Shown here: in pieces, positions 1-64,000 of the stretch
How the letters are laid out: every line of letters begins with the position of its first letter
Position numbering within the stretch: position 1 is the first letter of the stretch
Source of the DNA: an uncultured Enterobacteriaceae bacterium
Lineage (GTDB): Bacteria; Verrucomicrobiota; Verrucomicrobiia; Opitutales; UBA953
NCBI GenBank assembly: GCA_964633895.1
Contig: CAZWIK010000007.1
Coordinates: 104 to 64,103 of the forward strand
Length of the DNA: 64,000 nucleotides
Direction of reading: 5' to 3'
Notes under the pieces: model-generated
Database searches by the model: none
What the model saw: only the letters and a program-made list of their open reading frames with translations
Told to the model about the DNA's origin: nothing
Position numbers and translations under genes: made by a program

Positions 1-871
1 CGACTTTCAGGTAAAGCGGGCTTGCCCACCTGTTGTAGTTGTCGGTTTTTTCACCTGAGTCCAGTCGAAGTCGAAACGAAAATGAAAAACTTTCTTGGTG
101 TTTGGAGTATCGCTGTGAAAGCGGAAGCCCAAGTGCCGGGCGAAAGACTTTATCTGTCTGTTTTCCCGGGTCGATTAAATCGTGTTCGATTTTTCCCCAT
201 TTTAAAGGGGTGGAGCCATTACACGCCTTGCCGCAGCGAAATGATTTTAGGAATTCCGAGGCGCATTCTACCGCTTTTTCTGAAGAGTTTTTCATATCCC
301 CGATAGACAATACGACGGCATTTTTCAGACCGGAGCCGCCCAAGTAAGCTTTAAGTTCGTCAAGCGTCCGCGGAATATCCGTCCACTCGTCCCCATTGCA
401 GAGAACCTTTTTCGGGTAAATCGGGCCGAAAGTTCTTCTGGAACGCGAGCCGAGCGAGCCAAGATAAAGAAAGGCTTTGAGGGCGGCTTCGAAATCCGGG
501 CTGTCGGATTTATCAATGATTTGAATTCTCGCGGTTTGATTGGCGGGGAAATAGGCTTTGGGGTCGTTGCGGGTCCAGAGTCCGAGGAAGTAGTTGAAAT
601 TTTTTGGAGCGATTTCTTGCGGTGTCCCTTGCGCGCATTCCTTCGGAGACTCTGTTACTCGGACGATAATTTTGCTTGCCTGCTCCTTGCCTTTTCCGGT
701 GCCGATTCCACCGAAAATATCTTTTTCCCGCTCTTTCGTTCCGCCGAGAACGCGAAACCAATGCCGCAACATTCCGCGAATGGACGGGGCGCGGAATTCG
801 GCGTTGTCCTCCTCGCCGCCTCGGGAAATACACGGCGTCACTAAATCCAGTTCGATGTCATATTTTTTCAT
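1..871 (-). CDS. cmr1: CRISPR type III-B RAMP Cmr1 (partial, runs off left edge; not in ORF track)
   Basis: Manual translation from the ATG at 871: MKKYDIELDLVTPCISRGGEEDNAEFRAPSIRGMLRHWFRVLGG...NRWASPLYLKV, open to position 1. The TP/xRxPSIRGxLRxWFR and ASPL motifs are typical of Cmr1. It lies directly downstream of cmr6. Confidence 0.9.
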   Translation of the reverse strand, partial: MKKYDIELDLVTPCISRGGEEDNAEFRAPSIRGMLRHWFRVLGGTKEREKDIFGGIGTGKGKEQASKIIVRVTESPKECAQGTPQEIAPKNFNYFLGLWTRNDPKAYFPANQTARIQIIDKSDSPDFEAALKAFLYLGSLGSRSRRTFGPIYPKKVLCNGDEWTDIPRTLDELKAYLGGSGLKNAVVLSIGDMKNSSEKAVECASEFLKSFRCGKACNGSTPLKWGKIEHDLIDPGKQTDKVFRPALGLPLSQRYSKHQESFSFSFRLRLDSGEKTDNYNRWASPLYLKV

Positions 872-892
872 GGGCGTCGTTTCTTTTTTTTG

Positions 893-1999
893 TCATTTTC
901 CATACCGTTCTCGCGCCTCTTCTTCGCCGAAAATAGCAATGATGTTGGCGTAAGCGAGACCTTTGCCCTTTTTGTAAAGGTCTTTGATTTTGTTATTTTG
1001 TCCGGGTTTGAAATTATCGGCGGCTGATTTGAACGTGGCTTTTTCCGCATCGGAAAGTTCTTTTTTCAGAAAATCCCCGATTTCGGAATTTTTCATTTCA
1101 CAAATTTTCGAGACCTCGGGACCGGCGTCTAAGATGTCTAGCTTCTTATCGAGCGTTTTGTTTTCTTCAAACCATCCGTAGCCCGCGGCAGTTTTTGCGC
1201 CGATGCCGTTAGTCGTGAGCGCGTCTTTGAGACTTTTTTCGGCGAAGTCCAAATCAGCGTCGGTTTTGAGAGGCACAATGCAGAAGCAGAATCCGACTCC
1301 GGCGTCGACGGCGGGAAAAGGCTGCGGATTCGGATCTTCGAAATCCCACGCGTGATCAAGGGTGGTAGTATAGTATTTCGGATGGTGGCAAGTGCAGACG
1401 TCTACTCTCAGCATTGCGGCGCGGTCGCCGAACGGCGTCGCAGCGAGAAACGCGACTGTTCCCGCGCTGCATTTCGGTGCCGTCTCCGTGCCGTATTTTT
1501 CCGGAGAGACTTCTTTTTTGAGGAACGCATCCAAGTCTTTATCACCGGTCGGGAATCCGAATGTCGCCGCGATTTTTTCGGCGATTTCCTTCTTGGCGGG
1601 ATCGTCCGTTTTCATTTTCATCTTCTCATTCCAGCTTTCCCATGCGGCGTGGCGGGCGACTCCTTTGACTGCCGCGCCGGGAATGTAGGGATAGTTGAAA
1701 TGCGGGTGCAGACAAAGCCCGCAGTTTTCAAGCACGCCTCCGGAGTGGTTTACGATGAGCCTTCCGCTGAGCTTCATCACGAATGTTTTAGCTCCTTTCG
1801 GTCGTAAAATGAAATCGTCGTGCCGATTGTTCGTGTGCGCGTTGTCGTTGTAATAGTTTACAAAATCTTTAATGAGTTTTGATTTTTCATTGCCCTCTTT
1901 GGCGGGAACGCTCATGAATTTCGAATAGCGCAGAGACGGCGATTCGCATTCCCGCAGACCGCCCATTGCCTGAGTGACATTTTCGTTGATGCAGGTCAT
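893..1999 (-). CDS. cmr6: CRISPR type III-B RAMP Cmr6
   Basis: Motifs LHPHFNYPYIPGAAVKG, DVCTCHHPKYY, DFEDPNPQPF and C-terminal GIGAKTAAGYG; position in a cmr operon. Confidence 0.93.
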   Translation of the reverse strand: MTCINENVTQAMGGLRECESPSLRYSKFMSVPAKEGNEKSKLIKDFVNYYNDNAHTNNRHDDFILRPKGAKTFVMKLSGRLIVNHSGGVLENCGLCLHPHFNYPYIPGAAVKGVARHAAWESWNEKMKMKTDDPAKKEIAEKIAATFGFPTGDKDLDAFLKKEVSPEKYGTETAPKCSAGTVAFLAATPFGDRAAMLRVDVCTCHHPKYYTTTLDHAWDFEDPNPQPFPAVDAGVGFCFCIVPLKTDADLDFAEKSLKDALTTNGIGAKTAAGYGWFEENKTLDKKLDILDAGPEVSKICEMKNSEIGDFLKKELSDAEKATFKSAADNFKPGQNNKIKDLYKKGKGLAYANIIAIFGEEEARERYGK

Positions 2000-2013
2000 G
2001 ATCTTTCGCTTTT

Positions 2014-2355
2014 TTAGGCAAACCGCCGCAGATAGTTAAGATACGCCATCGTTTCCGCCGTGATGAGTCGAATCCGGTCTGAATTCTCTTTGACGAGATG
2101 TTCGATGAATTCGTCGAGCTTCATCTCTCGATCATCAAGGTAGGCGATTTGGGGATCGGCAAGATGCCAGATGATTGCCTCGAAAACGTTCTTGTAGCCT
2201 TCGCCGGTCTCTTTGGCGAAAGCTGCCGCGGCAATGATGCCGTTGTCGAGAATCATTGCGGGAACCTTTTTGGCGACGGATTCCCCGCCGCCTGCTCCGG
2301 TTCCGATTTTCATGTTCAGCGCGTTTTTCGCGCGGATTTGTTCAAGGTTTTTCAT
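2014..2355 (-). CDS. cmr5: CRISPR type III-B small subunit Cmr5
   Basis: 113 aa helical protein with LEQIRAKNA, KVPAMILDNG and YLNYLRRFA, between cmr4 and cmr6. Confidence 0.92.
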   Translation of the reverse strand: MKNLEQIRAKNALNMKIGTGAGGGESVAKKVPAMILDNGIIAAAAFAKETGEGYKNVFEAIIWHLADPQIAYLDDREMKLDEFIEHLVKENSDRIRLITAETMAYLNYLRRFA

Positions 2356-2374
2356 TGTTGGTTCCTGTTTGCAT

Positions 2375-3232
2375 TTAGCGGAAATTGACGGAGCAGAAGC
2401 CGAGTCCGATGGTGGCGTCTCCGCCGACCTGAATGATGCTCTCGCTTTGCTTGATTTTTTCCTCGAGGGCGTTCAAATCGTCCGTTGCCGTTTTTTTTGC
2501 AGAGCCGACCAGTGCATAAAAAAGCGTTTCCGAGGGAATCTGCTCCTGGTTGAAGAGTGCGCCTCCGGCAACCGTTCCCGTTTTATCGTCGATGCGGATG
2601 CGGGTGACGATTTCGCATGCGTTTTCGACGAAGTAGGAGAAAATTTCGTCGCTGACGATGACCAAGCGTTCCTGAGGATTCCAGACCGTGTCGTCGGGAA
2701 CAAGTGTTTTCAGTGCTTCGGCGAGCTGTTTCGGAATTTCTCCCGCGCGTTCGAATTTGTATTCTTCAAGAACGACGCTGTTGTTTTTAAAAACGACTTC
2801 CGTTCCCGCGAGGCATTTTTCTTCCGTGATTTTATCGAATTCGGCGTCGAGCTCGAATGAAGCGCCGGCGTCGCGCTTGAATTTTTTGAGCGCGTGCGGA
2901 CAGGTAATCCACGCGAATGCGCCTTTGGCGGAGCGCAGCGGAAAGGCGAGCACGCGCGCTTCTCCGATGAGGAGCGAGCCGGAGAAGGCGTTCGCATCAT
3001 CGTCGCTTCCGAAGAGTCGCTGCAATGCCGAATCTTTTTTTCGTTTTTTCCCGTCGAGATTTTCGTCGTCGTTCCAGAGATCGGCGAGCACTCCTTTGAG
3101 CGACGATCCAGGGATGATCGGCGTCTTGGTGTGGCGTTCCCGCATGACGGGCGAATCGACGACGCCGACGGAATTTCCGGCTCCGACGTGAAGCGGCGTG
3201 CGTGTGAAGAGGGTGATGAGTTTGGTGTGCAT
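2375..3232 (-). CDS. cmr4: CRISPR type III-B backbone/RNase Cmr4
   Basis: Likely start MHTKLITLF at 3232. Has TPLHVGAG, GVVDSPVMRE (catalytic Asp retained), PGSSLKG and QVGGDATIGLG. Confidence 0.95.
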   Translation of the reverse strand: MHTKLITLFTRTPLHVGAGNSVGVVDSPVMRERHTKTPIIPGSSLKGVLADLWNDDENLDGKKRKKDSALQRLFGSDDDANAFSGSLLIGEARVLAFPLRSAKGAFAWITCPHALKKFKRDAGASFELDAEFDKITEEKCLAGTEVVFKNNSVVLEEYKFERAGEIPKQLAEALKTLVPDDTVWNPQERLVIVSDEIFSYFVENACEIVTRIRIDDKTGTVAGGALFNQEQIPSETLFYALVGSAKKTATDDLNALEEKIKQSESIIQVGGDATIGLGFCSVNFR

Positions 3233-3273
3233 AATATTTTTCGTTAACTGTTTTTTAGAAGGTGAAATGAATT

Positions 3274-4605
3274 TTAAAAACTGTCGTTGCCGACCTGCCA
3301 TTCGGAACAGACGCCGAGACCGTAGCCGGCTTCACCGAGCAAATCGGATTTGACCTTGCCGTGGAGCGCGGAGCAGAGCGCCGCCGCATCTTCTTCGGAT
3401 GAGCATTCGAAATAATAAACGCTTCCGGCGGGAACGAGCAGTCTCGTCGGTTTGGGCGCGCCGCCGCCGTCCGAGCAGGAATCTTTGCAGTTTCGCGCTG
3501 CATTGATTTTCCATCCGGATACAGGAACGGCTTTCGGAATGCGTGCGGCGACGAGTTTTGCGGAAATGGGTTGCGCATTGCGGTGCGCTCGCGCCCGCCA
3601 CGCTTCGCGGGATTCGCCGGTTTCGCGCGGCGGGATTTGTCGGAGGAGACGGACATCGCCTAATGTCGCGTCGACGAAGGTCGGTCGCCATCCCGCGTTG
3701 AAGAGCGCAGGAGAGAGCAAAGTCCATTTGACGCGCGTCCCTGCAATTTTCGGCGAGGCGGGCAGCGGCAAATCGCCGTCTGCGCTTTCGATGCGGACCA
3801 TGCCGCGTTGTCCTCCGAAGATCAACGCAGGTTTTGATTTTTCCTTTTCGAGAAATTTTTCCCAAAGGTCGGTTTCTCCGCAGGCACTTACGGAAATCGC
3901 GCTCAGAATCGCGAGCATGGAAACATCCGGCAACAGGCGCAGATATTCCGTCGAGTAAAATTTGCCGTCTTCTGCCGTTCCCGTGGAAGGGGCGATGCCG
4001 ATGCCCGGTCGGGCTTCGGTCTGGAACATCGCGTCGTCGCCGAGCAGTTCGGCAGGTTCTCTGCCATTGTCTGCGAGACTGATTTTTTCGATGTTTCCGC
4101 GGAGATACTCTTTCAACGCATCGGCGGAAATCCAGCGTCCGAGCGTTTTCTTGGTGGGCGTGAGATTTTTCCAGAGCACATGCGTCAACGGACGGGGAAG
4201 ATTGCCGTCGCAGTCGGCGGGAACGGGCGTTGGGAGCAGTTGGGCGACTTCCGTCGTGTCGTCCCGCTCGTTCAAGACAAGGTCGGCGGGAATCGGGAAA
4301 TAGAGTTTGCCGTTTTTTTGCGGGAACGGTCCGAGCGTTTTTGTGCCGCCGAAAACCGCTTTGGTCCGGGCAAGTTCAAAATTGTCCCGCATCAGCGTGT
4401 TCTTTCTGCGCGGGTGTTGATGCGTTTTGGCGAACGAGCAGATTTCCGCGTCGGAAAAACTGCGGTGAAAAGCAGAGAGCACGGCGGCGCGCCACATGTG
4501 CGGGAACGGCCATTGCGCGCCGTTCCCGTCGGCTGCGCCGCCGAGCGGTTTGCCGTCTCGGAAATAGAGCACGTCGCGGGGAAAAAGAGTGATTTTGTGT
4601 GGCAT
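3274..4605 (-). CDS. cmr3: CRISPR type III-B Cmr3
   Basis: Motifs PRDVLYFRDGKP, EARPGIGI, FGGQRG, VPAGSVYYF and GYGLG. Confidence 0.93.
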   Translation of the reverse strand: MPHKITLFPRDVLYFRDGKPLGGAADGNGAQWPFPHMWRAAVLSAFHRSFSDAEICSFAKTHQHPRRKNTLMRDNFELARTKAVFGGTKTLGPFPQKNGKLYFPIPADLVLNERDDTTEVAQLLPTPVPADCDGNLPRPLTHVLWKNLTPTKKTLGRWISADALKEYLRGNIEKISLADNGREPAELLGDDAMFQTEARPGIGIAPSTGTAEDGKFYSTEYLRLLPDVSMLAILSAISVSACGETDLWEKFLEKEKSKPALIFGGQRGMVRIESADGDLPLPASPKIAGTRVKWTLLSPALFNAGWRPTFVDATLGDVRLLRQIPPRETGESREAWRARAHRNAQPISAKLVAARIPKAVPVSGWKINAARNCKDSCSDGGGAPKPTRLLVPAGSVYYFECSSEEDAAALCSALHGKVKSDLLGEAGYGLGVCSEWQVGNDSF

Positions 4606-4639
4606 GATGAGTTTTCTGTATTTTGAGCGAGCGGGGCGG

Positions 4640-6331
4640 TCAGCGGTTGCGGTAAATGAATGCTGTCGTCAGGAAAAGTTTTACGAAATCTCCGAGACAA
4701 CGTTGCGGAGCTTTGAGCGAATCGATGTAGTTTTTGCAGAGCACCTGCAATTCCGTCCGCGTTTCTTCTTCTTCGCGCAGAAGTTGTCGGTCGAGCACTG
4801 CTTTGATTTCCTTCTCGAGAATCTGTGAAATGTCGTCGATGGCGACGGTCAGTCGTCCTTTATCCAAAGCGTAAGGTGCAATCCTTTCGGAGAGCGCGTA
4901 GGGAAACCGCGCGGAAATGCATCCGGAGTGTTGGCACTCGCAATATATTTTGAAAAGCCGCCGCTCCGGAGACGGAGATTCCGGATTGTCGGCACTGCTC
5001 CATTTCCCGCCCCAATGGATGATTTCGCCTCCGCGTTTCAAAAGCGAAAACGCGAACGCCGAGCGCGAGTATTCGTTTTTCGCGCGCGATTCGGCTTTCT
5101 GTGCTTCTTTAATCATACGTTGGAGCGGATATTCTTTGTGCGCGATTGCGATTCCGCAGGAGACATCCGCCGGAGAACCGGAGCGATCCTTTCCGATGCA
5201 TTTTTTGAACTCGTCGCGCAATTCACAGACGCAATCAAAAACACGCTCTGCCGGAAGCATTGCCAGCACGTCGTCTCCACCGGCATAAACCAATTGTCCT
5301 TTGTATTTGCGGACAATCGACCTTGCCTCGCAGTTGGAGAACTTTGCCAGGCGTTTGGAAAACTCTTTATGGTGTGCCTGCAAATCAGATGTTTTCTCAA
5401 GCATACGGTCGCCGTTCATCCATTTGCCCATTTGGTCGCCGTCCATTGCGATGACGGCGACATACGGATTGTTTTCGTCCGAATTTTCCCTGGCGATATC
5501 GGGAACGGAGTTGTAGGAAACCTCTTTGTAAAAATCATTTTGGGATGACGTGAAATGTTTTTTTCTGAGAAATTCTTCATGCCAAAAGCGTTTTATGATG
5601 GAAATGGCACCGTATGGACCTTTGTCCCGTTCGTTTTCCGCCCAGAGATTTTCCTGAAATTTTTTGTCGCCGATGATTTCTTCTCGACCCGTGAGCGCGT
5701 CTTTCGGCGTACCTTCCGCGTCCGCATCCGCTGCTGTTTGATCGAACTCGCGCGTGTTTCGCCGTGCCGCAAGCAGCTTTTGACAGCGCGTGAATGCGGT
5801 TTTGTAGGTGAATTTGCCGCTCGGGGCTTCTGCCGGACACGTCTGCCACGTGATTTCGGGAAACTGCTCAATTTGCTTGTCCCAGCGTTCCTGCCAAGCG
5901 TCTTTCGCGCCTTTTTTTTCTTTCAGGAAAAGCCAGACGTCATCGGCAATTGATTTGAATTCGCTACGGAACGCGGCTTCCGCCGCCGCCGCGCATTTTT
6001 TGGCTACGTCTGCGGGAACGATGGCGAGAAAGCGGTTGGGCATTGCCGGATTAAGCAGCTCGGGGGCATTTTTCTCCGTTTCCTCCGTTCCTTTTCGGCA
6101 ACACAGCTTATAAACGCCAAGTTCGCTCAATCGCGGGAACACGATGGTTTCGTCGACTGCGTTCCTCCGATCGCTCGAGACGAGCGCGGCCGCAGCTGCC
6201 GCCATCAGATAGGAAAGCATGTAAGAGCCGCTCCAAAAATCTCGCGTGGAACGTGCGGCGGCGATAAAAGTTTGAACCGGTCCCGCTTGAAAAATGACGA
6301 GACTTTTTTTGTCGGTTGATGGTTGATTCAT
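4640..6331 (-). CDS. cas10: Cas10/Cmr2 large subunit, HD-less, GGDD palm intact
   Basis: Start moved to the ATG at 6331 (MNQPSTDKKSLVIFQAGPVQTFIAAARSTRDFWSGSY). Has MDGDQMG and VYAGGDDVLAML. The upstream part of the track ORF overlaps the DUF1232 gene. Confidence 0.93.
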   Translation of the reverse strand: MNQPSTDKKSLVIFQAGPVQTFIAAARSTRDFWSGSYMLSYLMAAAAAALVSSDRRNAVDETIVFPRLSELGVYKLCCRKGTEETEKNAPELLNPAMPNRFLAIVPADVAKKCAAAAEAAFRSEFKSIADDVWLFLKEKKGAKDAWQERWDKQIEQFPEITWQTCPAEAPSGKFTYKTAFTRCQKLLAARRNTREFDQTAADADAEGTPKDALTGREEIIGDKKFQENLWAENERDKGPYGAISIIKRFWHEEFLRKKHFTSSQNDFYKEVSYNSVPDIARENSDENNPYVAVIAMDGDQMGKWMNGDRMLEKTSDLQAHHKEFSKRLAKFSNCEARSIVRKYKGQLVYAGGDDVLAMLPAERVFDCVCELRDEFKKCIGKDRSGSPADVSCGIAIAHKEYPLQRMIKEAQKAESRAKNEYSRSAFAFSLLKRGGEIIHWGGKWSSADNPESPSPERRLFKIYCECQHSGCISARFPYALSERIAPYALDKGRLTVAIDDISQILEKEIKAVLDRQLLREEEETRTELQVLCKNYIDSLKAPQRCLGDFVKLFLTTAFIYRNR

Positions 6332-6441
6332 AGGGTAAAAAATATTTGCGTGAAAGGGGCTGTTTTTGGGGTGGAAAAAAGTAATCCGTTCGAAGCTCGT
6401 GGTTGTCGATGTTTTTTGTGCAGACTCAATTTCGGAGCGGA

Positions 6442-6843
6442 TTAGGTTGATGCCGTTCGTGAAGCACGGATGCAGTCGGAATTCTTTTTCGTCGCTCGCC
6501 ATTTGCGGTAGGCGGTCAAGTCGTCGGATATGGAGGAGATGACTGCCATGATGACGAGCGCATCGTCGGAAAGACCGACAACGGGAAGCGGATCGGGAAT
6601 AGCGTCGATCGGACTGGCGAGATATAAGAGCGCTGCAGCGGCTTTCGCGATCGTCGACCACGGGACTTTTCGATAGTCTCCGTTTATATAATCGCGGATC
6701 ATTTGTAAGAGCGTTCCGATGATCTCAAAAACTTTGCCGAGTTTCTTGCCTTTTTCAATAATGGTCGTTTTTTGAGCGAGAACGTCGGCGACGTCTTTGT
6801 TGGCGGTGGTATTGACGAATTCGTTGCTGGTTTTTTCAGTCAT
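6442..6843 (-). CDS. YkvA/DUF1232 family membrane protein
   Basis: LLYLASPIDAIPDPLPVVGLSDDALV matches the DUF1232 signature YxxSPIDxIPDxxPxxGxxDD. Confidence 0.88.
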   Translation of the reverse strand: MTEKTSNEFVNTTANKDVADVLAQKTTIIEKGKKLGKVFEIIGTLLQMIRDYINGDYRKVPWSTIAKAAAALLYLASPIDAIPDPLPVVGLSDDALVIMAVISSISDDLTAYRKWRATKKNSDCIRASRTAST

Positions 6844-6848
6844 GGTAA

Positions 6849-7016
6849 TTAAGAAGAGAAGGAGTCGTTTATTTTTTTTGTTTTCGATTGTTTTTTCCCG
6901 GAGACATAGATAAGCCCCGCTATGGCGAGACCGCCGGCGATGATAAGCACTGGCGCGCCGGACGCGGCTATAGCTACGCTTGTCCCGATTTTAATTGCAA
7001 TAAAGGGAGGATTCAT
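6849..7016 (-). CDS. 55-aa Gly-rich single-TM micropeptide (not in ORF track)
   Basis: Manual translation MNPPFIAIKIGTSVAIAASGAPVLIIAGGLAIAGLIYVSGKKQSKTKKINDSFSS. Tightly packed between neighbours (3 and 5 bp gaps). Confidence 0.65.
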   Translation of the reverse strand: MNPPFIAIKIGTSVAIAASGAPVLIIAGGLAIAGLIYVSGKKQSKTKKINDSFSS

Positions 7017-7019
7017 TTT

Positions 7020-7211
7020 TCAGTTTTTAGCGTTTTGAAGCGAATTCGGAGTGCTTTCTCCTTTTGAATGCGGCAAGCCCTTTTCGTGGCGCGCCTTTGC
7101 GACGCCGTAGAGGGCAATTCCTGCCGCGATCCCGCCAGCAACGATGATTGCCGCAGGTCCGAGCGCGTGAACTGTTATTCCTCCGCAGGTGATTAAGATT
7201 CGTGATGCCAT
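7020..7211 (-). CDS. 63-aa Gly-rich single-TM micropeptide, paralog-like to 6849-7016
   Basis: IIVAGGIAAGIALYG followed by a basic tail; same strand and abutting the next small ORF. Confidence 0.65.
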   Translation of the reverse strand: MASRILITCGGITVHALGPAAIIVAGGIAAGIALYGVAKARHEKGLPHSKGESTPNSLQNAKN

Positions 7212-7354
7212 GTCAGTAGATTCCTTTCAAGAAGAAGTTGTTGTTGTCGGTTAAAATCAAGTTAAAGCGAAACGGATGTGAAAAAATATTTAAAAGAACG
7301 TTGTTAAAATTAGAAAGATGTGTGGAATAAGAGATCATGTTTAACCCCCCCCCC

Positions 7355-7382
7355 AAGGTAATGATATTTTTCTGCGTGTCAA
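7355..7382 (-). promoter_or_regulatory. Candidate sigma70 promoter for the micropeptide-DUF1232-cmr operon
   Basis: Minus strand TTGACA (7382-7377), 16 nt spacer, TACCTT (7360-7355), then a G10 tract (7354-7345) and an AT-rich leader. Confidence 0.45.
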
Positions 7383-7531
7383 CAAAAAAATATAAACGTC
7401 CTCTCTTGCGGACTTCGCTTGTTCCCGAGCGGGAGACATTCTGCGCTCGTTCCGCCCCCCCCCCTTGGAGCTTTCTCTTTTGCGCGCGTTCCCGCGCGGG
7501 AACGATTTTTTTTACGGGAGCGCGGGAACGG

Positions 7532-8215
7532 TCAGAATTTCAGTTTGATGGAAATTCCGGCGGAATCGGTCGGCGCGTCGTCGGTTTCGCTTCGAGCGTC
7601 GAATGCGCGCGTCCGGCGGAAATCGAAATTCAATTCCGCCGAGGGCGAAAGCAGGTAGGAAAATCCGAAGCCGCCGCCGAAGCCGTAATTTTTCGCGTAG
7701 TCGGCTGACGTCTCCGTGGAAACGTTGCCGAGCGTCAGCGTGGAGACGCCGTAAAGTTTGATTCGCGAGGAAATTTCCAGCGGAATGCGCGCGTCGATCC
7801 AGATTCGGTCGTCGCGGCTGTTGTCCGCCGCCTTGTCGGAAAGATATTCGCGCCCGCCGCCGTATTGGTCGTATAAATCGCCGTTCCCGAAATAAAATCC
7901 AGATTCCGCGCGCGCTTCGGGCGTTGTCTGCGGCGGGAGTTCCGCCTCCGCGAAAACGCGACCGTCCGCGTCAAGCGCGAAAGAGGGCGTTCCCGTTGCT
8001 GCCGTCGCGGGTTGTTTGTCGTCGGGTTCATCGTCTGCCACGGGAATGGTCGTCGCCGCGCCAGCCGCAGAAAGTCGCCGTTCCCGCGCGGCGTCCGATT
8101 CCGTCGCGCGCGTTTCATGAAAATTTTTGCCGTGGAAAAAAAACGCGACGCCGAGCGTTCCCGCGAGGACGGCGGGAATCAGCGCGACGACGAACTTAGT
8201 TTTTTTCCGAAGCAT
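7532..8215 (-). CDS. Membrane/exported protein with outer-membrane beta-strand-like C-terminus
   Basis: N-terminal hydrophobic segment, alternating beta pattern and terminal ISIKLKF. Start overlaps the MATE stop region. Confidence 0.55.
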   Translation of the reverse strand: MLRKKTKFVVALIPAVLAGTLGVAFFFHGKNFHETRATESDAARERRLSAAGAATTIPVADDEPDDKQPATAATGTPSFALDADGRVFAEAELPPQTTPEARAESGFYFGNGDLYDQYGGGREYLSDKAADNSRDDRIWIDARIPLEISSRIKLYGVSTLTLGNVSTETSADYAKNYGFGGGFGFSYLLSPSAELNFDFRRTRAFDARSETDDAPTDSAGISIKLKF

Positions 8216-9545
8216 TCCGAGAAAATACGCGTTTCCGCGAAAGATTTTTGTTCACGCGGAGACCGAGAATGAGCGCGATCGCCGCCAGCCCCGCGGCGAG
8301 TCCGATCCAGACGCCCGCGCCGTTCATTCCGAGCGGGAACGCGAGAATCAGCGCGGCGGGGCAGCCGATGAGCCAGTAGCTGACGAACGCCGCGCCGGCG
8401 ATGATGCGCACGTCGCCCAAGCCGCGCAGCGTTCCCGCGGCAATCGTCTGGAATCCGTCGAAAAGCATATACGCGCAGGCGATCAGTAGAAACGTCGCGG
8501 ACAGCGCCGAGGCTTCTTCGCCGAGATTGAAGAGCCGCGGGACGTCTTCGCGGAAATAGGTCCACGCGACGGCGTTTATTCCCATCAGCGCGAGCGTGAA
8601 GAGCGTCGCTCCCGCAAAAATCACGCGGATTCGCGGCGTATCCCCTTGCCCAAACGCTTCGCCGACGCGGATTGAAAGCGCCTGCGACACGCCGAGCGGA
8701 ATCATGTAGACGAGCGACGAAAGCGTGATGACGACCTGATTCGCCGCGATGGACGCTTCGCTGATCCAGCCCATGAAGAACGGCGTGAGAATGAAAAGCC
8801 CAGCCTCGAAAAGAATGTGCAGCGCGCTCGGCACGCCGACGCGGAGATTCTCCCGAATTTCCCGCGCCGAAAATCCGCGACCGAAGCGGCAGTCGAGTTT
8901 TTTCTGAATCGAAATTCCCGCGACGGAAATCAGGCGCGAAAAAAGCGTTCCCGCCGCCGCGCCTTCCAGCCCCCAATTCGGGAAACCGAGCGAGCCAGAC
9001 ATCAGTGCCCAGTTCAGAAAAACGTTCGCGCCCAAGCCGACGAGCGTCCATTGCAACGAAAGCCATTGCCCGCCGGTCGCGTCGCGAAACGATTTCAGAA
9101 CCTGAAACGCGGCGGCGGCGGGAACGGAAAGCGCGATGATGTAGGCGAAATTTTTCGCGTAATCGGCGACGCTCGCCGGCTGTCCGAGCATTTTCAGCCC
9201 GTCGGCGAAAATGAACGCGCACACGAGCGCGGCACCGATGACGGAAATGCCGACGCTGATGAGCAGCCCGTGGCGCAGGATTCCGGGAACGTCCTCGCGC
9301 CGTCCCGCACCGCGTGCCTGCGACGTCAGCACGGGAACGGCGACCGCCAGCCCGATGGCGAGTAGCAGCGGCGGCCAGTTCGCGTTGTTGCCGAGCGTCG
9401 CCGCGGCGAGCGCGTGTTCGCCCAGCATGTTCCCGATCATCACCGTGTCGATGACGCCGAAAAGCCCCTGCCCGAGCAGTCCGATCGTGATGGGAACGGA
9501 GAGGTGAAACGTGTAAATGAATTCTCTTCGGATTGCCGAAAACAT
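8196..9545 (-). CDS. MATE family efflux transporter
   Basis: About 12 hydrophobic segments with typical MATE motifs (LSVPITIGLL..GVIDTVMIG, LRGLGD, GVWIGL). Start moved to MFSAIRREF. Confidence 0.9.
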   Translation of the reverse strand: MFSAIRREFIYTFHLSVPITIGLLGQGLFGVIDTVMIGNMLGEHALAAATLGNNANWPPLLLAIGLAVAVPVLTSQARGAGRREDVPGILRHGLLISVGISVIGAALVCAFIFADGLKMLGQPASVADYAKNFAYIIALSVPAAAAFQVLKSFRDATGGQWLSLQWTLVGLGANVFLNWALMSGSLGFPNWGLEGAAAGTLFSRLISVAGISIQKKLDCRFGRGFSAREIRENLRVGVPSALHILFEAGLFILTPFFMGWISEASIAANQVVITLSSLVYMIPLGVSQALSIRVGEAFGQGDTPRIRVIFAGATLFTLALMGINAVAWTYFREDVPRLFNLGEEASALSATFLLIACAYMLFDGFQTIAAGTLRGLGDVRIIAGAAFVSYWLIGCPAALILAFPLGMNGAGVWIGLAAGLAAIALILGLRVNKNLSRKRVFSRNASEKN

Positions 9546-9730
9546 AAGTTCGCGTCTTCCATAACATAAAGCGCGGCGGGAACGCAAGAACGCCGAGAAA
9601 TCGCGGCGCGGAAGCGCGTCCGCGCTCCCGTGCGGCACGTCCGGAAGCGCGGCGACGTTTTCGCTCCGGATTCGATTTTTAATTGAAAACGCGGCGGGAA
9701 TGGATTGCATTATGCGCAGGCGGAAAATCC

Positions 9731-10366
9731 ATGGGCGAAGAATACAAATGTGATATTTGCGGCGCGCCGGCGAGCGTGCATCTGACGCAGATCGTGGACG
9801 GAAAAATCCACAAGGTTCACCTCTGCGAAAAATGCGCGGCGAAGAGCAAAGTCGCGGAGCTGCCGATTCTGAAATTTACGGAAATGCTCGCAAAGACGCT
9901 CGCGTCCGGCGGGAAAAAGTCGGAGGAGGAAGTCGCGGGAACGGAAGCCGTCGGGCGCGCCCCGACGAAGATTTGTCCGGTTTGCGGCATGACGGATGTC
10001 GTTTTCGAAAAAAAGCATTTGTTCGGCTGCCCGCATTGCTATGAAGTTTTTTCCGAGGAAATTTCCGCGATGCTGCCCAAAATTCAGCGCGGAAAAAATT
10101 ATCGCGGGGACGCTTTCGTCAAAAAGAACGCGGGCGGGGAAACGCCGTCCGCCGCGAAAGACGCGGGAACGCTTCGCGCCGAGCTGAAATCCGCCGTCGA
10201 AAAGGAAGATTACGCGCTCGCCGCCCGCCTTCGCGACGAGCTGCGCGCGCTTGAAGCGGAAGGGAAAAAGAAGCCGCGCGTTCCCGCGGCGAAAAAACGT
10301 CCGTCCGCGAAGGGCACTCCCGCCGCCGCGCAGAGGAAAAAATCTTCCGGAGGACGCGCGGCATGA
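9731..10366 (+). CDS. mcsA: McsA (UvrB/UvrC-motif zinc protein)
   Basis: Four CxxC pairs (CDIC, CEKC, CPVC, CPHC), UVR motif AVEKEDYALAARLRD, upstream of mcsB. Confidence 0.9.
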   Translation: MGEEYKCDICGAPASVHLTQIVDGKIHKVHLCEKCAAKSKVAELPILKFTEMLAKTLASGGKKSEEEVAGTEAVGRAPTKICPVCGMTDVVFEKKHLFGCPHCYEVFSEEISAMLPKIQRGKNYRGDAFVKKNAGGETPSAAKDAGTLRAELKSAVEKEDYALAARLRDELRALEAEGKKKPRVPAAKKRPSAKGTPAAAQRKKSSGGRAA

Positions 10367-11463
10367 GCGATTCGTTCGACGAATTTCTCGCGGAAACTTC
10401 CGCTCCCGCGCGCGGCGGAAACGCGCGCGTTCCCGCGCATCCGTGCGCGCTCGGCGTGCGCGTCCGTCTGGCGAGAAATCTCGCGGGAACGCCGTTTCCG
10501 AACTGGGCGGGCGCGGCGCGGCGGAAACAGGTTTTCGAAAAAATTTCTTCGGCGGCGGCGCGCGTTCCCGCGTTGAAGGACGCGTTTGTCTTCGAGCGGG
10601 AACGGCTTTCTCCCGTGCGGCGGGATTTCTTCGTCGAGCGGCGCTGCATTTCGTCCGATCTCGCGGGCGAGGGGAGCGGCGTCATCATTTCGCGTTCCCG
10701 CGACGCCGCGTTGATGATCAACGAAGAAGATCACCTGCGGATGCAGTTTTTCGCCGCCGGCGACGATTTCGGCGCGGCGTGGACGAAAGCCCGCGCGACG
10801 GAAAACGCGCTCGCCGAACATCTCGATTTCGCGTTTTCCGAAAAATACGGTTTTCAGACCGCTTGCCCGACGAACGCGGGAACGGGGCTGCGAATTTCCG
10901 TCATGCTGCATCTTCCCGGATTCGTGATGGAAGGGCAGATGGAGAAAATTTTCCGCGCGCTGAGCGCCGTCGGTCTTACCGTGCGCGGCGCGCTCGGCGA
11001 AGGTTCGGAATCCAAGGGCTGCGTCTTTCAGATTTCCAACGAATACACGCTCGGCATCAGCGAAAACGAGACGCTCGCGCTGATGCGCCGCTGGACGAGC
11101 GACGTCGTCGAACAGGAACTCGCCGCGCGGCGGCGGATTTTTTCGCGGGAACGCTTTCGCATCGCCGACCGCATCGCGCGCGCCTACGGCAGTTTGCGCT
11201 ACGCCGTCGCCATTTCCGCCGACGAATCGACGGAGTTGCTTTCGCTTTTGCGCATGGCGTGCGACGCCGGCGCGTTCCCGCCGAAAATGCGGGAATGCGC
11301 GGACGAACTTTTTCTCGAAACGGGGCGCGCCCACATCGCGTGCCGCGCGGCGTTCCGCGGCATCGTCTGCGACGAATCGCGCGAAAATCTCTTGCGCGCG
11401 AAGCTGTTTCGTGAGACGCTCTCCGCAATCCGTCCCCCCGTTTTCCCCGATTTTCTGAAATAA
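10363..11463 (+). CDS. mcsB: Protein arginine kinase McsB
   Basis: RVRLARN, INEEDHLR, TACPTNAGTGLR and FQISNEYTLG motifs. Confidence 0.92.
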   Translation: MSDSFDEFLAETSAPARGGNARVPAHPCALGVRVRLARNLAGTPFPNWAGAARRKQVFEKISSAAARVPALKDAFVFERERLSPVRRDFFVERRCISSDLAGEGSGVIISRSRDAALMINEEDHLRMQFFAAGDDFGAAWTKARATENALAEHLDFAFSEKYGFQTACPTNAGTGLRISVMLHLPGFVMEGQMEKIFRALSAVGLTVRGALGEGSESKGCVFQISNEYTLGISENETLALMRRWTSDVVEQELAARRRIFSRERFRIADRIARAYGSLRYAVAISADESTELLSLLRMACDAGAFPPKMRECADELFLETGRAHIACRAAFRGIVCDESRENLLRAKLFRETLSAIRPPVFPDFLK

Positions 11464-11469
11464 ATCCGC

Positions 11470-12204
11470 ATGAGCATTTCTCCGCAGAAAAAGACGCCTT
11501 GGCGCGTCGCCGGAAAGAGCGACGTCGGCGTTGTGCGGCGCACGAACGAAGATGCTTTTTTATGCGATGAAGCGCGCGGATTTTTCGCCGTCGCCGACGG
11601 CGTCGGAGGCTTGGATTTCGGCGAAAAAGCGAGCCGCGCCGCCGTGGAAAGCGCGGGAAAAATTTTCGGTGCGCTGGGCGTTCCCGCGACGGAGCGTCCT
11701 GATTTTTCCGCGATTTTCCGAAAAATCGACGAAGAAATCGGCGCGTTGGGCGAATCGCTCGTTCCCGGATTCGGCATCGCGACGACGCTCGACGTCGTCG
11801 TCGACGGCGGGAACGGCACGGTTCATTTCGCGCATCTCGGCGATTCCGGAATTTTTCTTTTTCGCGGGAACGAACTCGTTTTGCTTTCCGAAGAACACAC
11901 GATGGCGACGGCAGAACGCGCGCGCGGGAACGAAAATTTTCCCGTCGCTTACGCGAACACGCTGACGCGCGCGCTCGGCGTCGGCATCTGCTGCGAGCCG
12001 CAGGTTTTTTCGCTCGCGCTCAAGCCCGGCGATAGAATTTTGGTCGCGACGGACGGCATCACGCGTGCGCTGCCTTTCCGGCGGATCGAAAAAATCGTCG
12101 GCGCTCCCGCGGGAACGCCGGAAAAAATCGCCGACGCGCTGATCGCCGCCGCGAACGATTGCGGAGGGAACGACAATTCGACCGCCGTTCTCGCGTTTTT
12201 CTGA
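11470..12204 (+). CDS. PP2C-family Ser/Thr protein phosphatase
   Basis: RRTNED, VADGVGG, HLGDS, TDG and GGNDNST motifs. Confidence 0.9.
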   Translation: MSISPQKKTPWRVAGKSDVGVVRRTNEDAFLCDEARGFFAVADGVGGLDFGEKASRAAVESAGKIFGALGVPATERPDFSAIFRKIDEEIGALGESLVPGFGIATTLDVVVDGGNGTVHFAHLGDSGIFLFRGNELVLLSEEHTMATAERARGNENFPVAYANTLTRALGVGICCEPQVFSLALKPGDRILVATDGITRALPFRRIEKIVGAPAGTPEKIADALIAAANDCGGNDNSTAVLAFF

Positions 12205-12223
12205 TTTTTTTTCGTCGCGCATC

Positions 12224-12940
12224 ATGACGCTCACACTTCTCATCGACTACATCGGGACATTTGCGTTCGCGATTTCCGGAATCCGCCGTTCTTCGGCGAA
12301 GCATTTCGATTTGTTCGGCGCGTATATCGTTGGACTGGCGACCGCCTGCGGCGGCGGCACGTTGCGCGACATCATGCTTGGGCAGACGCCGTTTTGGATG
12401 TGTTCGAAAACGCCGTTCTGGATGGGCGGCTATTTTTATCTGCTCGTCGTGGTGTTCGCGCTCGTGCTCGTTTCTCTGCTCGGGCGGTGGCTGATGCGCA
12501 TGAACGATTCGATTTTCATGTTCGACGCGATCGGGCTCGGCATGTTTACCGTGATTGGCATCGAAAAAACGCTGGACTGCGGCTTTCCGCTTTGGGTCGC
12601 GATCCTAATGGGAATGATTACGGGAGCGGGCGGCGGCGTTTTCCGTGACATTTTCATCAACGTCGAGCCGCTGATTTTCAGAAAGGACATTTACGCGCTC
12701 GCCTGCGTTTTCGGCGGGATCGTTTTCGCGGTCTGCATGGCGGCGGGGCTGGCGCGGGACTCGGCGGCGATTCAGATCATCACAGCGCTGAGCGTGATCG
12801 CGTTGCGCTGCGCCGCGATGAAATACCACGTCAGTCTGCCGACGTTGCGCCGCGACGTCGCCGAGCACGACGAAGCGGATTTGCCCGACGCGGAAGAGTT
12901 GAAAAAACTTCATCTTCACGACGAGAACGGCGACCTCTGA
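12224..12940 (+). CDS. TRIC/UPF0126 family membrane protein
   Basis: FAISG, TACGGGTLRD, FDAIGLG and TGAGGGVFRD repeats. Confidence 0.9.
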   Translation: MTLTLLIDYIGTFAFAISGIRRSSAKHFDLFGAYIVGLATACGGGTLRDIMLGQTPFWMCSKTPFWMGGYFYLLVVVFALVLVSLLGRWLMRMNDSIFMFDAIGLGMFTVIGIEKTLDCGFPLWVAILMGMITGAGGGVFRDIFINVEPLIFRKDIYALACVFGGIVFAVCMAAGLARDSAAIQIITALSVIALRCAAMKYHVSLPTLRRDVAEHDEADLPDAEELKKLHLHDENGDL

Positions 12941-12942
12941 TT

Positions 12943-12986
12943 CGCGGCGTTCCCGTGGGGCTGGCGCGACGGGAACGCCGCGGTTT
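12943..12986 (+). terminator. Hairpin with a stem built from an inverted pair of the abundant motif
   Basis: cgcggcgttcccgt (12943-12956) and acgggaacgccgcg (12969-12982) are perfect 14-bp arms just after the stop codon; the T tail is short. Confidence 0.55.
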
Positions 12987-13027
12987 GACGCTTTCAATTT
13001 ATCCGTTCCCGCGCTAAACTCGGGCGC

Positions 13028-13483
13028 ATGAAAAAAATCGGAATATTGAACGGCGTGAATCTCAATCGCCTCGGCGTGCGCGAACCCGAAATTTACGGGA
13101 AGACGACGCTCGACGATCTCGAGCGCAATCTGAAAGAGACGGCGGGGACGCTCGGCGTGGAAATAGACTGTTTCCAGAGCAATCACGAGGGCGCGCTCGT
13201 CGATAAAATCTGCGAATGGACGGATCGCGGGTTTTCCGGTCTGGTCTTCAATCCCGGCGCGTTCACGCACACGAGCGTCGCGCTGCGCGACTGCATTTCC
13301 GGTTGCGGCATTCCGACGATCGAGGTTCATATTTCCAACGTTTACACGCGCGAGGAATTTCGGCACAAGTCGCTGATCGCGCCGGTCTGCGTCGGGCAGA
13401 TCGCCGGTCTCGGTTTGGCGGGCTACGATCTCGCGCTTTTCTGGCACGCGAACGTCAACGGCGCGCTGCTCGTCGCCAAATAA
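13028..13483 (+). CDS. aroQ: Type II 3-dehydroquinate dehydratase
   Basis: LNGVNLNRLGVREPEIYG, FQSNHEG, NPGAFTHTS and EVHISN. Confidence 0.95.
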   Translation: MKKIGILNGVNLNRLGVREPEIYGKTTLDDLERNLKETAGTLGVEIDCFQSNHEGALVDKICEWTDRGFSGLVFNPGAFTHTSVALRDCISGCGIPTIEVHISNVYTREEFRHKSLIAPVCVGQIAGLGLAGYDLALFWHANVNGALLVAK

Positions 13484-13505
13484 TTTTTTTTCGGAAAAGG
13501 AAAAA

Positions 13506-14480
13506 ATGCCCGCAGATTCGGAAAGCGCGCAGGAAAAAATCGTGAGCGTTCCCGCGGAATGCGGCGGAATGCGCGCGGACAAGGTGCTCGCGGAGCTTTT
13601 CCCCGAAACGAGCCGTTCCCGTTTGCAGAAAATCATCGACGCGGGCGACGCGACGCTCGACGGAAAAGCGCTCGCGCGGAAGACGCCCGTTCCCGCCGGC
13701 GCGGAAATCCGCGTGGTTTTCCCGGCGGAAGCCCCTTCCGCGCTCGTTCCCGCGGACATTCCGCTCGACGTCCTTTTCGAGGACGAGCACGTCATCGCCG
13801 TCAACAAGGCGGCGGGAATCGTGACGCATCCGGGCGCGGGAACGGGCGACGACACGCTCGTTCACGCGTTGCTTCACCGCACGGGCGGAAAACTCGCTCC
13901 CGCGGGCGGCGCGGCGCGCCCGGGCGTCGTTCACCGCTTGGACAAGGAGACTTCCGGCGTGATGATTTTCGCGAAGACGGACGCGGCTTATTACGCGCTG
14001 ATCGAAAAATTTTCCGCGCGGGAACTCGACAAGCAGTATCTCGCGCTGGTCGACGGCGCGCCGGATCTGCTCGCGGGCGTCGTCCGCGAACCGATCGACC
14101 GCCACCCGACGAACCGCACGAAAATGTGCGTGTGCGAAAACGGCAAACTCGCGCGGACGGACTGGTTCGTCGAAGAGCGTTTCGGCGATCGCGCCGCGCT
14201 CGTGCGCTGCATTCTGCACACGGGGCGCACGCACCAGATCCGCGTGCATCTCGCGTTCATCGGACATCCGATTCTCGGCGATTCGACTTACGGAAAAATC
14301 CAGCATCGGCACGAAGGTTTTCCAATACCGCGCGTGATGCTTCACGCGGAGCGACTTCGCCTCGCACACCCGATTACGGGCGAGGAACTCGATTTGCGCG
14401 CGCCGCTTCCGCCGGATTTTCACAATCTCGCGGAATACCTGCGGGAACGCTTCGGCTCCCGCGTCATCTGCCGAAACTGA
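13506..14480 (+). CDS. rluD: RluA/RluD family 23S rRNA pseudouridine synthase
   Basis: N-terminal S4-like domain, GVVHRLDKETSG and HTGRTHQIRVH. Confidence 0.85.
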   Translation: MPADSESAQEKIVSVPAECGGMRADKVLAELFPETSRSRLQKIIDAGDATLDGKALARKTPVPAGAEIRVVFPAEAPSALVPADIPLDVLFEDEHVIAVNKAAGIVTHPGAGTGDDTLVHALLHRTGGKLAPAGGAARPGVVHRLDKETSGVMIFAKTDAAYYALIEKFSARELDKQYLALVDGAPDLLAGVVREPIDRHPTNRTKMCVCENGKLARTDWFVEERFGDRAALVRCILHTGRTHQIRVHLAFIGHPILGDSTYGKIQHRHEGFPIPRVMLHAERLRLAHPITGEELDLRAPLPPDFHNLAEYLRERFGSRVICRN

Positions 14481-14596
14481 AAAACCGCGTCGGAGGCTGC
14501 GGGAACGCCCGCGTTTTCCGGCGCGTCAGATTTGTTTCGCGTTCCCGCGCGGGAACGCCTATTTTCTCCCGCCACGAATTTTTATTTTTTCAGGTT

Positions 14597-16240
14597 ATGA
14601 GCGAAGAACAGAAAAAATCCGGGAACGCGCTTGCGGACATTTCGCACGATCTTTTTGCCGTGCGCATGGAAAAACTGAACCAGCTCCGCGCGGCGGGCGA
14701 AGATCCGTTTCGCGCCGAGTGGTCGCAGACACACACGTCGAAGGACTGCGCCGCGCTGATGCAGCCGGCGATCGACGCCGCGAAAGCCGCGGGAACGGAC
14801 GTGCACGAGATTCCGTCGAGCGCGGAGGAAGTTTCTGTCGCCGGACGCGTCGTCGCCATCCGCGTTATGGGCAAGGCGAGCTTCATGAAAATTCTCGACC
14901 GCGACGGCGTGCAACAGATTTACCTCACGCGCGACATTCTCGGCGAAGACCGCTACAACAGGCATTTCAAAAAAATGATCGACGTTGGCGATTTCGTCGG
15001 CGTTCGCGGCGAGCTTTTCGTCACGAAGACGGGCGAAGTTACCGTCCGCTGCCGCGATTACGCGCTCGTCTCGAAAGCACTTCGCCCGCTTCCGGAAAAA
15101 TGGCACGGGATCACGGACGAGGAGCAGGTTTCGCGCCAGCGTTATCTCGATTTGATCGCGAATCCGGAATCGAAAAAGAGGCTTCTTCAGCGTTCGCGGA
15201 TCATCGCGGAAATCCGAAAATTTCTTTGGGGAAAAGATTTCGTCGAAGTCGAGACGCCCGCGCTTCATCCGATCGCCGGCGGCGCGGCGGCGCGTCCGTT
15301 CATCACGCATTTCAACGCGCTCGACTGCGAATTTTATCTGCGCATCGCGCTGGAACTTCACCTGAAGCGCTGCCTCATCGGCGGGATCGAGCGCGTTTTC
15401 GAAATCGGACGCGTTTTCCGCAACGAAGGCATGGATCGCCGCCACAATCCGGAATTTACGATGATGGAAATTTATCAGGCGTATTCCGATTATCAAGGCA
15501 TGATGACGCTCATCCGCGAAATGATTCAGCACTTGTGCAGAACCGTCATCGGCTCGACGACGATCACGCGCTACGACGGGCAGGTCATCGAGCTGGGCGG
15601 CAAATGGCGCGTCGCCGATTACAAGGATCTCGTGCGGGAACGCACCGGACGCGCGGACTGGTTTGAGCTTTCCAAAGCGGAAAAAATCGCCGAATGCCGA
15701 CGCATGGCGGACGAAATCCGCGCGAAAGCGAAGGCGGACGCCGAAGCCGCGGGAACGGAACTCAAAAACAAGGACCTGATGGTTCCCGATCCGCGCGAAG
15801 ACTGGGAAGACTACGAAGTCACGAACGAAGTTTACAGCAAGCTCATCGAACCGAATCTGATTCAGCCGACTTTCGTCACGCACATCATGAAAGAGCTTTG
15901 TCCGCTTGCGAAAATCAACCGCGAGGATCCGAGCGTCATCGACGTCTTTGAGCTTTGCATCAACGGGCAGGAAATCGCTCCAGCGTATTCCGAGCAGAAC
16001 GACCCGATCACGCAGCGGAAAATGTTCGAGTTGCAGGCGGGCGAGGAGCAGCAGAAAGTCGATCAGGATTTCCTGCTCGCGATGGAACACGGAATGCCGC
16101 CCGCCGGCGGCATGGGCGTCGGCGTTGATCGCCTCTGCATGTTGCTCACCGGCTGTGCGAACATTCGCGAGACGATTCTGTTCCCGACGCTCAAGCCCGA
16201 CTTTGTGTCCGGTTCGCAGGCGGCGGCGAAGCCGGAGTGA
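14597..16240 (+). CDS. lysS: Lysine--tRNA ligase (class II)
   Basis: Start MSEEQKK. Has RQRYLDL, GGAAARPFITH, FRNEG, HNPEFT and GMPPAGGMGVGVDRL. Confidence 0.97.
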   Translation: MSEEQKKSGNALADISHDLFAVRMEKLNQLRAAGEDPFRAEWSQTHTSKDCAALMQPAIDAAKAAGTDVHEIPSSAEEVSVAGRVVAIRVMGKASFMKILDRDGVQQIYLTRDILGEDRYNRHFKKMIDVGDFVGVRGELFVTKTGEVTVRCRDYALVSKALRPLPEKWHGITDEEQVSRQRYLDLIANPESKKRLLQRSRIIAEIRKFLWGKDFVEVETPALHPIAGGAAARPFITHFNALDCEFYLRIALELHLKRCLIGGIERVFEIGRVFRNEGMDRRHNPEFTMMEIYQAYSDYQGMMTLIREMIQHLCRTVIGSTTITRYDGQVIELGGKWRVADYKDLVRERTGRADWFELSKAEKIAECRRMADEIRAKAKADAEAAGTELKNKDLMVPDPREDWEDYEVTNEVYSKLIEPNLIQPTFVTHIMKELCPLAKINREDPSVIDVFELCINGQEIAPAYSEQNDPITQRKMFELQAGEEQQKVDQDFLLAMEHGMPPAGGMGVGVDRLCMLLTGCANIRETILFPTLKPDFVSGSQAAAKPE

Positions 16241-16350
16241 TTTCCGCGTTCCCGCAGAGCGTAAAAAAAATCTTGTTTGAAATCTGGCGTTTCCGCGCGG
16301 CGAAAACCGTTCCTGCGGGGACGCGGGAAAAACGGCGTGTGCGGGAACGG

Positions 16351-16905
16351 TCATTCGCCGAAAATTTCGGCGAGGCGTGCGACGATGCGTTCGGGCGCGG
16401 CGAGTTTTCCTTTCGCCGAAACGCCGCAGGCGAGAACGCCTTCTTCGGGGTCGACGAAGTATGCGCCGCGTTCCCGCAGAACGGCGAGATTCGCCTGCGT
16501 CGCGGGGTGTTCGAGCATGTTCACGTTCATCGCGGGCGCGATGACGACGGGAGCGCGCGTCGCCAGATAAACGCAGGAGAGCAGGTCGGGCGCGAGCCCG
16601 TGAGCGAAGCAGGCGAGCGCGTGCGCCGTCGCGGGAGCGACGAGAAGCGCGTCCGCCCATTCCGCGAACGAGATGTGTTCTGGCTTCCAGTCCGCGCCGA
16701 GTTCATGCCAGAGGCTCGTCGCTACGGGGCGTCGGGAAAGCGTTTGCAATGTGAGCGGCGCGATGAATTTCTGCGCTTCCCGCGTCATGAGCACTTGGAC
16801 TTCCGCGCCTTTTTTGACGAGCAGAGAAGCGAGGTCGGCGGCTTTGAACGCGGCGATCGAGCCCGTGACGCCGAGAATGATTTTTTTTCCTTCGAGAACC
16901 GGCAT
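16351..16905 (-). CDS. coaC: Phosphopantothenoylcysteine decarboxylase (CoaC-only flavoprotein)
   Basis: GVTGSIAAFK, APATA, PAMNVNM and LACG; about 184 aa, with no CoaB domain. Confidence 0.85.
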   Translation of the reverse strand: MPVLEGKKIILGVTGSIAAFKAADLASLLVKKGAEVQVLMTREAQKFIAPLTLQTLSRRPVATSLWHELGADWKPEHISFAEWADALLVAPATAHALACFAHGLAPDLLSCVYLATRAPVVIAPAMNVNMLEHPATQANLAVLRERGAYFVDPEEGVLACGVSAKGKLAAPERIVARLAEIFGE

Positions 16906-16926
16906 GATGCGGGAAATTTTACGCGG

Positions 16927-16958
16927 GCGTTCCCGCGCTTGTAAAACGGAAAAACGCG
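16927..16958 (+). repeat. 32-bp intergenic direct repeat, copy 1
   Basis: gcgttcccgcgcttgtaaaacggaaaaacgcg, identical to 38215-38246. Confidence 0.85.
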
Positions 16959-17087
16959 CGCCGCGGGAACGCTTTCGCCTTTGTGTTCTTGATTTTCGCA
17001 GGGCGATGTGCTTCAATCGCTGGCGTTCGGAAAAATGTTCCGGACGCTCGATAAAACATAATAATTACACCAACTCCATCCATATCA

Positions 17088-17447
17088 ATGAACGGACAAA
17101 TCAATATCACCGGCATCAATCTCGAACTTACAGAAGCGATCAAAAATTACGTAAGGGAAAAGGCGGCGAAGCTTTTCGAGCATAATGACCGCATCATCCG
17201 CGCGAATTTCGATTTGGAATACATTCCGACGAAAGCGCCGGAGCAGTCGTTCGTCGCGAAGTCGACCATCGAAATCGCAGGACCAAACATCGTGCTCAGC
17301 GTGACGTCGGCGGATCTCTACAAATCCATCGATGAGCTGATCGACAAGCTGATCCGCCAGATCCGCCGCGCGCATCGGCTCGAAAAGGAAAAACGGAATC
17401 ACCCGCAGGACATCGATATCGGCGACGACATTCCGAAAACGAAGTAA
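17088..17447 (+). CDS. hpf: Ribosome hibernation promoting factor (HPF/RaiA)
   Basis: ITGINLELTEAIKNYVREK and DLYKSIDELIDKLIRQIRR. Confidence 0.92.
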   Translation: MNGQINITGINLELTEAIKNYVREKAAKLFEHNDRIIRANFDLEYIPTKAPEQSFVAKSTIEIAGPNIVLSVTSADLYKSIDELIDKLIRQIRRAHRLEKEKRNHPQDIDIGDDIPKTK

Positions 17448-17461
17448 GATAAAAACACGTC

Positions 17462-17512
17462 GAACAAAAAAAAAGTCGGCGCGGCGGGAACGCGTCGGCT
17501 TTTTTTTTGTTC
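17462..17512 (+). terminator. Intrinsic terminator after hpf (A-run/stem/T-run; motif in loop)
   Basis: gaacA9gtcggcgcg-gcgggaa-cgcgtcggcT9gttc. Confidence 0.8.
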
Positions 17513-17591
17513 GGGGAAAAAACGCCGCGTGCGTTCCCGCGTCGCCGTTCTCGGTTTACAACCCGCGAAAAAAACTTTTTATTGTTCGGAA

Positions 17592-18593
17592 ATGAGAACA
17601 CCAACACCGTCTGTTTACATTCGCGGCATGGGCGTTTACATGCCGGAACGCCGTTTGACCAACGCGGATCTCGAGCGTCTTGTCGAAACGTCCGACGAAT
17701 GGATTCGCACGCGCACGGGAATCGTCGAACGGCGAATCGCCGCGCCAGAAGAAGCCACTTCCGATCTCGCCGCGAAAGCCGCGGAAAAGGCGATCATCGA
17801 CGCGGGAATTTCCAAAGAGGACATCGACCTCGTCATCGTCGCCACGGTAACGGCGGATCAGACGTTCCCGTCCACCGCCTGCCACGTTCAGGCGAAACTG
17901 GGACTGCGCACGGACATTCCCGCGTTCGACATGATCGCCGCGTGTTCCGGCTTCATTTACATGATGCAGGTGGCGAACCACATGCTCCGCGCGGGCGATT
18001 ACAAAAACGTGCTCATCATCGCGGCGGAAAAGCTTTCCTCGATCGTAAACTGGGAAGACCGTAGCACGTGCGTGCTTTTCGGCGACGGCGCGGCGGCGTA
18101 TGTTCTGACGAAGTGCAACGAGCCCTACGTCGGCATTCTCGGGAACATTCTCGGCGCGGACGGCTCGCAGGGCGAGCTACTCACGCTTCCCGCAGGCGGC
18201 AGCCTCAATCCGGCGAGCTACGAAACGGTGCGCAACAAAGAGCATTGCCTGCAGATGCAGGGCAATCAGGTTTTCAAAATCGCCGTGCGCACGATGTCGG
18301 ACTGCTGCACGCGTCTGCTCGAAAAATGCAATATTACCGCGGATCAGATCAAGTGCGTGATTCCGCATCAGGCGAATCTGCGCATCATCGACGCGGTCGC
18401 GCGCCAGATCAAGGTTCCGCTGGAAAAATTCTGTATCAACATGGAAAAGACCGGCAACACGTCCGCCTGCTCGATTCCCATCTGCATGGAAGAATCTTAC
18501 CGCGCGGGCAAATTCGGTCCCGGCGACCTTATTCTGCTTACGGCGTTCGGCGGCGGCTTCACTTGGGGCGCGACGCTGATCCGCTGGAAATGA
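17592..18593 (+). CDS. fabH: 3-oxoacyl-ACP synthase III
   Basis: AACSGF, FGDGAAA, IPHQANLRI and GNTSACS catalytic motifs. Confidence 0.96.
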   Translation: MRTPTPSVYIRGMGVYMPERRLTNADLERLVETSDEWIRTRTGIVERRIAAPEEATSDLAAKAAEKAIIDAGISKEDIDLVIVATVTADQTFPSTACHVQAKLGLRTDIPAFDMIAACSGFIYMMQVANHMLRAGDYKNVLIIAAEKLSSIVNWEDRSTCVLFGDGAAAYVLTKCNEPYVGILGNILGADGSQGELLTLPAGGSLNPASYETVRNKEHCLQMQGNQVFKIAVRTMSDCCTRLLEKCNITADQIKCVIPHQANLRIIDAVARQIKVPLEKFCINMEKTGNTSACSIPICMEESYRAGKFGPGDLILLTAFGGGFTWGATLIRWK

Positions 18594-18621
18594 TCGCGGC
18601 TTGATCCCCGCGGGAACGCCC

Positions 18622-19992
18622 ATGCCTTTCGGAAAAAAGTTTTTTCGGAAAAAACGGACGCCGGTTTCGGCGTTTCGCGTCGCGGGAGTGCTGTGTTCTG
18701 TCGGATTTTGTTTCGGTTGCGCGTCGCAGCCGGCGTTCCCGCTGGATTTCGCGCAGACCGTTCCCGCGGGAACGGAAACTTTGGACTCGCGGGAAGCGTT
18801 GCGCCGCGCGGTCGACGAAACCGTCGCCGCGTGCGCGGAAGCCGCTTCGCTTCCGAAAGACGTTTTCGCTTCGGAGAATCTCGGCGTTTACGCGGATTAT
18901 CTCATCGACGGCGCGGTGGGAAAAGGGCTTTCCACGGATGAGGCGAAACTGCCGATTTCGGCGTTGTTGCTCGCGTTCGCGCACGAAAAAAGAGGTTCGC
19001 TTTCCCGTGCGCTGACCGCGTTTTCCGAAGTCGTCTACGCGTTCCCGGACACGAATTTCGCGGCGGAGGCGCTTTATCGGCAAGGCGAAATTTATTCGCG
19101 CCGCCGCCAGTTCGAAGCTGCGTTCGACTGTTTTTCCGCGCTTGAAGATTCGTATCCGGCGTCCCCGCGCGCGGGAGACGCCGTCGTGCAGGCATATCTC
19201 GTCACGGGAATGGTTCGCGCGGGTGTGCGTCCGCTGAAAGGCGGTTGGCTTCCGTGGCTGAAAGACCGCACTTCCGCGCTGAAATTTTACGATCGACTTT
19301 ATGAAATGGCGCCGCACGAGGCGATTTCGCCGATGCTGCTTCACCGCAAGGGCGAGCTTGCGTTCGAGATTTCGAGCCACTGGTTCTCGTTCGACAAGAC
19401 GCTTGACGCGATCGACGCGTTCGAGCGTCTGATCAGCGTTTATCCGGAATCCGAACTCGTTCCCGACGCGTATCTGAAACTTGCCCGCACGTATGAATCC
19501 GGCTCCGTCGGTCCCGACTGGGATCAGCTTTCCGCCCGCCGCGCCATCAATTACTACACGGATTTTTATTCGCTTTATCCGGAGCATCCGCAGGCGGAAG
19601 CCGCTTACGAAAAAACCGTGGAGCTGACGAATCTGCTTGCGGCGAACCGGCTGACCATCGGCGATTTTTATTATTCTCGGCACAACAATCTGCGCGCCGC
19701 GTTCACGTTTTACAACGAAGCCGTGACGATCGCGCCGGATTCTCCCGCGGCAGCCGCCGCGCGGGAACGCATCGAGCGCATTCGGCGCGGCGAACGCTCG
19801 GAGCGCAATTTCGTGGATTGGCTTTTCGGGCGCTATCGAAATTACGACGCGATGGATTATCTCGACGCGCCGTCGCTTCGTCCGCTCGACGAAATGGGCT
19901 TCCGCAGCGGGAACGGCGAACAGTCGGACGCGGATTCCGCCGCCGCGCGGCGGACGGACGCCGATCTACCCGGAAACATAAACGACAACTAA
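18622..19992 (+). CDS. bamD: Outer membrane assembly lipoprotein BamD-like (TPR)
   Basis: Lipobox-like CFGC, TPR-like repeats, AIDAFERLISVYPES and LAANRLTIGDFY; adjacent to lptE. Confidence 0.75.
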   Translation: MPFGKKFFRKKRTPVSAFRVAGVLCSVGFCFGCASQPAFPLDFAQTVPAGTETLDSREALRRAVDETVAACAEAASLPKDVFASENLGVYADYLIDGAVGKGLSTDEAKLPISALLLAFAHEKRGSLSRALTAFSEVVYAFPDTNFAAEALYRQGEIYSRRRQFEAAFDCFSALEDSYPASPRAGDAVVQAYLVTGMVRAGVRPLKGGWLPWLKDRTSALKFYDRLYEMAPHEAISPMLLHRKGELAFEISSHWFSFDKTLDAIDAFERLISVYPESELVPDAYLKLARTYESGSVGPDWDQLSARRAINYYTDFYSLYPEHPQAEAAYEKTVELTNLLAANRLTIGDFYYSRHNNLRAAFTFYNEAVTIAPDSPAAAAARERIERIRRGERSERNFVDWLFGRYRNYDAMDYLDAPSLRPLDEMGFRSGNGEQSDADSAAARRTDADLPGNINDN

Positions 19993-20001
19993 TTTCCAGC
20001 C

Positions 20002-20523
20002 ATGAATTTCTTTTCGAAATTTCGCAAAACGATATTCGCTTCCGCGCTTCTTCTTGCGGCGGGAACACTCGCGGGCTGCGGCTACAAGCTCGGCGGCTTG
20101 GGCGAAATGCCTTTTTCCACGATTGAAATCAGCCCGATCGTGAACGACGCGGATCTGCCGCAGGCGCAGGCGACGCTCGCGCGCGACATCGCGGACACGC
20201 TGAACCGCGAGCCGCGTCTGCACACGGTCGTCGAAGGCGGCGAGGCGGAACTGCGGATCGTCATCAAAGATTACAGCCGAAGCATCACGGCGAAAGCGGC
20301 GCGGGATTCCGTTCTCGCGAGCACGCAGAAGCTGACGCTGAAACTTTCCTGCTCGCTCGTGAACACGCGCACGGGAAAATTTTATTTTCGCGACCGCCCC
20401 GTTTCCGTTTCGACGGAAGTCTACACGGGAACGTCTCCCGGGCTCGGCGAGCCGCAATCGTTTCCCGTGCTTTCCCGCGAGGCGGCGAGAAAAGTCCGCG
20501 ACATGATCGCGAGCGTCTGGTGA
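20002..20523 (+). CDS. lptE: LPS assembly lipoprotein LptE
   Basis: Lipobox LAGC followed by GYKLG; size and position fit LptE. Confidence 0.8.
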   Translation: MNFFSKFRKTIFASALLLAAGTLAGCGYKLGGLGEMPFSTIEISPIVNDADLPQAQATLARDIADTLNREPRLHTVVEGGEAELRIVIKDYSRSITAKAARDSVLASTQKLTLKLSCSLVNTRTGKFYFRDRPVSVSTEVYTGTSPGLGEPQSFPVLSREAARKVRDMIASVW

Positions 20524-20608
20524 GCCTCGGCGTTCCCGCGCGGGAACGGACGGGCGAAAGGCTTTGCGTTCCCGCGGGGCGAACGATATTTTCTTTTTTC
20601 GGAAAAAA

Positions 20609-21259
20609 ATGAAGATATCGCTGAAAAATTATCGCCACGTCGTCTGGGACTGGAACGGAACGCTTCTCGACGACCTCTGGCTGTGCATGGAATCGCTGGA
20701 TCTGCTTCTGGCGCGCGCGGGAAAGCCGTCGATCGACGCGGAAACGTATCGGCGCATCTTCAATTTTCCAGTGATCGACGTTTATCGTTCGCTCGGCTTC
20801 GACACGTCGCGGAAATCATTCGAGGCGATGAGTCGCGATTTCATGGCGCATTACGAAGCGAAACGCCTTGAATGCACGTTGCAGAAAGGCGCGCGTCGGT
20901 TCATTCACGCCGTCTGCGCACTCGGAATCGCGCAGTCCGTGCTTTCCGCCTATCGGCATGACCGGCTGACTTCAATTATCGCCGAACACGATCTGGAAAA
21001 ATATTTCGTTCATTTGAGCGGGAACGACGACATTTACGCGAACGACAAATCTTACCGCGCTCCCGGGCATTTGAAGCGGCTCGGCGTTCCCGCAGCCGAA
21101 GTGCTTTACGTCGGCGACACGCTTCACGACGTCGAAACCGCCCGCGCGATGGGCGTGCAGTGCGTGCTGATCGACCACGGCGCGAGCGCGCACCAGTCGC
21201 GGGAACGCTTGCTCGCGTCCGGCGTTCCCGTGATTTCCGACTACGCGGAACTGCTTTGA
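20609..21259 (+). CDS. HAD family hydrolase (phosphoglycolate phosphatase-like)
   Basis: WDWNGTLLDD motif I and YVGDTLHD motif IV. Confidence 0.88.
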   Translation: MKISLKNYRHVVWDWNGTLLDDLWLCMESLDLLLARAGKPSIDAETYRRIFNFPVIDVYRSLGFDTSRKSFEAMSRDFMAHYEAKRLECTLQKGARRFIHAVCALGIAQSVLSAYRHDRLTSIIAEHDLEKYFVHLSGNDDIYANDKSYRAPGHLKRLGVPAAEVLYVGDTLHDVETARAMGVQCVLIDHGASAHQSRERLLASGVPVISDYAELL

Positions 21260-21320
21260 CCGTTCCCGCGCCGCCGCAAATCCATTGAGAAATTCGCGTC
21301 CGCGTGATAAGCTCATACCC

Positions 21321-22514
21321 ATGAATTTTGTTTTTATATCGCCGCAGTTTCCGCGGACGTATTGGAATTTCTGCGACAGGCTGAAAAAAAACGGCGCGAA
21401 CGTGCTCGGCGTCGGGGACGCTCCGTATGACGCGCTCCCGCCGGAAACGCGCGCGTCGCTCACGGAATATTACCGCGTGAACAGCCTTGAAAACTACGAC
21501 GAGGTCTTTCGCGCCATCGCGTTTTTTTCGTTCAAGTTCGGAAAAATCGACTGGATCGAATCGAACAACGAGCACTGGCTTGAACAGGACGCCCGCTTGC
21601 GCACGGATTTCAACGTGACGACGGGTGTCGGCATCGACGAGATCACCGGCTACAAAAGCAAATCCGCGATGAAGGCGTTTTACGCGCGCGGCGGCGTTCC
21701 GACGGCGCGTTATTGCCGCGTGACGAGCGTTCCCGCGGCGGAAGCGTTCACGCGGGAAGTCGGCTTTCCCGTCGTCGTCAAGCCAGACATCGGCGTCGGC
21801 GCGGCGGACACGTGGGCGCTGCACGACGCGCGGGAACTTCGCGCGTTTTTCGAAAAACTGCCGCCCATCCCGTATATCATGGAGGAATTCGTGCACGGGA
21901 ACATTTTTTCTTACGACGCGATCACGGACGCGAACTGCAACATTCTGTTCGAGTCGATGACGGCGTGGCCGCCGTCGATCATGGACATCGTGAATCTCGA
22001 TCTGGATCTCGCGTATTACGTGAGTCGGGACATTCCGGACGCGCTGAAAGTCCTCGGACGGAAAACGGTCTCGGCGTTCAACGTGCGCCGCCGTTTCGTG
22101 CATCTGGAATTTTTCCGTCTGACGGAAACGCGCGCGGGCTTGGGCGAAGTCGGCGATTTCGTCGCACTCGAAGTCAACATGCGGCCGGCGGGCGGCTACA
22201 CGCCCGACATGATGAATTTTGCGCACAGCATCGACGTGTATCAGATTTGGGCGGACATGGTCTGCTTCGGCGACCGGCGCGTTCCCGCGGGCGACAGGGA
22301 ATATTTTTGCGTTTACGCCAGCCGCAAGGACGGCAAGCGCTATGTCCGGACGCATGAGGAAATTCTCGAACGCTACGGGAAGAACATCGTGATGTGCGAA
22401 CGCATGCCGGAACTGATGGTGCGCACGATGGGCAATCAGATGTATACGGCGAAGCTGGATTCTGCGGAGGAAACGGAGGCGTTCATTCGCTTCGTTCACG
22501 AGCAGCGCGACTGA
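21321..22514 (+). CDS. ATP-grasp domain protein (uncharacterised carboxylate-amine ligase family)
   Basis: PVVVKPDIGVGA, MEEFVHG, HLEFF and LEVNMRPAGG. Confidence 0.85.
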   Translation: MNFVFISPQFPRTYWNFCDRLKKNGANVLGVGDAPYDALPPETRASLTEYYRVNSLENYDEVFRAIAFFSFKFGKIDWIESNNEHWLEQDARLRTDFNVTTGVGIDEITGYKSKSAMKAFYARGGVPTARYCRVTSVPAAEAFTREVGFPVVVKPDIGVGAADTWALHDARELRAFFEKLPPIPYIMEEFVHGNIFSYDAITDANCNILFESMTAWPPSIMDIVNLDLDLAYYVSRDIPDALKVLGRKTVSAFNVRRRFVHLEFFRLTETRAGLGEVGDFVALEVNMRPAGGYTPDMMNFAHSIDVYQIWADMVCFGDRRVPAGDREYFCVYASRKDGKRYVRTHEEILERYGKNIVMCERMPELMVRTMGNQMYTAKLDSAEETEAFIRFVHEQRD

Positions 22515-22552
22515 TTTTTTTTTGAAAATTCCGAAAACCGCGAAAATTATTC

Positions 22553-23296
22553 ATGGAACAGCAATTCCGCAAAGCATACAGCCGTTGCCTGCAGCGGGAA
22601 ATGGAATACAAGGTTTACGGGAACGCCGGAAAAATCTGCCTCGCGTTCCCGCCGCAGAACGGACGGTTTTTCGATTTCGAAAATTTCGGCATGGTCGAGG
22701 CTCTCGCGCCGGAAATCGAAGGCGGACGCGTCCAGCTCGTCTGCGTCGACGGAATCGACGGCGAAACGTGGTCGAACAAGGAGCGCTCGCCGCGGGAACG
22801 CATCGAGAGGCACGAGGCGTGGTTCCACTACGTCGCGGAAGAGCTCGTTCCCGCCGTCAAGGCAGAAAACCCGCGATGCGCGCGCCTGATGACGACCGGT
22901 TGCAGCATGGGCGGATTTCACGCCGCAAATTTCTTTTTCCGCCTGCCGCAGATTTTCGACGTCGTGATTGCGCTGAGCGGACTTTATCACGCCGGATTCT
23001 TTTTCGGCGATTACATGGACGATCTGGTTTATCTCAATTCGCCCGTCGATTGTCTGCCGAACATGCCGCAGGATCATCCTTACATGAAACTTTTCCGCGG
23101 AAGCCACATGATTTTCTGCGTCGGGCAGGGCGCGTGGGAAGACGCGCTGCTCGACAGCACGCGGCGGCTCGACGGCGTGCTCCGCGCGAAAGGCATTCCC
23201 GCGTGGTTCGATTATTGGGGAAAAGACGTGAATCACGATTGGGACTGGTGGCGGAAACAGATCCGCTACTTCATCGAACGCGTTCCGCTCGACTGA
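22553..23296 (+). CDS. Esterase family (alpha/beta hydrolase) protein
   Basis: Nucleophile elbow GCSMGG and WGKDVNHDWDWW. Confidence 0.85.
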   Translation: MEQQFRKAYSRCLQREMEYKVYGNAGKICLAFPPQNGRFFDFENFGMVEALAPEIEGGRVQLVCVDGIDGETWSNKERSPRERIERHEAWFHYVAEELVPAVKAENPRCARLMTTGCSMGGFHAANFFFRLPQIFDVVIALSGLYHAGFFFGDYMDDLVYLNSPVDCLPNMPQDHPYMKLFRGSHMIFCVGQGAWEDALLDSTRRLDGVLRAKGIPAWFDYWGKDVNHDWDWWRKQIRYFIERVPLD

Positions 23297-23364
23297 CCGG
23301 ATTTCTTTTTTTTGCGGAACGCGCGGCGTTTTTCGGGCGTTCCCGCGAGCGAGGAAAAAATCAA

Positions 23365-24378
23365 ATGAGTTTTCAAAGTTTCAAAAATGGATTGCGGATG
23401 CGGCGGCTGAGGGCGAACGAGAGCGTCCGCGCGATGGTCGCCGAAAACGTCGTTTTGCCAGAGCAGCTGATTCTGCCCGTCTTTCTGACGGAGGGCGACG
23501 CGAACGAGCCCGTCGGTTCGATGCCCGGCGTCGAGCGGCTGACGATTCCCGCGCTGGTCGACAAATGCCGCGAACTGGCGGAACTCGGCGTGCGCGGAAT
23601 CGCGCCGTTTCCGAAGACGCCCGACGCGAAAAAAACGCCGCGCGGCGAAGAATCGGCGAATCCGGACTGTCTGGTCTGCCGGGCGATACGCGCCGTTAAG
23701 GAGAGCGTTCCCGAAATGCTCGTCTTCGCGGATATCGCGCTCGACCCTTACACGACGCACGGACACGACGGCGTGCTGAACGCCGCGGGAACGGACGTGG
23801 ACAACGACGCGACCGTCGAAAGCCTCGTGCGCATGGCGCTGAACAACGCGTCGGCGGGCGCAGATTTCGTCGCGCCGTCGGACATGATGGACGGGCGCAT
23901 CGCGAGCATTCGCGCCGCGCTGGACGCGTCCGGTTTCGGGCGCGTCGGCATTCTCGCGTATTCGGCGAAATACGCGTCCGCGTTTTACGGTCCATTCCGC
24001 GACGCCGTCGGCAGCCGAAAGCGCGGCGGGAACGTTACCGGACTGACGAAAAAAACGTATCAGCTTTCTCCCGCGAACCGCCGCGAAGCGATTCGTGAAG
24101 CGGCGCTGGACGAAGCGGAATGCGCGGACATGGTGATGGTCAAGCCCGCGTTGCCGTATCTCGACATCGTGCGCGACGTGCGGGAACGCACGCTGCTGCC
24201 AGTCGCCGCGTATCAGGTTTCCGGCGAATATTCGCAGATTCGCGCGGCGGCGCAGCTCGGATTTCTCGACGGAAAAGCCGTGCGCGACGAATCTCTGCTT
24301 GCAATCCGCCGCGCGGGAGCGGATATAATTCTCACCTATTTCGCAGAAGAATATGCCAGAGATTTCCGCTGTCGATAA
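23365..24378 (+). CDS. hemB: Porphobilinogen synthase
   Basis: DIALDPYTTHGHDG, APSDMMDGR, FYGPFRDA and MVKPALPYLD. Confidence 0.96.
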   Translation: MSFQSFKNGLRMRRLRANESVRAMVAENVVLPEQLILPVFLTEGDANEPVGSMPGVERLTIPALVDKCRELAELGVRGIAPFPKTPDAKKTPRGEESANPDCLVCRAIRAVKESVPEMLVFADIALDPYTTHGHDGVLNAAGTDVDNDATVESLVRMALNNASAGADFVAPSDMMDGRIASIRAALDASGFGRVGILAYSAKYASAFYGPFRDAVGSRKRGGNVTGLTKKTYQLSPANRREAIREAALDEAECADMVMVKPALPYLDIVRDVRERTLLPVAAYQVSGEYSQIRAAAQLGFLDGKAVRDESLLAIRRAGADIILTYFAEEYARDFRCR

Positions 24379-25114
24379 TGCTCCACGGAGCGTTCCCGCG
24401 CACGTCGCGTTCATCATGGACGGGAACGGTCGCTGGGCGAAGGCGCGCGGGCTGAACCGCGCCGCGGGGCATCTGCGCGGCGTGCAGACGGTGATCGACA
24501 TTACCAAAGCAGCCTTCCGCATGGGCGTGGAAACGATCACGCTCTACGCGTTCTCGACGGAAAACCGTTCGCGTCCGGAGGAAGAGATCGCCGCGCTGAT
24601 GGAGCTTTTGCGGACGTTCATCGGCGAGCGGCTCCCCGAATTGGAAAAAAACGGAATCCGGCTGCGCGTCATCGGCGATTTGTCCTGGCTGCCGGAAAAC
24701 GCGCGGACGGCGGTTTGCGACGCGATCGAACGGACGAAAAGTTTTGTCGGGAAGACGCTTGTCGTCGCGCTCAATTATTCGTCGCGCGACGAATTGCTTC
24801 GCGCGGTCGCCGCTTACGCGAAAGACGTCGCGGGCGGGCGCGTTCCCGTGGGAAAGCCGGACTGGGCGCGTTTTTCGCGCTATCTGGACACGGCGGACAT
24901 TCCCGATCCCGACCTCGTCATTCGGACGTCGGGCGAGCTGCGGCTGAGCAATTTTCTGCTTTTGCAGTCGGCGTATTCCGAGCTTTATTTCTGCAATACG
25001 CTTTGGCCGGATTTTTCGGCAGAGGATTTGAAGCGTGCCTTCGCAGATTACGCTTCGCGGGAACGCCGTTTCGGGAAGACCGGCGAGCAGATTCGCAACG
25101 GCGGCGCAGCCTGA
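24353..25114 (+). CDS. uppS: Undecaprenyl diphosphate synthase
   Basis: HVAFIMDGNGRW, YAFSTEN and IRTSGELRLSNFLL. Confidence 0.96.
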   Translation: MPEISAVDNAPRSVPAHVAFIMDGNGRWAKARGLNRAAGHLRGVQTVIDITKAAFRMGVETITLYAFSTENRSRPEEEIAALMELLRTFIGERLPELEKNGIRLRVIGDLSWLPENARTAVCDAIERTKSFVGKTLVVALNYSSRDELLRAVAAYAKDVAGGRVPVGKPDWARFSRYLDTADIPDPDLVIRTSGELRLSNFLLLQSAYSELYFCNTLWPDFSAEDLKRAFADYASRERRFGKTGEQIRNGGAA

Positions 25115-25227
25115 GAAGTTTTTCGCGGGAACGCGAAAAGCGTTGCCAAAATCCGTATCTTTGCACAGATTATTGCAACATTCATTTCCCCGTTTTAACC
25201 CCTGTCCGTATTCGCTTTCTTTTTTTT

Positions 25228-25839
25228 ATGAAAAAACGTGCATTTACTCTCATTGAAATTCTCGTCGTCATCGGCATCATCGGCATTCTCGCCTCGGTTC
25301 TGATTCCGGCTGCGGGCATGGCGAAAAACGCGGTGACGCGCTCCAAGACGAAAGCGCGTTTCAACGAATGGGTTACTGGCGTCGAACAGTATAAAACGAC
25401 TTACGGCTATTATCCGACGCTGGGGCAGAACACGTCCACTGATTCCGACGCGCATTTCAATCTCGGCGATTCGTCCAATAGCGAGGCGTTCGTGAAATCG
25501 CTCTCCGGTCGCGATCCGGAAACCGGCGACAAACTCACGGGAACGGAACGTTCCAAATACAATCGCAAGGCGACGGAATTCTGCTCGTTTTCCAGCGAAG
25601 ATTTTACGCAGAGCGACGGCTCGACCGAATACGGGAAGCTGGTTGACGGCTTCGGCAACAACAACATTCATCTCGTGATGGACACGACCGGAAACGGGCG
25701 CGTCGAAATTCCGCAACAGTATCTGCCCGACGACGCGACGGATGACGAGAAAAACGTCAAGGGCATGATGGGGCGCGTCATTATCTTCACGTCGAAAGTC
25801 GACAGCGAGGATTACGAGTCCGTTTACAGCTGGCGCTGA
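25228..25839 (+). CDS. Prepilin-type N-terminal methylation protein (GspG/major pilin-like)
   Basis: RA|FTLIEILVVIGIIGILA followed by EQYKTTYGYYP. Confidence 0.88.
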   Translation: MKKRAFTLIEILVVIGIIGILASVLIPAAGMAKNAVTRSKTKARFNEWVTGVEQYKTTYGYYPTLGQNTSTDSDAHFNLGDSSNSEAFVKSLSGRDPETGDKLTGTERSKYNRKATEFCSFSSEDFTQSDGSTEYGKLVDGFGNNNIHLVMDTTGNGRVEIPQQYLPDDATDDEKNVKGMMGRVIIFTSKVDSEDYESVYSWR

Positions 25840-25910
25840 TTTTTTTTCGCGGGAACGGAAAAGACGCGGGAACGGATTCCGAATTTTTATAATCTTTTCA
25901 GGAAAAATCT

Positions 25911-26639
25911 ATGCCACGGGAATTTTTCGGAAAACGCGCTTTCACGCTGATTGAAATTCTGACGGTGATCGCCATCATCGGCATTCTCGCCTCCGTGATC
26001 GTCGGGCTGCGCCCCGGAAATCCTCGCGGGCTTGAAGACGCGCGCAGAATCGCTTCCGCCGAATTCCGCGTCGCGCAGGCGAAAGCCGCTCTCGGCGCGA
26101 ATCCCGACCGCGATCCCGACCAGAACGCCCGATACAACATCCGTTCGGGAATCCTCATTCTCGACGATCCGGAGGACACGGAGCGGCATCTGCGCTTCAT
26201 TCAGCCGATCGTCGGCGGAACGGACAGCCTGTCGAAGACGGATTTGTCCGATTATTACTGGTATTCCGCGGGCGACGGCACGTTGCTCCCGCAGGGCGTT
26301 TTTTTTGTGGCGCCGGACGAATCCGGCGTCAGCGTGCGGAGCGTCATTCAGCCGATCGAGGGTTCTTCCCAGGTGACGATCGATCCGGATCTCCGTTCGG
26401 GAGGGCAACGTTTTGGCTCCGGCTCGAAAAAATGGTATCTCTATCTTTTCGATTCGAACGGTCAGACCTATATGACCAAGGCAGTTTTTATGATGGCGGA
26501 AGGGCGAATGGATCCGTCGAAGAAATCCGTCGATTTCGGCGACGATCCGTTCGTTTCCGGTTTCGTCGTTCACCGCAGCGGCGCGTTGTCGTTCACGCGC
26601 GACGACGAGGAAGCGAAGGCGGCGATGCAGGACGACTGA
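25911..26639 (+). CDS. Prepilin-type protein (Verru_Chthon cassette D-like)
   Basis: RA|FTLIEILTVIAIIGILA. Confidence 0.8.
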   Translation: MPREFFGKRAFTLIEILTVIAIIGILASVIVGLRPGNPRGLEDARRIASAEFRVAQAKAALGANPDRDPDQNARYNIRSGILILDDPEDTERHLRFIQPIVGGTDSLSKTDLSDYYWYSAGDGTLLPQGVFFVAPDESGVSVRSVIQPIEGSSQVTIDPDLRSGGQRFGSGSKKWYLYLFDSNGQTYMTKAVFMMAEGRMDPSKKSVDFGDDPFVSGFVVHRSGALSFTRDDEEAKAAMQDD

Positions 26640-26685
26640 CGCGTTTTTCCCGCATTCCCGCAGCAGAATTTTCACCCATTTTCTT

Positions 26686-27396
26686 TTGACGATGAGCATT
26701 TTCAGAAAAAACATACGTTCCCGCAGGAGGGGCTTCAGTCTGGTGGAAGTCCTGCTCGCGCTCGCGGTTCTGGGCATCGCGATGCTTTCCGTGATGGGAC
26801 TGCTGAACGCGACGTTCGAGACCGTTTCCAGAAACGTGATGACGCGGCAGGCGCTCGGCGTTTATTCCTGCTTGGACCGCGCGCTTTCGTCCGTGTCGTC
26901 CGTGATTCGTTCGGACGGTTCCGCTTACGTTTCCGAGTCGCAGATGACGAAGAGTTCGTTCGATTACGTTTACGATTGGGTGCATTCGAAGACGGGGAAA
27001 AACTGGGACGACGCGGTGTTTCTCGTGTGCGTTTCCCGCCGCTTGAACGCGTCGGACGATTCTTCGCCGCAACAGCTTCTTCAGATCGTCAAATGCGACA
27101 GCTCTTCGGGAACGCCGTCGCAGACCGAACTTAACGACTTGGACGCGGAAGGACCGACGTATTTCATGCGCGTTTATCTTTCGCCGCAGCTGGAAGGGCG
27201 CTACGTCGAAATGAACGCCAAAGGGGAAGTGCAACCCACGCAGTATTCCGTCGGCGACTCCCTGCCGTCGTCCGCCGATTATTACGCGCTCCCGTATCTT
27301 CCGCTCACGGTGGATATTTATCCGTTCACGCCCGGCAGCGCGAAAACCGAGGATCAGATTCCGGTGCTGACGCAATTTTTGGTGCTTTCCCGCTGA
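26686..27396 (+). CDS. Prepilin-type protein (Verru_Chthon cassette B-like)
   Basis: RG|FSLVEVLLALAVLGIAML. Confidence 0.8.
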   Translation: MTMSIFRKNIRSRRRGFSLVEVLLALAVLGIAMLSVMGLLNATFETVSRNVMTRQALGVYSCLDRALSSVSSVIRSDGSAYVSESQMTKSSFDYVYDWVHSKTGKNWDDAVFLVCVSRRLNASDDSSPQQLLQIVKCDSSSGTPSQTELNDLDAEGPTYFMRVYLSPQLEGRYVEMNAKGEVQPTQYSVGDSLPSSADYYALPYLPLTVDIYPFTPGSAKTEDQIPVLTQFLVLSR

Positions 27397-27446
27397 GACC
27401 GCGGGAACGGAAAAAAAACAATTCGGACACACGCGAGGTTCCCGCA

Positions 27447-28487
27447 ATGATGACGATGAGACACGAAAAACAGAAAATGCGCCGGCGGGCGTTCACGCTG
27501 ATCGAGCTGATGGCGGCGACGGCGATCATGATTATTCTCGTGATGTTCGTCACCACCATCGCCGTGAACATGTTGCGCGTCTACGACAAGACGATCGCGA
27601 CGCTCTCCACCAACGCCGACGCGGGAATGCTTCTCGATCCGTTCCAGGACGACCTGCTGTCGGCGGCGATGCCCGACGACGGGAACTACTGGTTCGAAAT
27701 CCGCTACGAATCCGACGTGGACAACGTGGAAAAAACTTCCGCGCCAGATATCTTGTTTTTCTCGCGTCCGCAGGACCGCATTCGACGGGAACGCAACTCC
27801 AAAGACATTCTGCCCGGCGATCTCTGCGCCGTCGCATACAAACTGGCGCACCAGTCGCCGTTCGGTTCGAAATTTTCGTCGTCGTCCGGCAATCTCGTTT
27901 ACGGTCTCTATCGCTCGGTGCTGAACGCGAAGGACACCTTCGGCTCCGCGCTCCCGTTCATCATCGGACAGAAGAGCACGTCGGACACGACGAAGTTGCC
28001 GTCCGGCTTTTGGAAAAGCGGCACGCAGATCGAAGATCCGTCCAACAAACAGTCGTATTCCGCCGGCGCGTGGCGCACGGAACTTCAGAATTTCCTCGTC
28101 GACGGAATCGTCGATTTTTCCGTGTTTTTCTGGTTCGACGACTTTTCCGACGGCAAGCGGAAAATCGCCGCCGTGAACAATTCCAAGCTCGTGCAGAAGC
28201 TGCGCTCGCTTTTCCCGAACACGACCGTCGTGACTTTTGAAAAATCTCTCGCGGCGAGCGCGGGAACGCTCGTATTCGACGATAATTTTTCCGGAAAAAC
28301 TTCCGGCGCGCTCCGCTCGCTGGACGTTTCCATTACCGTGCTCGATCCCGAAGGGAAAGAGCTTCTTCAAGCGAAGCAAGAGCAGAAAAGTTCCGGAAAA
28401 ATCGACGAAGCCGAGTTCGAGGAAATTCTGCTGGAACACGGCGCGACATTTTCCCGCGCCTGCTCGCTGTTCGGCGGTTCCCGCTGA
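27447..28487 (+). CDS. Prepilin-type protein (Verru_Chthon cassette C-like)
   Basis: RA|FTLIELMAATAIMIIL, and LLVDGIVDF-like plus DVSITVLD C-terminal strands. Confidence 0.8.
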   Translation: MMTMRHEKQKMRRRAFTLIELMAATAIMIILVMFVTTIAVNMLRVYDKTIATLSTNADAGMLLDPFQDDLLSAAMPDDGNYWFEIRYESDVDNVEKTSAPDILFFSRPQDRIRRERNSKDILPGDLCAVAYKLAHQSPFGSKFSSSSGNLVYGLYRSVLNAKDTFGSALPFIIGQKSTSDTTKLPSGFWKSGTQIEDPSNKQSYSAGAWRTELQNFLVDGIVDFSVFFWFDDFSDGKRKIAAVNNSKLVQKLRSLFPNTTVVTFEKSLAASAGTLVFDDNFSGKTSGALRSLDVSITVLDPEGKELLQAKQEQKSSGKIDEAEFEEILLEHGATFSRACSLFGGSR

Positions 28488-28561
28488 GATTTTGCCGTCG
28501 CGGGAACGCTTCGCGGACGGAATCTGTTTTTCCTGAAAAAAAAGACGCGGGAACGCACGGA

Positions 28562-29002
28562 ATGAATTTTCTTGCGATCGATTACGGCGAAAAACGCATC
28601 GGACTGGCGTGGGGAGACTCGGAAATCGGCATCGCGATGCCCGTTCCCGCCGCGGTCGAGCGGGACTTCGAAGCACGGCTCGCGCATGTCGGCGAGGAAA
28701 TTTCCGCGCGTCGCGTCGGCAGGCTGATCGTCGGTTATCCCGTGAACATGGACGGTTCGCACGGCTACAAGACGCGGGAAACGGACGAATTCATCGCCGC
28801 GCTTGAAGCGCGTTTCGGCTTGCCCGTCGTCCGCGTGGACGAAACGCTTTCAAGCTACGAAGCCGAGGCGGGAATGTCCGCGAAACGCAAGGGCGGGCGC
28901 GACGCGCGTTCCCGCAGCCGGCATCGGCGCACCGGCGAAATCGATTCCCGCGCCGCCGCCGTCATTCTTCAGGATTACTTCAACGCGACGTTCCGCCTCT
29001 GA
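28562..29002 (+). CDS. ruvX: Holliday junction resolvase-like RuvX/YqgF
   Basis: [23 protein letters not shown] and [10 protein letters not shown]. Confidence 0.93.
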
Positions 29003-29061
29003 ATCGAGCCGCCACCCCACCGAGAAAAAAAACTTGCGCACAGGCGGGAACGCAAGAAATC

Positions 29062-29090
29062 TTGACCGCGCGGCGCGGTGCACGTAAAAT
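29062..29090 (+). promoter_or_regulatory. sigma70-type promoter of nagB-ROK
   Basis: TTGACC (29062-29067), 17 nt spacer, TAAAAT (29085-29090). Confidence 0.7.
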
Positions 29091-29148
29091 CAAAATCTCA
29101 TTTATCCCCGTATTATTTAACTGTTTTTTACCAAAAAAATTAACCGCT

Positions 29149-29913
29149 ATGAGCAACTCAAAAATCGTTATCAAGGTTTCCGACACGAAGGAAGAAGCCG
29201 TTAAAGCCGTTGCCGCAGAGATCGCGGCGCTTATCCGTTCCCGCGCGGCGGAAGGCAAAGAAGCCGTTCTCGGGCTGGCGACGGGATCGACGCCAGTCGT
29301 TCTCTACAAGGAACTCATCCGCCTGCACAAGGAAGAAGGATTGAGCTTCAAGAACGTGACGAGCTTCAACCTCGACGAATACTACGGACTGCCGGGAACG
29401 CACGATCAGAGCTACCGCTATTTCATGAACACGGAGCTGTTCGACCACGTCGACATCGACAAGGCGAAGACGCACGTGCCGGACGGAACCGTTCCCGCCG
29501 ACAAAGTCGCCGAAATGTGCGCGAAATATGACGCCGACATCAAGGCGGCGGGCGGAATCGACATTCAGATTCTCGGCATCGGACGCACGGGACACATCGG
29601 ATTCAACGAACCGCCCTGCGGACCGGAAACGCGCACGCATCAGGTCAAGCTCGACGAGCTGACGATCAAGGACAACGCGCGCCTTTTCTTCCACGGAAAA
29701 ATCGAAGAAGTCCCGACCTCCGCCGTAACGATGGGCGTCGGCACGATTCTCGAATCCAAGAAAATCATCCTTCTCGCGTGGGGCGACAACAAGGCGGACA
29801 TCATTCACCGCTCCGCCTGCGAGGCACCGAGCAAAAACTGCCCGGCGAGCTGGCTGCAGAATCACGACAACTGCGTCTTCGTTCTCGACAAAGCCGCAGC
29901 CGCGAAACTCTGA
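29149..29913 (+). CDS. nagB: Glucosamine-6-phosphate deaminase
   Basis: [17 protein letters not shown] and [14 protein letters not shown]. Confidence 0.96.
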
Positions 29914-30024
29914 AACAATGAAAATCGGCAACCGGCGGGCGAGTTCCGTTCCCGTCGCCGGTTGCCGACTTTTGACCGAACCTGAAATCCCGACAACGTT
30001 ATTCCCGAACAATTTTTAAATTTT

Positions 30025-31422
30025 ATGAAGATTACCGTTTCCCCCAAATTCGTTCCCGAAATCGATCCCGCGTTCGTTCCCGCCGTGCTGTGGAACCGCG
30101 AATACCGCAAGCTCGCGGAAAAGACCGCCGGTTCCGCGCCGCTCGCCATCGGGCTTTCCCGCTCGGACGGCACGGCGTCCGTCTTCCGCACGGTCTGCCT
30201 GCCGCACGAAGGCGACAACGTCGCGCTGAACAAAATCTACATCGAACGCCTCGTGAAGTTCCTGCTTTGGGCGCGCGGCGGGAACAAGATTTACGTTTCC
30301 GGAAAATACGCCGAACCCGTCGCGGCGATGCTCAAAAGCATTTACTGCAAAGGAGGCGCGCGCGAATTCGACGTCGGATTCGTGAAACAGCTTTTCGGCG
30401 AAGACCTCGAAATCAACGTGGTTGATGAAGCCGGTTTGCCGAAGGAAGCGGCGTCGCATCTGCCGCTCGGACGCAATCTCGACGGCTGCCGCATCGGTTT
30501 CGACCTCGGCGGAAGCGACCGCAAGTGCGCGGCGCTGATCGACGGCAAAGTCGTTTTCTCCGAAGAAGTCAAATGGGACCCGTATTTCCAGGCGGATCCG
30601 GAATATCACTATCAGGGCATCATGCACTCGCTGAAACTCGCCGCGGATCATTTGCCGCGCGTCGATGCGATCGGCGGTTCTTCGGCGGGCGACTACATCA
30701 ACAACCGCGTCGGCGTGGCTTCGCTGTTCCGCGGCGTGAAAGACCCCGTTCTTTTCGAAAAACGCGTTAAAAACATGTTCATCGACATCGCCAAGGAATG
30801 GGGCGTGCCGTTTGAAGTCATCAACGACGGCGACGTTACCGCGCTCGCGGGCTCGATGAGCATGAACAAAAACGCCGTGCTCGGCATCGCGATGGGAACG
30901 TCCGTCGCGGCGGGCTACGTCGATCCGGAAGGACACATGACGAACTGGATTTCCGAACTCGCGTTCGTTCCCGTGGATTACCGCGAGAACGGTCCGGCGG
31001 ACGAATGGTCGGGCGACCTCGGCTGCGGCGTGCAGTATTTCTCGCAGCAGGGAACGGGACGCCTCATTCCGCTTGCGGGAATCGATCTTCCCGCGGAAAT
31101 GCGCCTGCCGGAAAAACTCGAAGAGCTGCAGAAGCTGATGAAGGCGAACGACCCGCGCGCGCGCAAGGTTTACGAAGCGATCGGCATCTGCTTCGGCTAC
31201 ACGCTTGCGCACTTCGCGGAATTTTTCGCCTACGAAAATCTGCTCATCATGGGGCGCGTGACGACGGGCGAGGGCGGTTCGATCATCATCGACAAGGCGA
31301 ACGAAGTCCTCAAAGCCGAGTTCCCGGAACTCAAAATCAATCTCGTCGTTCCCGACGAAAAGGACAAGCGCCACGGACAGGCGATCGCCGCCGCGTCTCT
31401 TCCCGCCATTCCGAAGAAATAA
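30025..31422 (+). CDS. ROK family sugar kinase/regulator
   Basis: GFDLGGSDRK, NDGDVTALAG and GIAMGTS; downstream of nagB. Confidence 0.85.
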   Translation: MKITVSPKFVPEIDPAFVPAVLWNREYRKLAEKTAGSAPLAIGLSRSDGTASVFRTVCLPHEGDNVALNKIYIERLVKFLLWARGGNKIYVSGKYAEPVAAMLKSIYCKGGAREFDVGFVKQLFGEDLEINVVDEAGLPKEAASHLPLGRNLDGCRIGFDLGGSDRKCAALIDGKVVFSEEVKWDPYFQADPEYHYQGIMHSLKLAADHLPRVDAIGGSSAGDYINNRVGVASLFRGVKDPVLFEKRVKNMFIDIAKEWGVPFEVINDGDVTALAGSMSMNKNAVLGIAMGTSVAAGYVDPEGHMTNWISELAFVPVDYRENGPADEWSGDLGCGVQYFSQQGTGRLIPLAGIDLPAEMRLPEKLEELQKLMKANDPRARKVYEAIGICFGYTLAHFAEFFAYENLLIMGRVTTGEGGSIIIDKANEVLKAEFPELKINLVVPDEKDKRHGQAIAAASLPAIPKK

Positions 31423-31450
31423 ACCGACGCCTCCGCGTCCGGCTTCGACG

Positions 31451-31490
31451 AAAAAGCGTTCCCGCGATTCCGCTGCGGGAACGCTTTTTT
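31451..31490 (+). terminator. Intrinsic terminator whose stem is an inverted pair of the abundant motif
   Basis: aaaaagcgttcccgc (31451-31465) and gcgggaacgcttttt (31475-31489). Confidence 0.85.
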
Positions 31491-31535
31491 CCGTTTGCGC
31501 GGGCGGAAACGCGGGATTATTTTTTCCCCGCTCAT

Positions 31536-32486
31536 ATGGAAAAAAACGACGAAGACATTTTCGCGGGAACGGACGTGCTGAAAACGGTGCGCGACTGGAC
31601 GCGCTTCGCCGTTTCGCTTTTCACGGCGCGCGGGCTTTTTTTCGGGCAAGGCATGAGTTCCGCCTACGACGAAGCCGTGTATCTAATTTTTCATACGCTT
31701 TCGCTTCCGACGGACGGCGGCGCGGAAACGTTTTTCGACGCGCGTCTGACAACGCGGGAAATCGCCGACGTCAAAGCCGTGCTTCGCCGCCGCGCGGTCG
31801 AGCGCGTTCCCGCGGCGTATATCACGCGCGAAGCGTGGCTCGGCGGCTTTCGTTTTTACGTCGATGAGCGCGTCATCGTGCCGCGTTCGTATTTCACGGA
31901 AATCATTCCGGAAAAAATTCTGCCGTGGATTCCGGGCATGGACGCCGATGCAGTCGAAACCGCCGTCGACGTCTGCACGGGCGGCGGCTCTCTCGCGATC
32001 CTGCTTGCGGACGCGTTCCCGCGGGCGCACGTTCACGCGGGCGACATTTCCGACGCGGCGCTCGAAGTCGCGCGGAAAAACGTCGAGGACTACGCGCTGG
32101 AAGACCGCGTTTCGCTCTGGAAAAGCGACGTGCTTGACGGCGTTCCCGTCGAGGACGAAAGCTGCGACGTCATCATTTCCAATCCGCCTTACGAACCGGA
32201 ATCGCTGCGCAAAGGTTTGCCGGAGGAATTTCGGCGCGAGCCGGACAACGCGCTTTTTTCCGGCGAAGACGGGCTGGACGTGATTCGGAAACTGCTCCCG
32301 CAGGCGGCGAAAAAACTGAAACGCAACGGCGTGCTACTGATTGAAGTCGGCGGTTTGCAGGACGCGCTCGCGGACGCGTTCCCGCGGCTCGAGATGAGCT
32401 GGCTCGATACGGCGGACGGCTCGAACTGCATCTGCGCGATTTCCGCTTCGTCGCTCCGCGCGGTGTTTTCATCGAAAGAAAAGTAA
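31536..32486 (+). CDS. prmB: Ribosomal protein L3 N5-glutamine methyltransferase
   Basis: FFGQGMSSAYDEA, FYVDERVIVPRS, DVCTGGG and SNPPY. Confidence 0.92.
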   Translation: MEKNDEDIFAGTDVLKTVRDWTRFAVSLFTARGLFFGQGMSSAYDEAVYLIFHTLSLPTDGGAETFFDARLTTREIADVKAVLRRRAVERVPAAYITREAWLGGFRFYVDERVIVPRSYFTEIIPEKILPWIPGMDADAVETAVDVCTGGGSLAILLADAFPRAHVHAGDISDAALEVARKNVEDYALEDRVSLWKSDVLDGVPVEDESCDVIISNPPYEPESLRKGLPEEFRREPDNALFSGEDGLDVIRKLLPQAAKKLKRNGVLLIEVGGLQDALADAFPRLEMSWLDTADGSNCICAISASSLRAVFSSKEK

Positions 32487-33283
32487 TGTCGAGACTCGCG
32501 TTCCAGATTATCGGCAGCAGCTCGTCGGGCAACTGCGCCGTGTTGCGCTCGCCCGCCTGCACGGTGCTCATCGACGCGGGATTTTCCGGAAAAAAAATTC
32601 AGTCCGGGCTTTCCGAGCTGGGGCTTTCTCTGCGGGACATCGACGCCGTTTTCTTCACGCACGAACATCAGGATCACTGCGCGGGCGCGGGCGCGCTTTC
32701 CCGCGAGGAACATTTGTGCTTTTTCGCGAATCGCCTGACGGCGGACGGCATCGACCGCAAATGCGGACGCCGTCTGGAATGGCAGTTTTTTGAAACGGGA
32801 ACGGCGTTCGAATTTTGCGATCTGCGCGTGAGCGCGTTCCCGATTCCGCACGACACGAACGATCCCGTCGGCTTCGTTTTTTCCTGCGGAGAAACCGCGG
32901 GAACGACCGAAAAACTCGCGTGGGTCACGGACTGCGGGAAAATCACCAATCCCGTGCGCCGCGCGGTTGCGGACGTGGATACGCTGGTGCTCGAGGCGAA
33001 TTACGACGAAAAAATGCTCAACGCCTCCGCGCGTCCGATCGAGCTGAAAGCGCGCATTCGCGGCACGCACGGGCATTTGTCCAACGACGCGGTGGCGGAA
33101 TTTCTGCGCGATTACGAAAATCCGCGGCTGGAACGCCTGTATTTCGCGCACGTCAGCAAAGAATGCAACGACTGCAGGCTGATCGGCGGAACGTGCGTTC
33201 CCGCGCTCGGCGCGCGCGCGTCCTGCGCGTCGATCGTCGATCCTCGCGTTCTCCTTCCCGCCAGCGCGGGCTGGGGATTTTGA
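32486..33283 (+). CDS. MBL-fold metallo-hydrolase (YycJ/WalJ-like)
   Basis: GSSSSGNC, THEHQDH and GHLSN motifs. Confidence 0.88.
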   Translation: MSRLAFQIIGSSSSGNCAVLRSPACTVLIDAGFSGKKIQSGLSELGLSLRDIDAVFFTHEHQDHCAGAGALSREEHLCFFANRLTADGIDRKCGRRLEWQFFETGTAFEFCDLRVSAFPIPHDTNDPVGFVFSCGETAGTTEKLAWVTDCGKITNPVRRAVADVDTLVLEANYDEKMLNASARPIELKARIRGTHGHLSNDAVAEFLRDYENPRLERLYFAHVSKECNDCRLIGGTCVPALGARASCASIVDPRVLLPASAGWGF

Positions 33284-33413
33284 CGCTTCGCGCGGCGGGA
33301 ACGGCGCGATTTTTGCGGGCTTGACAGGCGAAAGCGGAAACGCTTCTATAACGGGCGATTTGAAGCACTTCGCTTCTCCTTCCCGTTAAACCAAAATTGG
33401 AGATTTTTCAGAA

Positions 33414-33992
33414 ATGACCATCGGCCTTACGGGCGGAATCGGTTGCGGGAAATCTTCGGTGATTCCCGCCTTTGAAAAAATCGGTTTCGCCGCAATCGAT
33501 GCGGACAAGCTCGCGTCCGAAATTCATTCCGAAGAGGAAACCCGCCGTTTCGTGCGGGAACGTTTCGGCGAAAACTGCATCGGTCAAGACGGCGCAATCC
33601 GCAAGGCGGAGCTGGCGAAAATCGTTTTTTCCGACGCTTCGGCGCGCGCCGATCTGGAAGCGTTCATGCACCCGAAAATCCGCGCGGCGTGGCGGGAACG
33701 CATCGCCGCCGCCTCGTCCGACGAAAAAATCGTCGTGGAGGTGCCGCTTCTTTTCGAGAAAAATTACGAAGGCGATTTCGATTTTTCGGTCTGCGTCGCC
33801 TCTTCTCCGACCGTCCAGCTTTTGCGCCTGGAAGCGCGCGGACTGCCGCGGGAACAGGCGCGGGAACGCATCGCGGCGCAGATGCCGCTCGAAGAAAAAA
33901 TCCGCCGCGCCGACGCCGTGATTTTCAACGACGGTTCTCGCGCGTTTCTCGAAGCGCAGGCGAAAACGGCGGTCGAAATGTTCGCGCGATGA
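33414..33992 (+). CDS. coaE: Dephospho-CoA kinase
   Basis: IGLTGGIGCGKS, HPKI, VEVPLLFE and AQMP. Confidence 0.94.
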   Translation: MTIGLTGGIGCGKSSVIPAFEKIGFAAIDADKLASEIHSEEETRRFVRERFGENCIGQDGAIRKAELAKIVFSDASARADLEAFMHPKIRAAWRERIAAASSDEKIVVEVPLLFEKNYEGDFDFSVCVASSPTVQLLRLEARGLPREQARERIAAQMPLEEKIRRADAVIFNDGSRAFLEAQAKTAVEMFAR

Positions 33993-34030
33993 ATTTTTGA
34001 ATTGTTTGTAAAAGAAAAAAATAAATAAAA

Positions 34031-36361
34031 ATGGATACAGAAAATCCGGAAACGAATGACATTTCCCTTACGGGCGGAGACGCGCCAGAAACGGGCGTTC
34101 CCGCGGAAAACTCCGCCGTTCCCGCGCCGAAGCGGCGCGGTCGTCCGCCGAAAAATCCGGACGCGACGCCGGTCGTGAAGCGCCCGCGCGGGCGTCCCCG
34201 CAAAACGGCAGAAGTGCCGGCGGCGGAAAATATTCCGCCCGCTTCCGTTCCCGCGCCCGAACCGGAAATTCCGTCCGTTTCCGTTCCCGCGCCCGAATCG
34301 GAAATTCCGTGCGCTTCCGTTCCCGCCGCCGCGCCCGCGGAATCTCCGTCCGCGTCGGAATCCATGCCGCCGGTGAACGTTTCGCCGGACGTTCCTGCGC
34401 CGGAAAAACTGCTCTTTTCTTTTGAGCCGGAAAACGAGTCGGAGCCTGCTCCCGCGAAAGACGCGCCGGAAGCCGTCGCGCCTGCTTCCGTTCCCGCGCC
34501 TGCTTCCGTTCCCGCGCCCGCGTCGGACGCGTCGTCTGCGTCCGTCGAAGACGAGACGCCTCCGTTCCCGTCCGTCAAGCCCGTCGAGCCCAAACCTTGG
34601 GAAAAGAAGGATCGCCCGTGGCAGCAGAAAAAGCAGTGGGAACCTCGCGGGAACGAAAACGCGGGCGGCGGTTTCGCGCCTCAGAACGGCGGAAAGCCGT
34701 GGGAAAGGAAAGACCGTCCGGCGTTCCCGCCGCGTCCGCAGCAGCCGAAATTCGGCGGCGGAAAATTCAACGCGCAGGGCAAGTTCGAAAAGTTCCGCGG
34801 GAACGACAAAGCGCCGGCGAAGCGAAGCTGGGGCGAACTGGCGAACACGGATTCCGCCGAGGAAGCGTCGCTTTCTCTCGGCACGGCGTATGATTACAAT
34901 TTGCTGAACGACGAGGCGTATCTCGACGAGCTTTCCCGGCTCGCCCGCCACGTGGCGAAGCGCGCGGACGGCGCGTCCGCCGTGCCGTCGACGCCGACGC
35001 CCACCGACGTTCCCGCGGCGGAAAACGCGCCCGCGGATTCGCCCGTTCCCGCGCCCGCGCGCGCCGAATTGCTGCCGGATCTTCCCGCGGCGACGATTGA
35101 TTTCAACGAAGTTTACGAATCGTCGATGTCGATGCTGATCGCCGCCGCGAAATCGTTCGGCATTCCCGTTTTCCGCAATCCAGTGCGCCGTCCGCTCGTG
35201 AAAAAAATTCTGCGCGCGGCGTTCGCGGAAAGCCGTCCGATCGCGATCCGCGGCACGCTGGAAATGCTCGCCGACGGGAACGGTCTTCTGCTCTACGGTT
35301 GCGACAGCTACCGCGTGAAGGAGCTGAGCGCGTTCGTGCCGCAACTTCTGATCAAAAAATTCGGACTGCAACGCGGACACGACATCGAGGCGATCGCCTA
35401 TCCGCCGATGAAAGGCGAAACCGCGCCGATCGTCGTTCACATTTGTTCGATCGCGGGAGCCGATCCCGGAACCGTCAAGGATTTGACGCCGTTTACGGAA
35501 TTGACGCCGTATTATCCGACCGAACGCATCATGCTCGAAACGGACGAAACCGTCGAGTGGAACAATCTTTCCATGCGCTGCGTCGATCTGCTTTGCCCGA
35601 TCGGACTCGGTCAGCGCGGACTCATCGTCGCGCCGCCGCGCACGGGAAAAACGGTGCTGCTTCAGGCGATCGCCAATTCCATCGCGAAAAACAAGCCGGA
35701 CGCGCATCTGATCGTGTTGCTCGTGGACGAACGCCCCGAAGAAGTGACGGATTTCAAGCGCAAGACCAAGCACGGCGAAGTCATTTCCTCGACGTTCGAC
35801 GAGAACGCCGAAAACCACGTTCACGTCGCGGAAATGGTCATCGAGCGCGCACGCCGCATGGTCGAACTCGGCAAGAACGTCATCATTCTGCTCGATTCGA
35901 TCACGCGCCTCGCGCGCGCCTACAACACGCTGATGCCGAACGGAGGGAAAATTCTTTCCGGCGGCGTCGAGGCGGGAGCGCTTTCCAAGCCGAAACGCTT
36001 TTTCGGCTCCGCGCGGAACATCGAAAACGGCGGTTCGCTGACGATTCTCGGCACGGCGCTCATCGACACGGGATCGAAAATGGACGAAGTCATTTTCGAA
36101 GAATTCAAAGGCACGGGCAACATGGAACTCGACCTCGACCGCGAGCTCGCGAACAAGCGCATTTATCCGGCGATCAATTTCGAACGTTCGGGAACGCGCA
36201 AGGAAGAACTGCTTTATCATCCGCAGGAAATGCAGTGCGTTTATTCCATGCGCCGCGCGATGAAGGGCGTTCCCTCGATCGAGGCAATGGAAATGCTCAT
36301 TTCCCGCATGAAAAAGACGAAAACCAACGCCGAATTTCTGATGACGCTTGCCGGGCGCTGA
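34031..36361 (+). CDS. rho: Transcription termination factor Rho with long N-terminal disordered extension
   Basis: [39 protein letters not shown] and FKGTGNMEL; about 300 extra Pro/Ala/Glu- and Lys/Gln-rich N-terminal residues. Confidence 0.96.
34243..34326 (+). repeat. 36-bp tandem repeat (about 2.3 copies) in the rho extension
   Basis: Units start at 34243, 34279 and 34315 (ttccgttcccgcgcccgaa.cggaaattccgt); also an 18-bp duplication at 34481-34516. Confidence 0.9.
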
Positions 36362-36495
36362 CGCAGGTTTTTTCGTCCATTTACGCAAAGCGTTTCCGCG
36401 CGGCGAAAGCCGTTCCCGCGGGAACGCTTTTTTTTTGCGCGGGAACGCCTCGTCGGCGAGATTCAAAGCCGCGCCGCGCGCTGGAGCGAAAAAAT

Positions 36496-36530
36496 TTGAC
36501 AACGATGTGTGTGGGGGGGGGGGATTGAAT
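36496..36530 (+). promoter_or_regulatory. Candidate promoter with G11 tract in the spacer
   Basis: TTGACA at 36496, G11 at 36513-36523, TTGAAT at 36525-36530, ATG at 36540. Confidence 0.4.
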
Positions 36531-36539
36531 GGTCTGCAT

Positions 36540-37292
36540 ATGAAAAATCTCTCGCTGAAAGCCGCGTTGTTCTCTCTGTTTTTTCCGATTTCGGCGCCGG
36601 CGGAAGTCGTCGTCACGCCGTTCGGCGTTTTCGATCCCGCGAAAAACGTGAAAGTTAGCTACAACGTCAAGACAGAGAACGGCGTTGAAATGAAATCCAG
36701 CATCGTCGCTCCCGGCAAAGTTTCGGACAAAAAGGAGCTGGACGCGCTCGTCAAAAAACTCGGCAGCGTGAAATTCGTCGTTTCGCCGGAAGACGTGAAA
36801 ACGATTGTCGACGACAGGATTTGGACGACGATGATGAAGCCGGATCCGGGCGCGACGGCGGCGTCGTTCCGCACGAAAGTCTACAACCGCTTGAAGTCGC
36901 AGATTATCGTCGAAACGCGGAAATATTACAGGGAAAACATTCCCGGTGCCGTGTTGCCGAACGCGGCGTTCATCAACGAGGGCGGCGGCTCTTACGTGAT
37001 CGTCGATAAAGAGAAGCGTCCGCTCGGTACGCTGATCGTTTCCTACACGATGGATTTTTCGCCGCCGACGCACGGGGAGGCGGAAAGCGTCGACTTCATC
37101 GTGCTCTCGAAAATTCCGGCGAATTGGCGTTCGATCGAACCGTTTTCAATCGGCGAGGCTTGGAGAACGTATCAAATGCCGAGCGGAGAAAAGGTCTGCG
37201 CCAAGCATTTCGGCAAGATGATTCACGTCGTGAGCTTCAAAGCGAATGCGAAAATAACCTACACGTTCAACAGACTGGAAAAGAAGGAGTAA
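36540..37292 (+). CDS. Hypothetical exported protein
   Basis: Signal-peptide-like MKNLSLKAALFSLFFPISAPA; no family recognised. Confidence 0.7.
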   Translation: MKNLSLKAALFSLFFPISAPAEVVVTPFGVFDPAKNVKVSYNVKTENGVEMKSSIVAPGKVSDKKELDALVKKLGSVKFVVSPEDVKTIVDDRIWTTMMKPDPGATAASFRTKVYNRLKSQIIVETRKYYRENIPGAVLPNAAFINEGGGSYVIVDKEKRPLGTLIVSYTMDFSPPTHGEAESVDFIVLSKIPANWRSIEPFSIGEAWRTYQMPSGEKVCAKHFGKMIHVVSFKANAKITYTFNRLEKKE

Positions 37293-37301
37293 AATTTTTC
37301 C

Positions 37302-38214
37302 GTGAAGCCGCAAAGCATAGTCATCGTCGGGCTGATTTTCGTCGTCGCGATTTCTCTCGGATTTTTCTTCGTCGGCTCGCATTTCCTGCATAAAAATCAG
37401 GAATATGCGGAGCAGCGTTTTGAAAAGCAAACGCAGGATGCGGAAGCGCGGCGCGGCGAAAAGGTCGCGTCGGCGAAAGACGCGAACGCGGACGATTTTC
37501 AGATCAAGGCGCTGCGGGACCGCATGGAGAAAGCGGTTTACGAGAAAAAAATCTTCTTATCGGGACCTGGGAAAAATCATCAAGAAATCGAAGCGCGGCA
37601 TGAAGCTCTGGTATGCCGCGGAAACGGACGAAGACGTGGAACAGGCGGAACTTTATCTTGAAAAATACAAAGTTCTCGGGGACGCGCTTGCGGCGCGGCG
37701 TCAGGAAAAAGAGAAGGATGCGGATAAATGCGACGCGAAATTCGCCGCGCCGCTGGAACGCTCGCGGAAACTGTCGGAGCAGATGAGCGCGCTGGAAGCG
37801 CGGGCGGACGCGCTCTCGCGAAAGGTTTCCCGGGCGCTTGAACAATACAATAAAACGCAGGGCGAACTCGAAGCGACGCCGACTTTCAAAAAAGGCCCCG
37901 TCGAGAAAAAACTCCGCGCGCAGGAACGGGAAATCAAAACGCAGAAGGCGACGGCGCAGAAACTTCTCGGCGCGGTGGAAAAACTGAAAGAGGAAATCGA
38001 CGAGACGGATTTCGCGATGCGCTCGGCGCAGGAACGCGGAATCAGTCTTCGAGACGAGATTCTGGAGCTTCTGCAGGAAGAAAAACTCTGCCGCGACGCC
38101 TACGCGAAGACCGCTTCGGTGCTGAAATGCGTCGGCGAGATTCAGACGCTCAAAGCGGAAATCCGAAAATTCGAGGCGTCGCGCGAAGACAAAAAAATCG
38201 AAGCGTATCTTTGA
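37302..38214 (+). pseudogene. Membrane-anchored coiled-coil protein split by a frameshift at an A7 run
   Basis: Removing one A at 37545-37551 joins YEKK to SSYRDLGK and gives one 303-aa ORF. Confidence 0.6.
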
Positions 38215-38246
38215 GCGTTCCCGCGCTTGTAAAACGGAAAAACGCG
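38215..38246 (+). repeat. 32-bp intergenic direct repeat, copy 2
   Basis: Identical to 16927-16958. Confidence 0.85.
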
Positions 38247-38305
38247 GCGTTCCCGCTCCATTTTCCTTTAATCTTCGCGCGGCGGATTTTATTATCGGCG
38301 ACAAT

Positions 38306-39196
38306 ATGAGCATTCGATCCATGACCGGTTACGCGCGCTCCGGCTTTTCCGTCGGAGAAACGGATTTCAGCGTCGAGATTTCGTCCGTGAACCAGCGCGG
38401 ACTCTCGGTTTCCGTTTCCGCTCCTGCGGAGTGGACGCCCGCCGCGGAGCGCCTGATCGCGCCGCTCGTGCGTGACTGCGCCTCGCGTGGGAAAATTTCC
38501 GTCGCGATCCGCGCGGGAACGGCGGTTCATGCGGAGGAAATTTTTTCATGGGACGAAGAAGCGGTCGCGCAGACGCTGGAAAAAATGGCGCGTGCCGCGC
38601 GGGTCGCGGGAACGGATTTTCAGCCGACTGCGGAACTTTATCTTCACCTCGCGGAGCTGCACCGCACGCATCGGGACGCGTTCCCGTCGCTCGACGACGG
38701 AGCCGCCGCCGCGGCACTGACCGCCGCCGTCGCCGAAGCTCTCGGCGCATTTTCCACGATGCGCGAATGCGAAGGCGCGAATCTGGAAAAAGACCTGCGG
38801 GAACGCCTGACGCGTCTGCGCGAATGGCGGGAAAAAATCCGCGAGGCGTCCGCGGGAACTGTCGGACATTTTCGCGACGCGCTGAAATCGCGCCTCGCCG
38901 CGTTGGGCGAGGAAATCGATTCGGACGATCCGCGCGTGCTCAAGGAAATCGCGATTTTTGCTGACCGTTGCGACATTTCGGAGGAGCTAACGCGCCTCGA
39001 CAGTCATTTTTCCCAATTCGAAAATGCACTCGGCGAAGCCGAATGCGGACGCAAGCTCGATTTCATCTGCCAGGAGATTCTGCGCGAGCTGAATACGATC
39101 GGGAGCAAGGCAAACAACGCCGCGATAACGCGCTGCGTCGTCGAGGCGAAAAACGAGCAGGAACGCCTGCGGGAACAGGTGCAGAATATCGAGTAG
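38306..39196 (+). CDS. yicC: YicC/YloC family endoribonuclease
   Basis: IRSMTGYAR, DISEELTRL, GRKLDFICQEILRELNTIGSK and REQVQNIE. Confidence 0.94.
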   Translation: MSIRSMTGYARSGFSVGETDFSVEISSVNQRGLSVSVSAPAEWTPAAERLIAPLVRDCASRGKISVAIRAGTAVHAEEIFSWDEEAVAQTLEKMARAARVAGTDFQPTAELYLHLAELHRTHRDAFPSLDDGAAAAALTAAVAEALGAFSTMRECEGANLEKDLRERLTRLREWREKIREASAGTVGHFRDALKSRLAALGEEIDSDDPRVLKEIAIFADRCDISEELTRLDSHFSQFENALGEAECGRKLDFICQEILRELNTIGSKANNAAITRCVVEAKNEQERLREQVQNIE

Positions 39197-39265
39197 CGCG
39201 CGGCGTTCCCGCCTGGGATTTTTTCGTTGCCTTGTCCGTTCTCGCGGGGAAAACTGGAACGCGTC

Positions 39266-40063
39266 ATGATTTACGATTCCCGCCGTTTTCTGCTTATCGC
39301 CGGTCCCTGTTCGCTTGAATGCGAGAACGTCTGCCGCTCGGTCGCGGGCAAGCTCGCGGAGCTTCGTTCCGCGTTCCCGCAGCTGAACATCGTGTTCAAA
39401 GGCTCTTTCGACAAGGCGAACCGGACGTCGCTTTCCGGCGCGCGCGGTCCGGGAATCGCGGCGGGGCTGGAACTTCTCGCGATGGTCAAGCGCGAATACG
39501 GTTTTCCCGTTCTGACGGACATTCACGAGCCCGCGCAGTGCGAGCGCGTCGCGCAGGTTTGCGACGTGTTGCAGATTCCCGCGTTTCTCTGCCGACAGAC
39601 GGATCTGCTCGTCGCCGCCGCGAAGACAGGACGCTGCGTGAACGTCAAGAAGGGGCAGTTTCTTTCTCCGCAGGAAATGCGCTACGTTTACGACAAGCTC
39701 GCGCTTTCCGGCGCGCGGGAAACGTGGCTCACGGACCGCGGCACGTCGTTTGGCTATCAGAATCTGATCGTCGATATGCGCTCTTTTTCGATAATGGGAA
39801 AAAATGGTTGTCCGGCGATCATGGACGCGACGCACAGCGTGCAGCTTCCGGGCGCGATGATGGGCGCGTCCGGCGGGCAGCGCGAGTTCGTTCCCGTGCT
39901 TTCCCGCGCCGCCGTCGCCGCGGGAGCGGACGGTCTCTTCATCGAAACGCACCCCGATCCCGCCAAGGCAATTTCCGACGCGGCGACGCAGCTCCCGCTC
40001 GCGGAACTCGGCGCGCTCGTTTCCGATTGCCTCGACATTTGGGAAATCGTCCGGGAAAAATGA
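39266..40063 (+). CDS. kdsA: KDO 8-phosphate synthase
   Basis: [29 protein letters not shown] and [10 protein letters not shown]. Confidence 0.96.
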
Positions 40064-40163
40064 GTCCGCGGCGCGCGCCTTCTTCGGGCGTTCCCGCGCG
40101 GCTTTGAGTTGAAAAACGGGCGGGCGGGAGTATCATCAAATCACGTATCCCGAATCTTTTTTT

Positions 40164-42218
40164 ATGAGTTACGCGCTTTCCCGTTTTAATGCCGTGCGAC
40201 GCCCGACGCGCGAAGTTTCCGTCGGCGGAGTCGGCATTGGCGGCGGAAATCCGATCCGCTTCCAGTCGATGACGACGACGAACACGCTCGACGTCGCGGG
40301 AACAGTCGCCCAGTGCATCAGGCTCGCGGAAGCGGGAAGCGAGCTGATTCGGATCACCGCTCCGACGGTCGAGGCCGCGCGCGCGCTGCGCGAAATTCAT
40401 CGCGCTTTCCGCGAAGCGGGATTTTCTCAGCCGCTGGTCGCCGACATTCACTTTCTGCCGGCGGCGGCGATGGAAGCGATCGAGCACGTCGAAAAAGTCC
40501 GCATCAATCCCGGAAATTACGCGGACAGGCGTTCGGCGTTCCCGCGCGATTACACGGACGCGGAATACGCGGCGGAGCTGGAGCGCGTCGCGGAAGCGGT
40601 CTCGCCGCTGATCCGCCGCGCGAAGACGCTCGGCCGCGCGATCCGCATCGGCACGAATCACGGCTCGCTTTCCGAGCGGACGCTGAACCGTTTCGGCGAT
40701 ACGCCGGCGGGAATGGTCGAGGCGGCGATGGAATTTGTCCGCATCTGCGAAGCCGAAGGATTTTACGATCTCGTACTTTCGATGAAATCGTCGAACGTGC
40801 GCGTGATGATCGAGGCGTATCGGCTCGCCGTGAAAACGATGCGCGACAACGGAATGAATTATCCCGTGCATCTCGGCGTGACCGAAGCGGGCGAGGGCGA
40901 GGACGCGCGGATCAAATCCGCCGTCGGAATCGGTTCGCTTCTACTCGACGGCATCGGCGACACGATCCGCGTCTCGCTCACGGAAGACCCGTGGCGCGAG
41001 CTTCCCGCATGCCGCGAAATCGCTTCCCGCATCGAAAAAATCTGCACGCGTCCGAGCGATCCCAATCCCGTTCCCGCACCGGTGCGCGACACGGACATCG
41101 AGGCGTTTTCCTATCGCCGCCGGAAAATCGTTCCCGCGGAACTCGGCTCGGGCGTGAGAATTTCCTCGGACGAGCCGCCGCGCGTGTTCGCGTTCATCGA
41201 TGCGGAAAAGCCGCTCGCCGACACGGTGGCGGAGCTGCAGACGCTTCTCGACGAAACGCGCGGAAGGACGCCGGTCGAAGGTCTCGTGCTCCCGATGGCG
41301 ACGGAGAGCGATCTCGCCGCCGCCTGCGAAATTCAGGCAATGTTCGAAAACGAAATTCCGGCGTTCGTCTTCGATCCCGTGAAAACGAGCGTTCCCGCGC
41401 TTTTCGAAAAACTTTCCCCGTCGAAAAAATCCGCGACATACATTCAGCGGCGCTTCAATCCCGCGAACGCGGAAATCATTCCCGACTGGATCGCGCTCTG
41501 CCGCGCAAAAAACATCGGGCTTGTCGTCGACGCGACGGCGGGCGCGCGCGCGGCGGTCATTCCCGCGCTGGAAGGATTTCCGCAGGACAAACTCATTTTT
41601 ACATCGAGCCGGAAAAGCCCGGACGCGCACCCCGTCGGCGTTTACCGAAAACTCGCGCAGATGCTGGCGAACGCGGGAATTCTCGCGCCGATTTGGATAC
41701 GCTCCACCGTGAAAAACACAATCCTGCCGCTGCCGAAATTCGGCGGCGGGAACGACGCGCGCGTCGAGGCTTCCCTGCTCGCGGGATCGTTGCTGTGCGA
41801 CGGCATCGGCGACGTGCTCAGCGTGGAGCTTTCTTCGTCTCCGGCGCGCAACGTCGCGCTCGCGTATGACATTCTTCAGGCGGCGCGTTCCCGCCGTTTC
41901 AAGACGGAATACATCGCGTGCCCAAGCTGCGGGCGCACACAATACGACATTCAGGAAACCGTGAAAAAAATCAAGGAGCGCACGGGGCATCTGAGCGGCG
42001 TTACCATCGGCGTGATGGGTTGCATCGTGAACGGTCCCGGCGAAATGGCGGACGCGGATTTCGGCTACGTCGGCGGCGCTCCCGGGAAAATCAATCTCTA
42101 CGTGCGCAAGGAATGCGTGGCGCGCGGAATCCCGCAGGAAGAAGCCGTCGAACGCCTCATCGAGCTGATTAAAAAACACGGGAAGTGGAAAGAAAAAGAC
42201 GAAAGCCGCGCGGCATGA
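40164..42218 (+). CDS. ispG: HMBPP synthase, long (inserted-domain) form
   Basis: QSMTTT, VADIHF, RINPGN, RIGTNHGSLS and IACPSCGRT...GCIVNGPGE. Confidence 0.96.
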   Translation: MSYALSRFNAVRRPTREVSVGGVGIGGGNPIRFQSMTTTNTLDVAGTVAQCIRLAEAGSELIRITAPTVEAARALREIHRAFREAGFSQPLVADIHFLPAAAMEAIEHVEKVRINPGNYADRRSAFPRDYTDAEYAAELERVAEAVSPLIRRAKTLGRAIRIGTNHGSLSERTLNRFGDTPAGMVEAAMEFVRICEAEGFYDLVLSMKSSNVRVMIEAYRLAVKTMRDNGMNYPVHLGVTEAGEGEDARIKSAVGIGSLLLDGIGDTIRVSLTEDPWRELPACREIASRIEKICTRPSDPNPVPAPVRDTDIEAFSYRRRKIVPAELGSGVRISSDEPPRVFAFIDAEKPLADTVAELQTLLDETRGRTPVEGLVLPMATESDLAAACEIQAMFENEIPAFVFDPVKTSVPALFEKLSPSKKSATYIQRRFNPANAEIIPDWIALCRAKNIGLVVDATAGARAAVIPALEGFPQDKLIFTSSRKSPDAHPVGVYRKLAQMLANAGILAPIWIRSTVKNTILPLPKFGGGNDARVEASLLAGSLLCDGIGDVLSVELSSSPARNVALAYDILQAARSRRFKTEYIACPSCGRTQYDIQETVKKIKERTGHLSGVTIGVMGCIVNGPGEMADADFGYVGGAPGKINLYVRKECVARGIPQEEAVERLIELIKKHGKWKEKDESRAA

Positions 42219-42682
42219 AAATTTTATTCGTCTGCCTGGGCAATATCTGCCGCTCGCCCGCCGCGAACGGCGTGTTCGACTCGATGCTCGCCGAAAAAAA
42301 TCTCACGGGAACGCATTCGTGTGATTCCTGTGGAACCGGCGACTGGCATATCGGGCAGTTTCCCGACGCGCGGATGCGCGCCGCGGGAACGCGCCGCGGC
42401 TATGATTTTCGGCACCGCGCTCGGCAACTGCGCGCGGACGATTACGAAAAATTCGATCTGATTCTCGCGATGGACGACGAAAATTTCGCCGACATTCGCG
42501 ACCGCGCTCCCGCGGGAACGGATTTGTCCAAAATCCTCCGCTTCGCGGAATTCTGCACGGGAAAATTCGCGGGAACGCCGTTCGTTCCCGATCCGTATTA
42601 CGGCGGCGAAAAAGACTTCGAACACGTGCTCGACATCATCGAGAACGGCTGCGCCGCGCTTCTCGACGGTCTCGGAAAATGA
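42215..42682 (+). CDS. Low molecular weight protein-tyrosine phosphatase
   Basis: CLGNICRS P-loop and DPYYG. Confidence 0.92.
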   Translation: MKILFVCLGNICRSPAANGVFDSMLAEKNLTGTHSCDSCGTGDWHIGQFPDARMRAAGTRRGYDFRHRARQLRADDYEKFDLILAMDDENFADIRDRAPAGTDLSKILRFAEFCTGKFAGTPFVPDPYYGGEKDFEHVLDIIENGCAALLDGLGK

Positions 42683-42774
42683 TTCTCCGCGGGAACGCTC
42701 GGCGAAAATACGGGTCTCCGAGTTCTCCAGCGGGAAATGAATTTTTCGCGGCTTTCTCCGCGCGGGGAAAAAAA

Positions 42775-43563
42775 TTATTTTTTCACCAGATTCGACAAAT
42801 CGGCGTGCGTCCATTTTCCGCGCGGTTTGTCGATATACTGAAAATATTCGTTGGCGAAAAATCCCTGCACGCAGACGTTCCCGCGCTTGCGGAACGCGAA
42901 ATTTTTTCCTTTCATGACGCTGTTCAGGGCCGCCGGTCCCGTCGTTTCGAACACGCTTTCGCGCCCCGTGTGCGCGAGAATGTTTTTCCGGATTTCTTCG
43001 AGAACGCGCTTGAAATCTTCGTTGCCCGGAGCGGTCGCGAGGAAAAAATTCGTGAGGTCGTCCTTCGTTTTTCCCGTGTAGAGCGCGGTCGTTTCGTTTT
43101 TGAGAATTTCTTCCAGCGGACAGACGAGCGTCGCGTCGATGTCCATGTAGACGCCGCCGTGAACGTAGAGTGCCGCAATTCTCCAGAAATCCGCCTGCGC
43201 CGCGCCGTTGGTCAGTTTTGAATAAATTTCTTCCGCGTCGGGCATAAACGGAATCGGCGTGTTTTTGAAAAATTCCGCGCGCGCTTCCGTGCTGACGTAG
43301 CGGTATTCGAAGCCGCGCGACATCAGGCGGTTGTATTTCCAATTCAGAAAAACGGGCAGCGCGCATTTTTCGGAAAAATTCGTCTGCCAAAGGATCCGCG
43401 GGATCGCATCGCCTGTGGGAACGCGTTCCCGCCGCCGCGCCGCGTCCTTTTCCGGAATGGAAAACCGCCGCTTCGGAAAAATCAGATGAAAAAAGTATGA
43501 AAACACTTTTACGGCATTTCCGAGAAGTTTGGTCAAGACGGATGAAACGGGAACGGGAAGCAT
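42775..43563 (-). CDS. Glycosyltransferase family 32 (DXD sugar-binding) protein
   Basis: IPRILWQT, ADFWRIAALYVHGGVYMDID and TGP. Confidence 0.85.
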   Translation of the reverse strand: MLPVPVSSVLTKLLGNAVKVFSYFFHLIFPKRRFSIPEKDAARRRERVPTGDAIPRILWQTNFSEKCALPVFLNWKYNRLMSRGFEYRYVSTEARAEFFKNTPIPFMPDAEEIYSKLTNGAAQADFWRIAALYVHGGVYMDIDATLVCPLEEILKNETTALYTGKTKDDLTNFFLATAPGNEDFKRVLEEIRKNILAHTGRESVFETTGPAALNSVMKGKNFAFRKRGNVCVQGFFANEYFQYIDKPRGKWTHADLSNLVKK

Positions 43564-43671
43564 TGATAAAAAGGCTAAATCGTTTTTTTTTTGAGCAACC
43601 CAATTCGGGAAACGGGACGTTTTTTTTCCGCTTTTCGTCGAGATTAAAGCGCATTAGTCTTGCGCGCAACT

Positions 43672-44772
43672 ATGAATTTGAAAATTGCGGTTTTGCCGGG
43701 CGATTACATCGGACCGGAAGTTATGGACGCGGCGCTGCCGATTCTCGAAAAGGCACTCGAAAAACACGGTCACGCGCTCGAATATTCCGTGCATCCGGTC
43801 GGCGGCGCGGGAATCGACGCCTGCGGGAAGGCACTTCCCGACGAAACGCTCGCGTCATGCCGCGCGGCGGACGCGATTTTGTTCGGCTCGGTCGGCGGTC
43901 CGAAATGGAAAGACGTGCCGCGCAACGAACAGCCGGAACGCGGCGCGCTGCTTCCTTTGCGCAAGCAGTTCGAGCTTTTCGCGAATGTGCGTCCGGGACT
44001 GCTCCTGCCGTCGCTGATGCAGTCTTCTCCGATCGCTCCCGCGCGAATTCCGAACGGAATCGACATGGTCTGCATCCGCGAACTGACGGGCGGAATTTAT
44101 TTCGGACAGCCCAAGCAGACGACGACGCTCCCGGACGGCGAAACCGAAGCCGTCGATACAATGCGCTACCGCACGAGCGAAATCGTCCGCATCACGGACG
44201 TCGCGATCGCGGCGGCGCGCGCGCGGGAACGCAGAACGATTTGTCTCGTCGACAAATCCAATGTGCTCGAAACATCCGTGCTTTGGAACAAGGTCGTGCG
44301 GGAACGCGTCGCGGAAACCGCGCCCGACGTCGCACTCACGCATTTGCTCGTGGACAACGCCGCGATGCAGCTCGTCGCAAATCCGGGGCAGTTCGACGTG
44401 TTGCTCACCGAAAATATGTTCGGCGACATTCTTTCCGACGAAATGGCGGTCGTCTGCGGCTCGCTCGGAATGCTTTCGTCCGCTTCGATCGGCGCGCAGA
44501 AAAACCGCCACGGCTTTCCGTTCGGGCTTTACGAGCCGTCCGGCGGGAGCGCGCCCGACATCGCGGGGCAGGACAAGGCGAATCCCTGCGCACAGATTCT
44601 TTCCGCCGCGCTGATGCTGCGCTACAGCTTCGGGCTGAACGACGTCGCCGCGGAAATCGAATCCGCCGTCCGCGCCGCGATCGACGCGGGAACGCGCACG
44701 GGCGACATTGCGTTCGGCGGCGCTTCCGTCGGAACGAAGGCGATGGCGGCGGCGATTCTGGAAAAAATTTAA
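43672..44772 (+). CDS. leuB: 3-isopropylmalate dehydrogenase
   Basis: LPGDYIGPEV, GSVGGPKW, NMFGDILSDE and YEPSGGSAPDIAG. Confidence 0.96.
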   Translation: MNLKIAVLPGDYIGPEVMDAALPILEKALEKHGHALEYSVHPVGGAGIDACGKALPDETLASCRAADAILFGSVGGPKWKDVPRNEQPERGALLPLRKQFELFANVRPGLLLPSLMQSSPIAPARIPNGIDMVCIRELTGGIYFGQPKQTTTLPDGETEAVDTMRYRTSEIVRITDVAIAAARARERRTICLVDKSNVLETSVLWNKVVRERVAETAPDVALTHLLVDNAAMQLVANPGQFDVLLTENMFGDILSDEMAVVCGSLGMLSSASIGAQKNRHGFPFGLYEPSGGSAPDIAGQDKANPCAQILSAALMLRYSFGLNDVAAEIESAVRAAIDAGTRTGDIAFGGASVGTKAMAAAILEKI

Positions 44773-44785
44773 GCCGAAAAAAAAC

Positions 44786-47407
44786 TTGGAGGTTTCGCCG
44801 GAAAGTCTCCCGATTTTTGAACTGCGGGAACGCCTGAAAGCCGCGTGCGGACGTTCCCGCCGAATCGTTTTGCAGGCGCCGACAGGTTCGGGAAAATCGA
44901 CTCAGATTCCGCAGATGCTACTCGACGACGGACTCGTTCCCGCAGGCGGGCAGATCGTCGTGCTCCAGCCGCGCCGACTGCCGACGCGGATGCTCGCGGC
45001 GCGCATCGCGCGGGAACGCGGCTGTCCGCTCGGCGGCGAAGTCGGCTATCAGATCCGTTTCGATCGTATCGAATCCGAGGATACGCGGATAAAATTCGTT
45101 ACGGAGGGTCTGCTCTTGCGCCGACTTCTCGGCGGGAACGAGGGCGGCGACGCTTCCCGCATCGGCGCGATCGTCTTCGACGAGTTTCACGAACGGCATC
45201 TTTATTCCGATCTGACGCTCGCAATTGCACTTGAAATGCAGCGCACGACGCGTCCGGATCTGCTGATCGTCGTGATGTCCGCGACGCTCGACACGGAATC
45301 GCTCTCGACGTGGCTTTCTCCCTGCGAGACGCTTTCGGCGCAGGGGCGAATGTTTCCGATCGAAATCGAATATTCCGCCGCCGCGTCAGGGCTCGCGGGA
45401 ACGCGGAATCGCGCCGGATTTCCGCCGCGCCGCGCGGTCTGGGATCACGCCGCCGCCGCGTTCCGCAAAGCGTATCACGACGAACCGGAAGGCGATTTTC
45501 TCGTCTTCATGCCCGGCGCGTATGAAATTTCGAAAACGATCGCCGCGATCGCGGGAACGCCGGAGGGACGCGATTGCGCGGTGTTGCCGCTCTACGGCGA
45601 GCTTTCCTCGGAGGCGCAGGACCGCGCGGTCGCTCCCGCGCCTGCGGGAACGCGCAAGGTCGTCGTCTCAACGAATGTCGCGGAAACTTCGCTGACGATT
45701 CCCGGCGTGCGCGTCGTCATCGATTCCGGCTTGGCACGCGTCGCTCGCTATGATCCGCATCGCGGCATCAACATGCTGCTGATAGAAAACATTTCCCGAA
45801 GCTCCGCGGATCAGCGCGCCGGACGCGCCGGCCGCACAGCACCCGGACGATGCGTGCGCCTTTGGTCGCGTTCGGAACACGAGAGCCGCGCCGCGCGCGA
45901 CGTTCCCGAAATCCGTCGCGTCGAGCTTTCCGAAGCTGTTCTGCTTCTGAAAGCGGGCGGTATCCAGAATCTGGATGCCTTCCCGTGGTTCGAAAAGCCT
46001 GACGGGAACGCGCTCGCGGAATCGCTTTCGCTGCTGCGTGATCTCGGCGCGGTCGACGCGGCGGGAACACTGACGGCGACGGGCGCGGCGATGGCGCGTT
46101 TTCCGCTGCATCCGCGCTATTCTCGAATGATGCTCGCCGCCCGCGGACTCGGCTGCGCGCGTCAGGTCGCGTTTGTCGCGGCGATGGCGCAGGGGCGCGA
46201 CGTCATGCTCGACCTTGCGGATCGCCGCCGCGCGGAGGAACGCGAGGAGTTACTCGGCGAAACGGATTCCGACTTTTTTCATCGGCTTACGCTGCTCGGC
46301 ATGGCGCGGGAAAAAGATTTCGACGCCGAATTTTGCCGCCACTGGGGCATTCACGCGGGCGCGGCGCGGCAGGCGGACAAGCTCGCGGCGCAGTTTTTGA
46401 AAATCGCTGAGTCCGTTTTTTCGCGGGAACGCGGAGCGGACGCGGGAACGGAAAAAGAAGCGGATTCGGATGTCCACGATGCGGTGCGGCAGTGCCTTTT
46501 GCTCGGCTTTGTTTCTCAGCTCGCGCGGCGCATCGACGCGGGAACGCTGCGCTGCCGCCTTGTCCGCGGACGCGCCGGAGAACTGCGTCGCGGGAGCGCT
46601 GTGCGTCACGCAAAGCTTTTCGTCGCGGCGGAAGTCGAGGAAATTCAGACGCGCGGCGAAGTAACGGTTTTCCTTTCGCTCGCGACGGCGGTCGAGGAAG
46701 CGTGGCTCGAAAAATATTTTCCGGACGATTTTGAAACGCGGGATTCCGTTTTTTTCGATTCGGTTCAAAAGCGTGTGCTCACGCGGCGGGAACGCGTTTT
46801 TCGCGGTCTGGTCATGAGTTCGCGGGAACTGGCGGACGTCGCCGGAGACGCGGCGTCGCGCCTGCTCGCGGAAGAAGTGCTCGCCGGACGGCTTGCGCTT
46901 GAAAAATGGGATTCGCAGGTCGAAGCGTGGATTTGCAAAGTGAATTTCGCGGCGGCGCATTGTCCGGAACTGGGCATCGCGCCGATCGACGACGAAGGGC
47001 GGCGAATGCTCGTCGAAGAGCTTTGCCTCGGCGCGACGGCGTATCGCGATATCCGCGAGAAGCCGGTCTGGAAAACGCTTCGCGGCTGGCTTTCGCGGGA
47101 ACAGGAAGCGGCGATGGAATCGCTTTTGCCGGATTCGATTTCGCTTCCGCGCAAAAAACATCCGGCGAAAATCGTCTACACGGAAGACTGCGAGGCGGTC
47201 GTCGGCGCGACGGTGCAGGAACTCTACGACGTCGCGGGAACGCGGCTGAAAATCTGCGGCGGGCGCGTGCCGCTCGTCGTGGAAGTGCAGTCGCCCGCGC
47301 GGCGGACGGTGCAGCGCACGACGGATCTCGACGCTTTCTGGAAAACTTCTTACGAACACGTGAAAAAAGATTTGAAAGGTCGCTATCCCAAACACGAGTG
47401 GCGCTGA
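44786..47407 (+). CDS. hrpB: ATP-dependent RNA helicase HrpB
   Basis: APTGSGKST, FDEFHER, MSAT, QRAGRAGR and C-terminal LKGRYPKHEW; probable TTG start at 44786. Confidence 0.94.
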   Translation: MEVSPESLPIFELRERLKAACGRSRRIVLQAPTGSGKSTQIPQMLLDDGLVPAGGQIVVLQPRRLPTRMLAARIARERGCPLGGEVGYQIRFDRIESEDTRIKFVTEGLLLRRLLGGNEGGDASRIGAIVFDEFHERHLYSDLTLAIALEMQRTTRPDLLIVVMSATLDTESLSTWLSPCETLSAQGRMFPIEIEYSAAASGLAGTRNRAGFPPRRAVWDHAAAAFRKAYHDEPEGDFLVFMPGAYEISKTIAAIAGTPEGRDCAVLPLYGELSSEAQDRAVAPAPAGTRKVVVSTNVAETSLTIPGVRVVIDSGLARVARYDPHRGINMLLIENISRSSADQRAGRAGRTAPGRCVRLWSRSEHESRAARDVPEIRRVELSEAVLLLKAGGIQNLDAFPWFEKPDGNALAESLSLLRDLGAVDAAGTLTATGAAMARFPLHPRYSRMMLAARGLGCARQVAFVAAMAQGRDVMLDLADRRRAEEREELLGETDSDFFHRLTLLGMAREKDFDAEFCRHWGIHAGAARQADKLAAQFLKIAESVFSRERGADAGTEKEADSDVHDAVRQCLLLGFVSQLARRIDAGTLRCRLVRGRAGELRRGSAVRHAKLFVAAEVEEIQTRGEVTVFLSLATAVEEAWLEKYFPDDFETRDSVFFDSVQKRVLTRRERVFRGLVMSSRELADVAGDAASRLLAEEVLAGRLALEKWDSQVEAWICKVNFAAAHCPELGIAPIDDEGRRMLVEELCLGATAYRDIREKPVWKTLRGWLSREQEAAMESLLPDSISLPRKKHPAKIVYTEDCEAVVGATVQELYDVAGTRLKICGGRVPLVVEVQSPARRTVQRTTDLDAFWKTSYEHVKKDLKGRYPKHEWR

Positions 47408-47537
47408 CGTTCCCGCGATGCGGAATGATTTTTTTTTCGTGTGAATATGTTTTTCTTTCATTTGAGACAATTTGCGGATAACCTTTTCTGCAATGAGAGG
47501 CTTGGATTTCATACCCCCCCCCCGAAAACTTAACTGA

Positions 47538-47933
47538 AAATTCCGTCGTCGGAATTTTCCTTTCTTCGTCCGCGCGTTTTTTGCGGAAATCGGCTTCTCT
47601 TCTCGCATTTGCGGCGGTTGTTGCAGGTTTTCGTCTCTTCCCGCGTTCGCGTGCGGCATTCCCGCGCGGAATTTTTCCGCAGATGCGGAAGACAGGTTCG
47701 TCGTCTGTAAATATTGCGGTCGCACGGCGAGTTCCGCCCGTTTTCTTTCTGCGATGGGGTCATGTCCTCAGGCCCCGTCGAAACGTCATGTGGCACTCCG
47801 CGGTCCGAATCCGACGGAGCGCCGCGTTTATATCTGCCGCTGGTGCGGCTTCAAGGCGCAGAGCGTCCGCTTGCTGACGTCGCTCCCGTGCTCATCCAAT
47901 CCGAAAGGAAAACGCCACGTTCCCGCATCGTGA
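47538..47933 (+). pseudogene. Small protein with two CxxC...C...H zinc-finger-like repeats, no in-frame start
   Basis: Frame reads VVCKYCGRTASSARFLSAMGSCPQAPSKRHV and YICRWCGFKAQSVRLLTSLPCSSNPKGKRHV. A signal-peptide-like stretch lies upstream in another frame. Confidence 0.55.
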
Positions 47934-47975
47934 CGCCGTCGCATTCTCCTTTCTCGATCTTCATAACATAACTAT

Positions 47976-50510
47976 ATGAGCCGTTTTTACAATCGAAATT
48001 TAACACCAGAAAACATTATGCCGAATCTGAACAAACTCACGCCGGAACAGGCGAAAGAATTATTCGACTGGTATTGGACCTACGGTTGCAAGCGGAAGGG
48101 CGCTTATTTGCTTTCCCGCGGCGGCTGGTTCGATAAGCTCCACAGAACGCTTTCCCGCTATTCGGACATTCGGTTTTCCGAAACGCATTTCAAGCGTCCT
48201 GCGGTCGCGATATGGGGACCGTCGCAGTCGGGAAAATCGACGTTGCTGGCGACTTTTATCGACCACGAGGACGGCGCGCTGAATTGGGCGGGAGACAATT
48301 TCAAGTTCGTCGCCAGCGAGGGCAAAAGGCTGAATCCGAATAACCGCGGGAGTGACGCGTCCGGATGCGTTACCCGCTACGTGATGCGCAATTCCGTTCT
48401 GCATGAGGACGCTCCTGCCGAGATTCAGTTCGCGCGGGAACGCGACGTTTTCATGTCGCTTGCCTTCGGATATCTTTCCGAGATGGAGGGAATTGATAAA
48501 GACGGACGCCAGAAGTATTTCGACGCGGAAAGTCTGCGGAAGCTACTTGAAGACGCGAAGGGCGGCAGGTCGAATTTTTCGCCGAAGAAAGAATTTTTCC
48601 CGATGCTGGCCGCGGTCGCCGACGTGCTGGAAGCGCTGATTAAGGCGAAACAGGAGCGTTATTCCAATCTCGGAGGAAATCAGTGGGCGGTCTTGCGCAA
48701 CGATATATTCAACTGCGATGCGCTTCTTGAGAGCGAAGATTCCGTGATGAACTTCGCGGCGGAAGTGTTTTGGGACGGCTGGGAAAGCCTCACGGACATC
48801 TGCTGGGATCTTTTGGGAAAACTGAAAGAAATCACGCGCAGGTTTTCGGGAAAGAAGGTTTTCTGTTCGTTGGATCTCGCTTCAATCCTTTTGGATATCG
48901 CGGCGGCGGAAAATGCCGAAAGCAAAGAAAAAATCGCCGACTTCGGCATTGACGAAACCGCTGCAGACGCTGTCGTCATCGGAAGGGGACACGGCGCGTT
49001 CTCAGACGAAAACGATTTTGCCTTGACGCAGGCGCTCGTCGCCGTGCTGGTGATTCCTCTGCGGGACCGCGTCATCGAGAAAGCGAATCCCGCGCTCTTC
49101 GAATTGCTGAAGATTGCGGACATCGTCGATTTTCCGGGCATCGCCAACGAAGAGCGAGGCGTTCGGGGAACGCAGCTGAACAATGAAATTCTGAAAGCGA
49201 ACCGACTTTTGGGGCTGACCAAGGTGCTCAAGCGCGGGAAGACGGCATCCATCGTCATCGGCTATTCCCGCAATCTCGATATTGATGTTTTCGCGTTGCT
49301 GATGCGCATGAATAAATATCCGCCGAAGCCGGATCAGCTGAATGCGGGCATCGCTTCGTGGTTCGCCGAAATGCTACAGAAGGATTTTAGCGAGAGAACC
49401 GCGGCGGAACTTCCGATAAACATCGTCCAGACGTTCGCTTCGGAGCTGGTGAATTCGGTCCGTCAGACGGCGATTAACAAAAAAGGTTTGCGCGAAATAT
49501 TTGAAAAGAACGACAGACTCGGAGCGCTCTGCAAGCCTGGCTGCGTAAAGTATTTCGCCGTCAATTATCCTCAATTTAAACCGGAATGCGATATTTCAGC
49601 GGAAGGTGAGGAACTGGGGAGAATCATCGAAAAAATCGAAAACGACGGCACTTTTTCGGAGCATTACGCGGGAACGTCCGAGTCTTTGCGCCAGATGTGC
49701 GGGCTCAGCGGTCCCGGCGGGAACGACGGCGGTCGCACGTATCTTTTCGAATATCTCCTCAAACAGGTGAAGAGTTCCACACGGCAGAATCTGCTCGACC
49801 GGAAAAAGCGGGCTCTCGGTGACGATTTTTCGTCCGTAATTGAAGAAGCCATACCTGCAGACGGAGACGAAAATGCTCGACGGAGAGAAGATATTCAGCG
49901 GGTCTACGATGGCATCGTGAAGCGCGCGGCATGGGACCATGAAATCATTTCTCGGGAGATTCTCCGCTTTTCGAATATTCGTCCGGAAGACCTGGCACCC
50001 GTTCCCGTCGGCGTTTCCGAAGATGTTTTCCACAAATACAGCGAAGATGTCCTTGACAAGGTGAAGTTCTCGCTTACGCAGTCCCGACTCGGGACCGCCG
50101 TAGGCGTCGAGGAAGAATTCATCGGTAGCAGAATCGCCGCTTATTTCATGGACGGAATCTCTTCACGGGAACTGAAAAAATGGATTTGCAAAAATCTGTC
50201 GGTGTTGGCGCAGAGCGACACCGATGACTGGAAAGCCGCCGCAAGACGCCCTCTCGCGCTTCACTTAGCGGCGCAGCTTTTGAGACGCGGAAAAGACGAA
50301 CGGCATCGTGACGATGCTCAGGATTACTTCAGCCGCGTCTCAGAAAAAGCCGACGAGGACATAGATTATCGGTACTCTCCGGACTATGTTTCCGTAATTG
50401 CTCCGTTCCTGAAAACGCTGAAAAACATAGCGCAGGAAAGCACAAATTCTCGCGGGTGTCAGGAAGGCGACAACGAGCTTCGCGCCATCATCAATTCATT
50501 AAACGATTAA
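47976..50510 (+). CDS. srfC: SrfC-like (virulence factor family) large P-loop GTPase/dynamin-like protein
   Basis: WGPSQSGKST (G1), NPNNRGSDASGCVTRY (G2), VDFPG (G3) and KRGK, resembling SrfC motifs. Confidence 0.8.
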   Translation: MSRFYNRNLTPENIMPNLNKLTPEQAKELFDWYWTYGCKRKGAYLLSRGGWFDKLHRTLSRYSDIRFSETHFKRPAVAIWGPSQSGKSTLLATFIDHEDGALNWAGDNFKFVASEGKRLNPNNRGSDASGCVTRYVMRNSVLHEDAPAEIQFARERDVFMSLAFGYLSEMEGIDKDGRQKYFDAESLRKLLEDAKGGRSNFSPKKEFFPMLAAVADVLEALIKAKQERYSNLGGNQWAVLRNDIFNCDALLESEDSVMNFAAEVFWDGWESLTDICWDLLGKLKEITRRFSGKKVFCSLDLASILLDIAAAENAESKEKIADFGIDETAADAVVIGRGHGAFSDENDFALTQALVAVLVIPLRDRVIEKANPALFELLKIADIVDFPGIANEERGVRGTQLNNEILKANRLLGLTKVLKRGKTASIVIGYSRNLDIDVFALLMRMNKYPPKPDQLNAGIASWFAEMLQKDFSERTAAELPINIVQTFASELVNSVRQTAINKKGLREIFEKNDRLGALCKPGCVKYFAVNYPQFKPECDISAEGEELGRIIEKIENDGTFSEHYAGTSESLRQMCGLSGPGGNDGGRTYLFEYLLKQVKSSTRQNLLDRKKRALGDDFSSVIEEAIPADGDENARRREDIQRVYDGIVKRAAWDHEIISREILRFSNIRPEDLAPVPVGVSEDVFHKYSEDVLDKVKFSLTQSRLGTAVGVEEEFIGSRIAAYFMDGISSRELKKWICKNLSVLAQSDTDDWKAAARRPLALHLAAQLLRRGKDERHRDDAQDYFSRVSEKADEDIDYRYSPDYVSVIAPFLKTLKNIAQESTNSRGCQEGDNELRAIINSLND

Positions 50511-50526
50511 CCGGAAAGTTCGCATT

Positions 50527-53244
50527 ATGTCAGAAGAAACAGAAGAAATCAAATTCAATTTGTTTCCCGATACAGGGCATCATTACCTGTTCATTCCCTT
50601 GAAAGACAGAGGTCTCGCACAAGCACAGGCGGAGAGTAAGGTGTGGCACTGGATCGATTCGTATCCGTGGCTTCTTTGGCGTAGCGGCGAGAAGAACGGC
50701 GAGTCCGGCATATGGTTGTGCGCAGAAACGAATCAGGGAACGACGGCAAGAGCCGTTTTTTCCAAGGACGGCGAGCACGGAGACGGAAATCCGCCGGAAG
50801 AATCGAAATCTCCGTATGTCGCGGAATCGTCTTCGGGCTCGCTGGGAAATAAACGGTTCAGCCTGCCAGTCGACACGGACAAGAAAATACGGATTGAATG
50901 GCAAAAAGCAGGAGGAAAAGATCCGCTGGACGTGGACTTGATCGTCGATTTCGGGAACACGCGGACAACCGTGTTGGCATTGGAACATAAGCAAGAGAAA
51001 GGACGGACGGATCTGGTCGACTGTTGCAAATCCGTTTTGTTTTTGCGGCGCGGAGAAGAATTCGACGGCGAAAGCCTTAAGGAACGGAACAACGAGGATT
51101 CTTCCCGAAAGATTGTCGATTCCTGGTTTGTGCTGAGAGAACCGGAGTTCTCGGAACAGGAAACGCGATATGAGATTTCCCGCTATGAGACGGGAATGGA
51201 AACGCGCAAGGCGAAATTTTTCGGGAAGAAGAACGTCCCAGTTTGGCAGGAGAAGAAATATACGGCTCAGATGTTCGTCGAGGTTTCGCCGACGGTAATG
51301 GGATCGGAGTGCGAAGAGCGGCTTCGCCAGTCGAATTTGGGAAAGGGGGAATTTTTTACGATGAGTTCTCCCAAGCGCTTTCTGTGGGACAACGAAGTCG
51401 GCGCGGTCGGACGCGAAGGCAACATGGAATGGGGAATGCTTTCTCGCCGATCGGACGCGGACGTGAAGACACTTTCGGGAACGATTTGCCGCTACACTTA
51501 CGAGAACGGACGCGACTGGGAAATCGACAACCCGCCATTCATGGACAAAAACGACCGTCCGACGAGCAATCCGAAGTATCCGGGATTTCCGCGGCGAGAG
51601 GCCATGGTTTGGGCGGCGCTGAACATCCTTGAAACCGCTTTTCGCGAAATCACGTCGTTCAAGTGGCGGGAACGCGATGTGCAGGGGATTGTCCGCAGGG
51701 TGAAGACCGTTTCCCTGACGTTCCCGTCCGGCTGGGTCGCGGACGAAATGCGCGCCTATGAGCGGGCGTGGAAACGCGCGGCGGATATTTTCGCGCTCTC
51801 TCATTTCGCGAACCCGAAGGCGGATCGTCCGGAAGTCAAAATGGAAGTCGACGAAGCGGTCGCGTCTCAGCTGCCTTTCGTTTATTCCGAAATCAGACGG
51901 CTCGGCGGGGACGTTTCCGCCTGGATTCGCCTTTTCGGCAAAGGCGAATCCGCGCGCGTGATGACCATCGATGTCGGAGGCGGCACGATGGACGTGTCCG
52001 TCGTGGAATATCGCGACCATTGTGCCGATGCCGGAATTTCCGGGGCCCATTTAGAATACAAGCTTCTTTTTCGCGACTGCAACACCAACGCCGGAGACAA
52101 TGCCGTCAAGCGCATTATCGAGAAGTTGCTTCTGCCGGGGATTTTCAACTGCTGCGATCGTCTTCAGGGCGACGACGTCGACGGGAATAGGCGAAAATTC
52201 AAGGGACTTTTCGGAAAGTCGCCGTCGGAAGCGGCGGACAGGGCGATACGTTCCCGCATCGCGAAACTTGTGTTCGTTCCCGTTGTCCGCAGGTGGCTGG
52301 GGTGCCTGTGTTCGGGAAACACGCGCGGCATTACCACCGGCGACGACGGCAGGCCGATGAGCATCGAAGATCTAATCGGAGAAGTCGGGCGCGATGCGCT
52401 TGTTGATTTGGAGCGTTTGCTGGGAGAGACGTTCGGCGGAGATACGACGAAACTGGTGCTGGATACGACGAGACCGATTTCGTTTGACGCTGAAACCGCG
52501 AAAAAGTGCATCCGCGACGTGCTTGACCGAGGAATCACGCCGATTGCAAAAATCATTGCTGCGCTGGACGTGGATATCGTTACGGTCAGCGGAAAAATTA
52601 CGGAAATTCCGGATATCCGCGACATGCTTCAGGAACGTCTGCCCGTTCCCGGGCAGCGGATCGTTACGATGAAGAACTACATGGCGGGGAACTGGTATCC
52701 GATGTCGCAAGAAGGGCGCATCGCCGACGCGAAAACCGTTACGGTCGTCGGCGCTGCGCTGCTACGCGCGATTCGAAACGGACTTATCGACGGATGGACG
52801 ATCAAAAGCGACGGCGATTTGCGCCCGCCACCGAATTATTGGGGCGTGCTTCCGGCAAGCGAACGCGGCGGATTTCAAGGAGATAAAAAAATCATTACGC
52901 CGACAACGAACGCAAGCGAAGATTGGTTTCGGATTCGTATCGGAAGCCGAATCGGGCGCCTCTCCGTTCCGTCCCGCATTTCGCGTCCCGAACAGGTTTA
53001 CGAGCTACGCTGGACCGATTTTGAACGCAGAAAGCAAGGCAATAAGACGATGACGATTATTGAGGCAAAATTCAGAAGGGAGATTTCTCCGCAGGGAGAA
53101 TCTCTGGTTCTGACGGAGGTTCGCGGGCTAGAAGGGGAACCGCGCGTCGATTTGGGCGACGTGGAGCTTAAACTTTGCACGATGGAACGTGAGAGGTTTT
53201 GGCTGGACGAAGGATGCTTCAATGTTCGGTTTGAAGAAAACTGA
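50527..53244 (+). CDS. srfB: SrfB-like Hsp70/actin-fold ATPase
   Basis: VDLIVDFGNTRT, SSPKRFLWD, LTFP, DEAVASQ, IDVGGGTMD and AKTVTVVGA. Confidence 0.85.
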   Translation: MSEETEEIKFNLFPDTGHHYLFIPLKDRGLAQAQAESKVWHWIDSYPWLLWRSGEKNGESGIWLCAETNQGTTARAVFSKDGEHGDGNPPEESKSPYVAESSSGSLGNKRFSLPVDTDKKIRIEWQKAGGKDPLDVDLIVDFGNTRTTVLALEHKQEKGRTDLVDCCKSVLFLRRGEEFDGESLKERNNEDSSRKIVDSWFVLREPEFSEQETRYEISRYETGMETRKAKFFGKKNVPVWQEKKYTAQMFVEVSPTVMGSECEERLRQSNLGKGEFFTMSSPKRFLWDNEVGAVGREGNMEWGMLSRRSDADVKTLSGTICRYTYENGRDWEIDNPPFMDKNDRPTSNPKYPGFPRREAMVWAALNILETAFREITSFKWRERDVQGIVRRVKTVSLTFPSGWVADEMRAYERAWKRAADIFALSHFANPKADRPEVKMEVDEAVASQLPFVYSEIRRLGGDVSAWIRLFGKGESARVMTIDVGGGTMDVSVVEYRDHCADAGISGAHLEYKLLFRDCNTNAGDNAVKRIIEKLLLPGIFNCCDRLQGDDVDGNRRKFKGLFGKSPSEAADRAIRSRIAKLVFVPVVRRWLGCLCSGNTRGITTGDDGRPMSIEDLIGEVGRDALVDLERLLGETFGGDTTKLVLDTTRPISFDAETAKKCIRDVLDRGITPIAKIIAALDVDIVTVSGKITEIPDIRDMLQERLPVPGQRIVTMKNYMAGNWYPMSQEGRIADAKTVTVVGAALLRAIRNGLIDGWTIKSDGDLRPPPNYWGVLPASERGGFQGDKKIITPTTNASEDWFRIRIGSRIGRLSVPSRISRPEQVYELRWTDFERRKQGNKTMTIIEAKFRREISPQGESLVLTEVRGLEGEPRVDLGDVELKLCTMERERFWLDEGCFNVRFEEN

Positions 53245-53274
53245 AATCCGGGAAAATTAACGAAACGAAAAAAT

Positions 53275-54345
53275 ATGGGAGAAAGTATAATGATTTTCGT
53301 GGATCGTCACTGGCGCGAGCTTTGCGTCGTCGGCGTAATCCTAATCCTAATCCTAATCGTGCTTCTTCGGTATTTGTGGCGCAAGGAACGCGACGGTCGG
53401 GGTGCGGAAAAGCCCGTTCCCGCAGAGCAGGATCGCATGAACGACGGTCTTTTTTCCGACGACACTCCTGACGACGAACGAGCGTCAGAAATTGACGCCC
53501 TTCGTCGGCGAAATGAAGAGCTTCTTCAAGAAAATGAAAACCTTTGTCAGCGAATTAAGCAGAAGGATGCAATCTTGGGAAAGAACCAGAGCCAAGTCGA
53601 CCAGGAAAAACAAACGGCGGTAGCTGAGGCGGAAGAGCGGGTTCGCAAGGAATACGAGAAGAAGCTGAGTGACCGGGAGACGGAGCTTCTGGCGAAGTAT
53701 CGGGCGCGGCTGCAAGGGAAAGAGCAGGAATTCGCATCGGAAAAACGCCGCATGGAAGACGAAAAGCGTTCGCTGATCAAGCGATACGAAGAAGAGTCTG
53801 CACGGAAAGACGAGGAACTTGCGCTCCGTGCAAAGGAGAGTGCCGAAATGCTTTCCCGTTTTTGGCCGAATCCCACCGACGGGAACGCGGATCTGACTCC
53901 GGTGTTCCGTGCCTGGGTCACGGAGATGCGTGACGCGGAAACGGTTTCCGCTCCGGTGATGGGAATGCTCTCGCAGTTGTTCTGCTGGAAATCCGCCGTT
54001 GCCGACGGTGCGCTGAAACGGCAGTATGACGCGCTTGCCGAATTCAGCCGAAACTTCATCAAATGGTGTGCGTCGCAGAACAAATCGACGGAGGAAACGT
54101 GGGAACTGGCGGATAAGTTTGCCGCGGCGTTCAACGAAAACGTCTTCCCGAAAGCGGAAATCGCCTCGGAAAAGAGATACAGGGTTTTCGTTCCGGAAAT
54201 TTCTTCCGCCTACAACGCAAGGCAGATGTTCCCGAGTTTCCGCGGAGAAAAAGCGGGAAGCGTTTCTAAAATCGAGTCTTGGGGCATTGTCGAAACCGGA
54301 AAGTCCGCGACGGTTCAAAAGCGTGCGGACGTCGTATTGAAATAG
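53275..54345 (+). CDS. TM-anchored coiled-coil protein with GrpE-like C-terminal head
   Basis: N-terminal TM, long charged coiled coil, then FVPEISSAYNARQM...GSVSKIESWGI...QKRADVVLK, which parallels the GrpE beta-domain pattern. Confidence 0.55.
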   Translation: MGESIMIFVDRHWRELCVVGVILILILIVLLRYLWRKERDGRGAEKPVPAEQDRMNDGLFSDDTPDDERASEIDALRRRNEELLQENENLCQRIKQKDAILGKNQSQVDQEKQTAVAEAEERVRKEYEKKLSDRETELLAKYRARLQGKEQEFASEKRRMEDEKRSLIKRYEEESARKDEELALRAKESAEMLSRFWPNPTDGNADLTPVFRAWVTEMRDAETVSAPVMGMLSQLFCWKSAVADGALKRQYDALAEFSRNFIKWCASQNKSTEETWELADKFAAAFNENVFPKAEIASEKRYRVFVPEISSAYNARQMFPSFRGEKAGSVSKIESWGIVETGKSATVQKRADVVLK

Positions 54346-54361
54346 CACAAAAGGCTTCGTT

Positions 54362-55759
54362 ATGGGCGAATACGTTTTAAAATTCGTTAAGACGGGAAAA
54401 CAACCCGACAGCATCCCCGGCATCGAAATCAAATATAGTCCGGAAAATCTGTTTTACATCGACCAGATCAAGGGCAGGGCGTTTTGGGACGATGCGGACA
54501 CGCGGCGGATAATGTCCGAGCGTTTCAAGCGTTATATGGCGAGCATGGAGCCGCTGGACGGGAACCGCGTTCGCGCGCGTCTGTTCTGCGGAAAGACGGA
54601 AGTGCTCTCATGCAGTTTTCCGTATTCGACGCACGGGAAAAAACTCTCGAAACAGGAACTCGACGGATACGCTGCTCGCTTGGAAAAACTCGGGGAACTC
54701 GGACGTTCTCCCGATGCGAGCGAGCGGATGAGCGATATTTCAAACCGTTTTCCCGTCGCGGATCCGAAGGAGGATCCCGAACTCTTTCGCGTTTACAAAT
54801 ACGACGGAGAATGGCGGCTTGCGGTAATCTGGGGGCTGACGGGAACGACGGGCGAAAAAATCGCGTCGGTGGGAACGCACCGCCTGCCGGTGAGCGGAGA
54901 TCGCCGTTCTTGGGCGAAGCTGCTGATTCTGCTACTGTCACTGCTACTGTCGCTGCTGTTGGCGGCGTTGATCGGACTGCTGTGCTGGCATTATTTCGGA
55001 AAGGAAAAAGTCGGCGGCGACGACGCCGTAATCGCCGTCGAAGACGAAAGATCCGGTCTGCGTCTGGAACGTGGCGAAGCGCGGCTTCTGCCGGACGGAA
55101 AATATGAAATGCCCGCGCGCTTCTGCGTCGGAGAAAAAGCGCGGCGTCCGCGGGCGTTCTGCGACGGAGAGGAGATTACAATCGCACCTGTCGGACCGAC
55201 GGAAAAGTTTCTGACGCTTTCCGCGGGAGAACATGTTCTGGAGCTGCGGGAAGACGCGTTTCTGCCGCCGCCGAAGGAATTGTCCCTGCGCTTCACGCGT
55301 CCGTCCCCGTCCGCCTCTCACGACGGGGACATGAGGGGAAGTCAGACTGCGTCTGCGCCTTCAGCCCGAACGGACATATCCTCTGCGGGAACGCGACCTG
55401 TCGAATCTGAAAACGGCGGTTCGGTCGGCGACGATTCCGCTTTCGGGGGCGAAGATATTCGAGCCGTCGCTGAGGGTAAGCCGCCTCAAAAACTCTCATC
55501 TTCCCAAGCGTATAAGCTCGACTACAATTATACGTCAGGCGGCGATTCCGAATTCGGAACGGTCGAGATTCGGGTCAAACAAAAGCCGTTCGGAACGAAA
55601 CTGCGTTCCGTGGTTTATAACGGAGTGCCTGCCGAGCGCGTCGGCGACGATTGCTTCTGTATCCGAGGCATTTCCGCAGATGCCGGGATAACGGAGGCTC
55701 GGTGTGAATTCAGCGACGGGTCCAGCATCGTGTGCGATTTCAAGGAAGTCTTAAAATGA
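54362..55759 (+). CDS. SrfA-like membrane protein
   Basis: FPVADP..PELFRVYKYDGEWRLAVIWGL resembles the SrfA N-domain end; then a Leu-rich TM and an extracytoplasmic low-complexity/beta region; located next to srfB/srfC. Confidence 0.6.
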   Translation: MGEYVLKFVKTGKQPDSIPGIEIKYSPENLFYIDQIKGRAFWDDADTRRIMSERFKRYMASMEPLDGNRVRARLFCGKTEVLSCSFPYSTHGKKLSKQELDGYAARLEKLGELGRSPDASERMSDISNRFPVADPKEDPELFRVYKYDGEWRLAVIWGLTGTTGEKIASVGTHRLPVSGDRRSWAKLLILLLSLLLSLLLAALIGLLCWHYFGKEKVGGDDAVIAVEDERSGLRLERGEARLLPDGKYEMPARFCVGEKARRPRAFCDGEEITIAPVGPTEKFLTLSAGEHVLELREDAFLPPPKELSLRFTRPSPSASHDGDMRGSQTASAPSARTDISSAGTRPVESENGGSVGDDSAFGGEDIRAVAEGKPPQKLSSSQAYKLDYNYTSGGDSEFGTVEIRVKQKPFGTKLRSVVYNGVPAERVGDDCFCIRGISADAGITEARCEFSDGSSIVCDFKEVLK

Positions 55760-56118
55760 AAAAAAGAATGTTCATTTTCCTGTCGTCTCTGTGCATGGCG
55801 AGCGGATGCGCGGACTGATTTCTGCCCGAACCGTGCGCGCCTTATGTGCGAGCGGCATACGAAAAAGCGAAAACGGGAGACAAATCCGCGCAATACGAGT
55901 TGGGAAGCTATCTGCAGCGCGGGGACGGCGTGCCCGAACCCGATGCTTCCGGTGCGGTTTATTGGTATGAAAAATCTTCCGCTCAGGGCTACGTTCCCGC
56001 GAAAAACAATCTCGCAAATCTTTACCTTTCCGGCGACGAGAGCGTCCGCGACGAGGAACGGGGACGGGAACTGCTCTACGCGACGGAAAACGCAGGCGAA
56101 CTTGAAAACGAAAACTGA
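55756..56118 (+). pseudogene. Sel1-repeat lipoprotein interrupted by in-frame TGA
   Basis: MKKRMFIFLSSLCMASGCAD*FLPEP...AQYELG..AVYWYEKSSAQG; TGA at 55816-55818; ATGA overlap with the upstream stop. Confidence 0.7.
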
Positions 56119-56138
56119 ATCCTGAAAAAAATCAAATC

Positions 56139-57878
56139 ATGGCAAGAATCTGCATTCTTGGAATCAAAAGCGCGGGAAAGACGGTCTTCATCTCCGTTTT
56201 GGCGAATCGTTATCGCGAAATCAGAGACGGAAAACCGTATATGGAATTCAAAAACGTTCGGACGAACCGATACGTTTCCGAAATTTGGGATAAGCTGACG
56301 CGGGAACGCATGTGGCCGGATTCCACGCCTCCGGGCGAACGGCTGGTTTTGCAATGGGGACTACATGCGCCGGATGGGCAGGAGCATTTTATGAAAGTGC
56401 TCGACGCTCCCGGGCAGGACGTCGCGGCTATTTTTTCCGAAGCGGAGAGCCTTTCACCTTCGCAGAAAATTCTCGCCGAAAACATAAAGGAATCCGACTG
56501 TATCGTTTTTCTCATCAATCTACGGGAAATCATTCAGGCGGAATCGGCGAAAGCGGCGAAAGATCGCTCCGATTACGAGAACCCGATCGTCATCGCGATA
56601 ACAAAACTGCTGGCGCGCCGCGTGCGTGTGGCGATTCTCCTGTCTCAGCATGACCGTCTGAAAAACTATCTCCGCGAAGAGAAAAACTTTTTCTGCGACA
56701 GCGAAGAAGAAGGCAAAGAGCGGACGCTTGCGAGCGAGACGGCGGGAACACCACCGGCGATAGACGTGCTGAAACGCTTCCTGCCCTCCGCCTACGGCGC
56801 GTTGAAAGATCGCCTCGCGCGGAAAGATTCCGGCGTCTATGTCGACTTCGTTTCCGCCGTCGCAGACACGGAACTGGTCGCGGACGAGACCAGTGGGAAA
56901 ATGCTGAGCCGTCCCTGCGAGAATTTCGGATCTTACGGGCTGGACGAAGCCGTGGCGTGGATGGTGAATTCGCTTTCTTCGGCGCATCGGGATCGCGTCG
57001 ATGAACAGTTCGCCCGCGTGAAAGAGTCGCGCGTTCGGCGGGCGGTTATTTTCTTTTTGATTGCGGCGGTTTGCGCGAGAGCGGCGATGATTGCTCCACA
57101 GATGCTTGAAGATCACATGAAAAAGAGTGCGAAGACAGAATTCGATCTTATTCTTGAAGAGGATGAAGCGGTATTGAAGCGCGAGATGTCTGAAAATAAA
57201 AAGAAGGATGATCAGATTTCCGCTGAGCGGGAAAAGCTGAAAGGCTATTTAGACAAGGAATATACCTGGAGGATCGTAGACGGGAGAGAATACTCGTGGC
57301 GGATTTACGGCGATAGTGATACGCGTTTTCTTCAGAAAGATGATGTGTATTTAAAAAACCTGTCGGAAGAGACCTGGGTGAACGCAAAAATGGAAATCAC
57401 CCCTAACTCTTCCAGCGAGGAACCGTTTACGCTGAATTTTGGAAATGTCGCTCCAGGGGAAGAGGTCATGAGGCCTTACGTGTGCAATTTCCACGAAATG
57501 GGCGGTAAAGTATCTCTTAAAATCGAGGTGCGCGATTACAAGAAAGAGAAAGAAAACAAGGAGCGTTTTTCCGCGGAAAATAAAAAGCTGGATGAAAGAA
57601 AACTCGCGCTTGCGCAGGACCTCAAGCAGGCACACGCGCGGAAAGAAGATAGCGACTCCAAAGCCGAACGGCAAGAAGCGCAGGCGATCGAAGACGCCGC
57701 GAACAGGGCGAAATATGTCAAAATCGCCGGCATCGTCGCCGCCGCGTTATTCCTTTTCTGCGCGCTGGTCGATCTCGCGACTTTGCCGTTCGAGCAGGCG
57801 CGCATTCGTCGCCGCGAGAAAAAAAATCAGGACGCATCAGACTTTTCATCGATACAACAGAGAGAGGAACAGCTATGA
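56139..57878 (+). CDS. TRAFAC-class GTPase (double-GTPase-system-like) with TM-extracytoplasmic domain-TM tail
   Basis: ILGIKSAGKT (G1), DSTPP (G2), LDAPGQ (G3) and atypical G4 SQHD; two hydrophobic helices flank a coiled-coil/beta insert. Confidence 0.75.
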   Translation: MARICILGIKSAGKTVFISVLANRYREIRDGKPYMEFKNVRTNRYVSEIWDKLTRERMWPDSTPPGERLVLQWGLHAPDGQEHFMKVLDAPGQDVAAIFSEAESLSPSQKILAENIKESDCIVFLINLREIIQAESAKAAKDRSDYENPIVIAITKLLARRVRVAILLSQHDRLKNYLREEKNFFCDSEEEGKERTLASETAGTPPAIDVLKRFLPSAYGALKDRLARKDSGVYVDFVSAVADTELVADETSGKMLSRPCENFGSYGLDEAVAWMVNSLSSAHRDRVDEQFARVKESRVRRAVIFFLIAAVCARAAMIAPQMLEDHMKKSAKTEFDLILEEDEAVLKREMSENKKKDDQISAEREKLKGYLDKEYTWRIVDGREYSWRIYGDSDTRFLQKDDVYLKNLSEETWVNAKMEITPNSSSEEPFTLNFGNVAPGEEVMRPYVCNFHEMGGKVSLKIEVRDYKKEKENKERFSAENKKLDERKLALAQDLKQAHARKEDSDSKAERQEAQAIEDAANRAKYVKIAGIVAAALFLFCALVDLATLPFEQARIRRREKKNQDASDFSSIQQREEQL

Positions 57879-59267
57879 TTCATTGGTTTGCTTACGATCA
57901 CTTCAATCCTGCAAATCCTTCCGAATATTGGCGTAGTGTTCCCGAAGGAACGCCGCTTCCAGATTATGCGAAATTCATTCCGACCGAAGAAATTCCAAAG
58001 GCATTCCCGTCGTCAATCGAATGTAATTCATGGCGCGGCGGCGACTTCATCGCGGGAATGAAAATTTCCGCCGAACGCGCCTGCATTTTCAGAATTTTTG
58101 ATGGCGGGAACGATTGTAAAGGGCGACGCAATCGCTGGGTGATGCTCATGGCGGAGGGCGACCGTGAGGATTTCGCGGGAACGGATCTTTTGTCCGCTGT
58201 GGACAGCGAGACGTTTAACGCGTTCGCCGCGAGCGCGAAAAAAACCGACGGTTGCACCGCCCGCGCACCAAGAGCCATGGTGGAACTCCTCCGCGGCGAA
58301 GCTGTCCGAGCCTTGTTTCGAGCGCATTGACGGTGCGGACGCGGATAGAAAAATCCGGGAGATGTCCAAGGCGTTTTCCTCCACGCCGAACTCGGAAGGC
58401 TTGATTTTGGTCCGACGCTCGGGAACGAGCCTGCGCGCGTCCGTTTCTGTCCGCATCAATCGAGCGCACGAAACGTCGTCTGTTCCGCGAAATGCCGCGT
58501 CCGGCGCAACAAGCCGATTTTACGAAAAAAGGACGGAATCTCCGCCTCCGCGCGACGTTCCCGCGTCCGCCGTGTGCGGGCGACGGAAATTGCCGATATT
58601 CTTGTCGTTCGCCGTCGGCTTCTTGTGCGCAGGGATTCTTTGGTATATCTCGTATGGCGCGCTTAACGGAAAGTACAACGACCTTGAACGTAAGCTCGAA
58701 GGAAAAGAATCACTTGTGCGAGAGTTGGAAAATGACAAAACGCGCTTGAAAGAAAAAATAACATCCTTGAAAGGTGAGAACGACCGCCTGACGAAACGTA
58801 ATGAGGAGTTGAATAACAGGCTGAACGGTCAAGATGAGACTTCCTTTCTAGGGCAGATGTGCGCGCAAATCACAAAACACCTGCACGCCTTTGAAGAAAG
58901 TTTTAATAGACAGATGGAGCAGTTGGATCAGATGAAGAAAGCAGCTCTCAAGGAACTTGAAGAAAGCGTGAAGGAAATTCAGAGCAGGATAGACAGAGTT
59001 AAAGACAGTTCGAAGGTGCAGCCGCTGCCGGATTCGTCCAAATTCGGCAAATTTGAAAAAGGCGAAGGTAACTACGCATTCAAATTCATAATTGAATCCT
59101 GGAAAAAAGAAAGGTCGTCTATCGTCTGGCATGGCAAAAACGACGTGGTTTTCATCATTTGGATTCCGGATTCCTACCCTACTGACGAGGCGATAGAAGT
59201 ATGTATGCCCGAAAAATTTGAGGTTTATCCGACCTGGTGTTTCTACTGCAACAAGTGCTCAGATTGA
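57875..59267 (+). pseudogene. GAP1-N-like domain + TM + coiled coil, split by a frameshift at an A7 run
   Basis: GGNDCKGRRNRW motif. Removing one A at 58238-58244 fuses ORFs 57875 and 58164 into a 463-aa ORF. Confidence 0.55.
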
Positions 59268-59271
59268 CGCG

Positions 59272-60639
59272 ATGGCGGACATCTGCATCCTTGGGCTCAG
59301 TGGCGCAGGGAAAACGGTTTTTATTTCCGTTCTGACGAGCCGTTTCCGCGAAATTCGTGACGGCGAACCGTATTTCGCTTTTAAAAATGCGGGAACGAAT
59401 CTCTACGTTGCGACCGTCTGGGATAAACTGACGCGTGATCGCGAGTGGCCGGATTCCACACCGCCGGGAACGCGGCGGGTTTTGGAGTGGATACTGCACA
59501 CACCGGACGGGAACGAACACGCGCTACACGTTCTCGACGCGCCGGGACAAGACGTGGCGGCGGTTTTTTCTGCGGACGATGCGACCGAACTCAGTCCGAA
59601 CCAGCGAGAACTCGCGTCCCGAATCGAATCTGCGGGCTGCGTCGTTTGGCTCATCAATCTGCTGGAAATCAGGCTGGCGAATTCCGCGGCGGAGCGCGCA
59701 AATTATGAATCCGCCGTCGTCGTGGGAATTCTTCGCCTGTTGGCGCGCCGAGTGCGCGTCGCCGTTCTGATCGCGCAGCATGATCGCCTGAAAGCGAACT
59801 TGTATTCCGGCATCGGGTTCGTCAGCGACGACGAAAGCGCGGAAAAAACGCTGAAAACGGAAACGGCGGGCGTTTCTCCGCTTGACGTGATTCGCGAATC
59901 GCTCCCGTCGGCATACGCCGTGCTGAAATCCCGGATTGAAAAACGCGATCCGCTCGTTTATCTGGATTTCGTTTCCGCTGTCGCGGACACGGAAACGGTG
60001 CGCGATGCCGACGGAACCCTGCGGTCGCGTCCGGCGGAGAATTTTTCGTCTTACGGACTTGCCGAGGCGTTGGCGTGGATTTCCTCGAGCGTAGAGGGAA
60101 TCGAACGCGAGAACAAGGCGGCGGTCCGGATCGCGACAAAAACGCACGTCCGCGGGAACGCTTATCACATCGGATTCGCGAAAGCGACGAGGAGGCTTTA
60201 TGCGCGAATGTTCAATTTTTCCGGACGCGCCACGCGTTCGGAGTTTTGGAAAGGATTGTCGGTTTCGATTACCGTGTTTTGTCTGTTGAGGTTTGTTAGT
60301 GCGGAAACGTCGCTGGAAGTTGCTTTATCACTTTTATTACTATTACCATTTGTTGTCGTTATTCCGCTCTTCGCTCTAACGGTTCGGCGTGCGCATGATA
60401 TGGGTGTTTCTCTTTTTCGTTTTTTACGTATAGGTGGAGGTATTGTTTTGCTTATTGTTTTGCTTGGAATGATTTTTGACGACATCTTCAAAAGCGAGGT
60501 CATATTTAGCTCTGTCTCCATCGTTCTCGTTATTTGTGTTTTCGGGATTTTCCTCATCGCCTTGTGCTTGTGTGATTCCGATGTCGGCAGGAATAAATAC
60601 GGCGACTCCGAGAAATATCCTGATGATGCGCGTGCTTGA
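59272..60639 (+). CDS. Second paralogous GTPase fused to a DUF805-like membrane domain
   Basis: ILGLSGAGKT, DSTPP, LDAPGQ and AQHD; C-terminal FNFSGRATRSEFW...VRRAHDMG...GRNKYG is the DUF805 pattern. Confidence 0.8.
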   Translation: MADICILGLSGAGKTVFISVLTSRFREIRDGEPYFAFKNAGTNLYVATVWDKLTRDREWPDSTPPGTRRVLEWILHTPDGNEHALHVLDAPGQDVAAVFSADDATELSPNQRELASRIESAGCVVWLINLLEIRLANSAAERANYESAVVVGILRLLARRVRVAVLIAQHDRLKANLYSGIGFVSDDESAEKTLKTETAGVSPLDVIRESLPSAYAVLKSRIEKRDPLVYLDFVSAVADTETVRDADGTLRSRPAENFSSYGLAEALAWISSSVEGIERENKAAVRIATKTHVRGNAYHIGFAKATRRLYARMFNFSGRATRSEFWKGLSVSITVFCLLRFVSAETSLEVALSLLLLLPFVVVIPLFALTVRRAHDMGVSLFRFLRIGGGIVLLIVLLGMIFDDIFKSEVIFSSVSIVLVICVFGIFLIALCLCDSDVGRNKYGDSEKYPDDARA

Positions 60640-60728
60640 TGTCGCGCGGGAACGCGTGCGGAGTTATTTTTCATTAAACGAGTTATTTTGATCGAAAGAG
60701 AGACAATAAAACAAAGAATACGAAGAAG

Positions 60729-63700
60729 ATGATGAAGAGAAAAATCCTTTTGCTGATTGCCGTTTCCGCGCTGGGCGTTCCCGTTCCGGCGCTTTTCTCC
60801 GCCGAGGATTTCGCGCCGGCGGTGCGGGCGGAAGCGCGAGTTGTCGAGTTCGACGTTCCCGTGCTGAGCGTCTGCGGGAGCGGAGAAAATGCGGAAGGGC
60901 GGTTTTCCCGTCTGCCGTTCAAGTTCCGGCGGACGACGGCGGAGGCTCCTTTCCGCGTGTCGATCAGTGACGACGTCTCGGGCGGGAGCGGCGAGGAGAT
61001 TCGTTCGAGCCTTTGGAGTGCGGCGACGGTCGCGGCACTGATGCGCGGAGATTTGATGAGCGGCGTTCGGCTTAGTGTCGATTTTTCCGGAAACGTGGAC
61101 GAACCGAGCGCGGGTGGCGTGCTTTGTCTCGCGATTTTGAGCGCGCTCGACGGACGCGAATTTCCGAAGGACTTCGCGATGACAGGAACGATTCTGCCGG
61201 ACGGGAGCCTCGGGCTTGTCGGCGGCATCGATAAAAAAATGGAGGCGGCAGCGAAAGCCGGAATCAGGCGCGTGTGCATTCCCGCGCTGGGGCGGGTGGA
61301 AAACGACGGGAACACGAACCTCTTTGGGGATCTGGTCAAATGGGCGGAGTAGCTCGGCATCGAGCTGATTCTCGCGGAAACGGCGGAAGAAGCTTATGCA
61401 GCGGCGCATCGTCTGCCGCTTCCGGAGAGGAAGACGGTTTCGGAGCGGGCGGCGTTGAGTCTGCCGCGGGAACAGGAAGAAGCCTAGTTTTCCGGATTTT
61501 TTGATAATTTCAACGCCTGCGGCGCAATCGCGCGGCGGCACGAAACGGAAATCGAACAGCAGGATCCGTTTTTGTCGCGCTATGCGGAAGAGTGCTATCG
61601 TCGTTCTTTGAGGCTGTTGAGAGCGGGATATTTTCAGCGGGCATGGGAAAATTCATTCGAAAGCCTGCTGTTTTGGCGCGCGTGGGATGAATCCTCCGCG
61701 TTGAAAGAAGCGTTTTGGCGCGCGCGACCGAATGCGATGAAATCTGTCTTCGAAGCTGCGCTGGCGGATTCCGACGCCGCCGCGACGGACGCCGACAGAA
61801 ACCTGCTCGTCGAGTTCCGGAATTATCTGGGGGGGGGGAGAAATTAAAAGACGCTCCGACCGCGCCGCGTTCGTCTGAGCGCGGGGACGGCGTTCCCGCG
61901 GAATCTTGGGGCGTCGGCTATTATCGCGACGCGCCGTGGGAAACGGAAATTTCCGCGCAGTTCGAGCCGGTGCTTTCGTCGGCGGATTCGGACGCGTGGA
62001 GAACCTTTTTCAGACGGGAATTGAAGACGACGTGTCGAAAGTCGGCACGAAGCGTGAAATCGTAATGCAGATGAACCTGTCGGGGTATCAGGAAATTCTT
62101 GCCCGCGTCGGGCTTGCCCGAAAAAACGAAGGCTCTTATTTCCTGAAGATCGCTGAGGTTACGCCGCAGATTCGAGGAAACGCGAATTTGGCGAAGGCGG
62201 CGAATTTTTATTACTCCGCGCGCAACGCCGTTTCCGAAAATTTGCGCAACGGATTTCGTGACGAGGTTTCCGAGGACGACGATCGGTATCTGTGGCGTTT
62301 CATCTACGGTTGCAACGGGAGCGACGAGCTCTGCGACGCCGTGCGTCTGGGAAAAAAGGAATCGGATCCGAGCTACAACGCGCTGGCGCGCATCATTGCC
62401 GACTGCCGGCTGTTGGCGCAGGGGGCGGCTCTTCAGATCAAATACGGTCCCGATGTCGGAGCCGTGGAATCGGAGTCGCTCGGCGTCAATTCTTACGAGA
62501 ACACCTATTTTCTGGACGCGCTCATCCGCACGGCGCGGATTCAGGCGCTGAACAGCATCGGCGAATGTCGGGAACGCAACATTCCGTGTCCGGCGGCGCT
62601 TTCCGCGTTCGTCGAAGCGGACACTTCCCGCGGCGATTTCGCGCGGGATCAGCTTTTCGACATGCTGGCGAATTATTGGACTGCGGGCAACATCGCTCAG
62701 GCGCTGACGCTTTGTTTCGATCCGCAACCGACGACGGAGGAGGCCGCGGCGCGCGGGAACGCCGCCGCGCAGTTCCTGCTCGGACGTCGCGCTACACTGC
62801 GCAACGATATTGATGCCGCACGCGAATTTTTGTCGAAATCCGCGGCTCAGGGCGACGCCCGCGCGCAGTATTATCTGAGCCATCTTCTCGATGACGGAAA
62901 TGTCGTGCGGGATTTGCTGGAAAAATCCGCGGCGCAGAATTTCATTCCCGCGCAGGAGGAGCTGGCCTCTGTGTATTGGTTCGGAGACGAGGATGCCGGC
63001 GTCGAGCAAGATAGGAAAAAGGCGTTCAAACTTTTTGAGAAAGCGGCGGAGGCAGGGTCTGTCACGGCGCAGGAGGTGCTCGCGAATATTTATATTAACG
63101 AAGACGAAATCGTCGAAGTCGACGCGGCGCGCGGTCATGCGTGGCGACGGATCGCGGCGGAGCGCGGGGACGCGTTTGCGCAGTTTTGGCTGGCGTACGA
63201 TTTTTCGCGAGGCACGCCGTGGAGCGGAAAAAATGCGGAAAGCGCAGCGCGCTGGTTTTCCCGCGCGGCGGAACAGGGGAATGCCTCAGCTCAGAGTCGG
63301 CGCGGCGAGTGTTATTCTTACGGGAACGGCGTCGAACGGGATTTGGAGAAAGCGTTCGGCTGGTATTTGAGGTCGGCGAAACAGGGAGACGAGGTCGGGC
63401 AGTTCAACGTCGGGATCTGCTTTCTTTTCGGACACGGCGTGAGGCGGAATTACGCGCAGGCGGTGCGATGGTTGAGAGAAGCGGCGGAAGCCGGAAACAA
63501 GGTCGCGAAGATGTTTCTTTCCACGTTGCAGATGCCTCGCGTGCATGTTCCCGATACCGATTTTTTCATCGGCGCGCACGAGGTCCGACAACTCGAATAC
63601 TGGATGTTGATGGATGTCGGAAATTCTTCCGCGAATAAAGGCGATGATCTGCCCGTGGAAAACGTTTCCTGGGACGACGCGATGGAATTTTGCCGCCGGC

Positions 63701-64000
63701 TCACCGCCTAGGAACGCGCGGCGGGAACGATTCCGGACAATTACGAGTATTCGCTCCCGACGAAGATTCAGTGGATCACCGCGTTTCGTGCGGGAACGAA
63801 TACGCCTTACAATACGGGCGCGACGGAAGAGGATCTCGCCCGCGCCGGCTGGTATGCGGGAAATTCCGGAAACCGTTCGCACGCGGTCGGACAAAAAGAG
63901 CCGAACGCATGGGGCATTTACGACATGCACGGGAACGTCTGGGAATGGTGCGCGGACGCCGCCGAAAACAACGATTCCATGCGCGTCGTGGAAGGCGGGA
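60729..64000 (+). pseudogene. Large interrupted exported protein: Lon-like S16 protease domain + helical region + Sel1 repeats + FGE-sulfatase domain (partial)
   Basis: DEPSAGG...GGIDKKMEAA (Ser-Lys dyad), Sel1 repeats and NAWGIYDMHGNVWEWC. In-frame TAGs at 61350, 61485 and 63709; frame changes near G10 (61829-61838) and about 62005. Confidence 0.7.

Follow-up and report, generated by a model that had tools for sequence, protein, structure and literature searches.

The stretch of DNA analyzed here (hereafter the window, positions 1..64000) belongs to the 1.707-Mb genome, in 76 contigs, of Candidatus Spyradosoma (Verrucomicrobiota), an uncultured gut bacterium. The question raised by this locus is what force keeps one short word present at so many sites. 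The original prediction, made from the sequence alone, described an over-represented motif of 9-10 bp and likened its profile to those of the Neisseria DNA uptake sequence (DUS) and the Pasteurellaceae USS. The features of the window are listed in Table 1.

Table 1. Features of the window and their relation to the word.
Position	Strand	Feature	Details
1..7486	.	Word-poor segment with type III-B Cmr/Cas10 genes	52% GC, 1.07 9-mers per kb
7487..47260	.	Word-dense native core region	146 GCGGGAACG and 185 CGGGAACG (4.65 per kb), both strands, genes and spacers
7487..7504	+	Perfect 18-bp palindrome CGTTCCCGCGCGGGAACG, two inverted copies, followed by ATTTTTTTT	Terminator-like hairpin, -13.2 kcal/mol
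12099..12120	-	CGGCGTTCCCGCGGGAGCGCCG with a T-run, top terminator-like hairpin of the scanned 20 kb	-18.2 kcal/mol
14540..14557	+	Inverted pair CGTTCCCGCGCGGGAACG, downstream of the gene at 13506-14480	8-bp stem, -14.9 kcal/mol, z = -3.25
18759..18774	.	16-bp palindrome CGTTCCCGCGGGAACG, two overlapping inverted copies	
20531..20548	.	18-bp palindrome, two inverted copies, directly past the gene at 20002-20523	
25228..28487	+	Cassette of four prepilin-type genes (203, 242, 236, 346 aa), upstream of ruvX	
34243..34326	+	Tandem repeat in the long N-terminal extension of Rho	Every unit with CGTTCCCGC, encoding a VPAP-type peptide
36411..36426	+	16-bp palindrome followed by CTTTTTTTTT, 50 bp past the rho stop codon	Terminator-like, -15.7 kcal/mol
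40164..42218	+	gcpE/ispG, orthologue test	Clade-A species keep 4-5 of 5 comparable word sites vs 16-29% of background 8-mers
44870..47407	+	hrpB helicase gene, orthologue test	13 word sites; 7-9 of 11-12 alignable sites kept in species 79-82% identical
47261..64000	.	Word-poor segment, srfB/virulence-factor-like and GTPase island	54.6% GC, 1.25 9-mers per kb

Abundance, core and orientation of the word

The 9-mer GCGGGAACG was found 175 times in the window, whereas 100 dinucleotide-preserving shuffles yielded 3.2 copies on average and never more than 8. Across the genome, we counted 5,581 copies of the 9-mer, 2,146 copies of the 11-mer CGCGGGAACGC, and 7,655 copies of the 8-mer CGGGAACG, the last corresponding to approximately one copy per 220 bases or 4.5 per kb; the 9-mer read backwards occurred 50 times. 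The word makes up approximately 4% of the genome. The logo reads c(0.56) G(0.73) CGGGAACG c(0.56), and its information ends at +/-2 bp. As the flanks are weak and nothing was seen further out, the real core is an 8-mer rather than a 9-10-mer. Thus, the over-representation in the original prediction stands, but the length has to be revised. The copies in 7487-12130, put at about 25 by eye, amount to exactly 26 of GCGGGAACG/CGTTCCCGC (one per 179 bp).

The word is non-palindromic, and the 9-mer is split nearly evenly between the two strands of the genome (2,882 vs 2,699). It was found in all six reading frames, three of which dominate, and its density in non-coding DNA was 2.3 times that in coding DNA (9.0 vs 3.9 per kb), in agreement with the initial description of copies on both strands, in several frames, and in both genes and spacers. 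Spacing between the copies is random to clumped (coefficient of variation of 1.2). The segment 1..7486 behaves like more recently acquired DNA.

Chi sites and KOPS/AIMS are oriented recombination and segregation signals that are strongly co-oriented with replication and, like the word, are lineage-specific over-represented 8-mers, albeit far sparser; the translocating enzymes RecBCD, AddAB, and FtsK read such oriented sites. When oriented by GC skew, the word was split 2,280 vs 2,078 (52:48), whereas the control octamer GCAGGGCG was polarised at 86:14 in the same genome. The check for strand bias proposed earlier thus detected no polarity with replication, and we rejected the identity of the word as a Chi or KOPS site, as it lacks the strong co-orientation. 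A short non-palindromic word present in hundreds to thousands of copies on both strands with no replication polarity is what DUS and USS are in their own genomes.

Approximately 110 tight inverted pairs of the word were detected, half of which are intergenic and several of which have A/T runs beside them. Within 7-27 kb, the three terminator-like hairpins with the highest scores all include the word. The terminator-like word hairpins are predicted to fold at -13 to -18 kcal/mol; in the one at 12099..12120, the word pairs with a copy of itself that has one mismatch. In the genomes with DUS or USS, inverted pairs form terminator hairpins (10.1101/2025.10.24.684340), and the hairpins predicted here fit the same use.

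Coding constraint, conservation and decay

Shuffling synonymous codons within each gene left 465 9-mers in the coding sequence, in contrast to the 3,982 observed (8.6-fold). The enrichment is therefore no by-product of codon or amino-acid usage, the control named in the original prediction as one that could abolish it. Among the 6,710 coding sites synonymously compatible with the word, 5,747 (86%) are occupied by it, while codon usage predicts 3-28%. Amino-acid usage is shifted by the word towards AGT, RER, RSR, GN, VP, and FP. The tripeptide AGT occurs 1,380 times, for instance, as compared with 209-294 times for the permutations of AGT, and the repeat in the extension of Rho shows the word changing a protein sequence. 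Both enrichment beyond codon and amino-acid usage and an imprint on the proteome are shared with DUS and USS.

The one-mismatch variants of the word were each found at 0.5-5.3 times the Markov expectation; none is purged, and all eight positions are constrained about equally. This pattern fits the recognition of the whole word or heteroduplex replacement, not a repair bias acting on one base. The saturation of 86% and the random-to-clumped spacing are more suggestive of a force that works on each site separately, and an uptake model that requires one tag per fragment does not obviously predict either.

All of the 18 sister species sampled from the genus were enriched in the word (340-5,600 copies), while the 62 genomes from four sister genera in the family showed no enrichment, nor did any of 12 further families in the order. 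The phylogenetic range, which had been put forward for examination, is thus a single genus, within which the word is shared among relatives as DUS and USS are within their lineages. The same word is kept across species whose sampled loci span 49% to 67% GC. No switch to a different word was seen within the genus, only a small shift in the flank (TGCGGGAAC) and decay.

Word sites of G000 were kept at 58-100% in species that are 79-84% identical, compared with 15-29% for background 8-mers, and third-codon identity was 0.74-1.0 inside the word and 0.56-0.68 outside it. The word is conserved at the DNA level: its sites persist where synonymous positions are scrambled between species. The hrpB gene in the sparse-word species encodes the same amino acids with other codons; in G001 and G002, RER and AGT are conserved but their codons differ from the word. 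The coding sequences of G001, G002, G013, and G014 carry 2.4-2.8 word-compatible peptide sites per kb, as against 0.9 in other Opitutales and 3.9-4.8 in the dense species, and only 13-27% of these sites in the four species still bear the word. In these species, the DNA word decayed but its peptide footprint was kept, so the maintaining force can be lost.

Known words and competence genes

Among known words, the closest likeness is to the tags that mark 'self-DNA' for uptake in Neisseria and Haemophilus, although the Spyradosoma word is several times denser. The density of DUS and USS is roughly one per kb, and on that figure the approximately 4.5 per kb of the Spyradosoma word is about five times higher, with 86% of the permissible coding sites filled.

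The DUS of Neisseriaceae, comprising GCCGTCTGAA, the 12-mer AT-DUS, and dialects, is read by the minor pilin ComP (PMC3630211; 10.1101/2025.10.24.684340). It has in common with the word of Spyradosoma a short non-palindromic form, presence on both strands, in genes (with preferred frames) and in spacers, inverted pairs as terminator stems, confinement to a single lineage, a low frequency in DNA of recent acquisition, and a genome that encodes a type IV pilus, ComEC, and DprA. On the other hand, DUS belongs to another phylum, is unrelated in sequence, is 10-12 bp long against an 8-bp core, and has ComP, whereas neither a ComP-like pilin nor ComEA was found in Spyradosoma. The USS of Pasteurellaceae comprises the 9-bp cores AAGTGCGGT and ACAAGCGGT, and its receptor is unproven, the minor pilin ComN being predicted (10.1101/2025.06.16.659825; PMC3458573; PMC7811141). 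USS shapes the proteome (PMC2817400). The two words share a genome-wide core of 8-9 bp, proteome shaping, use in terminators, and a receptor established in neither; USS differs in being much less dense and in bearing AT-rich flanking segments, while the information in the Spyradosoma word stops at +/-2 bp. In its layout, the four-gene pilin cassette of Spyradosoma is comparable to comNOPQ of the USS bacteria.

HIP1 of cyanobacteria, GCGATCGC, is a hyper-abundant octamer, a palindrome containing two orphan methyltransferase sites, with a reported periodicity of 10-90 kb (PMC4390886; PMC5861425; PMC13756078; 10.1101/2024.09.10.611283), and a paper of 2026 proposes a related role in aiding transformation (PMC13756078). 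The word of Spyradosoma is likewise an octamer of the order of at least one per gene, hyper-abundant, conserved within and between ORFs and between genomes, and lost in some lineages. Unlike HIP1, which spans a phylum, it spans one genus and is not a palindrome with orphan methyltransferase sites. A regex prefilter, which may miss some enzymes, found no cognate methyltransferase for the word; the two candidates fit the avoidance of GTAC/GGCC or lie in an island.

The genome encodes ComEC, DprA, a secretin, two PilB-like ATPases, one PilT-like ATPase, a PilC-like gene, and seven prepilins, and ComEC was found in all of the 19 genomes of the genus. ComEA was not detected in the genome, in which the sole HHH_3 match is Tex. 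The co-occurrence with competence genes suggested at the outset thus holds for ComEC, DprA, the secretin, the pilus ATPases, and the prepilins, but not for ComEA or a ComP-like pilin. The only competence-related feature inside the window is the four-pilin cassette, a candidate set of pilus-tip or minor pilins.

Four of the seven pilins, namely three of the cassette's four and a basic one of 150 aa encoded on contig C49, were compared with the PDB. Two of them match solved pilins over the N-terminal helix only, one has no match, and the first cassette pilin aligns beyond the helix, to PilE1 and PilA. No ComP entry was present among the matches listed for these four in the sequence comparison. 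As the matches mostly cover the generic N-terminal helix, no pilin is ComP-like by sequence, and a dedicated receptor of the ComP type was not recovered in this way. Against NCBIfam, the pilins hit generic or sub-threshold pilin models only; those of the cassette gave weak, sub-threshold matches to GspG/H/I, PilV, and 'Verru_Chthon cassette' proteins. The species in which the word has decayed keep ComEC and pilin cassettes, and the four-pilin cassette of G002 is intact; therefore, no gene loss was found to track the decay. Competence and pilus genes of these kinds occur widely among bacteria with no known uptake specificity, and most of the families were matched in the control genomes as well. 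The word is scarce in the pilus genes themselves (0-2.5 per kb).

Forces that may maintain the word

We regard CGGGAACG with its weak flanks cG...c as a genus-specific 'self' word of Candidatus Spyradosoma maintained at the DNA level, and we favor, with moderate confidence, a DUS/USS-like uptake or recombination drive, the word being used in terminator stems as well. The DUS/USS-like profile proposed originally is matched by the restriction to one genus, the terminator-like stems, and the conservation at the DNA level. A surface machine for DNA uptake, namely the type IV pilus with the PilT retraction ATPase, the secretin, ComEC, and DprA, would prefer fragments bearing the word, as has been proposed for DUS and USS, and homologous recombination would then insert the word into the recipient genome. 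With uptake and recombination biased in this manner, mutations creating the word would be over-transmitted and those destroying it under-transmitted. Such a molecular drive, to which selection for exchange with the bacterium's own kind may add, could have gradually filled nearly all the sites that the proteins tolerate, shifted the amino-acid usage, and let the word accumulate in spacers, where inverted pairs may have been co-opted as stems of intrinsic terminators. Gene trees disagree within the genus: in hrpB, G007 and G016 share 98.8% identity along exactly 2.7 kb, on either side of which the sequences are unrelated, but in gcpE their identity is 69%. The hrpB match could be an artefact of MAG assembly or binning, but suggests that a stretch the size of a gene was recently replaced between species, and its length would be plausible for a transformation tract. 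We infer that Spyradosoma is transformable and that its uptake is biased by the word. To our knowledge, natural transformation has not been reported in Verrucomicrobiota.

No uptake sequence of Verrucomicrobiota, and no such word for this lineage, was found in the literature searched, and a survey of 2025 attributes the trait of sequence-specific DNA uptake to two families of proteobacteria (10.1101/2025.10.24.684340). If the uptake drive is true, a gut verrucomicrobial genus would be the third, independent case, and 'self-DNA words' would be a solution that has arisen repeatedly and no mere curiosity; donor DNA supplied with the word could also make uncultured or newly cultured gut bacteria genetically tractable. 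If the word is no uptake tag, the force behind it is new biology. The presence of saturated and decayed species in one genus makes it directly testable whether drive or selection is at work and which protein is involved.

It is possible, although we consider it unlikely, that the word is HIP1-like, being the binding site of an abundant chromosomal protein or system (for nucleoid organisation, cohesion, replication, or repair) and is selected site by site with no link to uptake. The hyper-abundance, the sites conserved within and between ORFs, and the depletion in foreign DNA resemble HIP1 (PMC5861425), saturation with unordered spacing fits a benefit or drive at each site, and neither an uptake receptor nor ComEA was found. 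Nevertheless, selection would have to hold approximately 7,600 sites individually while distorting the proteome, which demands a measurable benefit per site, and the function must be dispensable, as four species let the word decay; being non-palindromic, the word is not a typical site of a dimeric protein, and no candidate protein was identified. The linkage of HIP1 itself to transformation now blurs the distinction from the uptake drive (10.1101/2024.09.10.611283; PMC13756078). Somewhat less probable still is that the word is no uptake tag but the trace left by an undescribed genome-wide system, one that can be switched and that writes or enforces the 8 bp at essentially all positions where the proteome allows them. 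Such a system might act per site by sequence-directed conversion or as a self-marking drive, and the four species would have lost it, so that in them the word now decays neutrally while its peptide fossil is preserved.

The word may instead mark self DNA for a nuclease, helicase, or defence system that spares or repairs word-dense DNA and degrades word-less DNA, in the manner of Chi without polarity. We hold this to be improbable, despite a word that is genus-specific, very dense, depleted in islands, present at least once in nearly any fragment (87% of 500-bp and 97% of 1-kb fragments), and open to loss, as defence systems often are. RecBCD, AddAB, and FtsK read oriented sites, whereas the word has no strand polarity; word-poor islands and 13 genes of at least 900 bp with no single copy persist in the genome. 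Further, a native-like word density was seen in none of the 203 viral contigs that paired-word patterns recovered from IMG/VR, a collection in which the phages of this host may be missing, so nothing indicates that phages mimic a protective tag. We see even less reason to invoke biased, very-short-patch-like repair tied to a methyltransferase or endonuclease, which would convert near-cognate sites after replication or deamination. Site saturation fits conversion at each site, and the genome has strong restriction-modification signatures (GGCC, GTAC, and CTAG at 0.07-0.14 of expectation) and two DNA methyltransferase candidates. However, no one-mismatch variant is depleted, and with the eight positions about equally constrained, the enzyme would have to recognise seven of eight bases and correct whichever one was wrong. 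The N6 methyltransferase at C33, of a family found across many phyla with some members fused to an R.PabI-type (GTAC) nuclease, fits GTAC avoidance and not the word, and the C5 methyltransferase sits in a word-free island. Finally, that the word has no function at the DNA level, being a by-product of codon, amino-acid, or mutational bias or the remnant of a dispersed mobile element, is scarcely credible, even though the word is GC-rich in a genome of 58.6% GC and three of six frames dominate. The by-product reading is refuted by the excess over the synonymous shuffle, the denser non-coding DNA, the persistence of the word across the sampled range of GC, and the conservation of synonymous positions inside the word but not elsewhere; the flanks carry no information, so the word is not part of a longer repeat, and it is absent from sister genera of similar composition.

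Abundance, shape and range of the word

The 9-mer GCGGGAACG (on the other strand, CGTTCCCGC; 8-mer core, CGGGAACG) occurs 26 times between positions 7487 and 12130 of the window, and the copy number given for this interval in the original prediction was therefore accurate. The copies number 146 in 7487-47260 and 175 across the whole window, and 100 dinucleotide-preserving shuffles of the window contained 3.2 copies on average and never more than 8. In the source assembly (GCA_964633895.1, termed G000; 1.707 Mb in 76 contigs with 58.6% GC), of which the window spans C7:104-64103, we counted 5,581 copies of the 9-mer, 7,655 of the 8-mer and 2,146 of the 11-mer CGCGGGAACGC, each being the top word of its own length, and 50 copies of the 9-mer read backwards. 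The logo built from all core copies was c(0.56) G(0.73) CGGGAACG c(0.56). As no information was found further out, the word is not embedded in a longer repeat but is a free-standing signal of 8-11 bp. The spacing of the copies (mean of 221 bp, coefficient of variation of 1.2) was no more even than random, and at least one copy falls within 87% of fragments 500 bp long and 97% of those 1 kb long, and 713 of the 726 genes of at least 900 bp carry one.

The closest public loci of gcpE were found in gut MAGs labelled as Opitutales or Candidatus Spyradosoma, which came from the rectum of goat, sheep and water deer, the caecum of chicken, and humans. One of the related genomes, G004, shares an identical gcpE with Ca. 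Spyradosoma merdigallinarum. The 9-mer was enriched in all of the 18 sampled species of the genus (340 to 5,600 copies), and the word is equally dense across species with GC contents between 49% and 67% at the loci sampled. Outside the genus, no enrichment was detected in the family (62 genomes, four other genera) or in further families of the order (12 genomes), the counts being at or below those of the reversed control. Altogether, the word is a real, extreme and genus-wide signal at the DNA level. Literature searches returned only chance matches within primer sequences for the word itself, and nothing relevant on uptake sequences in Verrucomicrobia(ota) or on Spyradosoma. A different verrucomicrobial word, ATGCTACCG, did not rise above background in any of the 31 or the 81 genomes searched (genus, family and order) and thus belongs to a lineage outside this sample.

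G000 also contains approximately 110 tight inverted pairs, CGTTCCCG(0-3 nt)CGGGAACG, half of which are intergenic, and the spacers between convergent genes are the densest for the word (12.3 per kb). Between 7 and 27 kb of the window, all three top-scoring terminator-like hairpins contain the word, and four example hairpins, each followed by a U-run, had predicted folding energies of -13 to -18 kcal/mol. The copies in such terminator-like pairs account for a few percent of the total.

Coding, strand and regional controls

Genes in G000 were called with a simple codon model (1,331 genes covering 89% of the genome). The core occupies all six frames, with a density of 9.0 per kb in non-coding regions versus 3.9 per kb in coding regions. 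When synonymous codons were shuffled within genes, preserving both the protein and codon usage, the observed 2,280 + 1,702 copies of the 9-mer fell to 303 + 162, so that the enrichment survives the control for codon usage. We further examined all coding positions at which the peptide can be written by the word, and 5,747 of the 6,710 positions (86%) carry it, against 3-28%, depending on the frame, predicted from codon usage outside the word. The proteome itself is bent by the word: the AGT peptide occurs 1,380 times versus 209-294 for each of its five permutations, RER 591 times versus about 196, and RSR 426 times versus 129-175. Likewise, the word is amplified into the protein sequence of Rho, of which the N-terminal extension of approximately 400 residues consists partly of tandem repeats, each containing CGTTCCCGC and encoding a VPAP-type peptide.

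When the copies were oriented according to whether the GC skew of their 10-kb bin was positive or negative, no replication polarity was seen (2,280 versus 2,078 for the core). This test had power, as GCAGGGCG was 86% polarised under the identical procedure. GCAGGGCG, co-oriented with GC skew in 147 versus 24 cases in the skew-oriented bins of G000, may itself be a polar signal of the KOPS or Chi type in this lineage.

The density of the word varies along the window (see the table below). Outside the window, the sparsest bins comprised one island of 44% GC and putative ribosomal-protein and rpoBC operons. The low-density native regions on contigs C16 and C10 resemble the latter rather than foreign islands; the assignment was made from gene sizes, gene order and an L7/L12-like motif only, and if these operon identities hold, the low density reflects constraint and not foreign origin. 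The scarcity of the word thus has two apparent causes, recent acquisition and strong coding constraint.

Locations of the features discussed in the text (G, genomes; C, contigs; L, retrieved loci)
Feature	Location	Remarks
Cmr/Cas10 genes, sparse segment	window 1-7486	52% GC; 1.07 9-mers per kb
Core region	window 7487-47260	3.67 9-mers per kb
srfB-like island, sparse segment	window 47261-64000	1.25 9-mers per kb
Four-prepilin cassette	window 25228-28487	directly upstream of ruvX
Rho	window 34031-36361	repeats at 34243-34326
gcpE	window 40164-42218	orthologue test
hrpB	window 44870-47407	orthologue test
ComEC	G000:C4:32979-34730	583 aa; match to the Competence domain, the sole domain tested
DprA	G000:C55	
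Secretin operon	G000:C2	
pilB-pilT-pilB-pilC-like cluster	G000:C27	
N6 methyltransferase	G000:C33:6087-7388	word-rich core region
C5 methyltransferase	G000:C47:9270-10403	within a word-free island
hrpB of G007	L124:1434-4130	
hrpB of G016	L125:1494-4191	
hrpB locus of G013	L129 (G013:C16:4697-10293)	15 copies in 5.6 kb

Conservation, decay and exchange among species

We analyzed the codon alignments of hrpB (15 species) and gcpE (24 loci with 18 distinct sequences among them). In the species that are 79-84% identical to G000, 58-100% of the word sites of G000 were kept, versus 15-29% of background 8-mers, and the identity at third codon positions was 0.74-1.0 within the word versus 0.56-0.68 outside it. 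Four species of the genus are sparse in the word, namely G001, G002 and G013, each with approximately 750 copies, and G014, which has 340. The k-mer counts of these four (58-98 kb each) revealed no replacement word that could be regarded as a new dialect, and the original word persisted at 0.28-0.62 per kb in the same samples. In hrpB, G001 and G002 retain the RER and AGT peptides written as CGCGAGCGC and GCGGGTACG, respectively, and almost all of the other species compared write them as CGGGAACGC and GCGGGAACG.

Peptide sites compatible with the word retain a fossil of its past density. Such sites amount to 0.9 per kb of coding sequence in other Opitutales, where 4% carry the word, 3.9-4.8 per kb in the dense Spyradosoma species, where 76-86% carry it, and 2.4-2.8 per kb in the sparse species, where 13-27% carry it. 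Thus, the sparse species are the descendants of dense ancestors, in which the DNA word is no longer maintained. The gcpE phylogeny with outgroups also nested the sparse species among the dense ones; as the gcpE and hrpB trees conflict with each other, we gave no weight to the former as the root for the decay and replaced it with the peptide-fossil test. Because some species have lost whatever force maintained the word, its reader can now be sought as a tractable problem of comparative genomics.

hrpB and gcpE grouped the identical set of genomes differently. G007 and G016 share 98.8% identity in hrpB over a stretch of exactly 2,698 bp and bear unrelated flanks, while their gcpE sequences are 69% identical; the true sister species of G016 is G006, which is 95% identical to it across hrpB and the flanks. 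The identity between G007 and G016 reflects either a recent, gene-sized interspecies transfer or a MAG artefact, and the size of approximately 2.7 kb plausibly fits a transformation tract. These phylogenetic conflicts point to gene-sized allelic replacement among the species sharing the word. The hrpB locus of G013 carries its copies at the positions seen in the dense species, despite the genome-wide sparseness of this species (about 760 copies), and recombination or mis-binning may account for this segment.

Competence machinery and competing explanations

The original prediction regarded the word as a candidate DUS/USS-like signal, i.e., akin to the uptake words of Neisseriaceae and Pasteurellaceae, or another genome-wide protein-binding or recombination signal, and proposed to look for competence genes alongside it. 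ComEC and DprA were found in G000, together with seven prepilins, four of which constitute the cassette in the window. A run of N bases adjoins the ComEC gene and makes its gene model uncertain. ComEA was absent from the matches in G000, in which the sole HHH_3 match was a 778-aa Tex protein. The sequence comparison to PDB covered four pilins of the seven, namely three from the cassette and the basic 150-aa protein on contig C49: two matched over the N-terminal helix only, the first cassette pilin aligned with PilE1 and PilA past this helix, and the fourth had no match. No ComP entry was among the matches of these four, and NCBIfam assigned generic or sub-threshold models to the pilins. For the cassette pilins, the 'Verru_Chthon cassette' proteins B, C and D also matched weakly, below the threshold.

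All of the 19 genomes of the genus possess ComEC. The prepilin counts range from 7 to 11, with no fewer in the sparse species. In sparse G002, the cassette is intact and retains its synteny with ruvX; the cassette pilins are fast-evolving, being 51-58% identical to those in the window versus 75% for RuvX. Accordingly, no gene loss tracking the decay of the word was found in ComEC, the prepilin counts or the G002 cassette. A second cluster of four prepilins, which raises the count from 7 to 10-11, was detected in G001, G002, G013, G014, G018, G012 and G003, independently of word density.

DUS and USS, of which biased uptake is the defining property, occur roughly once per kb, whereas the Spyradosoma word reaches approximately 4.5 per kb and, unlike them, saturates its permissible sites; furthermore, the Spyradosoma word differs from DUS and USS in phylum. 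A 2025 survey treats uptake sequences as belonging to Pasteurellaceae and Neisseriaceae (10.1101/2025.10.24.684340). The DUS/USS-like reading stood at every sequence-level point that could be tested; of the machinery, neither a ComP-like receptor nor ComEA was found. We give an even chance that the word would be a DUS/USS-type drive acting through uptake and recombination. A chromosomal reader like that of HIP1, the hyper-abundant cyanobacterial octamer, is less likely. The two words are alike in abundance, conservation and loss in some lineages; the Spyradosoma word is non-palindromic and its cognate methyltransferase was not found. HIP1 itself has been linked to transformation in two recent papers (10.1101/2024.09.10.611283; PMC13756078).

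The remaining probability is shared between a self-marker and a repair drive. Biased repair of the very-short-patch kind, if it were the source of the word, should purge one particular near-cognate variant, but none of the 24 one-mismatch variants was depleted (0.5-5.3 times the Markov expectation); transitions were enriched among them, a pattern expected when the word decays by mutation. Phages might carry copies of the word if it acted as a protective self-tag. Two scans of IMG/VR with paired-word patterns found none with native-like density among 203 contigs, which weighs little, as IMG/VR may lack the phages of the host. Neither methyltransferase candidate could be linked to the word, as the N6 enzyme on C33 belongs to a mobile family widespread across phyla and the C5 enzyme on C47 lies in a word-free island. 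Some members of the former family are fused to an R.PabI-type (GTAC) nuclease, and the C33 enzyme fits GTAC, not the word. GGCC, GTAC and CTAG are strongly avoided in G000 (0.07-0.14 of the expectation); GCGGGTACG, the spelling of AGT in G001 and G002, contains GTAC. Separately, the viral contigs L288, L303, L312 (IMGVR_UViG_639633036), L344 and L307 bear local clusters of palindromes such as CCGGGAACGTTCCCGG, which span about 150-300 bp and look like operator-like arrays unrelated to the genome-wide word.

Follow-up and report, generated by a model that had tools for sequence, protein, structure and literature searches.

The window analyzed herein is a stretch of 64,000 nucleotides of DNA. 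At positions 47976 to 64000, it carries an island of nine genes in a row, in the order SrfC-like, SrfB, g3, g4, small Sel1, GTPase 1, g7/8, GTPase 2, and Lon_C-Sel1-FGE. The row is present as a preliminary description had reported it: all genes lie on the plus strand of the ORF map, with spacers of only -4 to 89 nt. Gene limits were revised: the GTPase partner is one frameshifted gene, and the Lon_C, Sel1, and FGE ORFs are one broken gene. Two ATGA start/stop overlaps are a sign of an operon, and a hydrophobic anchor or signal segment was seen by hydropathy in six of the products. The features are as follows.

47408..47975, plus strand: upstream spacer of ~570 bp, 3' of the housekeeping HrpB helicase gene
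47408-47427: terminator-like hairpin in the upstream spacer
47514-47523: C10 tract in the upstream spacer
47976..50510, plus strand: large SrfC-like P-loop NTPase of 844 aa, intact (PF10139, Virul_Fac)
50527..53244, plus strand: SrfB, Hsp70/actin-fold ATPase, 905 aa, intact (PF07520)
53275..54345, plus strand: g3, 356 aa, with a TM segment at the N-terminus (16-34), a coiled coil in the cytoplasm, and a C-terminal domain (~190-356)
54362..55759, plus strand: g4, SrfA-like bitopic protein, 465 aa (hydropathy topology, hhalign)
55756..56118, plus strand: small Sel1 lipoprotein gene, start overlapping the g4 stop (ATGA); signal MKKRMFIFLSSLCMASGC
56139..57878, plus strand: GTPase 1, 579 aa, intact (PF19975, 25.8 bits)
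57875..59267, plus strand: g7/8, conserved GTPase partner, start overlapping the GTPase 1 stop; frameshifted here
59272..60639, plus strand: GTPase 2, 455 aa, intact (PF19975, 28.5 bits; DUF805, 4.4e-13)
60642-60661: terminator-like hairpin between GTPase 2 and the Lon_C gene
60729..64000, plus strand: exported Lon_C-Sel1-FGE-sulfatase gene, disrupted (signal peptide, Lon_C, Sel1, FGE)

The spacer at 47408..47975 is the probable promoter region of the island; no sigma-70-like site was scored in it. The contig stops 237 bases past the window, and the last gene of the island runs off the window. The GC content is 53.5% in the island versus 59.3% in the flank. The 9-mer GCGGGAACG, which is hyper-abundant in the genome, is 3.3-fold rarer in the island (14 versus 46 expected, P=3e-8). 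The flanking genes in a sister species (G013) differ from those found here; the island has another genomic context there. The composition and the differing flanks in G013 indicate that the island is of foreign origin and was acquired.

The SrfC-like protein matched PF10139 at 61.5 bits (cut-off 28.1). The match covers residues 66-445, in the N-terminal half only, and profile positions 35-388 of 878. The motifs GPSQSGKST (81-89), DFPG (385-388), and KRGKT (419-423) are invariant across 6 homologs, down to 25% identity. Topology prediction found no TM segment or signal peptide, and no solved structure related to SrfC was found. This protein had been called dynamin-like; Dynamin_N (PF00350) did not match it at E<=0.01, and the two neighbors of the related GTPase in the sister species G006 score 64 and 51 bits with the same model. 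The Hsp70/actin-fold ATPase that had been proposed is verified. SrfB matched PF07520 at 214.1 bits against a cut-off of 27.1, and its three ATPase motifs, phosphate-1 DxGNxRT (141-146), phosphate-2 DxGGGTxD (482-489), and SGK..E.P (~688), are conserved in 33 homologs. No signal peptide or TM segment was found in SrfB by topology prediction. The gap between SrfC and SrfB is 16 nt. SrfC was upstream of SrfB in every locus with an ORF map examined, and the srfA-srfB-srfC order was not encountered there.

The third gene encodes a candidate membrane-tethered co-factor of SrfB. Its coiled coil varies in length among relatives, and its C-terminal domain is conserved. The label GrpE-like, given to g3 at the outset, is weak. 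GrpE (PF01025) had no Pfam match at E<=10 in 7 orthologs; with hhalign, the C-terminal part of g3 (~300-350) fell on the beta domain of GrpE (133-186), in the register to be expected but with poor scores (P=0.032, Prob 1.6%; P 0.23-0.58 in the controls). In the predicted topology of g4, the N-domain (20-170) is cytoplasmic, a TM segment occupies residues 187-205, and the ectodomain is periplasmic and beta-rich. The length and repeats of the ectodomain differ between strains, and repeats or N-runs are present in orthologs. In the AF2 model, the N-domain has a pLDDT of 70-91, and the ectodomain looks like a beta-sandwich, with no significant fold match. When g4 was compared with 15 SrfA sequences by hhalign, 26 columns aligned (P=6e-4, Prob 28.5%), with g4 143-169 on SrfA 136-161. 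The C-domains of g4 and SrfA are not similar (hhalign P=0.34). The SrfA model NF040486, which scores 452 bits on Klebsiella SrfA, matched nothing in the island at E<=0.01. The earlier SrfA label thus keeps one motif and the shared topology but not the family model, and on that motif and topology g4 is probably a divergent SrfA.

SrfA, SrfB, and SrfC have been labeled 'virulence factors' for 25 years, and no mechanism for them was found in the Srf literature. In the canonical srfABC of Proteobacteria (SsrB-regulated in Salmonella; Xenorhabdus; Klebsiella and Methylobacterium plasmids), SrfB (PF07520) and SrfC (PF10139) are adjacent, as they are here. Both arrangements include a bitopic partner whose cytoplasmic N-domain spans ~165 aa, whose TM segment lies near residue 200, and whose C-part is periplasmic; the motif '.VY..nG.l...WG' occupies the same position in it. 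Sel1/TPR, peptidase, and FGE-sulfatase genes lie nearby in both; the published neighbors of canonical srfABC are proteases, TPR/Sel1, FGE, vWA, and LolF-like ABC proteins (bioRxiv 10.64898/2026.09.18.752743). The island differs in its order, which is C-B-(g3)-A-like instead of A-B-C. It also differs in that SrfC matches its model in the N-half only, SrfB is 25-27% identical, vWA and ABC genes are absent, and g3, two membrane GTPases, and g7/8 are extra.

The similarity to srfABC raises the question of an exported toxin, delivered in vesicles to eukaryotic cells as for Xenorhabdus stockiae. Recombinant Xenorhabdus SrfABC is reported to be cytotoxic and insecticidal (PMC6950479), and export by outer-membrane vesicles was proposed in the 2026 preprint. 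However, the SrfC and SrfB of the island have no signal peptide or TM segment, they carry conserved NTPase motifs of the housekeeping type, and the proteins partnered with them face the envelope of the producer cell. The family is also common in free-living and commensal PVC bacteria, with SrfC sources in soil, sediment, fen, marine, and gut MAGs. An exported toxin is therefore very improbable at this locus.

The two further GTPases named in the preliminary description are confirmed as paralogs, 59% identical; their DNA is 71-82% identical. With the cut-off of 27 for PF19975 (DO-GTPase1), GTPase 2 passes at 28.5 bits and GTPase 1 fails at 25.8, and a relative in G006 scores 32.3. GTPase 1 is predicted to have a cytoplasmic Ras-like domain (1-290), a TM segment (302-320), a periplasmic loop of ~210 aa, a second TM segment (529-547), and a basic tail. 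Its motifs are GIKSAGKT (G1), DAPGQD (G3), SQHD (G4), and SAVAD (G5). In GTPase 2, the paralogous GTPase domain is fused to a multi-pass DUF805 membrane domain. The Walker B glutamate is a defining feature of DO-GTPases (PMC7159879). No such glutamate is visible in the hhhLDAPGQD motif of 8 of 8 aligned domains, as mapped by eye and without the alignment of the PMC7159879 authors.

The ORFs at 57875-58330 and 58164-59267 correspond to one gene of 340-398 aa in L002, L005, L015, L016, L017, and G006. Here a +1 change of frame in an A7 run (58238-58244) splits it. For the g7/8 product, an N-domain of ~190 aa in the cytoplasm, a TM segment, and a coiled coil in the periplasm are predicted. It had been named GAP1-N-like, a name that is not supported: at E<=5, no GAP1 Pfam model was among the matches listed for the first of five intact orthologs, nor among the 25 families that the five share most. 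The AF2 model has a pLDDT of 67, and Foldseek gave no match below E=0.1. The AF2 models were mediocre overall, without a significant Foldseek match. Among 5.8 billion proteins, the close family comprises 9 clusters for the GTPase and 4 for g7/8. These families are tiny, and 'conserved' therefore means conserved within one narrow lineage.

Damage is found in three genes, namely the small Sel1 gene, g7/8, and Lon_C-Sel1, and all lesions fall within the island's second half. The small lipoprotein has Sel1 repeats at 55846-56118 (4.4e-12) and an in-frame TGA at 55816-55818; intact orthologs of 126 aa are present in L016 and L011. The Lon_C domain (PF05362, 60729-61352) reaches 44.8 bits (cut-off 21.1; 1.4e-11), and its Ser-Lys dyad can be read in the sequence as the PSAG serine and the GGIDKK lysine. 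It is followed by an ORF at 61572, a Sel1 block (61906-63711, 8.6e-39), and an FGE fragment (8e-4), and the four pieces are one gene of 935-1018 aa in relatives. Alignment to intact orthologs of 1018 and 935 aa placed the lesions at TAG codons 61350, 61485, and 63709 and at frameshifts in a G10 run (61829-61838) and near 62000. TAG is an ordinary stop codon in the window. No AAA+ module was found in Lon_C-Sel1; a signal peptide takes its place. The claim of a Lon-type protease thus holds for the catalytic domain, but the frame is broken and an S16 peptidase domain without the AAA+ module is not a Lon protease proper. The three lesions indicate that the full gene set is dispensable in this strain, and in this genome the added module is likely to be decaying or to have been switched off.

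The linkage between the Srf genes and the GTPase was verified in relatives. Counting the window, 7 of 7 assemblies that carry the GTPase subfamily have the GTPase behind g4 and the small Sel1 gene. The C-terminus of g4 precedes the GTPase gene in L002/L003/L004, L005 (the same as G013), L015, L016, and L017, and the 5'-cut ORFs ahead of the GTPase in L003, L005, L015, L016, and L017 are this C-terminus. In G013, two contigs abut inside g4; in L002, the gene order is the same and the adjacency spans a scaffold gap. The linkage is retained at 40-60% protein identity. The Srf and GTPase halves therefore do co-occur beyond this genome, contrary to the possibility, raised at the outset, that they never do so elsewhere.

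The pairing of SrfC with SrfB is found widely among PVC-group bacteria. Among 43 SrfC-like loci, SrfB was scored beside SrfC in 30. A GTPase of the island subfamily was found in 0 of 40 SrfC-SrfB loci outside those of the 'Spyradenecus' genus (G013/G015), and loci without the GTPase occur in Akkermansia, Opitutales, and others. Two sister species of the same genus that have no SrfB, G006 and G018, carry Dynamin_N proteins of 640 and 350 aa, a related GTPase, and a PqiA-like protein; G006 additionally has a g7/8 homolog and an 813-aa Sel1 protein. Since the modules are found apart, their coupling could be loose. Two unrelated accessory modules, SrfCB-g3-g4 and GTPase-g7/8-Sel1, might even sit side by side in a hot spot of acquired genes with no functional coupling. 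The core alone in Akkermansia, Opitutales, and others, the related GTPase module alone in G006/G018, an 86-nt spacer in an older gene call, and the confinement of lesions to the second half all agree with this. It is nevertheless quite unlikely, because the GTPase stands behind g4 and the small Sel1 gene in all seven assemblies of its subfamily, the Sel1 start overlaps the g4 stop, and the genes still stand in this order at 40-50% protein identity. The GTPases of G006/G018 also belong to a more distant branch (E~1e-56 versus 1e-140). The proposal of one machine is accordingly sustained by the linkage in relatives and weakened by the separable modules and the three damaged genes.

Systems of DO-GTPases and GAP1 proteins have been described computationally, including a GAP1-N2 theme that brings in HSP70 and GrpE (Kaur, Burroughs, Iyer, Aravind 2020, PMC7159879), and they contain FGS effectors and Sel1 as a wall-binding domain (PMC7159879). 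These descriptions qualify the earlier view of the present combination as unfamiliar. The island shares with them two paralogous TRAFAC GTPases, of which one passes the PF19975 cut-off and the other falls just below it, and a conserved gene directly downstream of the GTPase. Some components are TM-anchored in both, and both include an Hsp70-fold ATPase and a peptidase along with an FGE/FGS domain and wall-binding repeats. It differs in that GAP1-N/M/C, GASH, and FNIII were not detected by Pfam in its proteins, its Hsp70-fold protein is SrfB and not a DnaK-like HSP70, and its SrfC has no counterpart. In place of the downstream GAP1 stands g7/8, which is only ~350 aa long and has a coiled coil besides its TM segment.

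An anti-phage or conflict system of the DO-GTPase kind can be drawn from this similarity. The GTPases and g7/8 would form a threshold switch, the g4 ectodomain and FGE/Sel1 parts would bind the invader, and cell arrest or death would be brought about by SrfB/SrfC and the peptidase as effectors. The paired GTPases with PF19975 matches fit such a system, as do the published neighborhoods with HSP70 and GrpE, FGS domains, TM components, and peptidases (PMC7159879). The patchy distribution, foreign composition, shifting genomic location, strain-variable g4 ectodomain, and swapped C-terminal domains on GTPase 2 and Lon_C-Sel1 point in the same direction. On the other hand, PADLOC (PADLOC-DB 2.0) found no system in the island, with only a P-loop-level mad8 hit (E=3.6e-5) and coiled-coil noise, and the defense role first suggested gains nothing from it. 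The GAP1, GASH, and FNIII components were not found, and DAPGQD shows no visible Walker-B glutamate. The island neighbors are housekeeping genes only, known defense genes are absent next to it, and no DGR-type repeat was found at the island. PHROGs likewise gave no match for the island. Such a conflict system is judged unlikely, though less so than uncoupled modules.

The locus is best explained, with a probability of roughly 60%, as an acquired accessory envelope-spanning NTPase operon of the gut 'Candidatus Spyradenecus', in which a GTPase module is attached behind g4 to an Srf core. Among extended SrfBC envelope operons, it would represent a variant particular to this lineage. The core would comprise the SrfC-like P-loop NTPase, the Hsp70-like SrfB, the membrane-tethered coiled-coil g3, and the SrfA-like bitopic g4. 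The added module would comprise the Sel1 lipoprotein, one or two membrane Ras-like GTPases of the DO-GTPase1 family, g7/8, and the exported Lon_C-Sel1-LysM/FGE protein. The topology, with NTPase domains in the cytoplasm and Sel1, LysM, Lon_C, and ectodomains outside, is predicted from hydropathy and charge (positive-inside rule), and the envelope-associated machine envisaged in the preliminary description fits it. The signal flow and the role are inferred. The periplasmic parts may monitor the condition of the wall or outer envelope, or else bind a foreign ligand; they are the variable ectodomain of g4, the loop of GTPase 1, the coiled coil of g7/8, and the Sel1/LysM/peptidase protein. The membrane GTPases together with g7/8 would serve as the switch. 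SrfB and SrfC would dock on those domains of g4 and g3 that lie in the cytoplasm and perform nucleotide-driven work at the inner membrane, which could be remodeling, repair, or a suicidal response.

The Dynamin_N pair in G006/G018 sits where SrfC-SrfB-g3-g4 sits here, beside the related GTPase module. SrfC and bacterial dynamins are both large membrane-associated NTPases; SrfC has no detectable sequence similarity to the G006 dynamins, and the equivalence of SrfCB and dynamins in the sister species is positional only. A GTPase/g7-8/Sel1 module wired either to SrfC-SrfB-g3-g4 or to a dynamin-like pair would make SrfC/SrfB equivalent to dynamins. The SrfC/SrfB machine might then be a functional equivalent of bacterial dynamins and not a toxin, using nucleotides to remodel or repair the inner membrane under a Ras-like switch that reads the periplasm. 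This idea is tentative and rather doubtful; if true, it gives the long-unexplained Srf proteins a concrete cell-biological role. The locus adds evidence for Srf proteins as parts of a modular NTPase machine that spans the envelope of the producer cell and occurs in commensal and environmental bacteria, and it links them to the computationally described DO-GTPase/HSP70 conflict systems. Its value is comparative; the copy here is partly degraded and close relatives are few. It offers two experimental handles, a Ras-like GTPase switch with a conserved partner and the natural replacement of SrfCB by a dynamin pair in sister species.

C-terminal domains are also swapped in this family of loci: GTPase 2 occurs with DUF805 or FGE, and Lon_C-Sel1 with LysM or FGE.

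The row of co-oriented genes that begins at position 47976 is a genuine operon that was acquired. This lineage-specific variant joins a core of SrfC, SrfB, g3 and an SrfA-like protein to a portable switch module that is DO-GTPase-like; in the window genome, the operon is partly degraded. The HrpB helicase gene upstream is separated from the SrfC-like gene by a 570-bp spacer, and the spacers inside the island measure, in order, 16, 30, 16, -4, 20, -4, 4, and 89 nt. SrfC, SrfB, g3, g4, GTPase 1 and GTPase 2 are intact. The window (G000:C7:104-64103) belongs to a contig of 64,341 bases, and the description of the island stops short of its 3' end.

Genes of the island and upstream housekeeping genes (positions in the window)
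40164-42218, GcpE gene, housekeeping, upstream of the island
44708-47407, HrpB helicase gene, housekeeping, upstream of the island
47976-50510, plus strand, SrfC-like protein, 844 aa (PF10139, 61.5 bits, match to the N-terminal half only)
50527-53244, plus strand, SrfB, 905 aa (PF07520, 214 bits)
53275-54345, plus strand, g3, 356 aa
54362-55759, plus strand, g4, 465 aa
55756-56118, plus strand, small Sel1 protein
56139-57878, plus strand, GTPase 1
57875-59267, plus strand, g7/8
59272-60639, plus strand, GTPase 2 with DUF805
60729 onward, plus strand, Lon_C-Sel1-FGE protein, continuing past the window end

The GC content is 53.5% in the island versus 59.3% in the flank. The 9-mer GCGGGAACG is found 175 times in the window versus 3 expected; the island has 14 copies versus 46 expected, a 3.3-fold depletion (Poisson P=3e-8). 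These GC and 9-mer figures point to a later acquisition of the island. The nearest island-bearing assembly is G013 (GCA_045651325.1), labeled 'Candidatus Spyradenecus sp.', of a lineage of gut MAGs with genomes of about 1.7-2.2 Mb; there, the island has a GC content of 48% versus 56%, and the flanking genes differ. Genome G033 is a relative at the same-order level, Opitutales. A phage or mobile-element origin was considered and rejected, as the PHROG matches were confined to the LysM and DUF805 domains and no Rfam match was found; PADLOC, PHROGs and Rfam gave nothing informative on the island.

The 9-mer behaves like a genome signature word, of the uptake-sequence or REP-like kind, whose absence marks acquired blocks. 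Its density, 3.6 per kb in the core (8001-47407), falls to 1.1 per kb within the island and to 1.4 per kb across 1-8000. The word (GCGGGAACG / CGTTCCCGC) often lies within short hairpins, such as those at 47408-47416, 48434-48442, and 60646-60654. Positions 1-8000 form a second low-GC block (50-55%), with sparse signature 9-mers and a strong negative AT skew, and may be another acquired segment.

The island NTPases look functional by motif conservation. The WGPSQSGKSTL, DFPG, and KRGKT motifs are invariant across SrfC-like homologues with identities down to 25%, and the Hsp70/actin signatures DxGNxRT, DxGGGTxD, and SGK..E.P are kept in 33 SrfB homologues. GTPase 1 and GTPase 2 are 59% identical and carry G1 GxxxAGKT, G3 DAPGQD, G4 SQHD (SKxD in relatives), and G5 SAVAD. 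Both score near the threshold of the Pfam DO-GTPase1 model (25.8 and 28.5 bits, respectively, with a cut-off of 27), and one relative reaches 32.3 bits. No solved structure related by sequence to SrfC, SrfB or the small GTPases was detectable.

The topology was derived from hydropathy and the positive-inside rule applied to the sequence. SrfC and SrfB are predicted to be soluble. An N-terminal helix would tether g3 to the membrane, leaving its coiled coil and its conserved C-domain on the cytoplasmic side, and g4 would have a cytoplasmic N-domain, a single TM segment and an ectodomain outside. For GTPase 1, a cytoplasmic GTPase domain and two TM segments with a loop of about 210 aa outside are predicted; the C-terminal end of GTPase 2 is probably a multi-pass DUF805 domain. 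The g7/8 protein is predicted to span the membrane once, between a cytoplasmic N-domain and a coiled coil outside. A putative lipoprotein signal is present in the small Sel1 protein, and a putative Sec signal peptide in Lon_C-Sel1.

The preliminary description had joined an SrfABC core to a double-GTPase module, and this linkage is borne out beyond the window genome. The ENA scaffold L002 (40-50% identity) carries, in order, SrfC, SrfB, an extra coiled-coil gene, g3, g4, a GTPase, g7/8, and a second GTPase, with the adjacency spanning a scaffold gap inside g4. In five further loci of relatives (L003, L005, L015, L016, and L017), the contig begins just 5' of the GTPase, and the cut ORF corresponds to the last ~90 aa of g4. 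The contigs break at this place because of tandem repeats in the g4 ectodomain. In G013, the first 46 residues of L005 are the last 46 residues of the g4 fragment that ends the other contig of this genome; because of this identity, the two halves are contiguous. The core-GTPase linkage is conserved, though in a narrow lineage. A word-indexed search of 5.8 billion proteins returned only 9 clusters for the GTPase, and just 28 representatives fell below E=1e-30 in 1.84 billion; g7/8 gave 4 clusters, and no GTPase relatives were found in JGI metagenome contigs.

By their distribution, the core and the GTPase module are also separable. SrfC-like loci were collected at one genome per species, giving 43 from Akkermansia, Opitutales, Rubripirellula, 'Kuenenia', and others, and SrfB was scored as adjacent in 30 of them. 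Homologues of g3 and g4 are present in Akkermansia, and a g4 homologue in Rubripirellula. The GTPase was found in none of the 40 SrfC-like loci outside the 'Spyradenecus' genus loci (G013/G015). G015 is a weakened case of a core without the GTPase, as its contig stops 14 nt past the small Sel1 gene and absence at the assembly level is no proof. Within the genus, SrfB occurs in just 2 of 18 other species. Two sister species without SrfB, G006 and G018, encode a pair of Dynamin_N proteins (640 aa and 350 aa) together with a PqiA-like protein and a related GTPase (E~1e-56); G006 additionally encodes an 813-aa Sel1 protein and a homologue of g7/8. This dynamin pairing indicates that the GTPase/g7-8/Sel1 module is portable, its partner being one or the other of two types of large membrane NTPase. 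In the corresponding loci, L080 (G006:C11:83000-102000, at 4650-13705) and L081 of G018, the cassette also includes a Zn-ribbon protein; its GTPase is DO-GTPase1-like, and its membrane protein is PqiA-like/Zn-ribbon.

The NCBIfam SrfA model scores 452 bits on Klebsiella SrfA but does not match g4, and the pairwise comparison of g4 with SrfA was empty. A profile built from 8 homologues of g4, compared by hhalign with 15 SrfA proteins, gave P=6e-4 (Prob 28.5%), pairing 'RVYKYDGEWRLAVIWGLTGTTGE' of g4 (143-169) with 'FVYLVNGTLVITFWGFVHPEGE' of SrfA (136-161). This motif is the best conserved in either family and lies at an equal distance to the TM helix in both. The g4 layout also matches that of SrfA, described as an N-domain of ~165 aa and a periplasmic C-part on either side of a TM segment near 210 (bioRxiv 10.64898/2026.09.18.752743), but the two C-domains are unlike. 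Thus, g4 is probably a very divergent SrfA equivalent. A lipocalin-type SrfA-C with CxDGS, suggested by 'CEFSDGSSIVC' spotted by eye at the g4 C-terminus, was rejected (hhalign P=0.34; cysteines not kept in L005 or L016). A pseudokinase fold for the N-domain appeared only at fold-search ranks 29 and 34, with E>3, and was unusable.

The periplasmic part of g4 varies from ~260 to ~770 residues between loci (L002 8328-9584, L011 of G015 663-3548, and L003 3-416). It is made of repeated modules, with beta units of ~100 aa in G015 and short EEIVDPEDPKE-type repeats in L002/L003, and in several of the assemblies N-runs or contig ends fall in this periplasmic part.

The GrpE likeness proposed for g3 is unproven: no Pfam GrpE match was found even at E<=10, and hhalign placed the last ~50 residues on the GrpE beta domain, in the expected register, with P=0.032 and Prob 1.6% (controls, P 0.23-0.58). 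The GAP1-N-like label of g7/8 is unsupported by Pfam (no GAP1 match in five orthologues at E<=5), by a profile search of PDB sequences (coiled-coil noise only), or by an AF2 model with Foldseek (no match below E=0.1). A weak match to TagF (9t0n, prob 0.44) was set aside, and the N-domain has no recognisable relative. The g7/8 gene is a conserved partner gene occupying the GAP1 position.

The island shares themes with srfABC loci and DO-GTPase systems, yet some defining features of each are missing. On Klebsiella and Methylobacterium plasmids, canonical srfABC runs SrfA-SrfB-SrfC followed by a bitopic protein, with vWA, ABC, peptidase, and TPR genes among its neighbours; an FGE-family enzyme is a further conserved neighbour (bioRxiv 10.64898/2026.09.18.752743). 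Pairwise similarity to the Klebsiella 339-aa and vWA proteins and the Methylobacterium 336- and 593-aa proteins was not found. Paired DO-GTPases are described together with GAP1, and TM components occur in 67% of systems (Kaur et al., PMC7159879). The HSP70 and GrpE theme, a partner set of DO-GTPases, is present in 14% of GAP1-N2 neighbourhoods; FGS domains occur in planctomycete DO-GTPase systems, and Sel1 is counted among wall-binding domains (PMC7159879). The reading that best fits the predicted anatomy would be an envelope-surveillance or remodelling machine.

Akkermansia, which lacks the GTPase at these loci, has three vWA-TerF-like genes upstream instead. In L022 (5589-9956), an Akkermansia sp. 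MAG locus, three paralogues arranged in tandem and weakly vWA-TerF-like, together with a 430-aa coiled-coil protein, lie directly 5' of SrfC-SrfB, parallel to the vWA and tellurite-resistance-domain genes adjoining Klebsiella srfABC.

Three genes of the added module carry lesions.

Lesions in the island (positions in the window)
58238-58244, plus strand, A7 run with frame change in g7/8, a single gene of 340-398 aa everywhere else
TGA after codon 20, plus strand, small Sel1 gene, an intact 126-aa lipoprotein in L016 and G015
61350, 61485, and 63709, plus strand, TAG stops in Lon_C-Sel1, 935-1018 aa in relatives
61829-61838 (G10 run) and near 62000, plus strand, frame changes in Lon_C-Sel1

Recoding of TAG in Lon_C-Sel1 was rejected in favor of gene decay: both TAG and TGA serve as ordinary stop codons in the window, TAG terminates ordinary genes, g3 among them, Lon_C-Sel1 is also frameshifted twice, and its orthologues encode E/R and W where the first two TAGs lie. 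Stops of the substitution type speak for real decay, and the frame changes at homopolymers could reflect either errors or phase variation. No TR/VR-like repeat, as in DGR-type diversification of the FGE domain, was found in L005 or 47000-64000.

Lon_C-Sel1 ends in LysM in G013 and in the FGE-sulfatase domain in the window instead. The FGE-sulfatase domain switches partners between genomes (L005 4267-5664 in G013; window 63538-64000); in G013, it comes after a remnant of the second GTPase, the gene that has DUF805 in the window. Five G or C tracts of 10-11 bases are present in the 64 kb (7345-7354, 7455-7464, 36513-36523, 47514-47523, and 61829-61838), one in the spacer upstream of SrfC and another at a frameshift of Lon_C-Sel1; such tracts are possible sites of slipped-strand phase variation or points of assembly weakness.

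Follow-up and report, generated by a model that had tools for sequence, protein, structure and literature searches.

Paired membrane-tailed GTPases with a conserved partner gene: a candidate accessory envelope conflict system in an uncultured verrucomicrobial bacterium

GTPase-centric conflict systems were described by Kaur, Burroughs, Iyer and Aravind (2020; PMC7159879), with the DO-GTPases computationally predicted to be bacterial immune proteins, and membrane-linked versions with Hsp70, FGS, TPR and kinase themes were found in planctomycetes and verrucomicrobia (PMC7159879). A later paper predicted that DO-GTPases serve in membrane-related stress (10.1101/2020.09.24.301986). DO-GTPases are taken here as Pfam DO-GTPase1 (PF19975) and DO-GTPase2 (PF19993). 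The window, a 64,000-nt stretch of contig CAZWIK010000007.1 (assembly GCA_964633895.1) from an uncultured bacterium of the Verrucomicrobiota (Opitutales, UBA953), bears two paralogous GTPase genes (copies 1 and 2, Table 1). Like the DO-GTPases, their family has a TRAFAC GTPase head that often comes as a paralogous pair and is followed directly by a conserved partner gene. Both groups are associated with membranes, have Hsp70, FGE/FGS, TPR-like repeat and kinase accessories, and occur in planctomycetes and verrucomicrobia. The comparison with DO-GTPase HMMs proposed in the preliminary description was borderline, as copy 2 passed the cut-off of 27 bits (28.6-29.1) and copy 1 did not (25.8-26.0), both matches being confined to the profile's N-terminal half. 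Pfam DO-GTPase1 matches 85 of 108 family members (best E-value = 3.5e-12), and hhalign against GTPases preceding bona fide GAP1-N2 genes gave a probability of 86% (E-value = 5e-6, 205 columns); the alignment to a bona fide DO-GTPase1 is collinear across G1, G3, G4 and G5. In contrast to DO-GTPases, the family scores at the Pfam cut-off with half of the profile covered, has a Gln after the Gly (D-x-x-G-Q-D) where the fetched bona fide examples have a Walker-B Glu (DNAGE, DEKGE, DVSGE), carries its P-loop at the extreme N-terminus without zinc ribbons, and has its variable domains as C-terminal tails on the GTPase itself. Its partner is a 125-residue domain (midN) with a TM and a coiled coil, in which GAP1-N, -M and -C are undetectable, and a GASH or FNIII component is absent. 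On these profile matches the family, a large uncharacterised clade, is placed as a distant sister to the DO-GTPases that Kaur et al. (2020) described.

Other described systems were also compared. The nearest fold to the AlphaFold2 model of the head is that of YcjX (PDB 6NZ4-6NZ6; Pfam DUF463), also a bacterial GTPase with helical insertions, but the TM-score is only 0.46-0.55 and the identity 10-12%; DUF463 was matched by neither copy, and a YcjF-like (DUF697) domain was not detected among the cluster genes scanned. Eleos (LeoA-LeoBC, PADLOC models) is likewise a membrane GTPase system, and in two distant relatives (L009, L010) the GTPase-midN pair lies directly after two dynamin-family genes matching LeoBC and LeoA. 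In the window, by contrast, SrfC and SrfB fill the dynamin position, no dynamin-family gene was detected and the twin GTPases did not match the LeoA/LeoBC models. Finally, copy 2 has a tail that clearly belongs to the DUF805 proteins (YhaH/YhaI-type inner-membrane proteins, PF05656), although here it is joined to a GTPase head.

Table 1. Features of the twin-GTPase locus (positions in the window).
Feature	Position	Strand	Evidence or detail
SrfC-like P-loop NTPase, 844 aa, first gene of co-directional cluster	47976..50510	+	Pfam Virul_Fac PF10139, E 6.5e-17
SrfB-like Hsp70/actin-fold protein, 905 aa	50527..53244	+	Pfam SrfB PF07520, E 4.5e-63
TM and coiled-coil protein, 356 aa	53275..54345	+	ORF; C-terminal half conserved in L001
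465-aa protein, one central TM	54362..55759	+	ORF; N-terminal part conserved in L001
Small Sel1-repeat protein, 90 aa	55846..56118	+	Pfam Sel1, E 4.4e-12
GTPase copy 1 gene	56139-57878	+	579 aa, stop at 57878
Copy 1 GTPase domain, residues 1-285	56139..56993	+	Motifs, AlphaFold2 model, Foldseek, DO-GTPase1 25.8 bits
Copy 1 G1	56160-56183	+	GIKSAGKT, residues 8-15
Copy 1 switch I	56313-56336	+	WPDSTPPG
Copy 1 G3	56403-56420	+	DAPGQD, residues 89-94
Copy 1 G4	56643-56654	+	SQHD, residues 169-172
Copy 1 closing motif	56925-56960	+	FGSYGLDEAVAW
Copy 1 tail: TM1, predicted extracytoplasmic coiled-coil/beta-rich/coiled-coil region, TM2, basic cytoplasmic end	57042..57779	+	Hydropathy scan, basic flanks
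Partner gene: midN domain, middle region, TM, coiled coil	57875..59267	+	Alignment to relatives' single gene
GTPase copy 2 gene	59272-60639	+	455 aa, MADICILG...
Copy 2 GTPase domain, residues 1-280	59272..60111	+	BLASTP, motifs, DO-GTPase1 score, tree
Copy 2 G1	59293-59316	+	GLSGAGKT, residues 8-15
Copy 2 G3	59536-59553	+	DAPGQD, residues 89-94
Copy 2 G4	59773-59784	+	AQHD, residues 168-171
Copy 2 closing motif	60043-60078	+	FSSYGLAEALAW
Copy 2 DUF805 membrane domain, residues 313-444, 3 predicted TM	60208..60603	+	Pfam PF05656, hydropathy scan
Lon_C protease/Sel1/FGE-sulfatase gene, disrupted	60729..63957	+	Pfam Lon_C, Sel1, FGE-sulfatase

The N-terminal GTPase domain common to both copies covers 280 residues, and BLASTP of the two proteins gives 166 of 287 positions identical (58%, E-value = 3e-111); for copy 2 the start is most likely the ATG at 59272 rather than the TTG at 59218. 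The DNA-level similarity pointed out in the preliminary description was recovered, with the string tgggataa.ctgacgcg.ga.cgc..gtggccggattccac.cc.ccggg located at alignment columns 148-197 of the comparison, where it encodes W-D-K-L-T-R-x-R-x-W-P-D-S-T-P-P-G, and a codon-aware nucleotide identity of 62%. Since just 53% of third-codon positions are identical at conserved residues, this likeness is due to constraint on the protein rather than to recent copying or gene conversion. Copies 1 and 2 are sisters in the tree (support 97/89), which also places at least two GTPase duplications independently in separate lineages. The xQHD at G4, the closing F-x-S-Y-G-L-x-E-A-x-A-W and the different tails, all reported earlier for both copies, were likewise found.

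Regarding the tails, the hydrophobic segments of copy 1 lie at residues 302-320 (TM1) and 529-547 (TM2), with basic flanks on the cytoplasmic side (RVKESRVRR before TM1, RIRRREKK after TM2) and a basic end running from TM2 to the stop, while the ~200 residues between them are predicted to be coiled-coil and beta-rich. This tail has no Pfam match, and its type is also present in 12 family representatives (tail clustering, n = 148). The tail of copy 2 matches PF05656 with an E-value of 4.1e-13 (50.2 bits, cut-off 25.7) and its cluster recurs in 9 of the 148. The family comprises 440 representative clusters (E-value ≤ 1e-3); one or more TM are predicted in the tails of 119 of 148 representatives (~80%), and BLAST sorts the 139 tails with 50 aa or more into 91 unrelated clusters. 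Pfam modules fused at the C-terminus are DUF805, FGE-sulfatase, Sel1, WD40, ankyrin, DnaJ zinc finger and DUF4328, whereas Hsp70 and Ser/Thr kinase are fused at the N-terminus. This diversity supports the proposal of a conserved head whose membrane modules can be exchanged. In a relative, Ca. Spyradenecus (L004), the GTPase orthologous to copy 2 by position has a TM and an FGE-sulfatase instead of DUF805, and the Hsp70, FGE-sulfatase and Sel1 fusions elsewhere in the family mirror neighbouring genes in the window.

Between the twins lies a gene that the preliminary description did not include and that is a conserved partner of the family. In the window it is split over two frames, the shift falling between ~58235 and 58270, with an A7 run at 58238-58244; relatives have one undivided gene of 340-355 aa, to which residues 1-123 are 45-48% identical and with which the second frame continues to align. 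We found midN encoded directly downstream of the GTPase at 14 loci in three PVC phyla (Lentisphaerota, Verrucomicrobiota, Planctomycetota), and GTPase-midN-GTPase triads or tandem pairs at L001, L004, L013, L015, L019, G041 and G074, a context in which heterodimerisation of the paralogous heads is plausible. The domain is compact, with R73 and R84 invariant and an AlphaFold2 pLDDT of 89.8. Foldseek returned no significant structural neighbour for it (best E-value = 0.018, TM-scores ~0.35-0.40, PAS-like and longin domains), and profile comparison with GAP1-N2 and GAP1-N1 was not significant (probability 4% and 1.4%).

We read the locus, with a probability of about 0.6, as paralogous inner-membrane-anchored TRAFAC GTPases with a midN partner that form an accessory, horizontally moving envelope-associated conflict system (anti-phage or stress), the most likely role from genomic context; PADLOC defence models matched neither GTPase nor the partner. 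Each protein would join a cytoplasmic N-terminal GTP-binding head to a variable membrane tail, with copy 1 exposing its coiled-coil/beta module outside the cytoplasm and copy 2 providing a polytopic DUF805 module. The conserved core would be the GTPase and its midN/TM/coiled-coil partner, often doubled, with the heads acting as a GTP-dependent switch, probably a hetero-pair, through a Ras-like catalytic Gln (D-x-x-G-Q). The membrane-tethered midN protein, with its two invariant arginines, may bind the heads and tune hydrolysis or exchange, the differing tails may couple the switch to distinct signals from the envelope or themselves affect the membrane, and the switch may gate its neighbours, namely the SrfC-like P-loop NTPase, Hsp70-fold SrfB and Lon/Sel1/FGE proteins in the window and LeoA/LeoBC-like dynamins or a caspase in relatives.

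A role in membrane maintenance or stress rather than in immunity is a less likely reading. The GTPases would then remodel or repair the inner membrane like YcjX/YcjF or bacterial dynamins, with the tails anchoring them or sensing the envelope and the mechanical work left to SrfB/SrfC or dynamins. Such a role is consistent with YcjX, a conserved stress-linked GTPase, as top structural match (albeit a remote one, at TM 0.49 and 11% identity), with the dynamin-family genes upstream in relatives, with the membrane-stress prediction for DO-GTPases cited above and with the window's flanking genes HrpB, GcpE and DAHP synthase, which are housekeeping, so that the locus is no obvious defence island. 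However, of 151 genomes sampled from the phylum just 5 contain the family; they are scattered over families, and no genome sampled from the same order has it. This patchiness, the extreme turnover of the tails and the ties to a caspase (upstream of the GTPase in L013), FGE-type binding domains and LeoA/BC-like genes fit a conflict system better than core physiology.

Whether the proposed conflict system still works in this genome is a separate question. With the partner frameshifted and the Lon/Sel1/FGE gene broken, it may be inactive, or the breaks may be homopolymer assembly errors. The latter gene aligns to one 1018-aa L004 protein across three frames, with three in-frame TAGs and two frame changes, and in L004 itself the second GTPase is broken, with G3 missing. 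A decaying, non-functional remnant nevertheless appears doubtful, as neither the GTPase genes nor SrfB and SrfC are interrupted and every family motif is kept. Two of the frame changes are placed at, or close to, homopolymers (A7 and G10), which commonly suffer assembly errors or phase variation, and the genome is a 76-contig draft.

The preliminary description also raised an altered nucleotide specificity, which was not supported. The AlphaFold2 model of the copy 1 head (pLDDT 88.7, pTM 0.88) retrieved YcjX first in Foldseek (E-value = 2e-7), followed by G-alpha, Arf/Arl, SR-beta and Ras; every one of its best PDB matches is a GTPase. Across the 148 aligned members, the P-loop G-x-x-G-x-G-K-T has an invariant Gly, Gly and Lys, its Thr and the switch-I Thr are each present in 145, and the Gln of D-x-x-G-Q-D in 120. 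A switch to ATP or another NTP through loss of the G4 lysine could be read from S/A-Q-H-D in place of N/T-K-x-D and from the Gln that replaces this Lys in 121 of 148 relatives ([T/S]-Q-x-D), but we consider it improbable. The Asp of NKxD, the guanine-base reader of canonical GTPases, is kept in both copies and in 140 of 148; a bona fide DO-GTPase1 likewise lacks the Lys (SAWD), as do many accepted GTPases, and the top structural matches are guanine-nucleotide binders throughout. Because the Gln is family-wide and the guanine-reading Asp retained, G4 makes decay or a changed nucleotide unlikely.

The cluster containing the twins resembles the srfABC operon (SrfB PF07520, SrfC PF10139) in its SrfC- and SrfB-like genes. 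The SrfC-like translation shows the P-loop GPSQSGKS and DFPG and has an orthologue at the same position in L001, where the SrfB-like orthologue is 51% identical; the 356-aa protein gave nothing above the Pfam cut-off and the 465-aa protein no Pfam match. The canonical srfABC operon is not known to carry a small GTPase pair, and the sampled genomes of the phylum contain SrfB without the GTPase family and the family without SrfB, the two never occurring together in the other 150, which makes the SrfB link narrow. An accessory role of the GTPases in a host-interaction or toxin operon, aiding the export or activation of SrfB/SrfC proteins that would act on eukaryotic cells, is very improbable despite these genes heading the co-directional cluster in the window and L001 and the cytotoxicity reported for a Xenorhabdus srfABC operon (PMC6950479), since GTPase-midN occurs without SrfB or SrfC beyond the window's lineage and L001, the cluster showed no secretion-system genes, and SrfB has an Hsp70 fold, with no toxin domain detected by Pfam in the window's copy. 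The position of the twins within an SrfC/SrfB operon is a point absent from the preliminary description. The modules surrounding the family vary, being SrfC/SrfB in the window and LeoA/LeoBC-like dynamins or a caspase in relatives.

The two GTPase genes (copy 1, 579 aa, and copy 2, 455 aa) flank a partner gene within a tight, co-directional cluster that begins at 47976 and reaches the end of the window, downstream of the housekeeping genes for HrpB helicase, GcpE, DAHP synthase, YicC and Rho. The first protein of the cluster, which is SrfC-like, harbors a clear P-loop (GPSQSGKS) and a D-F-P-G Walker B and is therefore probably an NTPase itself; it presents a weak PADLOC match to mad8 (E-value = 3.6e-5) and no match among PDB sequences.

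Features of the gene cluster that contains the two GTPases (TM, transmembrane segment)
Feature	Position	Strand	Remarks
SrfC-like P-loop protein	47976-50510	+	PF10139
SrfB-like protein	50527-53244	+	PF07520, E-value = 4.5e-63
TM/coiled-coil protein	53275-54345	+	
465-aa TM protein	54362-55759	+	
90-aa Sel1 protein	55846-56118	+	
GTPase copy 1	56139-57878	+	
Partner gene (midN)	57875-59267	+	4-base overlap with the copy 1 stop
GTPase copy 2	59272-60639	+	Best start ATG 59272
Lon_C/Sel1/FGE-sulfatase region	60729 onward (to 63957)	+	

In relatives, the partner is a single gene of 340-355 aa, composed of an N-terminal domain of ~125 residues (midN), a middle region, a TM and a coiled coil. Neighbourhoods were examined at 17 genome loci and four contigs, from a family of ~440 representatives, and a midN HMM placed the domain immediately behind the GTPase in 14 loci of Lentisphaerota, Verrucomicrobiota and Planctomycetota, at GTPase identities down to 25-30%. 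The true core of the system is the GTPase-midN pair, which the preliminary description had passed over, and with it the constant partner of this GTPase family is now identified. Residues D8, W19, R73, G78 and R84 of midN are invariant and its motif reads F-R-x-F-x-G-G-x-D-x-x-G-R-x-x-R-x-V. The AlphaFold2 model of the domain (pLDDT 89.8) presents a five-stranded sheet with flanking helices, for which the fold search in PDB gave no significant neighbour, the weak top matches being PAS-like and longin domains (E-value = 0.02-0.05, TM 0.33-0.40).

The N-terminal domains (heads) of the two copies share 58% identity over 287 residues (E-value = 3e-111). Their likeness at the DNA level, which the preliminary description had pointed out, was borne out by a nucleotide identity of 62% and by the presence of the quoted nucleotide string in both. 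Third-position identity within conserved residues is 53%; with synonymous sites near saturation, the duplication is old at the DNA level, the likeness is maintained by protein selection and recent gene conversion as its source is ruled out. Both heads contain the GxxxAGKT, WPDSTPPG and DAPGQD motifs and the features of the TRAFAC class, namely the Walker A G-x4-G-K-[ST], the switch-I Thr and the Walker B D-x-x-G. The xQHD reported at G4 reads SQHD in the first copy and AQHD in the second, which differ from the canonical [NT]-K-x-D in that the Lys is absent, with the base-reading Asp kept. The closing motif said to be shared was recovered as FGSYGLDEAVAW in the first copy and FSSYGLAEALAW in the second. 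Foldseek with the AlphaFold2 model of the copy 1 head (pLDDT 88.7, pTM 0.88) gave 127 matches at E ≤ 1e-3, and all 50 matches listed are GTPases. The best PDB match was YcjX (E-value = 2e-7, TM about 0.5), followed, among those listed, by G-alpha, Arf/Arl, SR-beta, Ras and EF-type proteins. The resemblance to YcjX is a remote structural one; the HMM of that family (DUF463, PF04317) matches neither copy and only 2 of 108 relatives (at about 1.5e-4). Judged from its model, the head is a GTPase without a close solved relative. A PDB search with the head sequence returned insignificant Der/EngA fragments only, and scanning the two GTPases and their partner against NCBIfam and PADLOC gave nothing except coiled-coil noise; specifically, PADLOC-DB 2.0 models did not match copy 1, copy 2 or midN, and the noise fell on the C-terminal part of the partner.

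An HMMER scan over 1.84 billion cluster representatives yielded 440 relatives at E ≤ 1e-3 (215 at E ≤ 1e-10), nearly all of them carrying the P-loop among their first 10-30 residues. When 148 of these were aligned, a large family could be delimited by motif: an N-terminal P-loop of the GTEGSGKT type (G-[T/L/M]-E-G-[S/A]-G-K-T, Gly and Lys invariant, Thr in 145/148), the switch I W-P-x-S-T-P-P-G (Thr likewise in 145/148), the Walker B D-x-A-G-Q-D (Q in 120, H in 18 and E in 10), an L-V-N-L motif, a G4 of the [T/S]-Q-x-D type (T in 110 and S in 34; Q in 121, A in 13 and K in 11; D in 140) and a C-terminal P...F-x-S-x-G-L..W. Since [T/S]-Q-x-D is found family-wide, the odd G4 is a fixed trait of the family and no local oddity. 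The Asp of G4 reads guanine in canonical GTPases. It is kept in both copies as well as in those 140 relatives, which makes the altered nucleotide specificity once considered for the twins unlikely.

The two copies do carry different tails, as had been described. Copy 1 continues with a TM (302-320), a coiled-coil/beta-rich stretch of ~200 residues, a second TM (529-547) and a basic end; because basic stretches flank the TMs, both of its ends are placed in the cytoplasm. Copy 2 ends in DUF805 (PF05656, residues 313-444, 50.2 bits with a gathering cut-off of 25.7, E-value = 4e-13). At least one TM is predicted behind the head in 119 of the 148 representatives; 12 of the 148 share the tail type of copy 1 and nine the DUF805 type, and the 139 tails of at least 50 aa fall into 91 BLAST clusters. 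Homologs thus do not share one tail, in support of the idea of exchangeable modules, and the GTPase's own membrane tail is the variable element of the family. Other tails recognized by Pfam are FGE-sulfatase, Sel1, WD40, ankyrin, DnaJ-type zinc finger and DUF4328, and N-terminal fusions include Hsp70 and Ser/Thr kinase. Even among three related genomes the tail of the second GTPase differs, being DUF805 in the window, a TM in the related locus L001/L002 (where it is cut by the contig end) and a TM with FGE-sulfatase in L004/L007 (Ca. Spyradenecus, Lentisphaerota).

The closest known systems are those of the DO-GTPases. As defined by Kaur et al. (2020; PMC7159879), these are a TRAFAC family with a conserved Walker B Glu and often two paralogues, which are frequently membrane-linked, are always paired with a downstream GAP1 protein (the GAP1-N2 type is common in planctomycetes and verrucomicrobia) and whose themes include Hsp70/GrpE, FGS, TPR, kinase and tubulin. 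These systems are so far a computational prediction only, and our literature search found no experimental paper on them. The suggested comparison with DO-GTPase HMMs gave a divided answer: with PF19975 (DO-GTPase1, gathering cut-off of 27 bits) copy 2 scores just above the cut-off (28.6-29.1) and copy 1 below it (25.8-26.0), in both cases over profile positions 2-128 of 271 only, and PF19993 stays below its cut-off for both (17.3 and 15.8 bits). The family lies at the edge of the reach of the Pfam models. On the basis of sequence it is a sister clade of the DO-GTPases, with which it has in common paired heads, a downstream partner, variable modules and the membrane, but it departs from two of their defining features. 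The Walker B Glu of bona fide examples (DNAGE, DEKGE, DVSGE) is replaced by Gln (D-A-P-G-Q in both twins), and a downstream or fused GAP1 (GAP1-N1 or -N2, -M, -C) was not detected at the window, where midN is its positional analogue. In eight GTPases preceding true GAP1-N2 genes in the phylum, the P-loop (GAPxSGKS) is internal and the other motifs read DNAGE and x-K-[HYF]-D. One GAP1-N1 locus encodes a 156.7-bit DO-GTPase1 (DEKGE, SAWD) together with a zinc-ribbon paralogue (DVSGE, TKID). Profile-profile comparison (hhalign) of our family with the GAP1-N2-linked GTPases (86% probability, E-value = 5e-6, 205 columns) supports a distant homology at the sequence level. They are not one and the same family, as the family HMM finds none of them at E ≤ 0.01 and the motifs differ.

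Homology of midN itself with GAP1-N could not be demonstrated. Pfam gave nothing at E ≤ 5 and hhalign was weak, its probability being 31% for a single sequence but 4% for a GAP1-N2 profile of 18 sequences and 1.4% for GAP1-N1; the link is kept as a weak lead, suggested by a short G-x-D-x-x-G-R-x-N-like motif and by the same position after the GTPase. Whole-genome searches with the PF20013 and PF20012 HMMs had no match in the window and matched on one contig only (C44, 3.3 kb). There, a bona fide GAP1-N2 protein of 507 aa with a TM (L024:1408-2931, 69.6 bits) is established directly after aspartate kinase, with no DO-GTPase visible on the contig.

Concerning genomic context, the L001 contig keeps the order SrfC-SrfB-...-GTPase-midN-GTPase. 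In the Verrucomicrobiota loci L009 and L010, the GTPase-midN pair comes directly after two dynamin-family genes matching PADLOC LeoBC and LeoA, and in L013 it follows a caspase gene. The dynamin-family genes (L009:6994-9975, L010:5735-8629) encode proteins of about 610-640 aa and about 350 aa; downstream of the pair, L009 also has a zinc-ribbon/PqiA-like protein and an 813-aa Sel1 protein. Of the 151 genomes sampled from the phylum, 5 contain this GTPase family, scattered over families and none of them from the same order, and 4 contain SrfB. The two coincide only in the window's genome and never in the other 150, which rules out a general SrfB linkage. Such a mosaic, patchy pattern is that of mobile accessory (conflict) systems, on circumstantial grounds. 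The association with SrfB/SrfC in one lineage and with dynamin-like defence genes in others suggests who the working partners of those proteins may be.

As to the mechanism, the cytoplasmic heads would bind GTP, since G1, G2 and G3 are intact and the Asp of G4 is kept. The Gln after D-x-x-G occupies what we take to be the position of the catalytic Gln61 of Ras, and the membrane-tethered partner, with its invariant arginines, could well have a GAP-like or coupling role. With their different tails, the two heads might integrate two envelope inputs; alternatively, the exposed module of copy 1 may act as a sensor coupled to DUF805 as a membrane effector. SrfC/SrfB and the proteins of the Lon/Sel1/FGE region would receive the output. 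In a more tentative model, to which we give a probability of roughly 0.3, GTPase and midN would form an unrecognised, self-contained membrane switch, made of a Ras-like Gln GTPase and a small membrane-tethered regulator supplying an arginine, and repeatedly plugged into different force-generating or killing modules (SrfC/SrfB, LeoA/LeoBC-type dynamins or a caspase), with the tail as an interchangeable envelope sensor. If true, this would for the first time place the enigmatic SrfB/SrfC "virulence factor" proteins in a mechanistic context, as conflict-system effectors. For specialists of bacterial conflict systems the result is incremental and not surprising. The family motif, constant partner and variable tails offer a simple two-protein unit for studying sensing and signalling by bacterial membrane GTPase switches.

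Copies 1 and 2, SrfB and SrfC are intact in this genome, a 1.7 Mb draft of 76 contigs. The partner gene is split over two frames, with the shift somewhere between ~58235 and ~58270 and an A7 run at 58238-58244. The Lon_C/Sel1/FGE-sulfatase region aligns across three frames to one 1018-aa protein of Ca. Spyradenecus and is broken by three internal stops, all of them in-frame TAGs (61350, 61485 and 63709), with a G10 run at 61829-61838. Two of the frame changes fall on or close to the A7 and G10 runs, so that the state of these genes may stem from assembly error, phase variation or decay; the split of the partner gene could accordingly be an assembly error, homopolymer phase variation or a real pseudogene.

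The two window copies group as sisters (97/89) in a maximum-likelihood tree built from the heads, inside a nine-member clade (100/100) to which copy-1 orthologues and the second L002 GTPase also belong. The two copies of the Thermoguttaceae locus L013 are likewise each other's sisters (100/100), and such separate sister pairs indicate repeated doubling or co-evolving copies. Tandem pairs or triads were found in seven loci (L001, L004, L013, L015, L019, G041 and G074), a two-paralogue trait like that of the DO-GTPases. Heterodimerisation of the twin heads, as proposed from the sequence, is plausible; the doubling fits a need for two heads and is no proof of a heterodimer. The loci L013:6576-11710, L015:455-3565 and L019:7832-12133, from Thermoguttaceae and other planctomycete MAGs of ruminant guts, contain two or three tandem GTPases with differing tails, and midN sits between the copies in L013 (with the caspase gene upstream) and L019. 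Finally, the second GTPase of the Ca. Spyradenecus locus L004 (L004:3884-5664, JAZRSB010000069.1), the one with the TM and FGE-sulfatase tail, is divided between two ORFs and no longer has G3 (FWDTDQ...); it could be a pseudogene or a paralogue that was inactivated.
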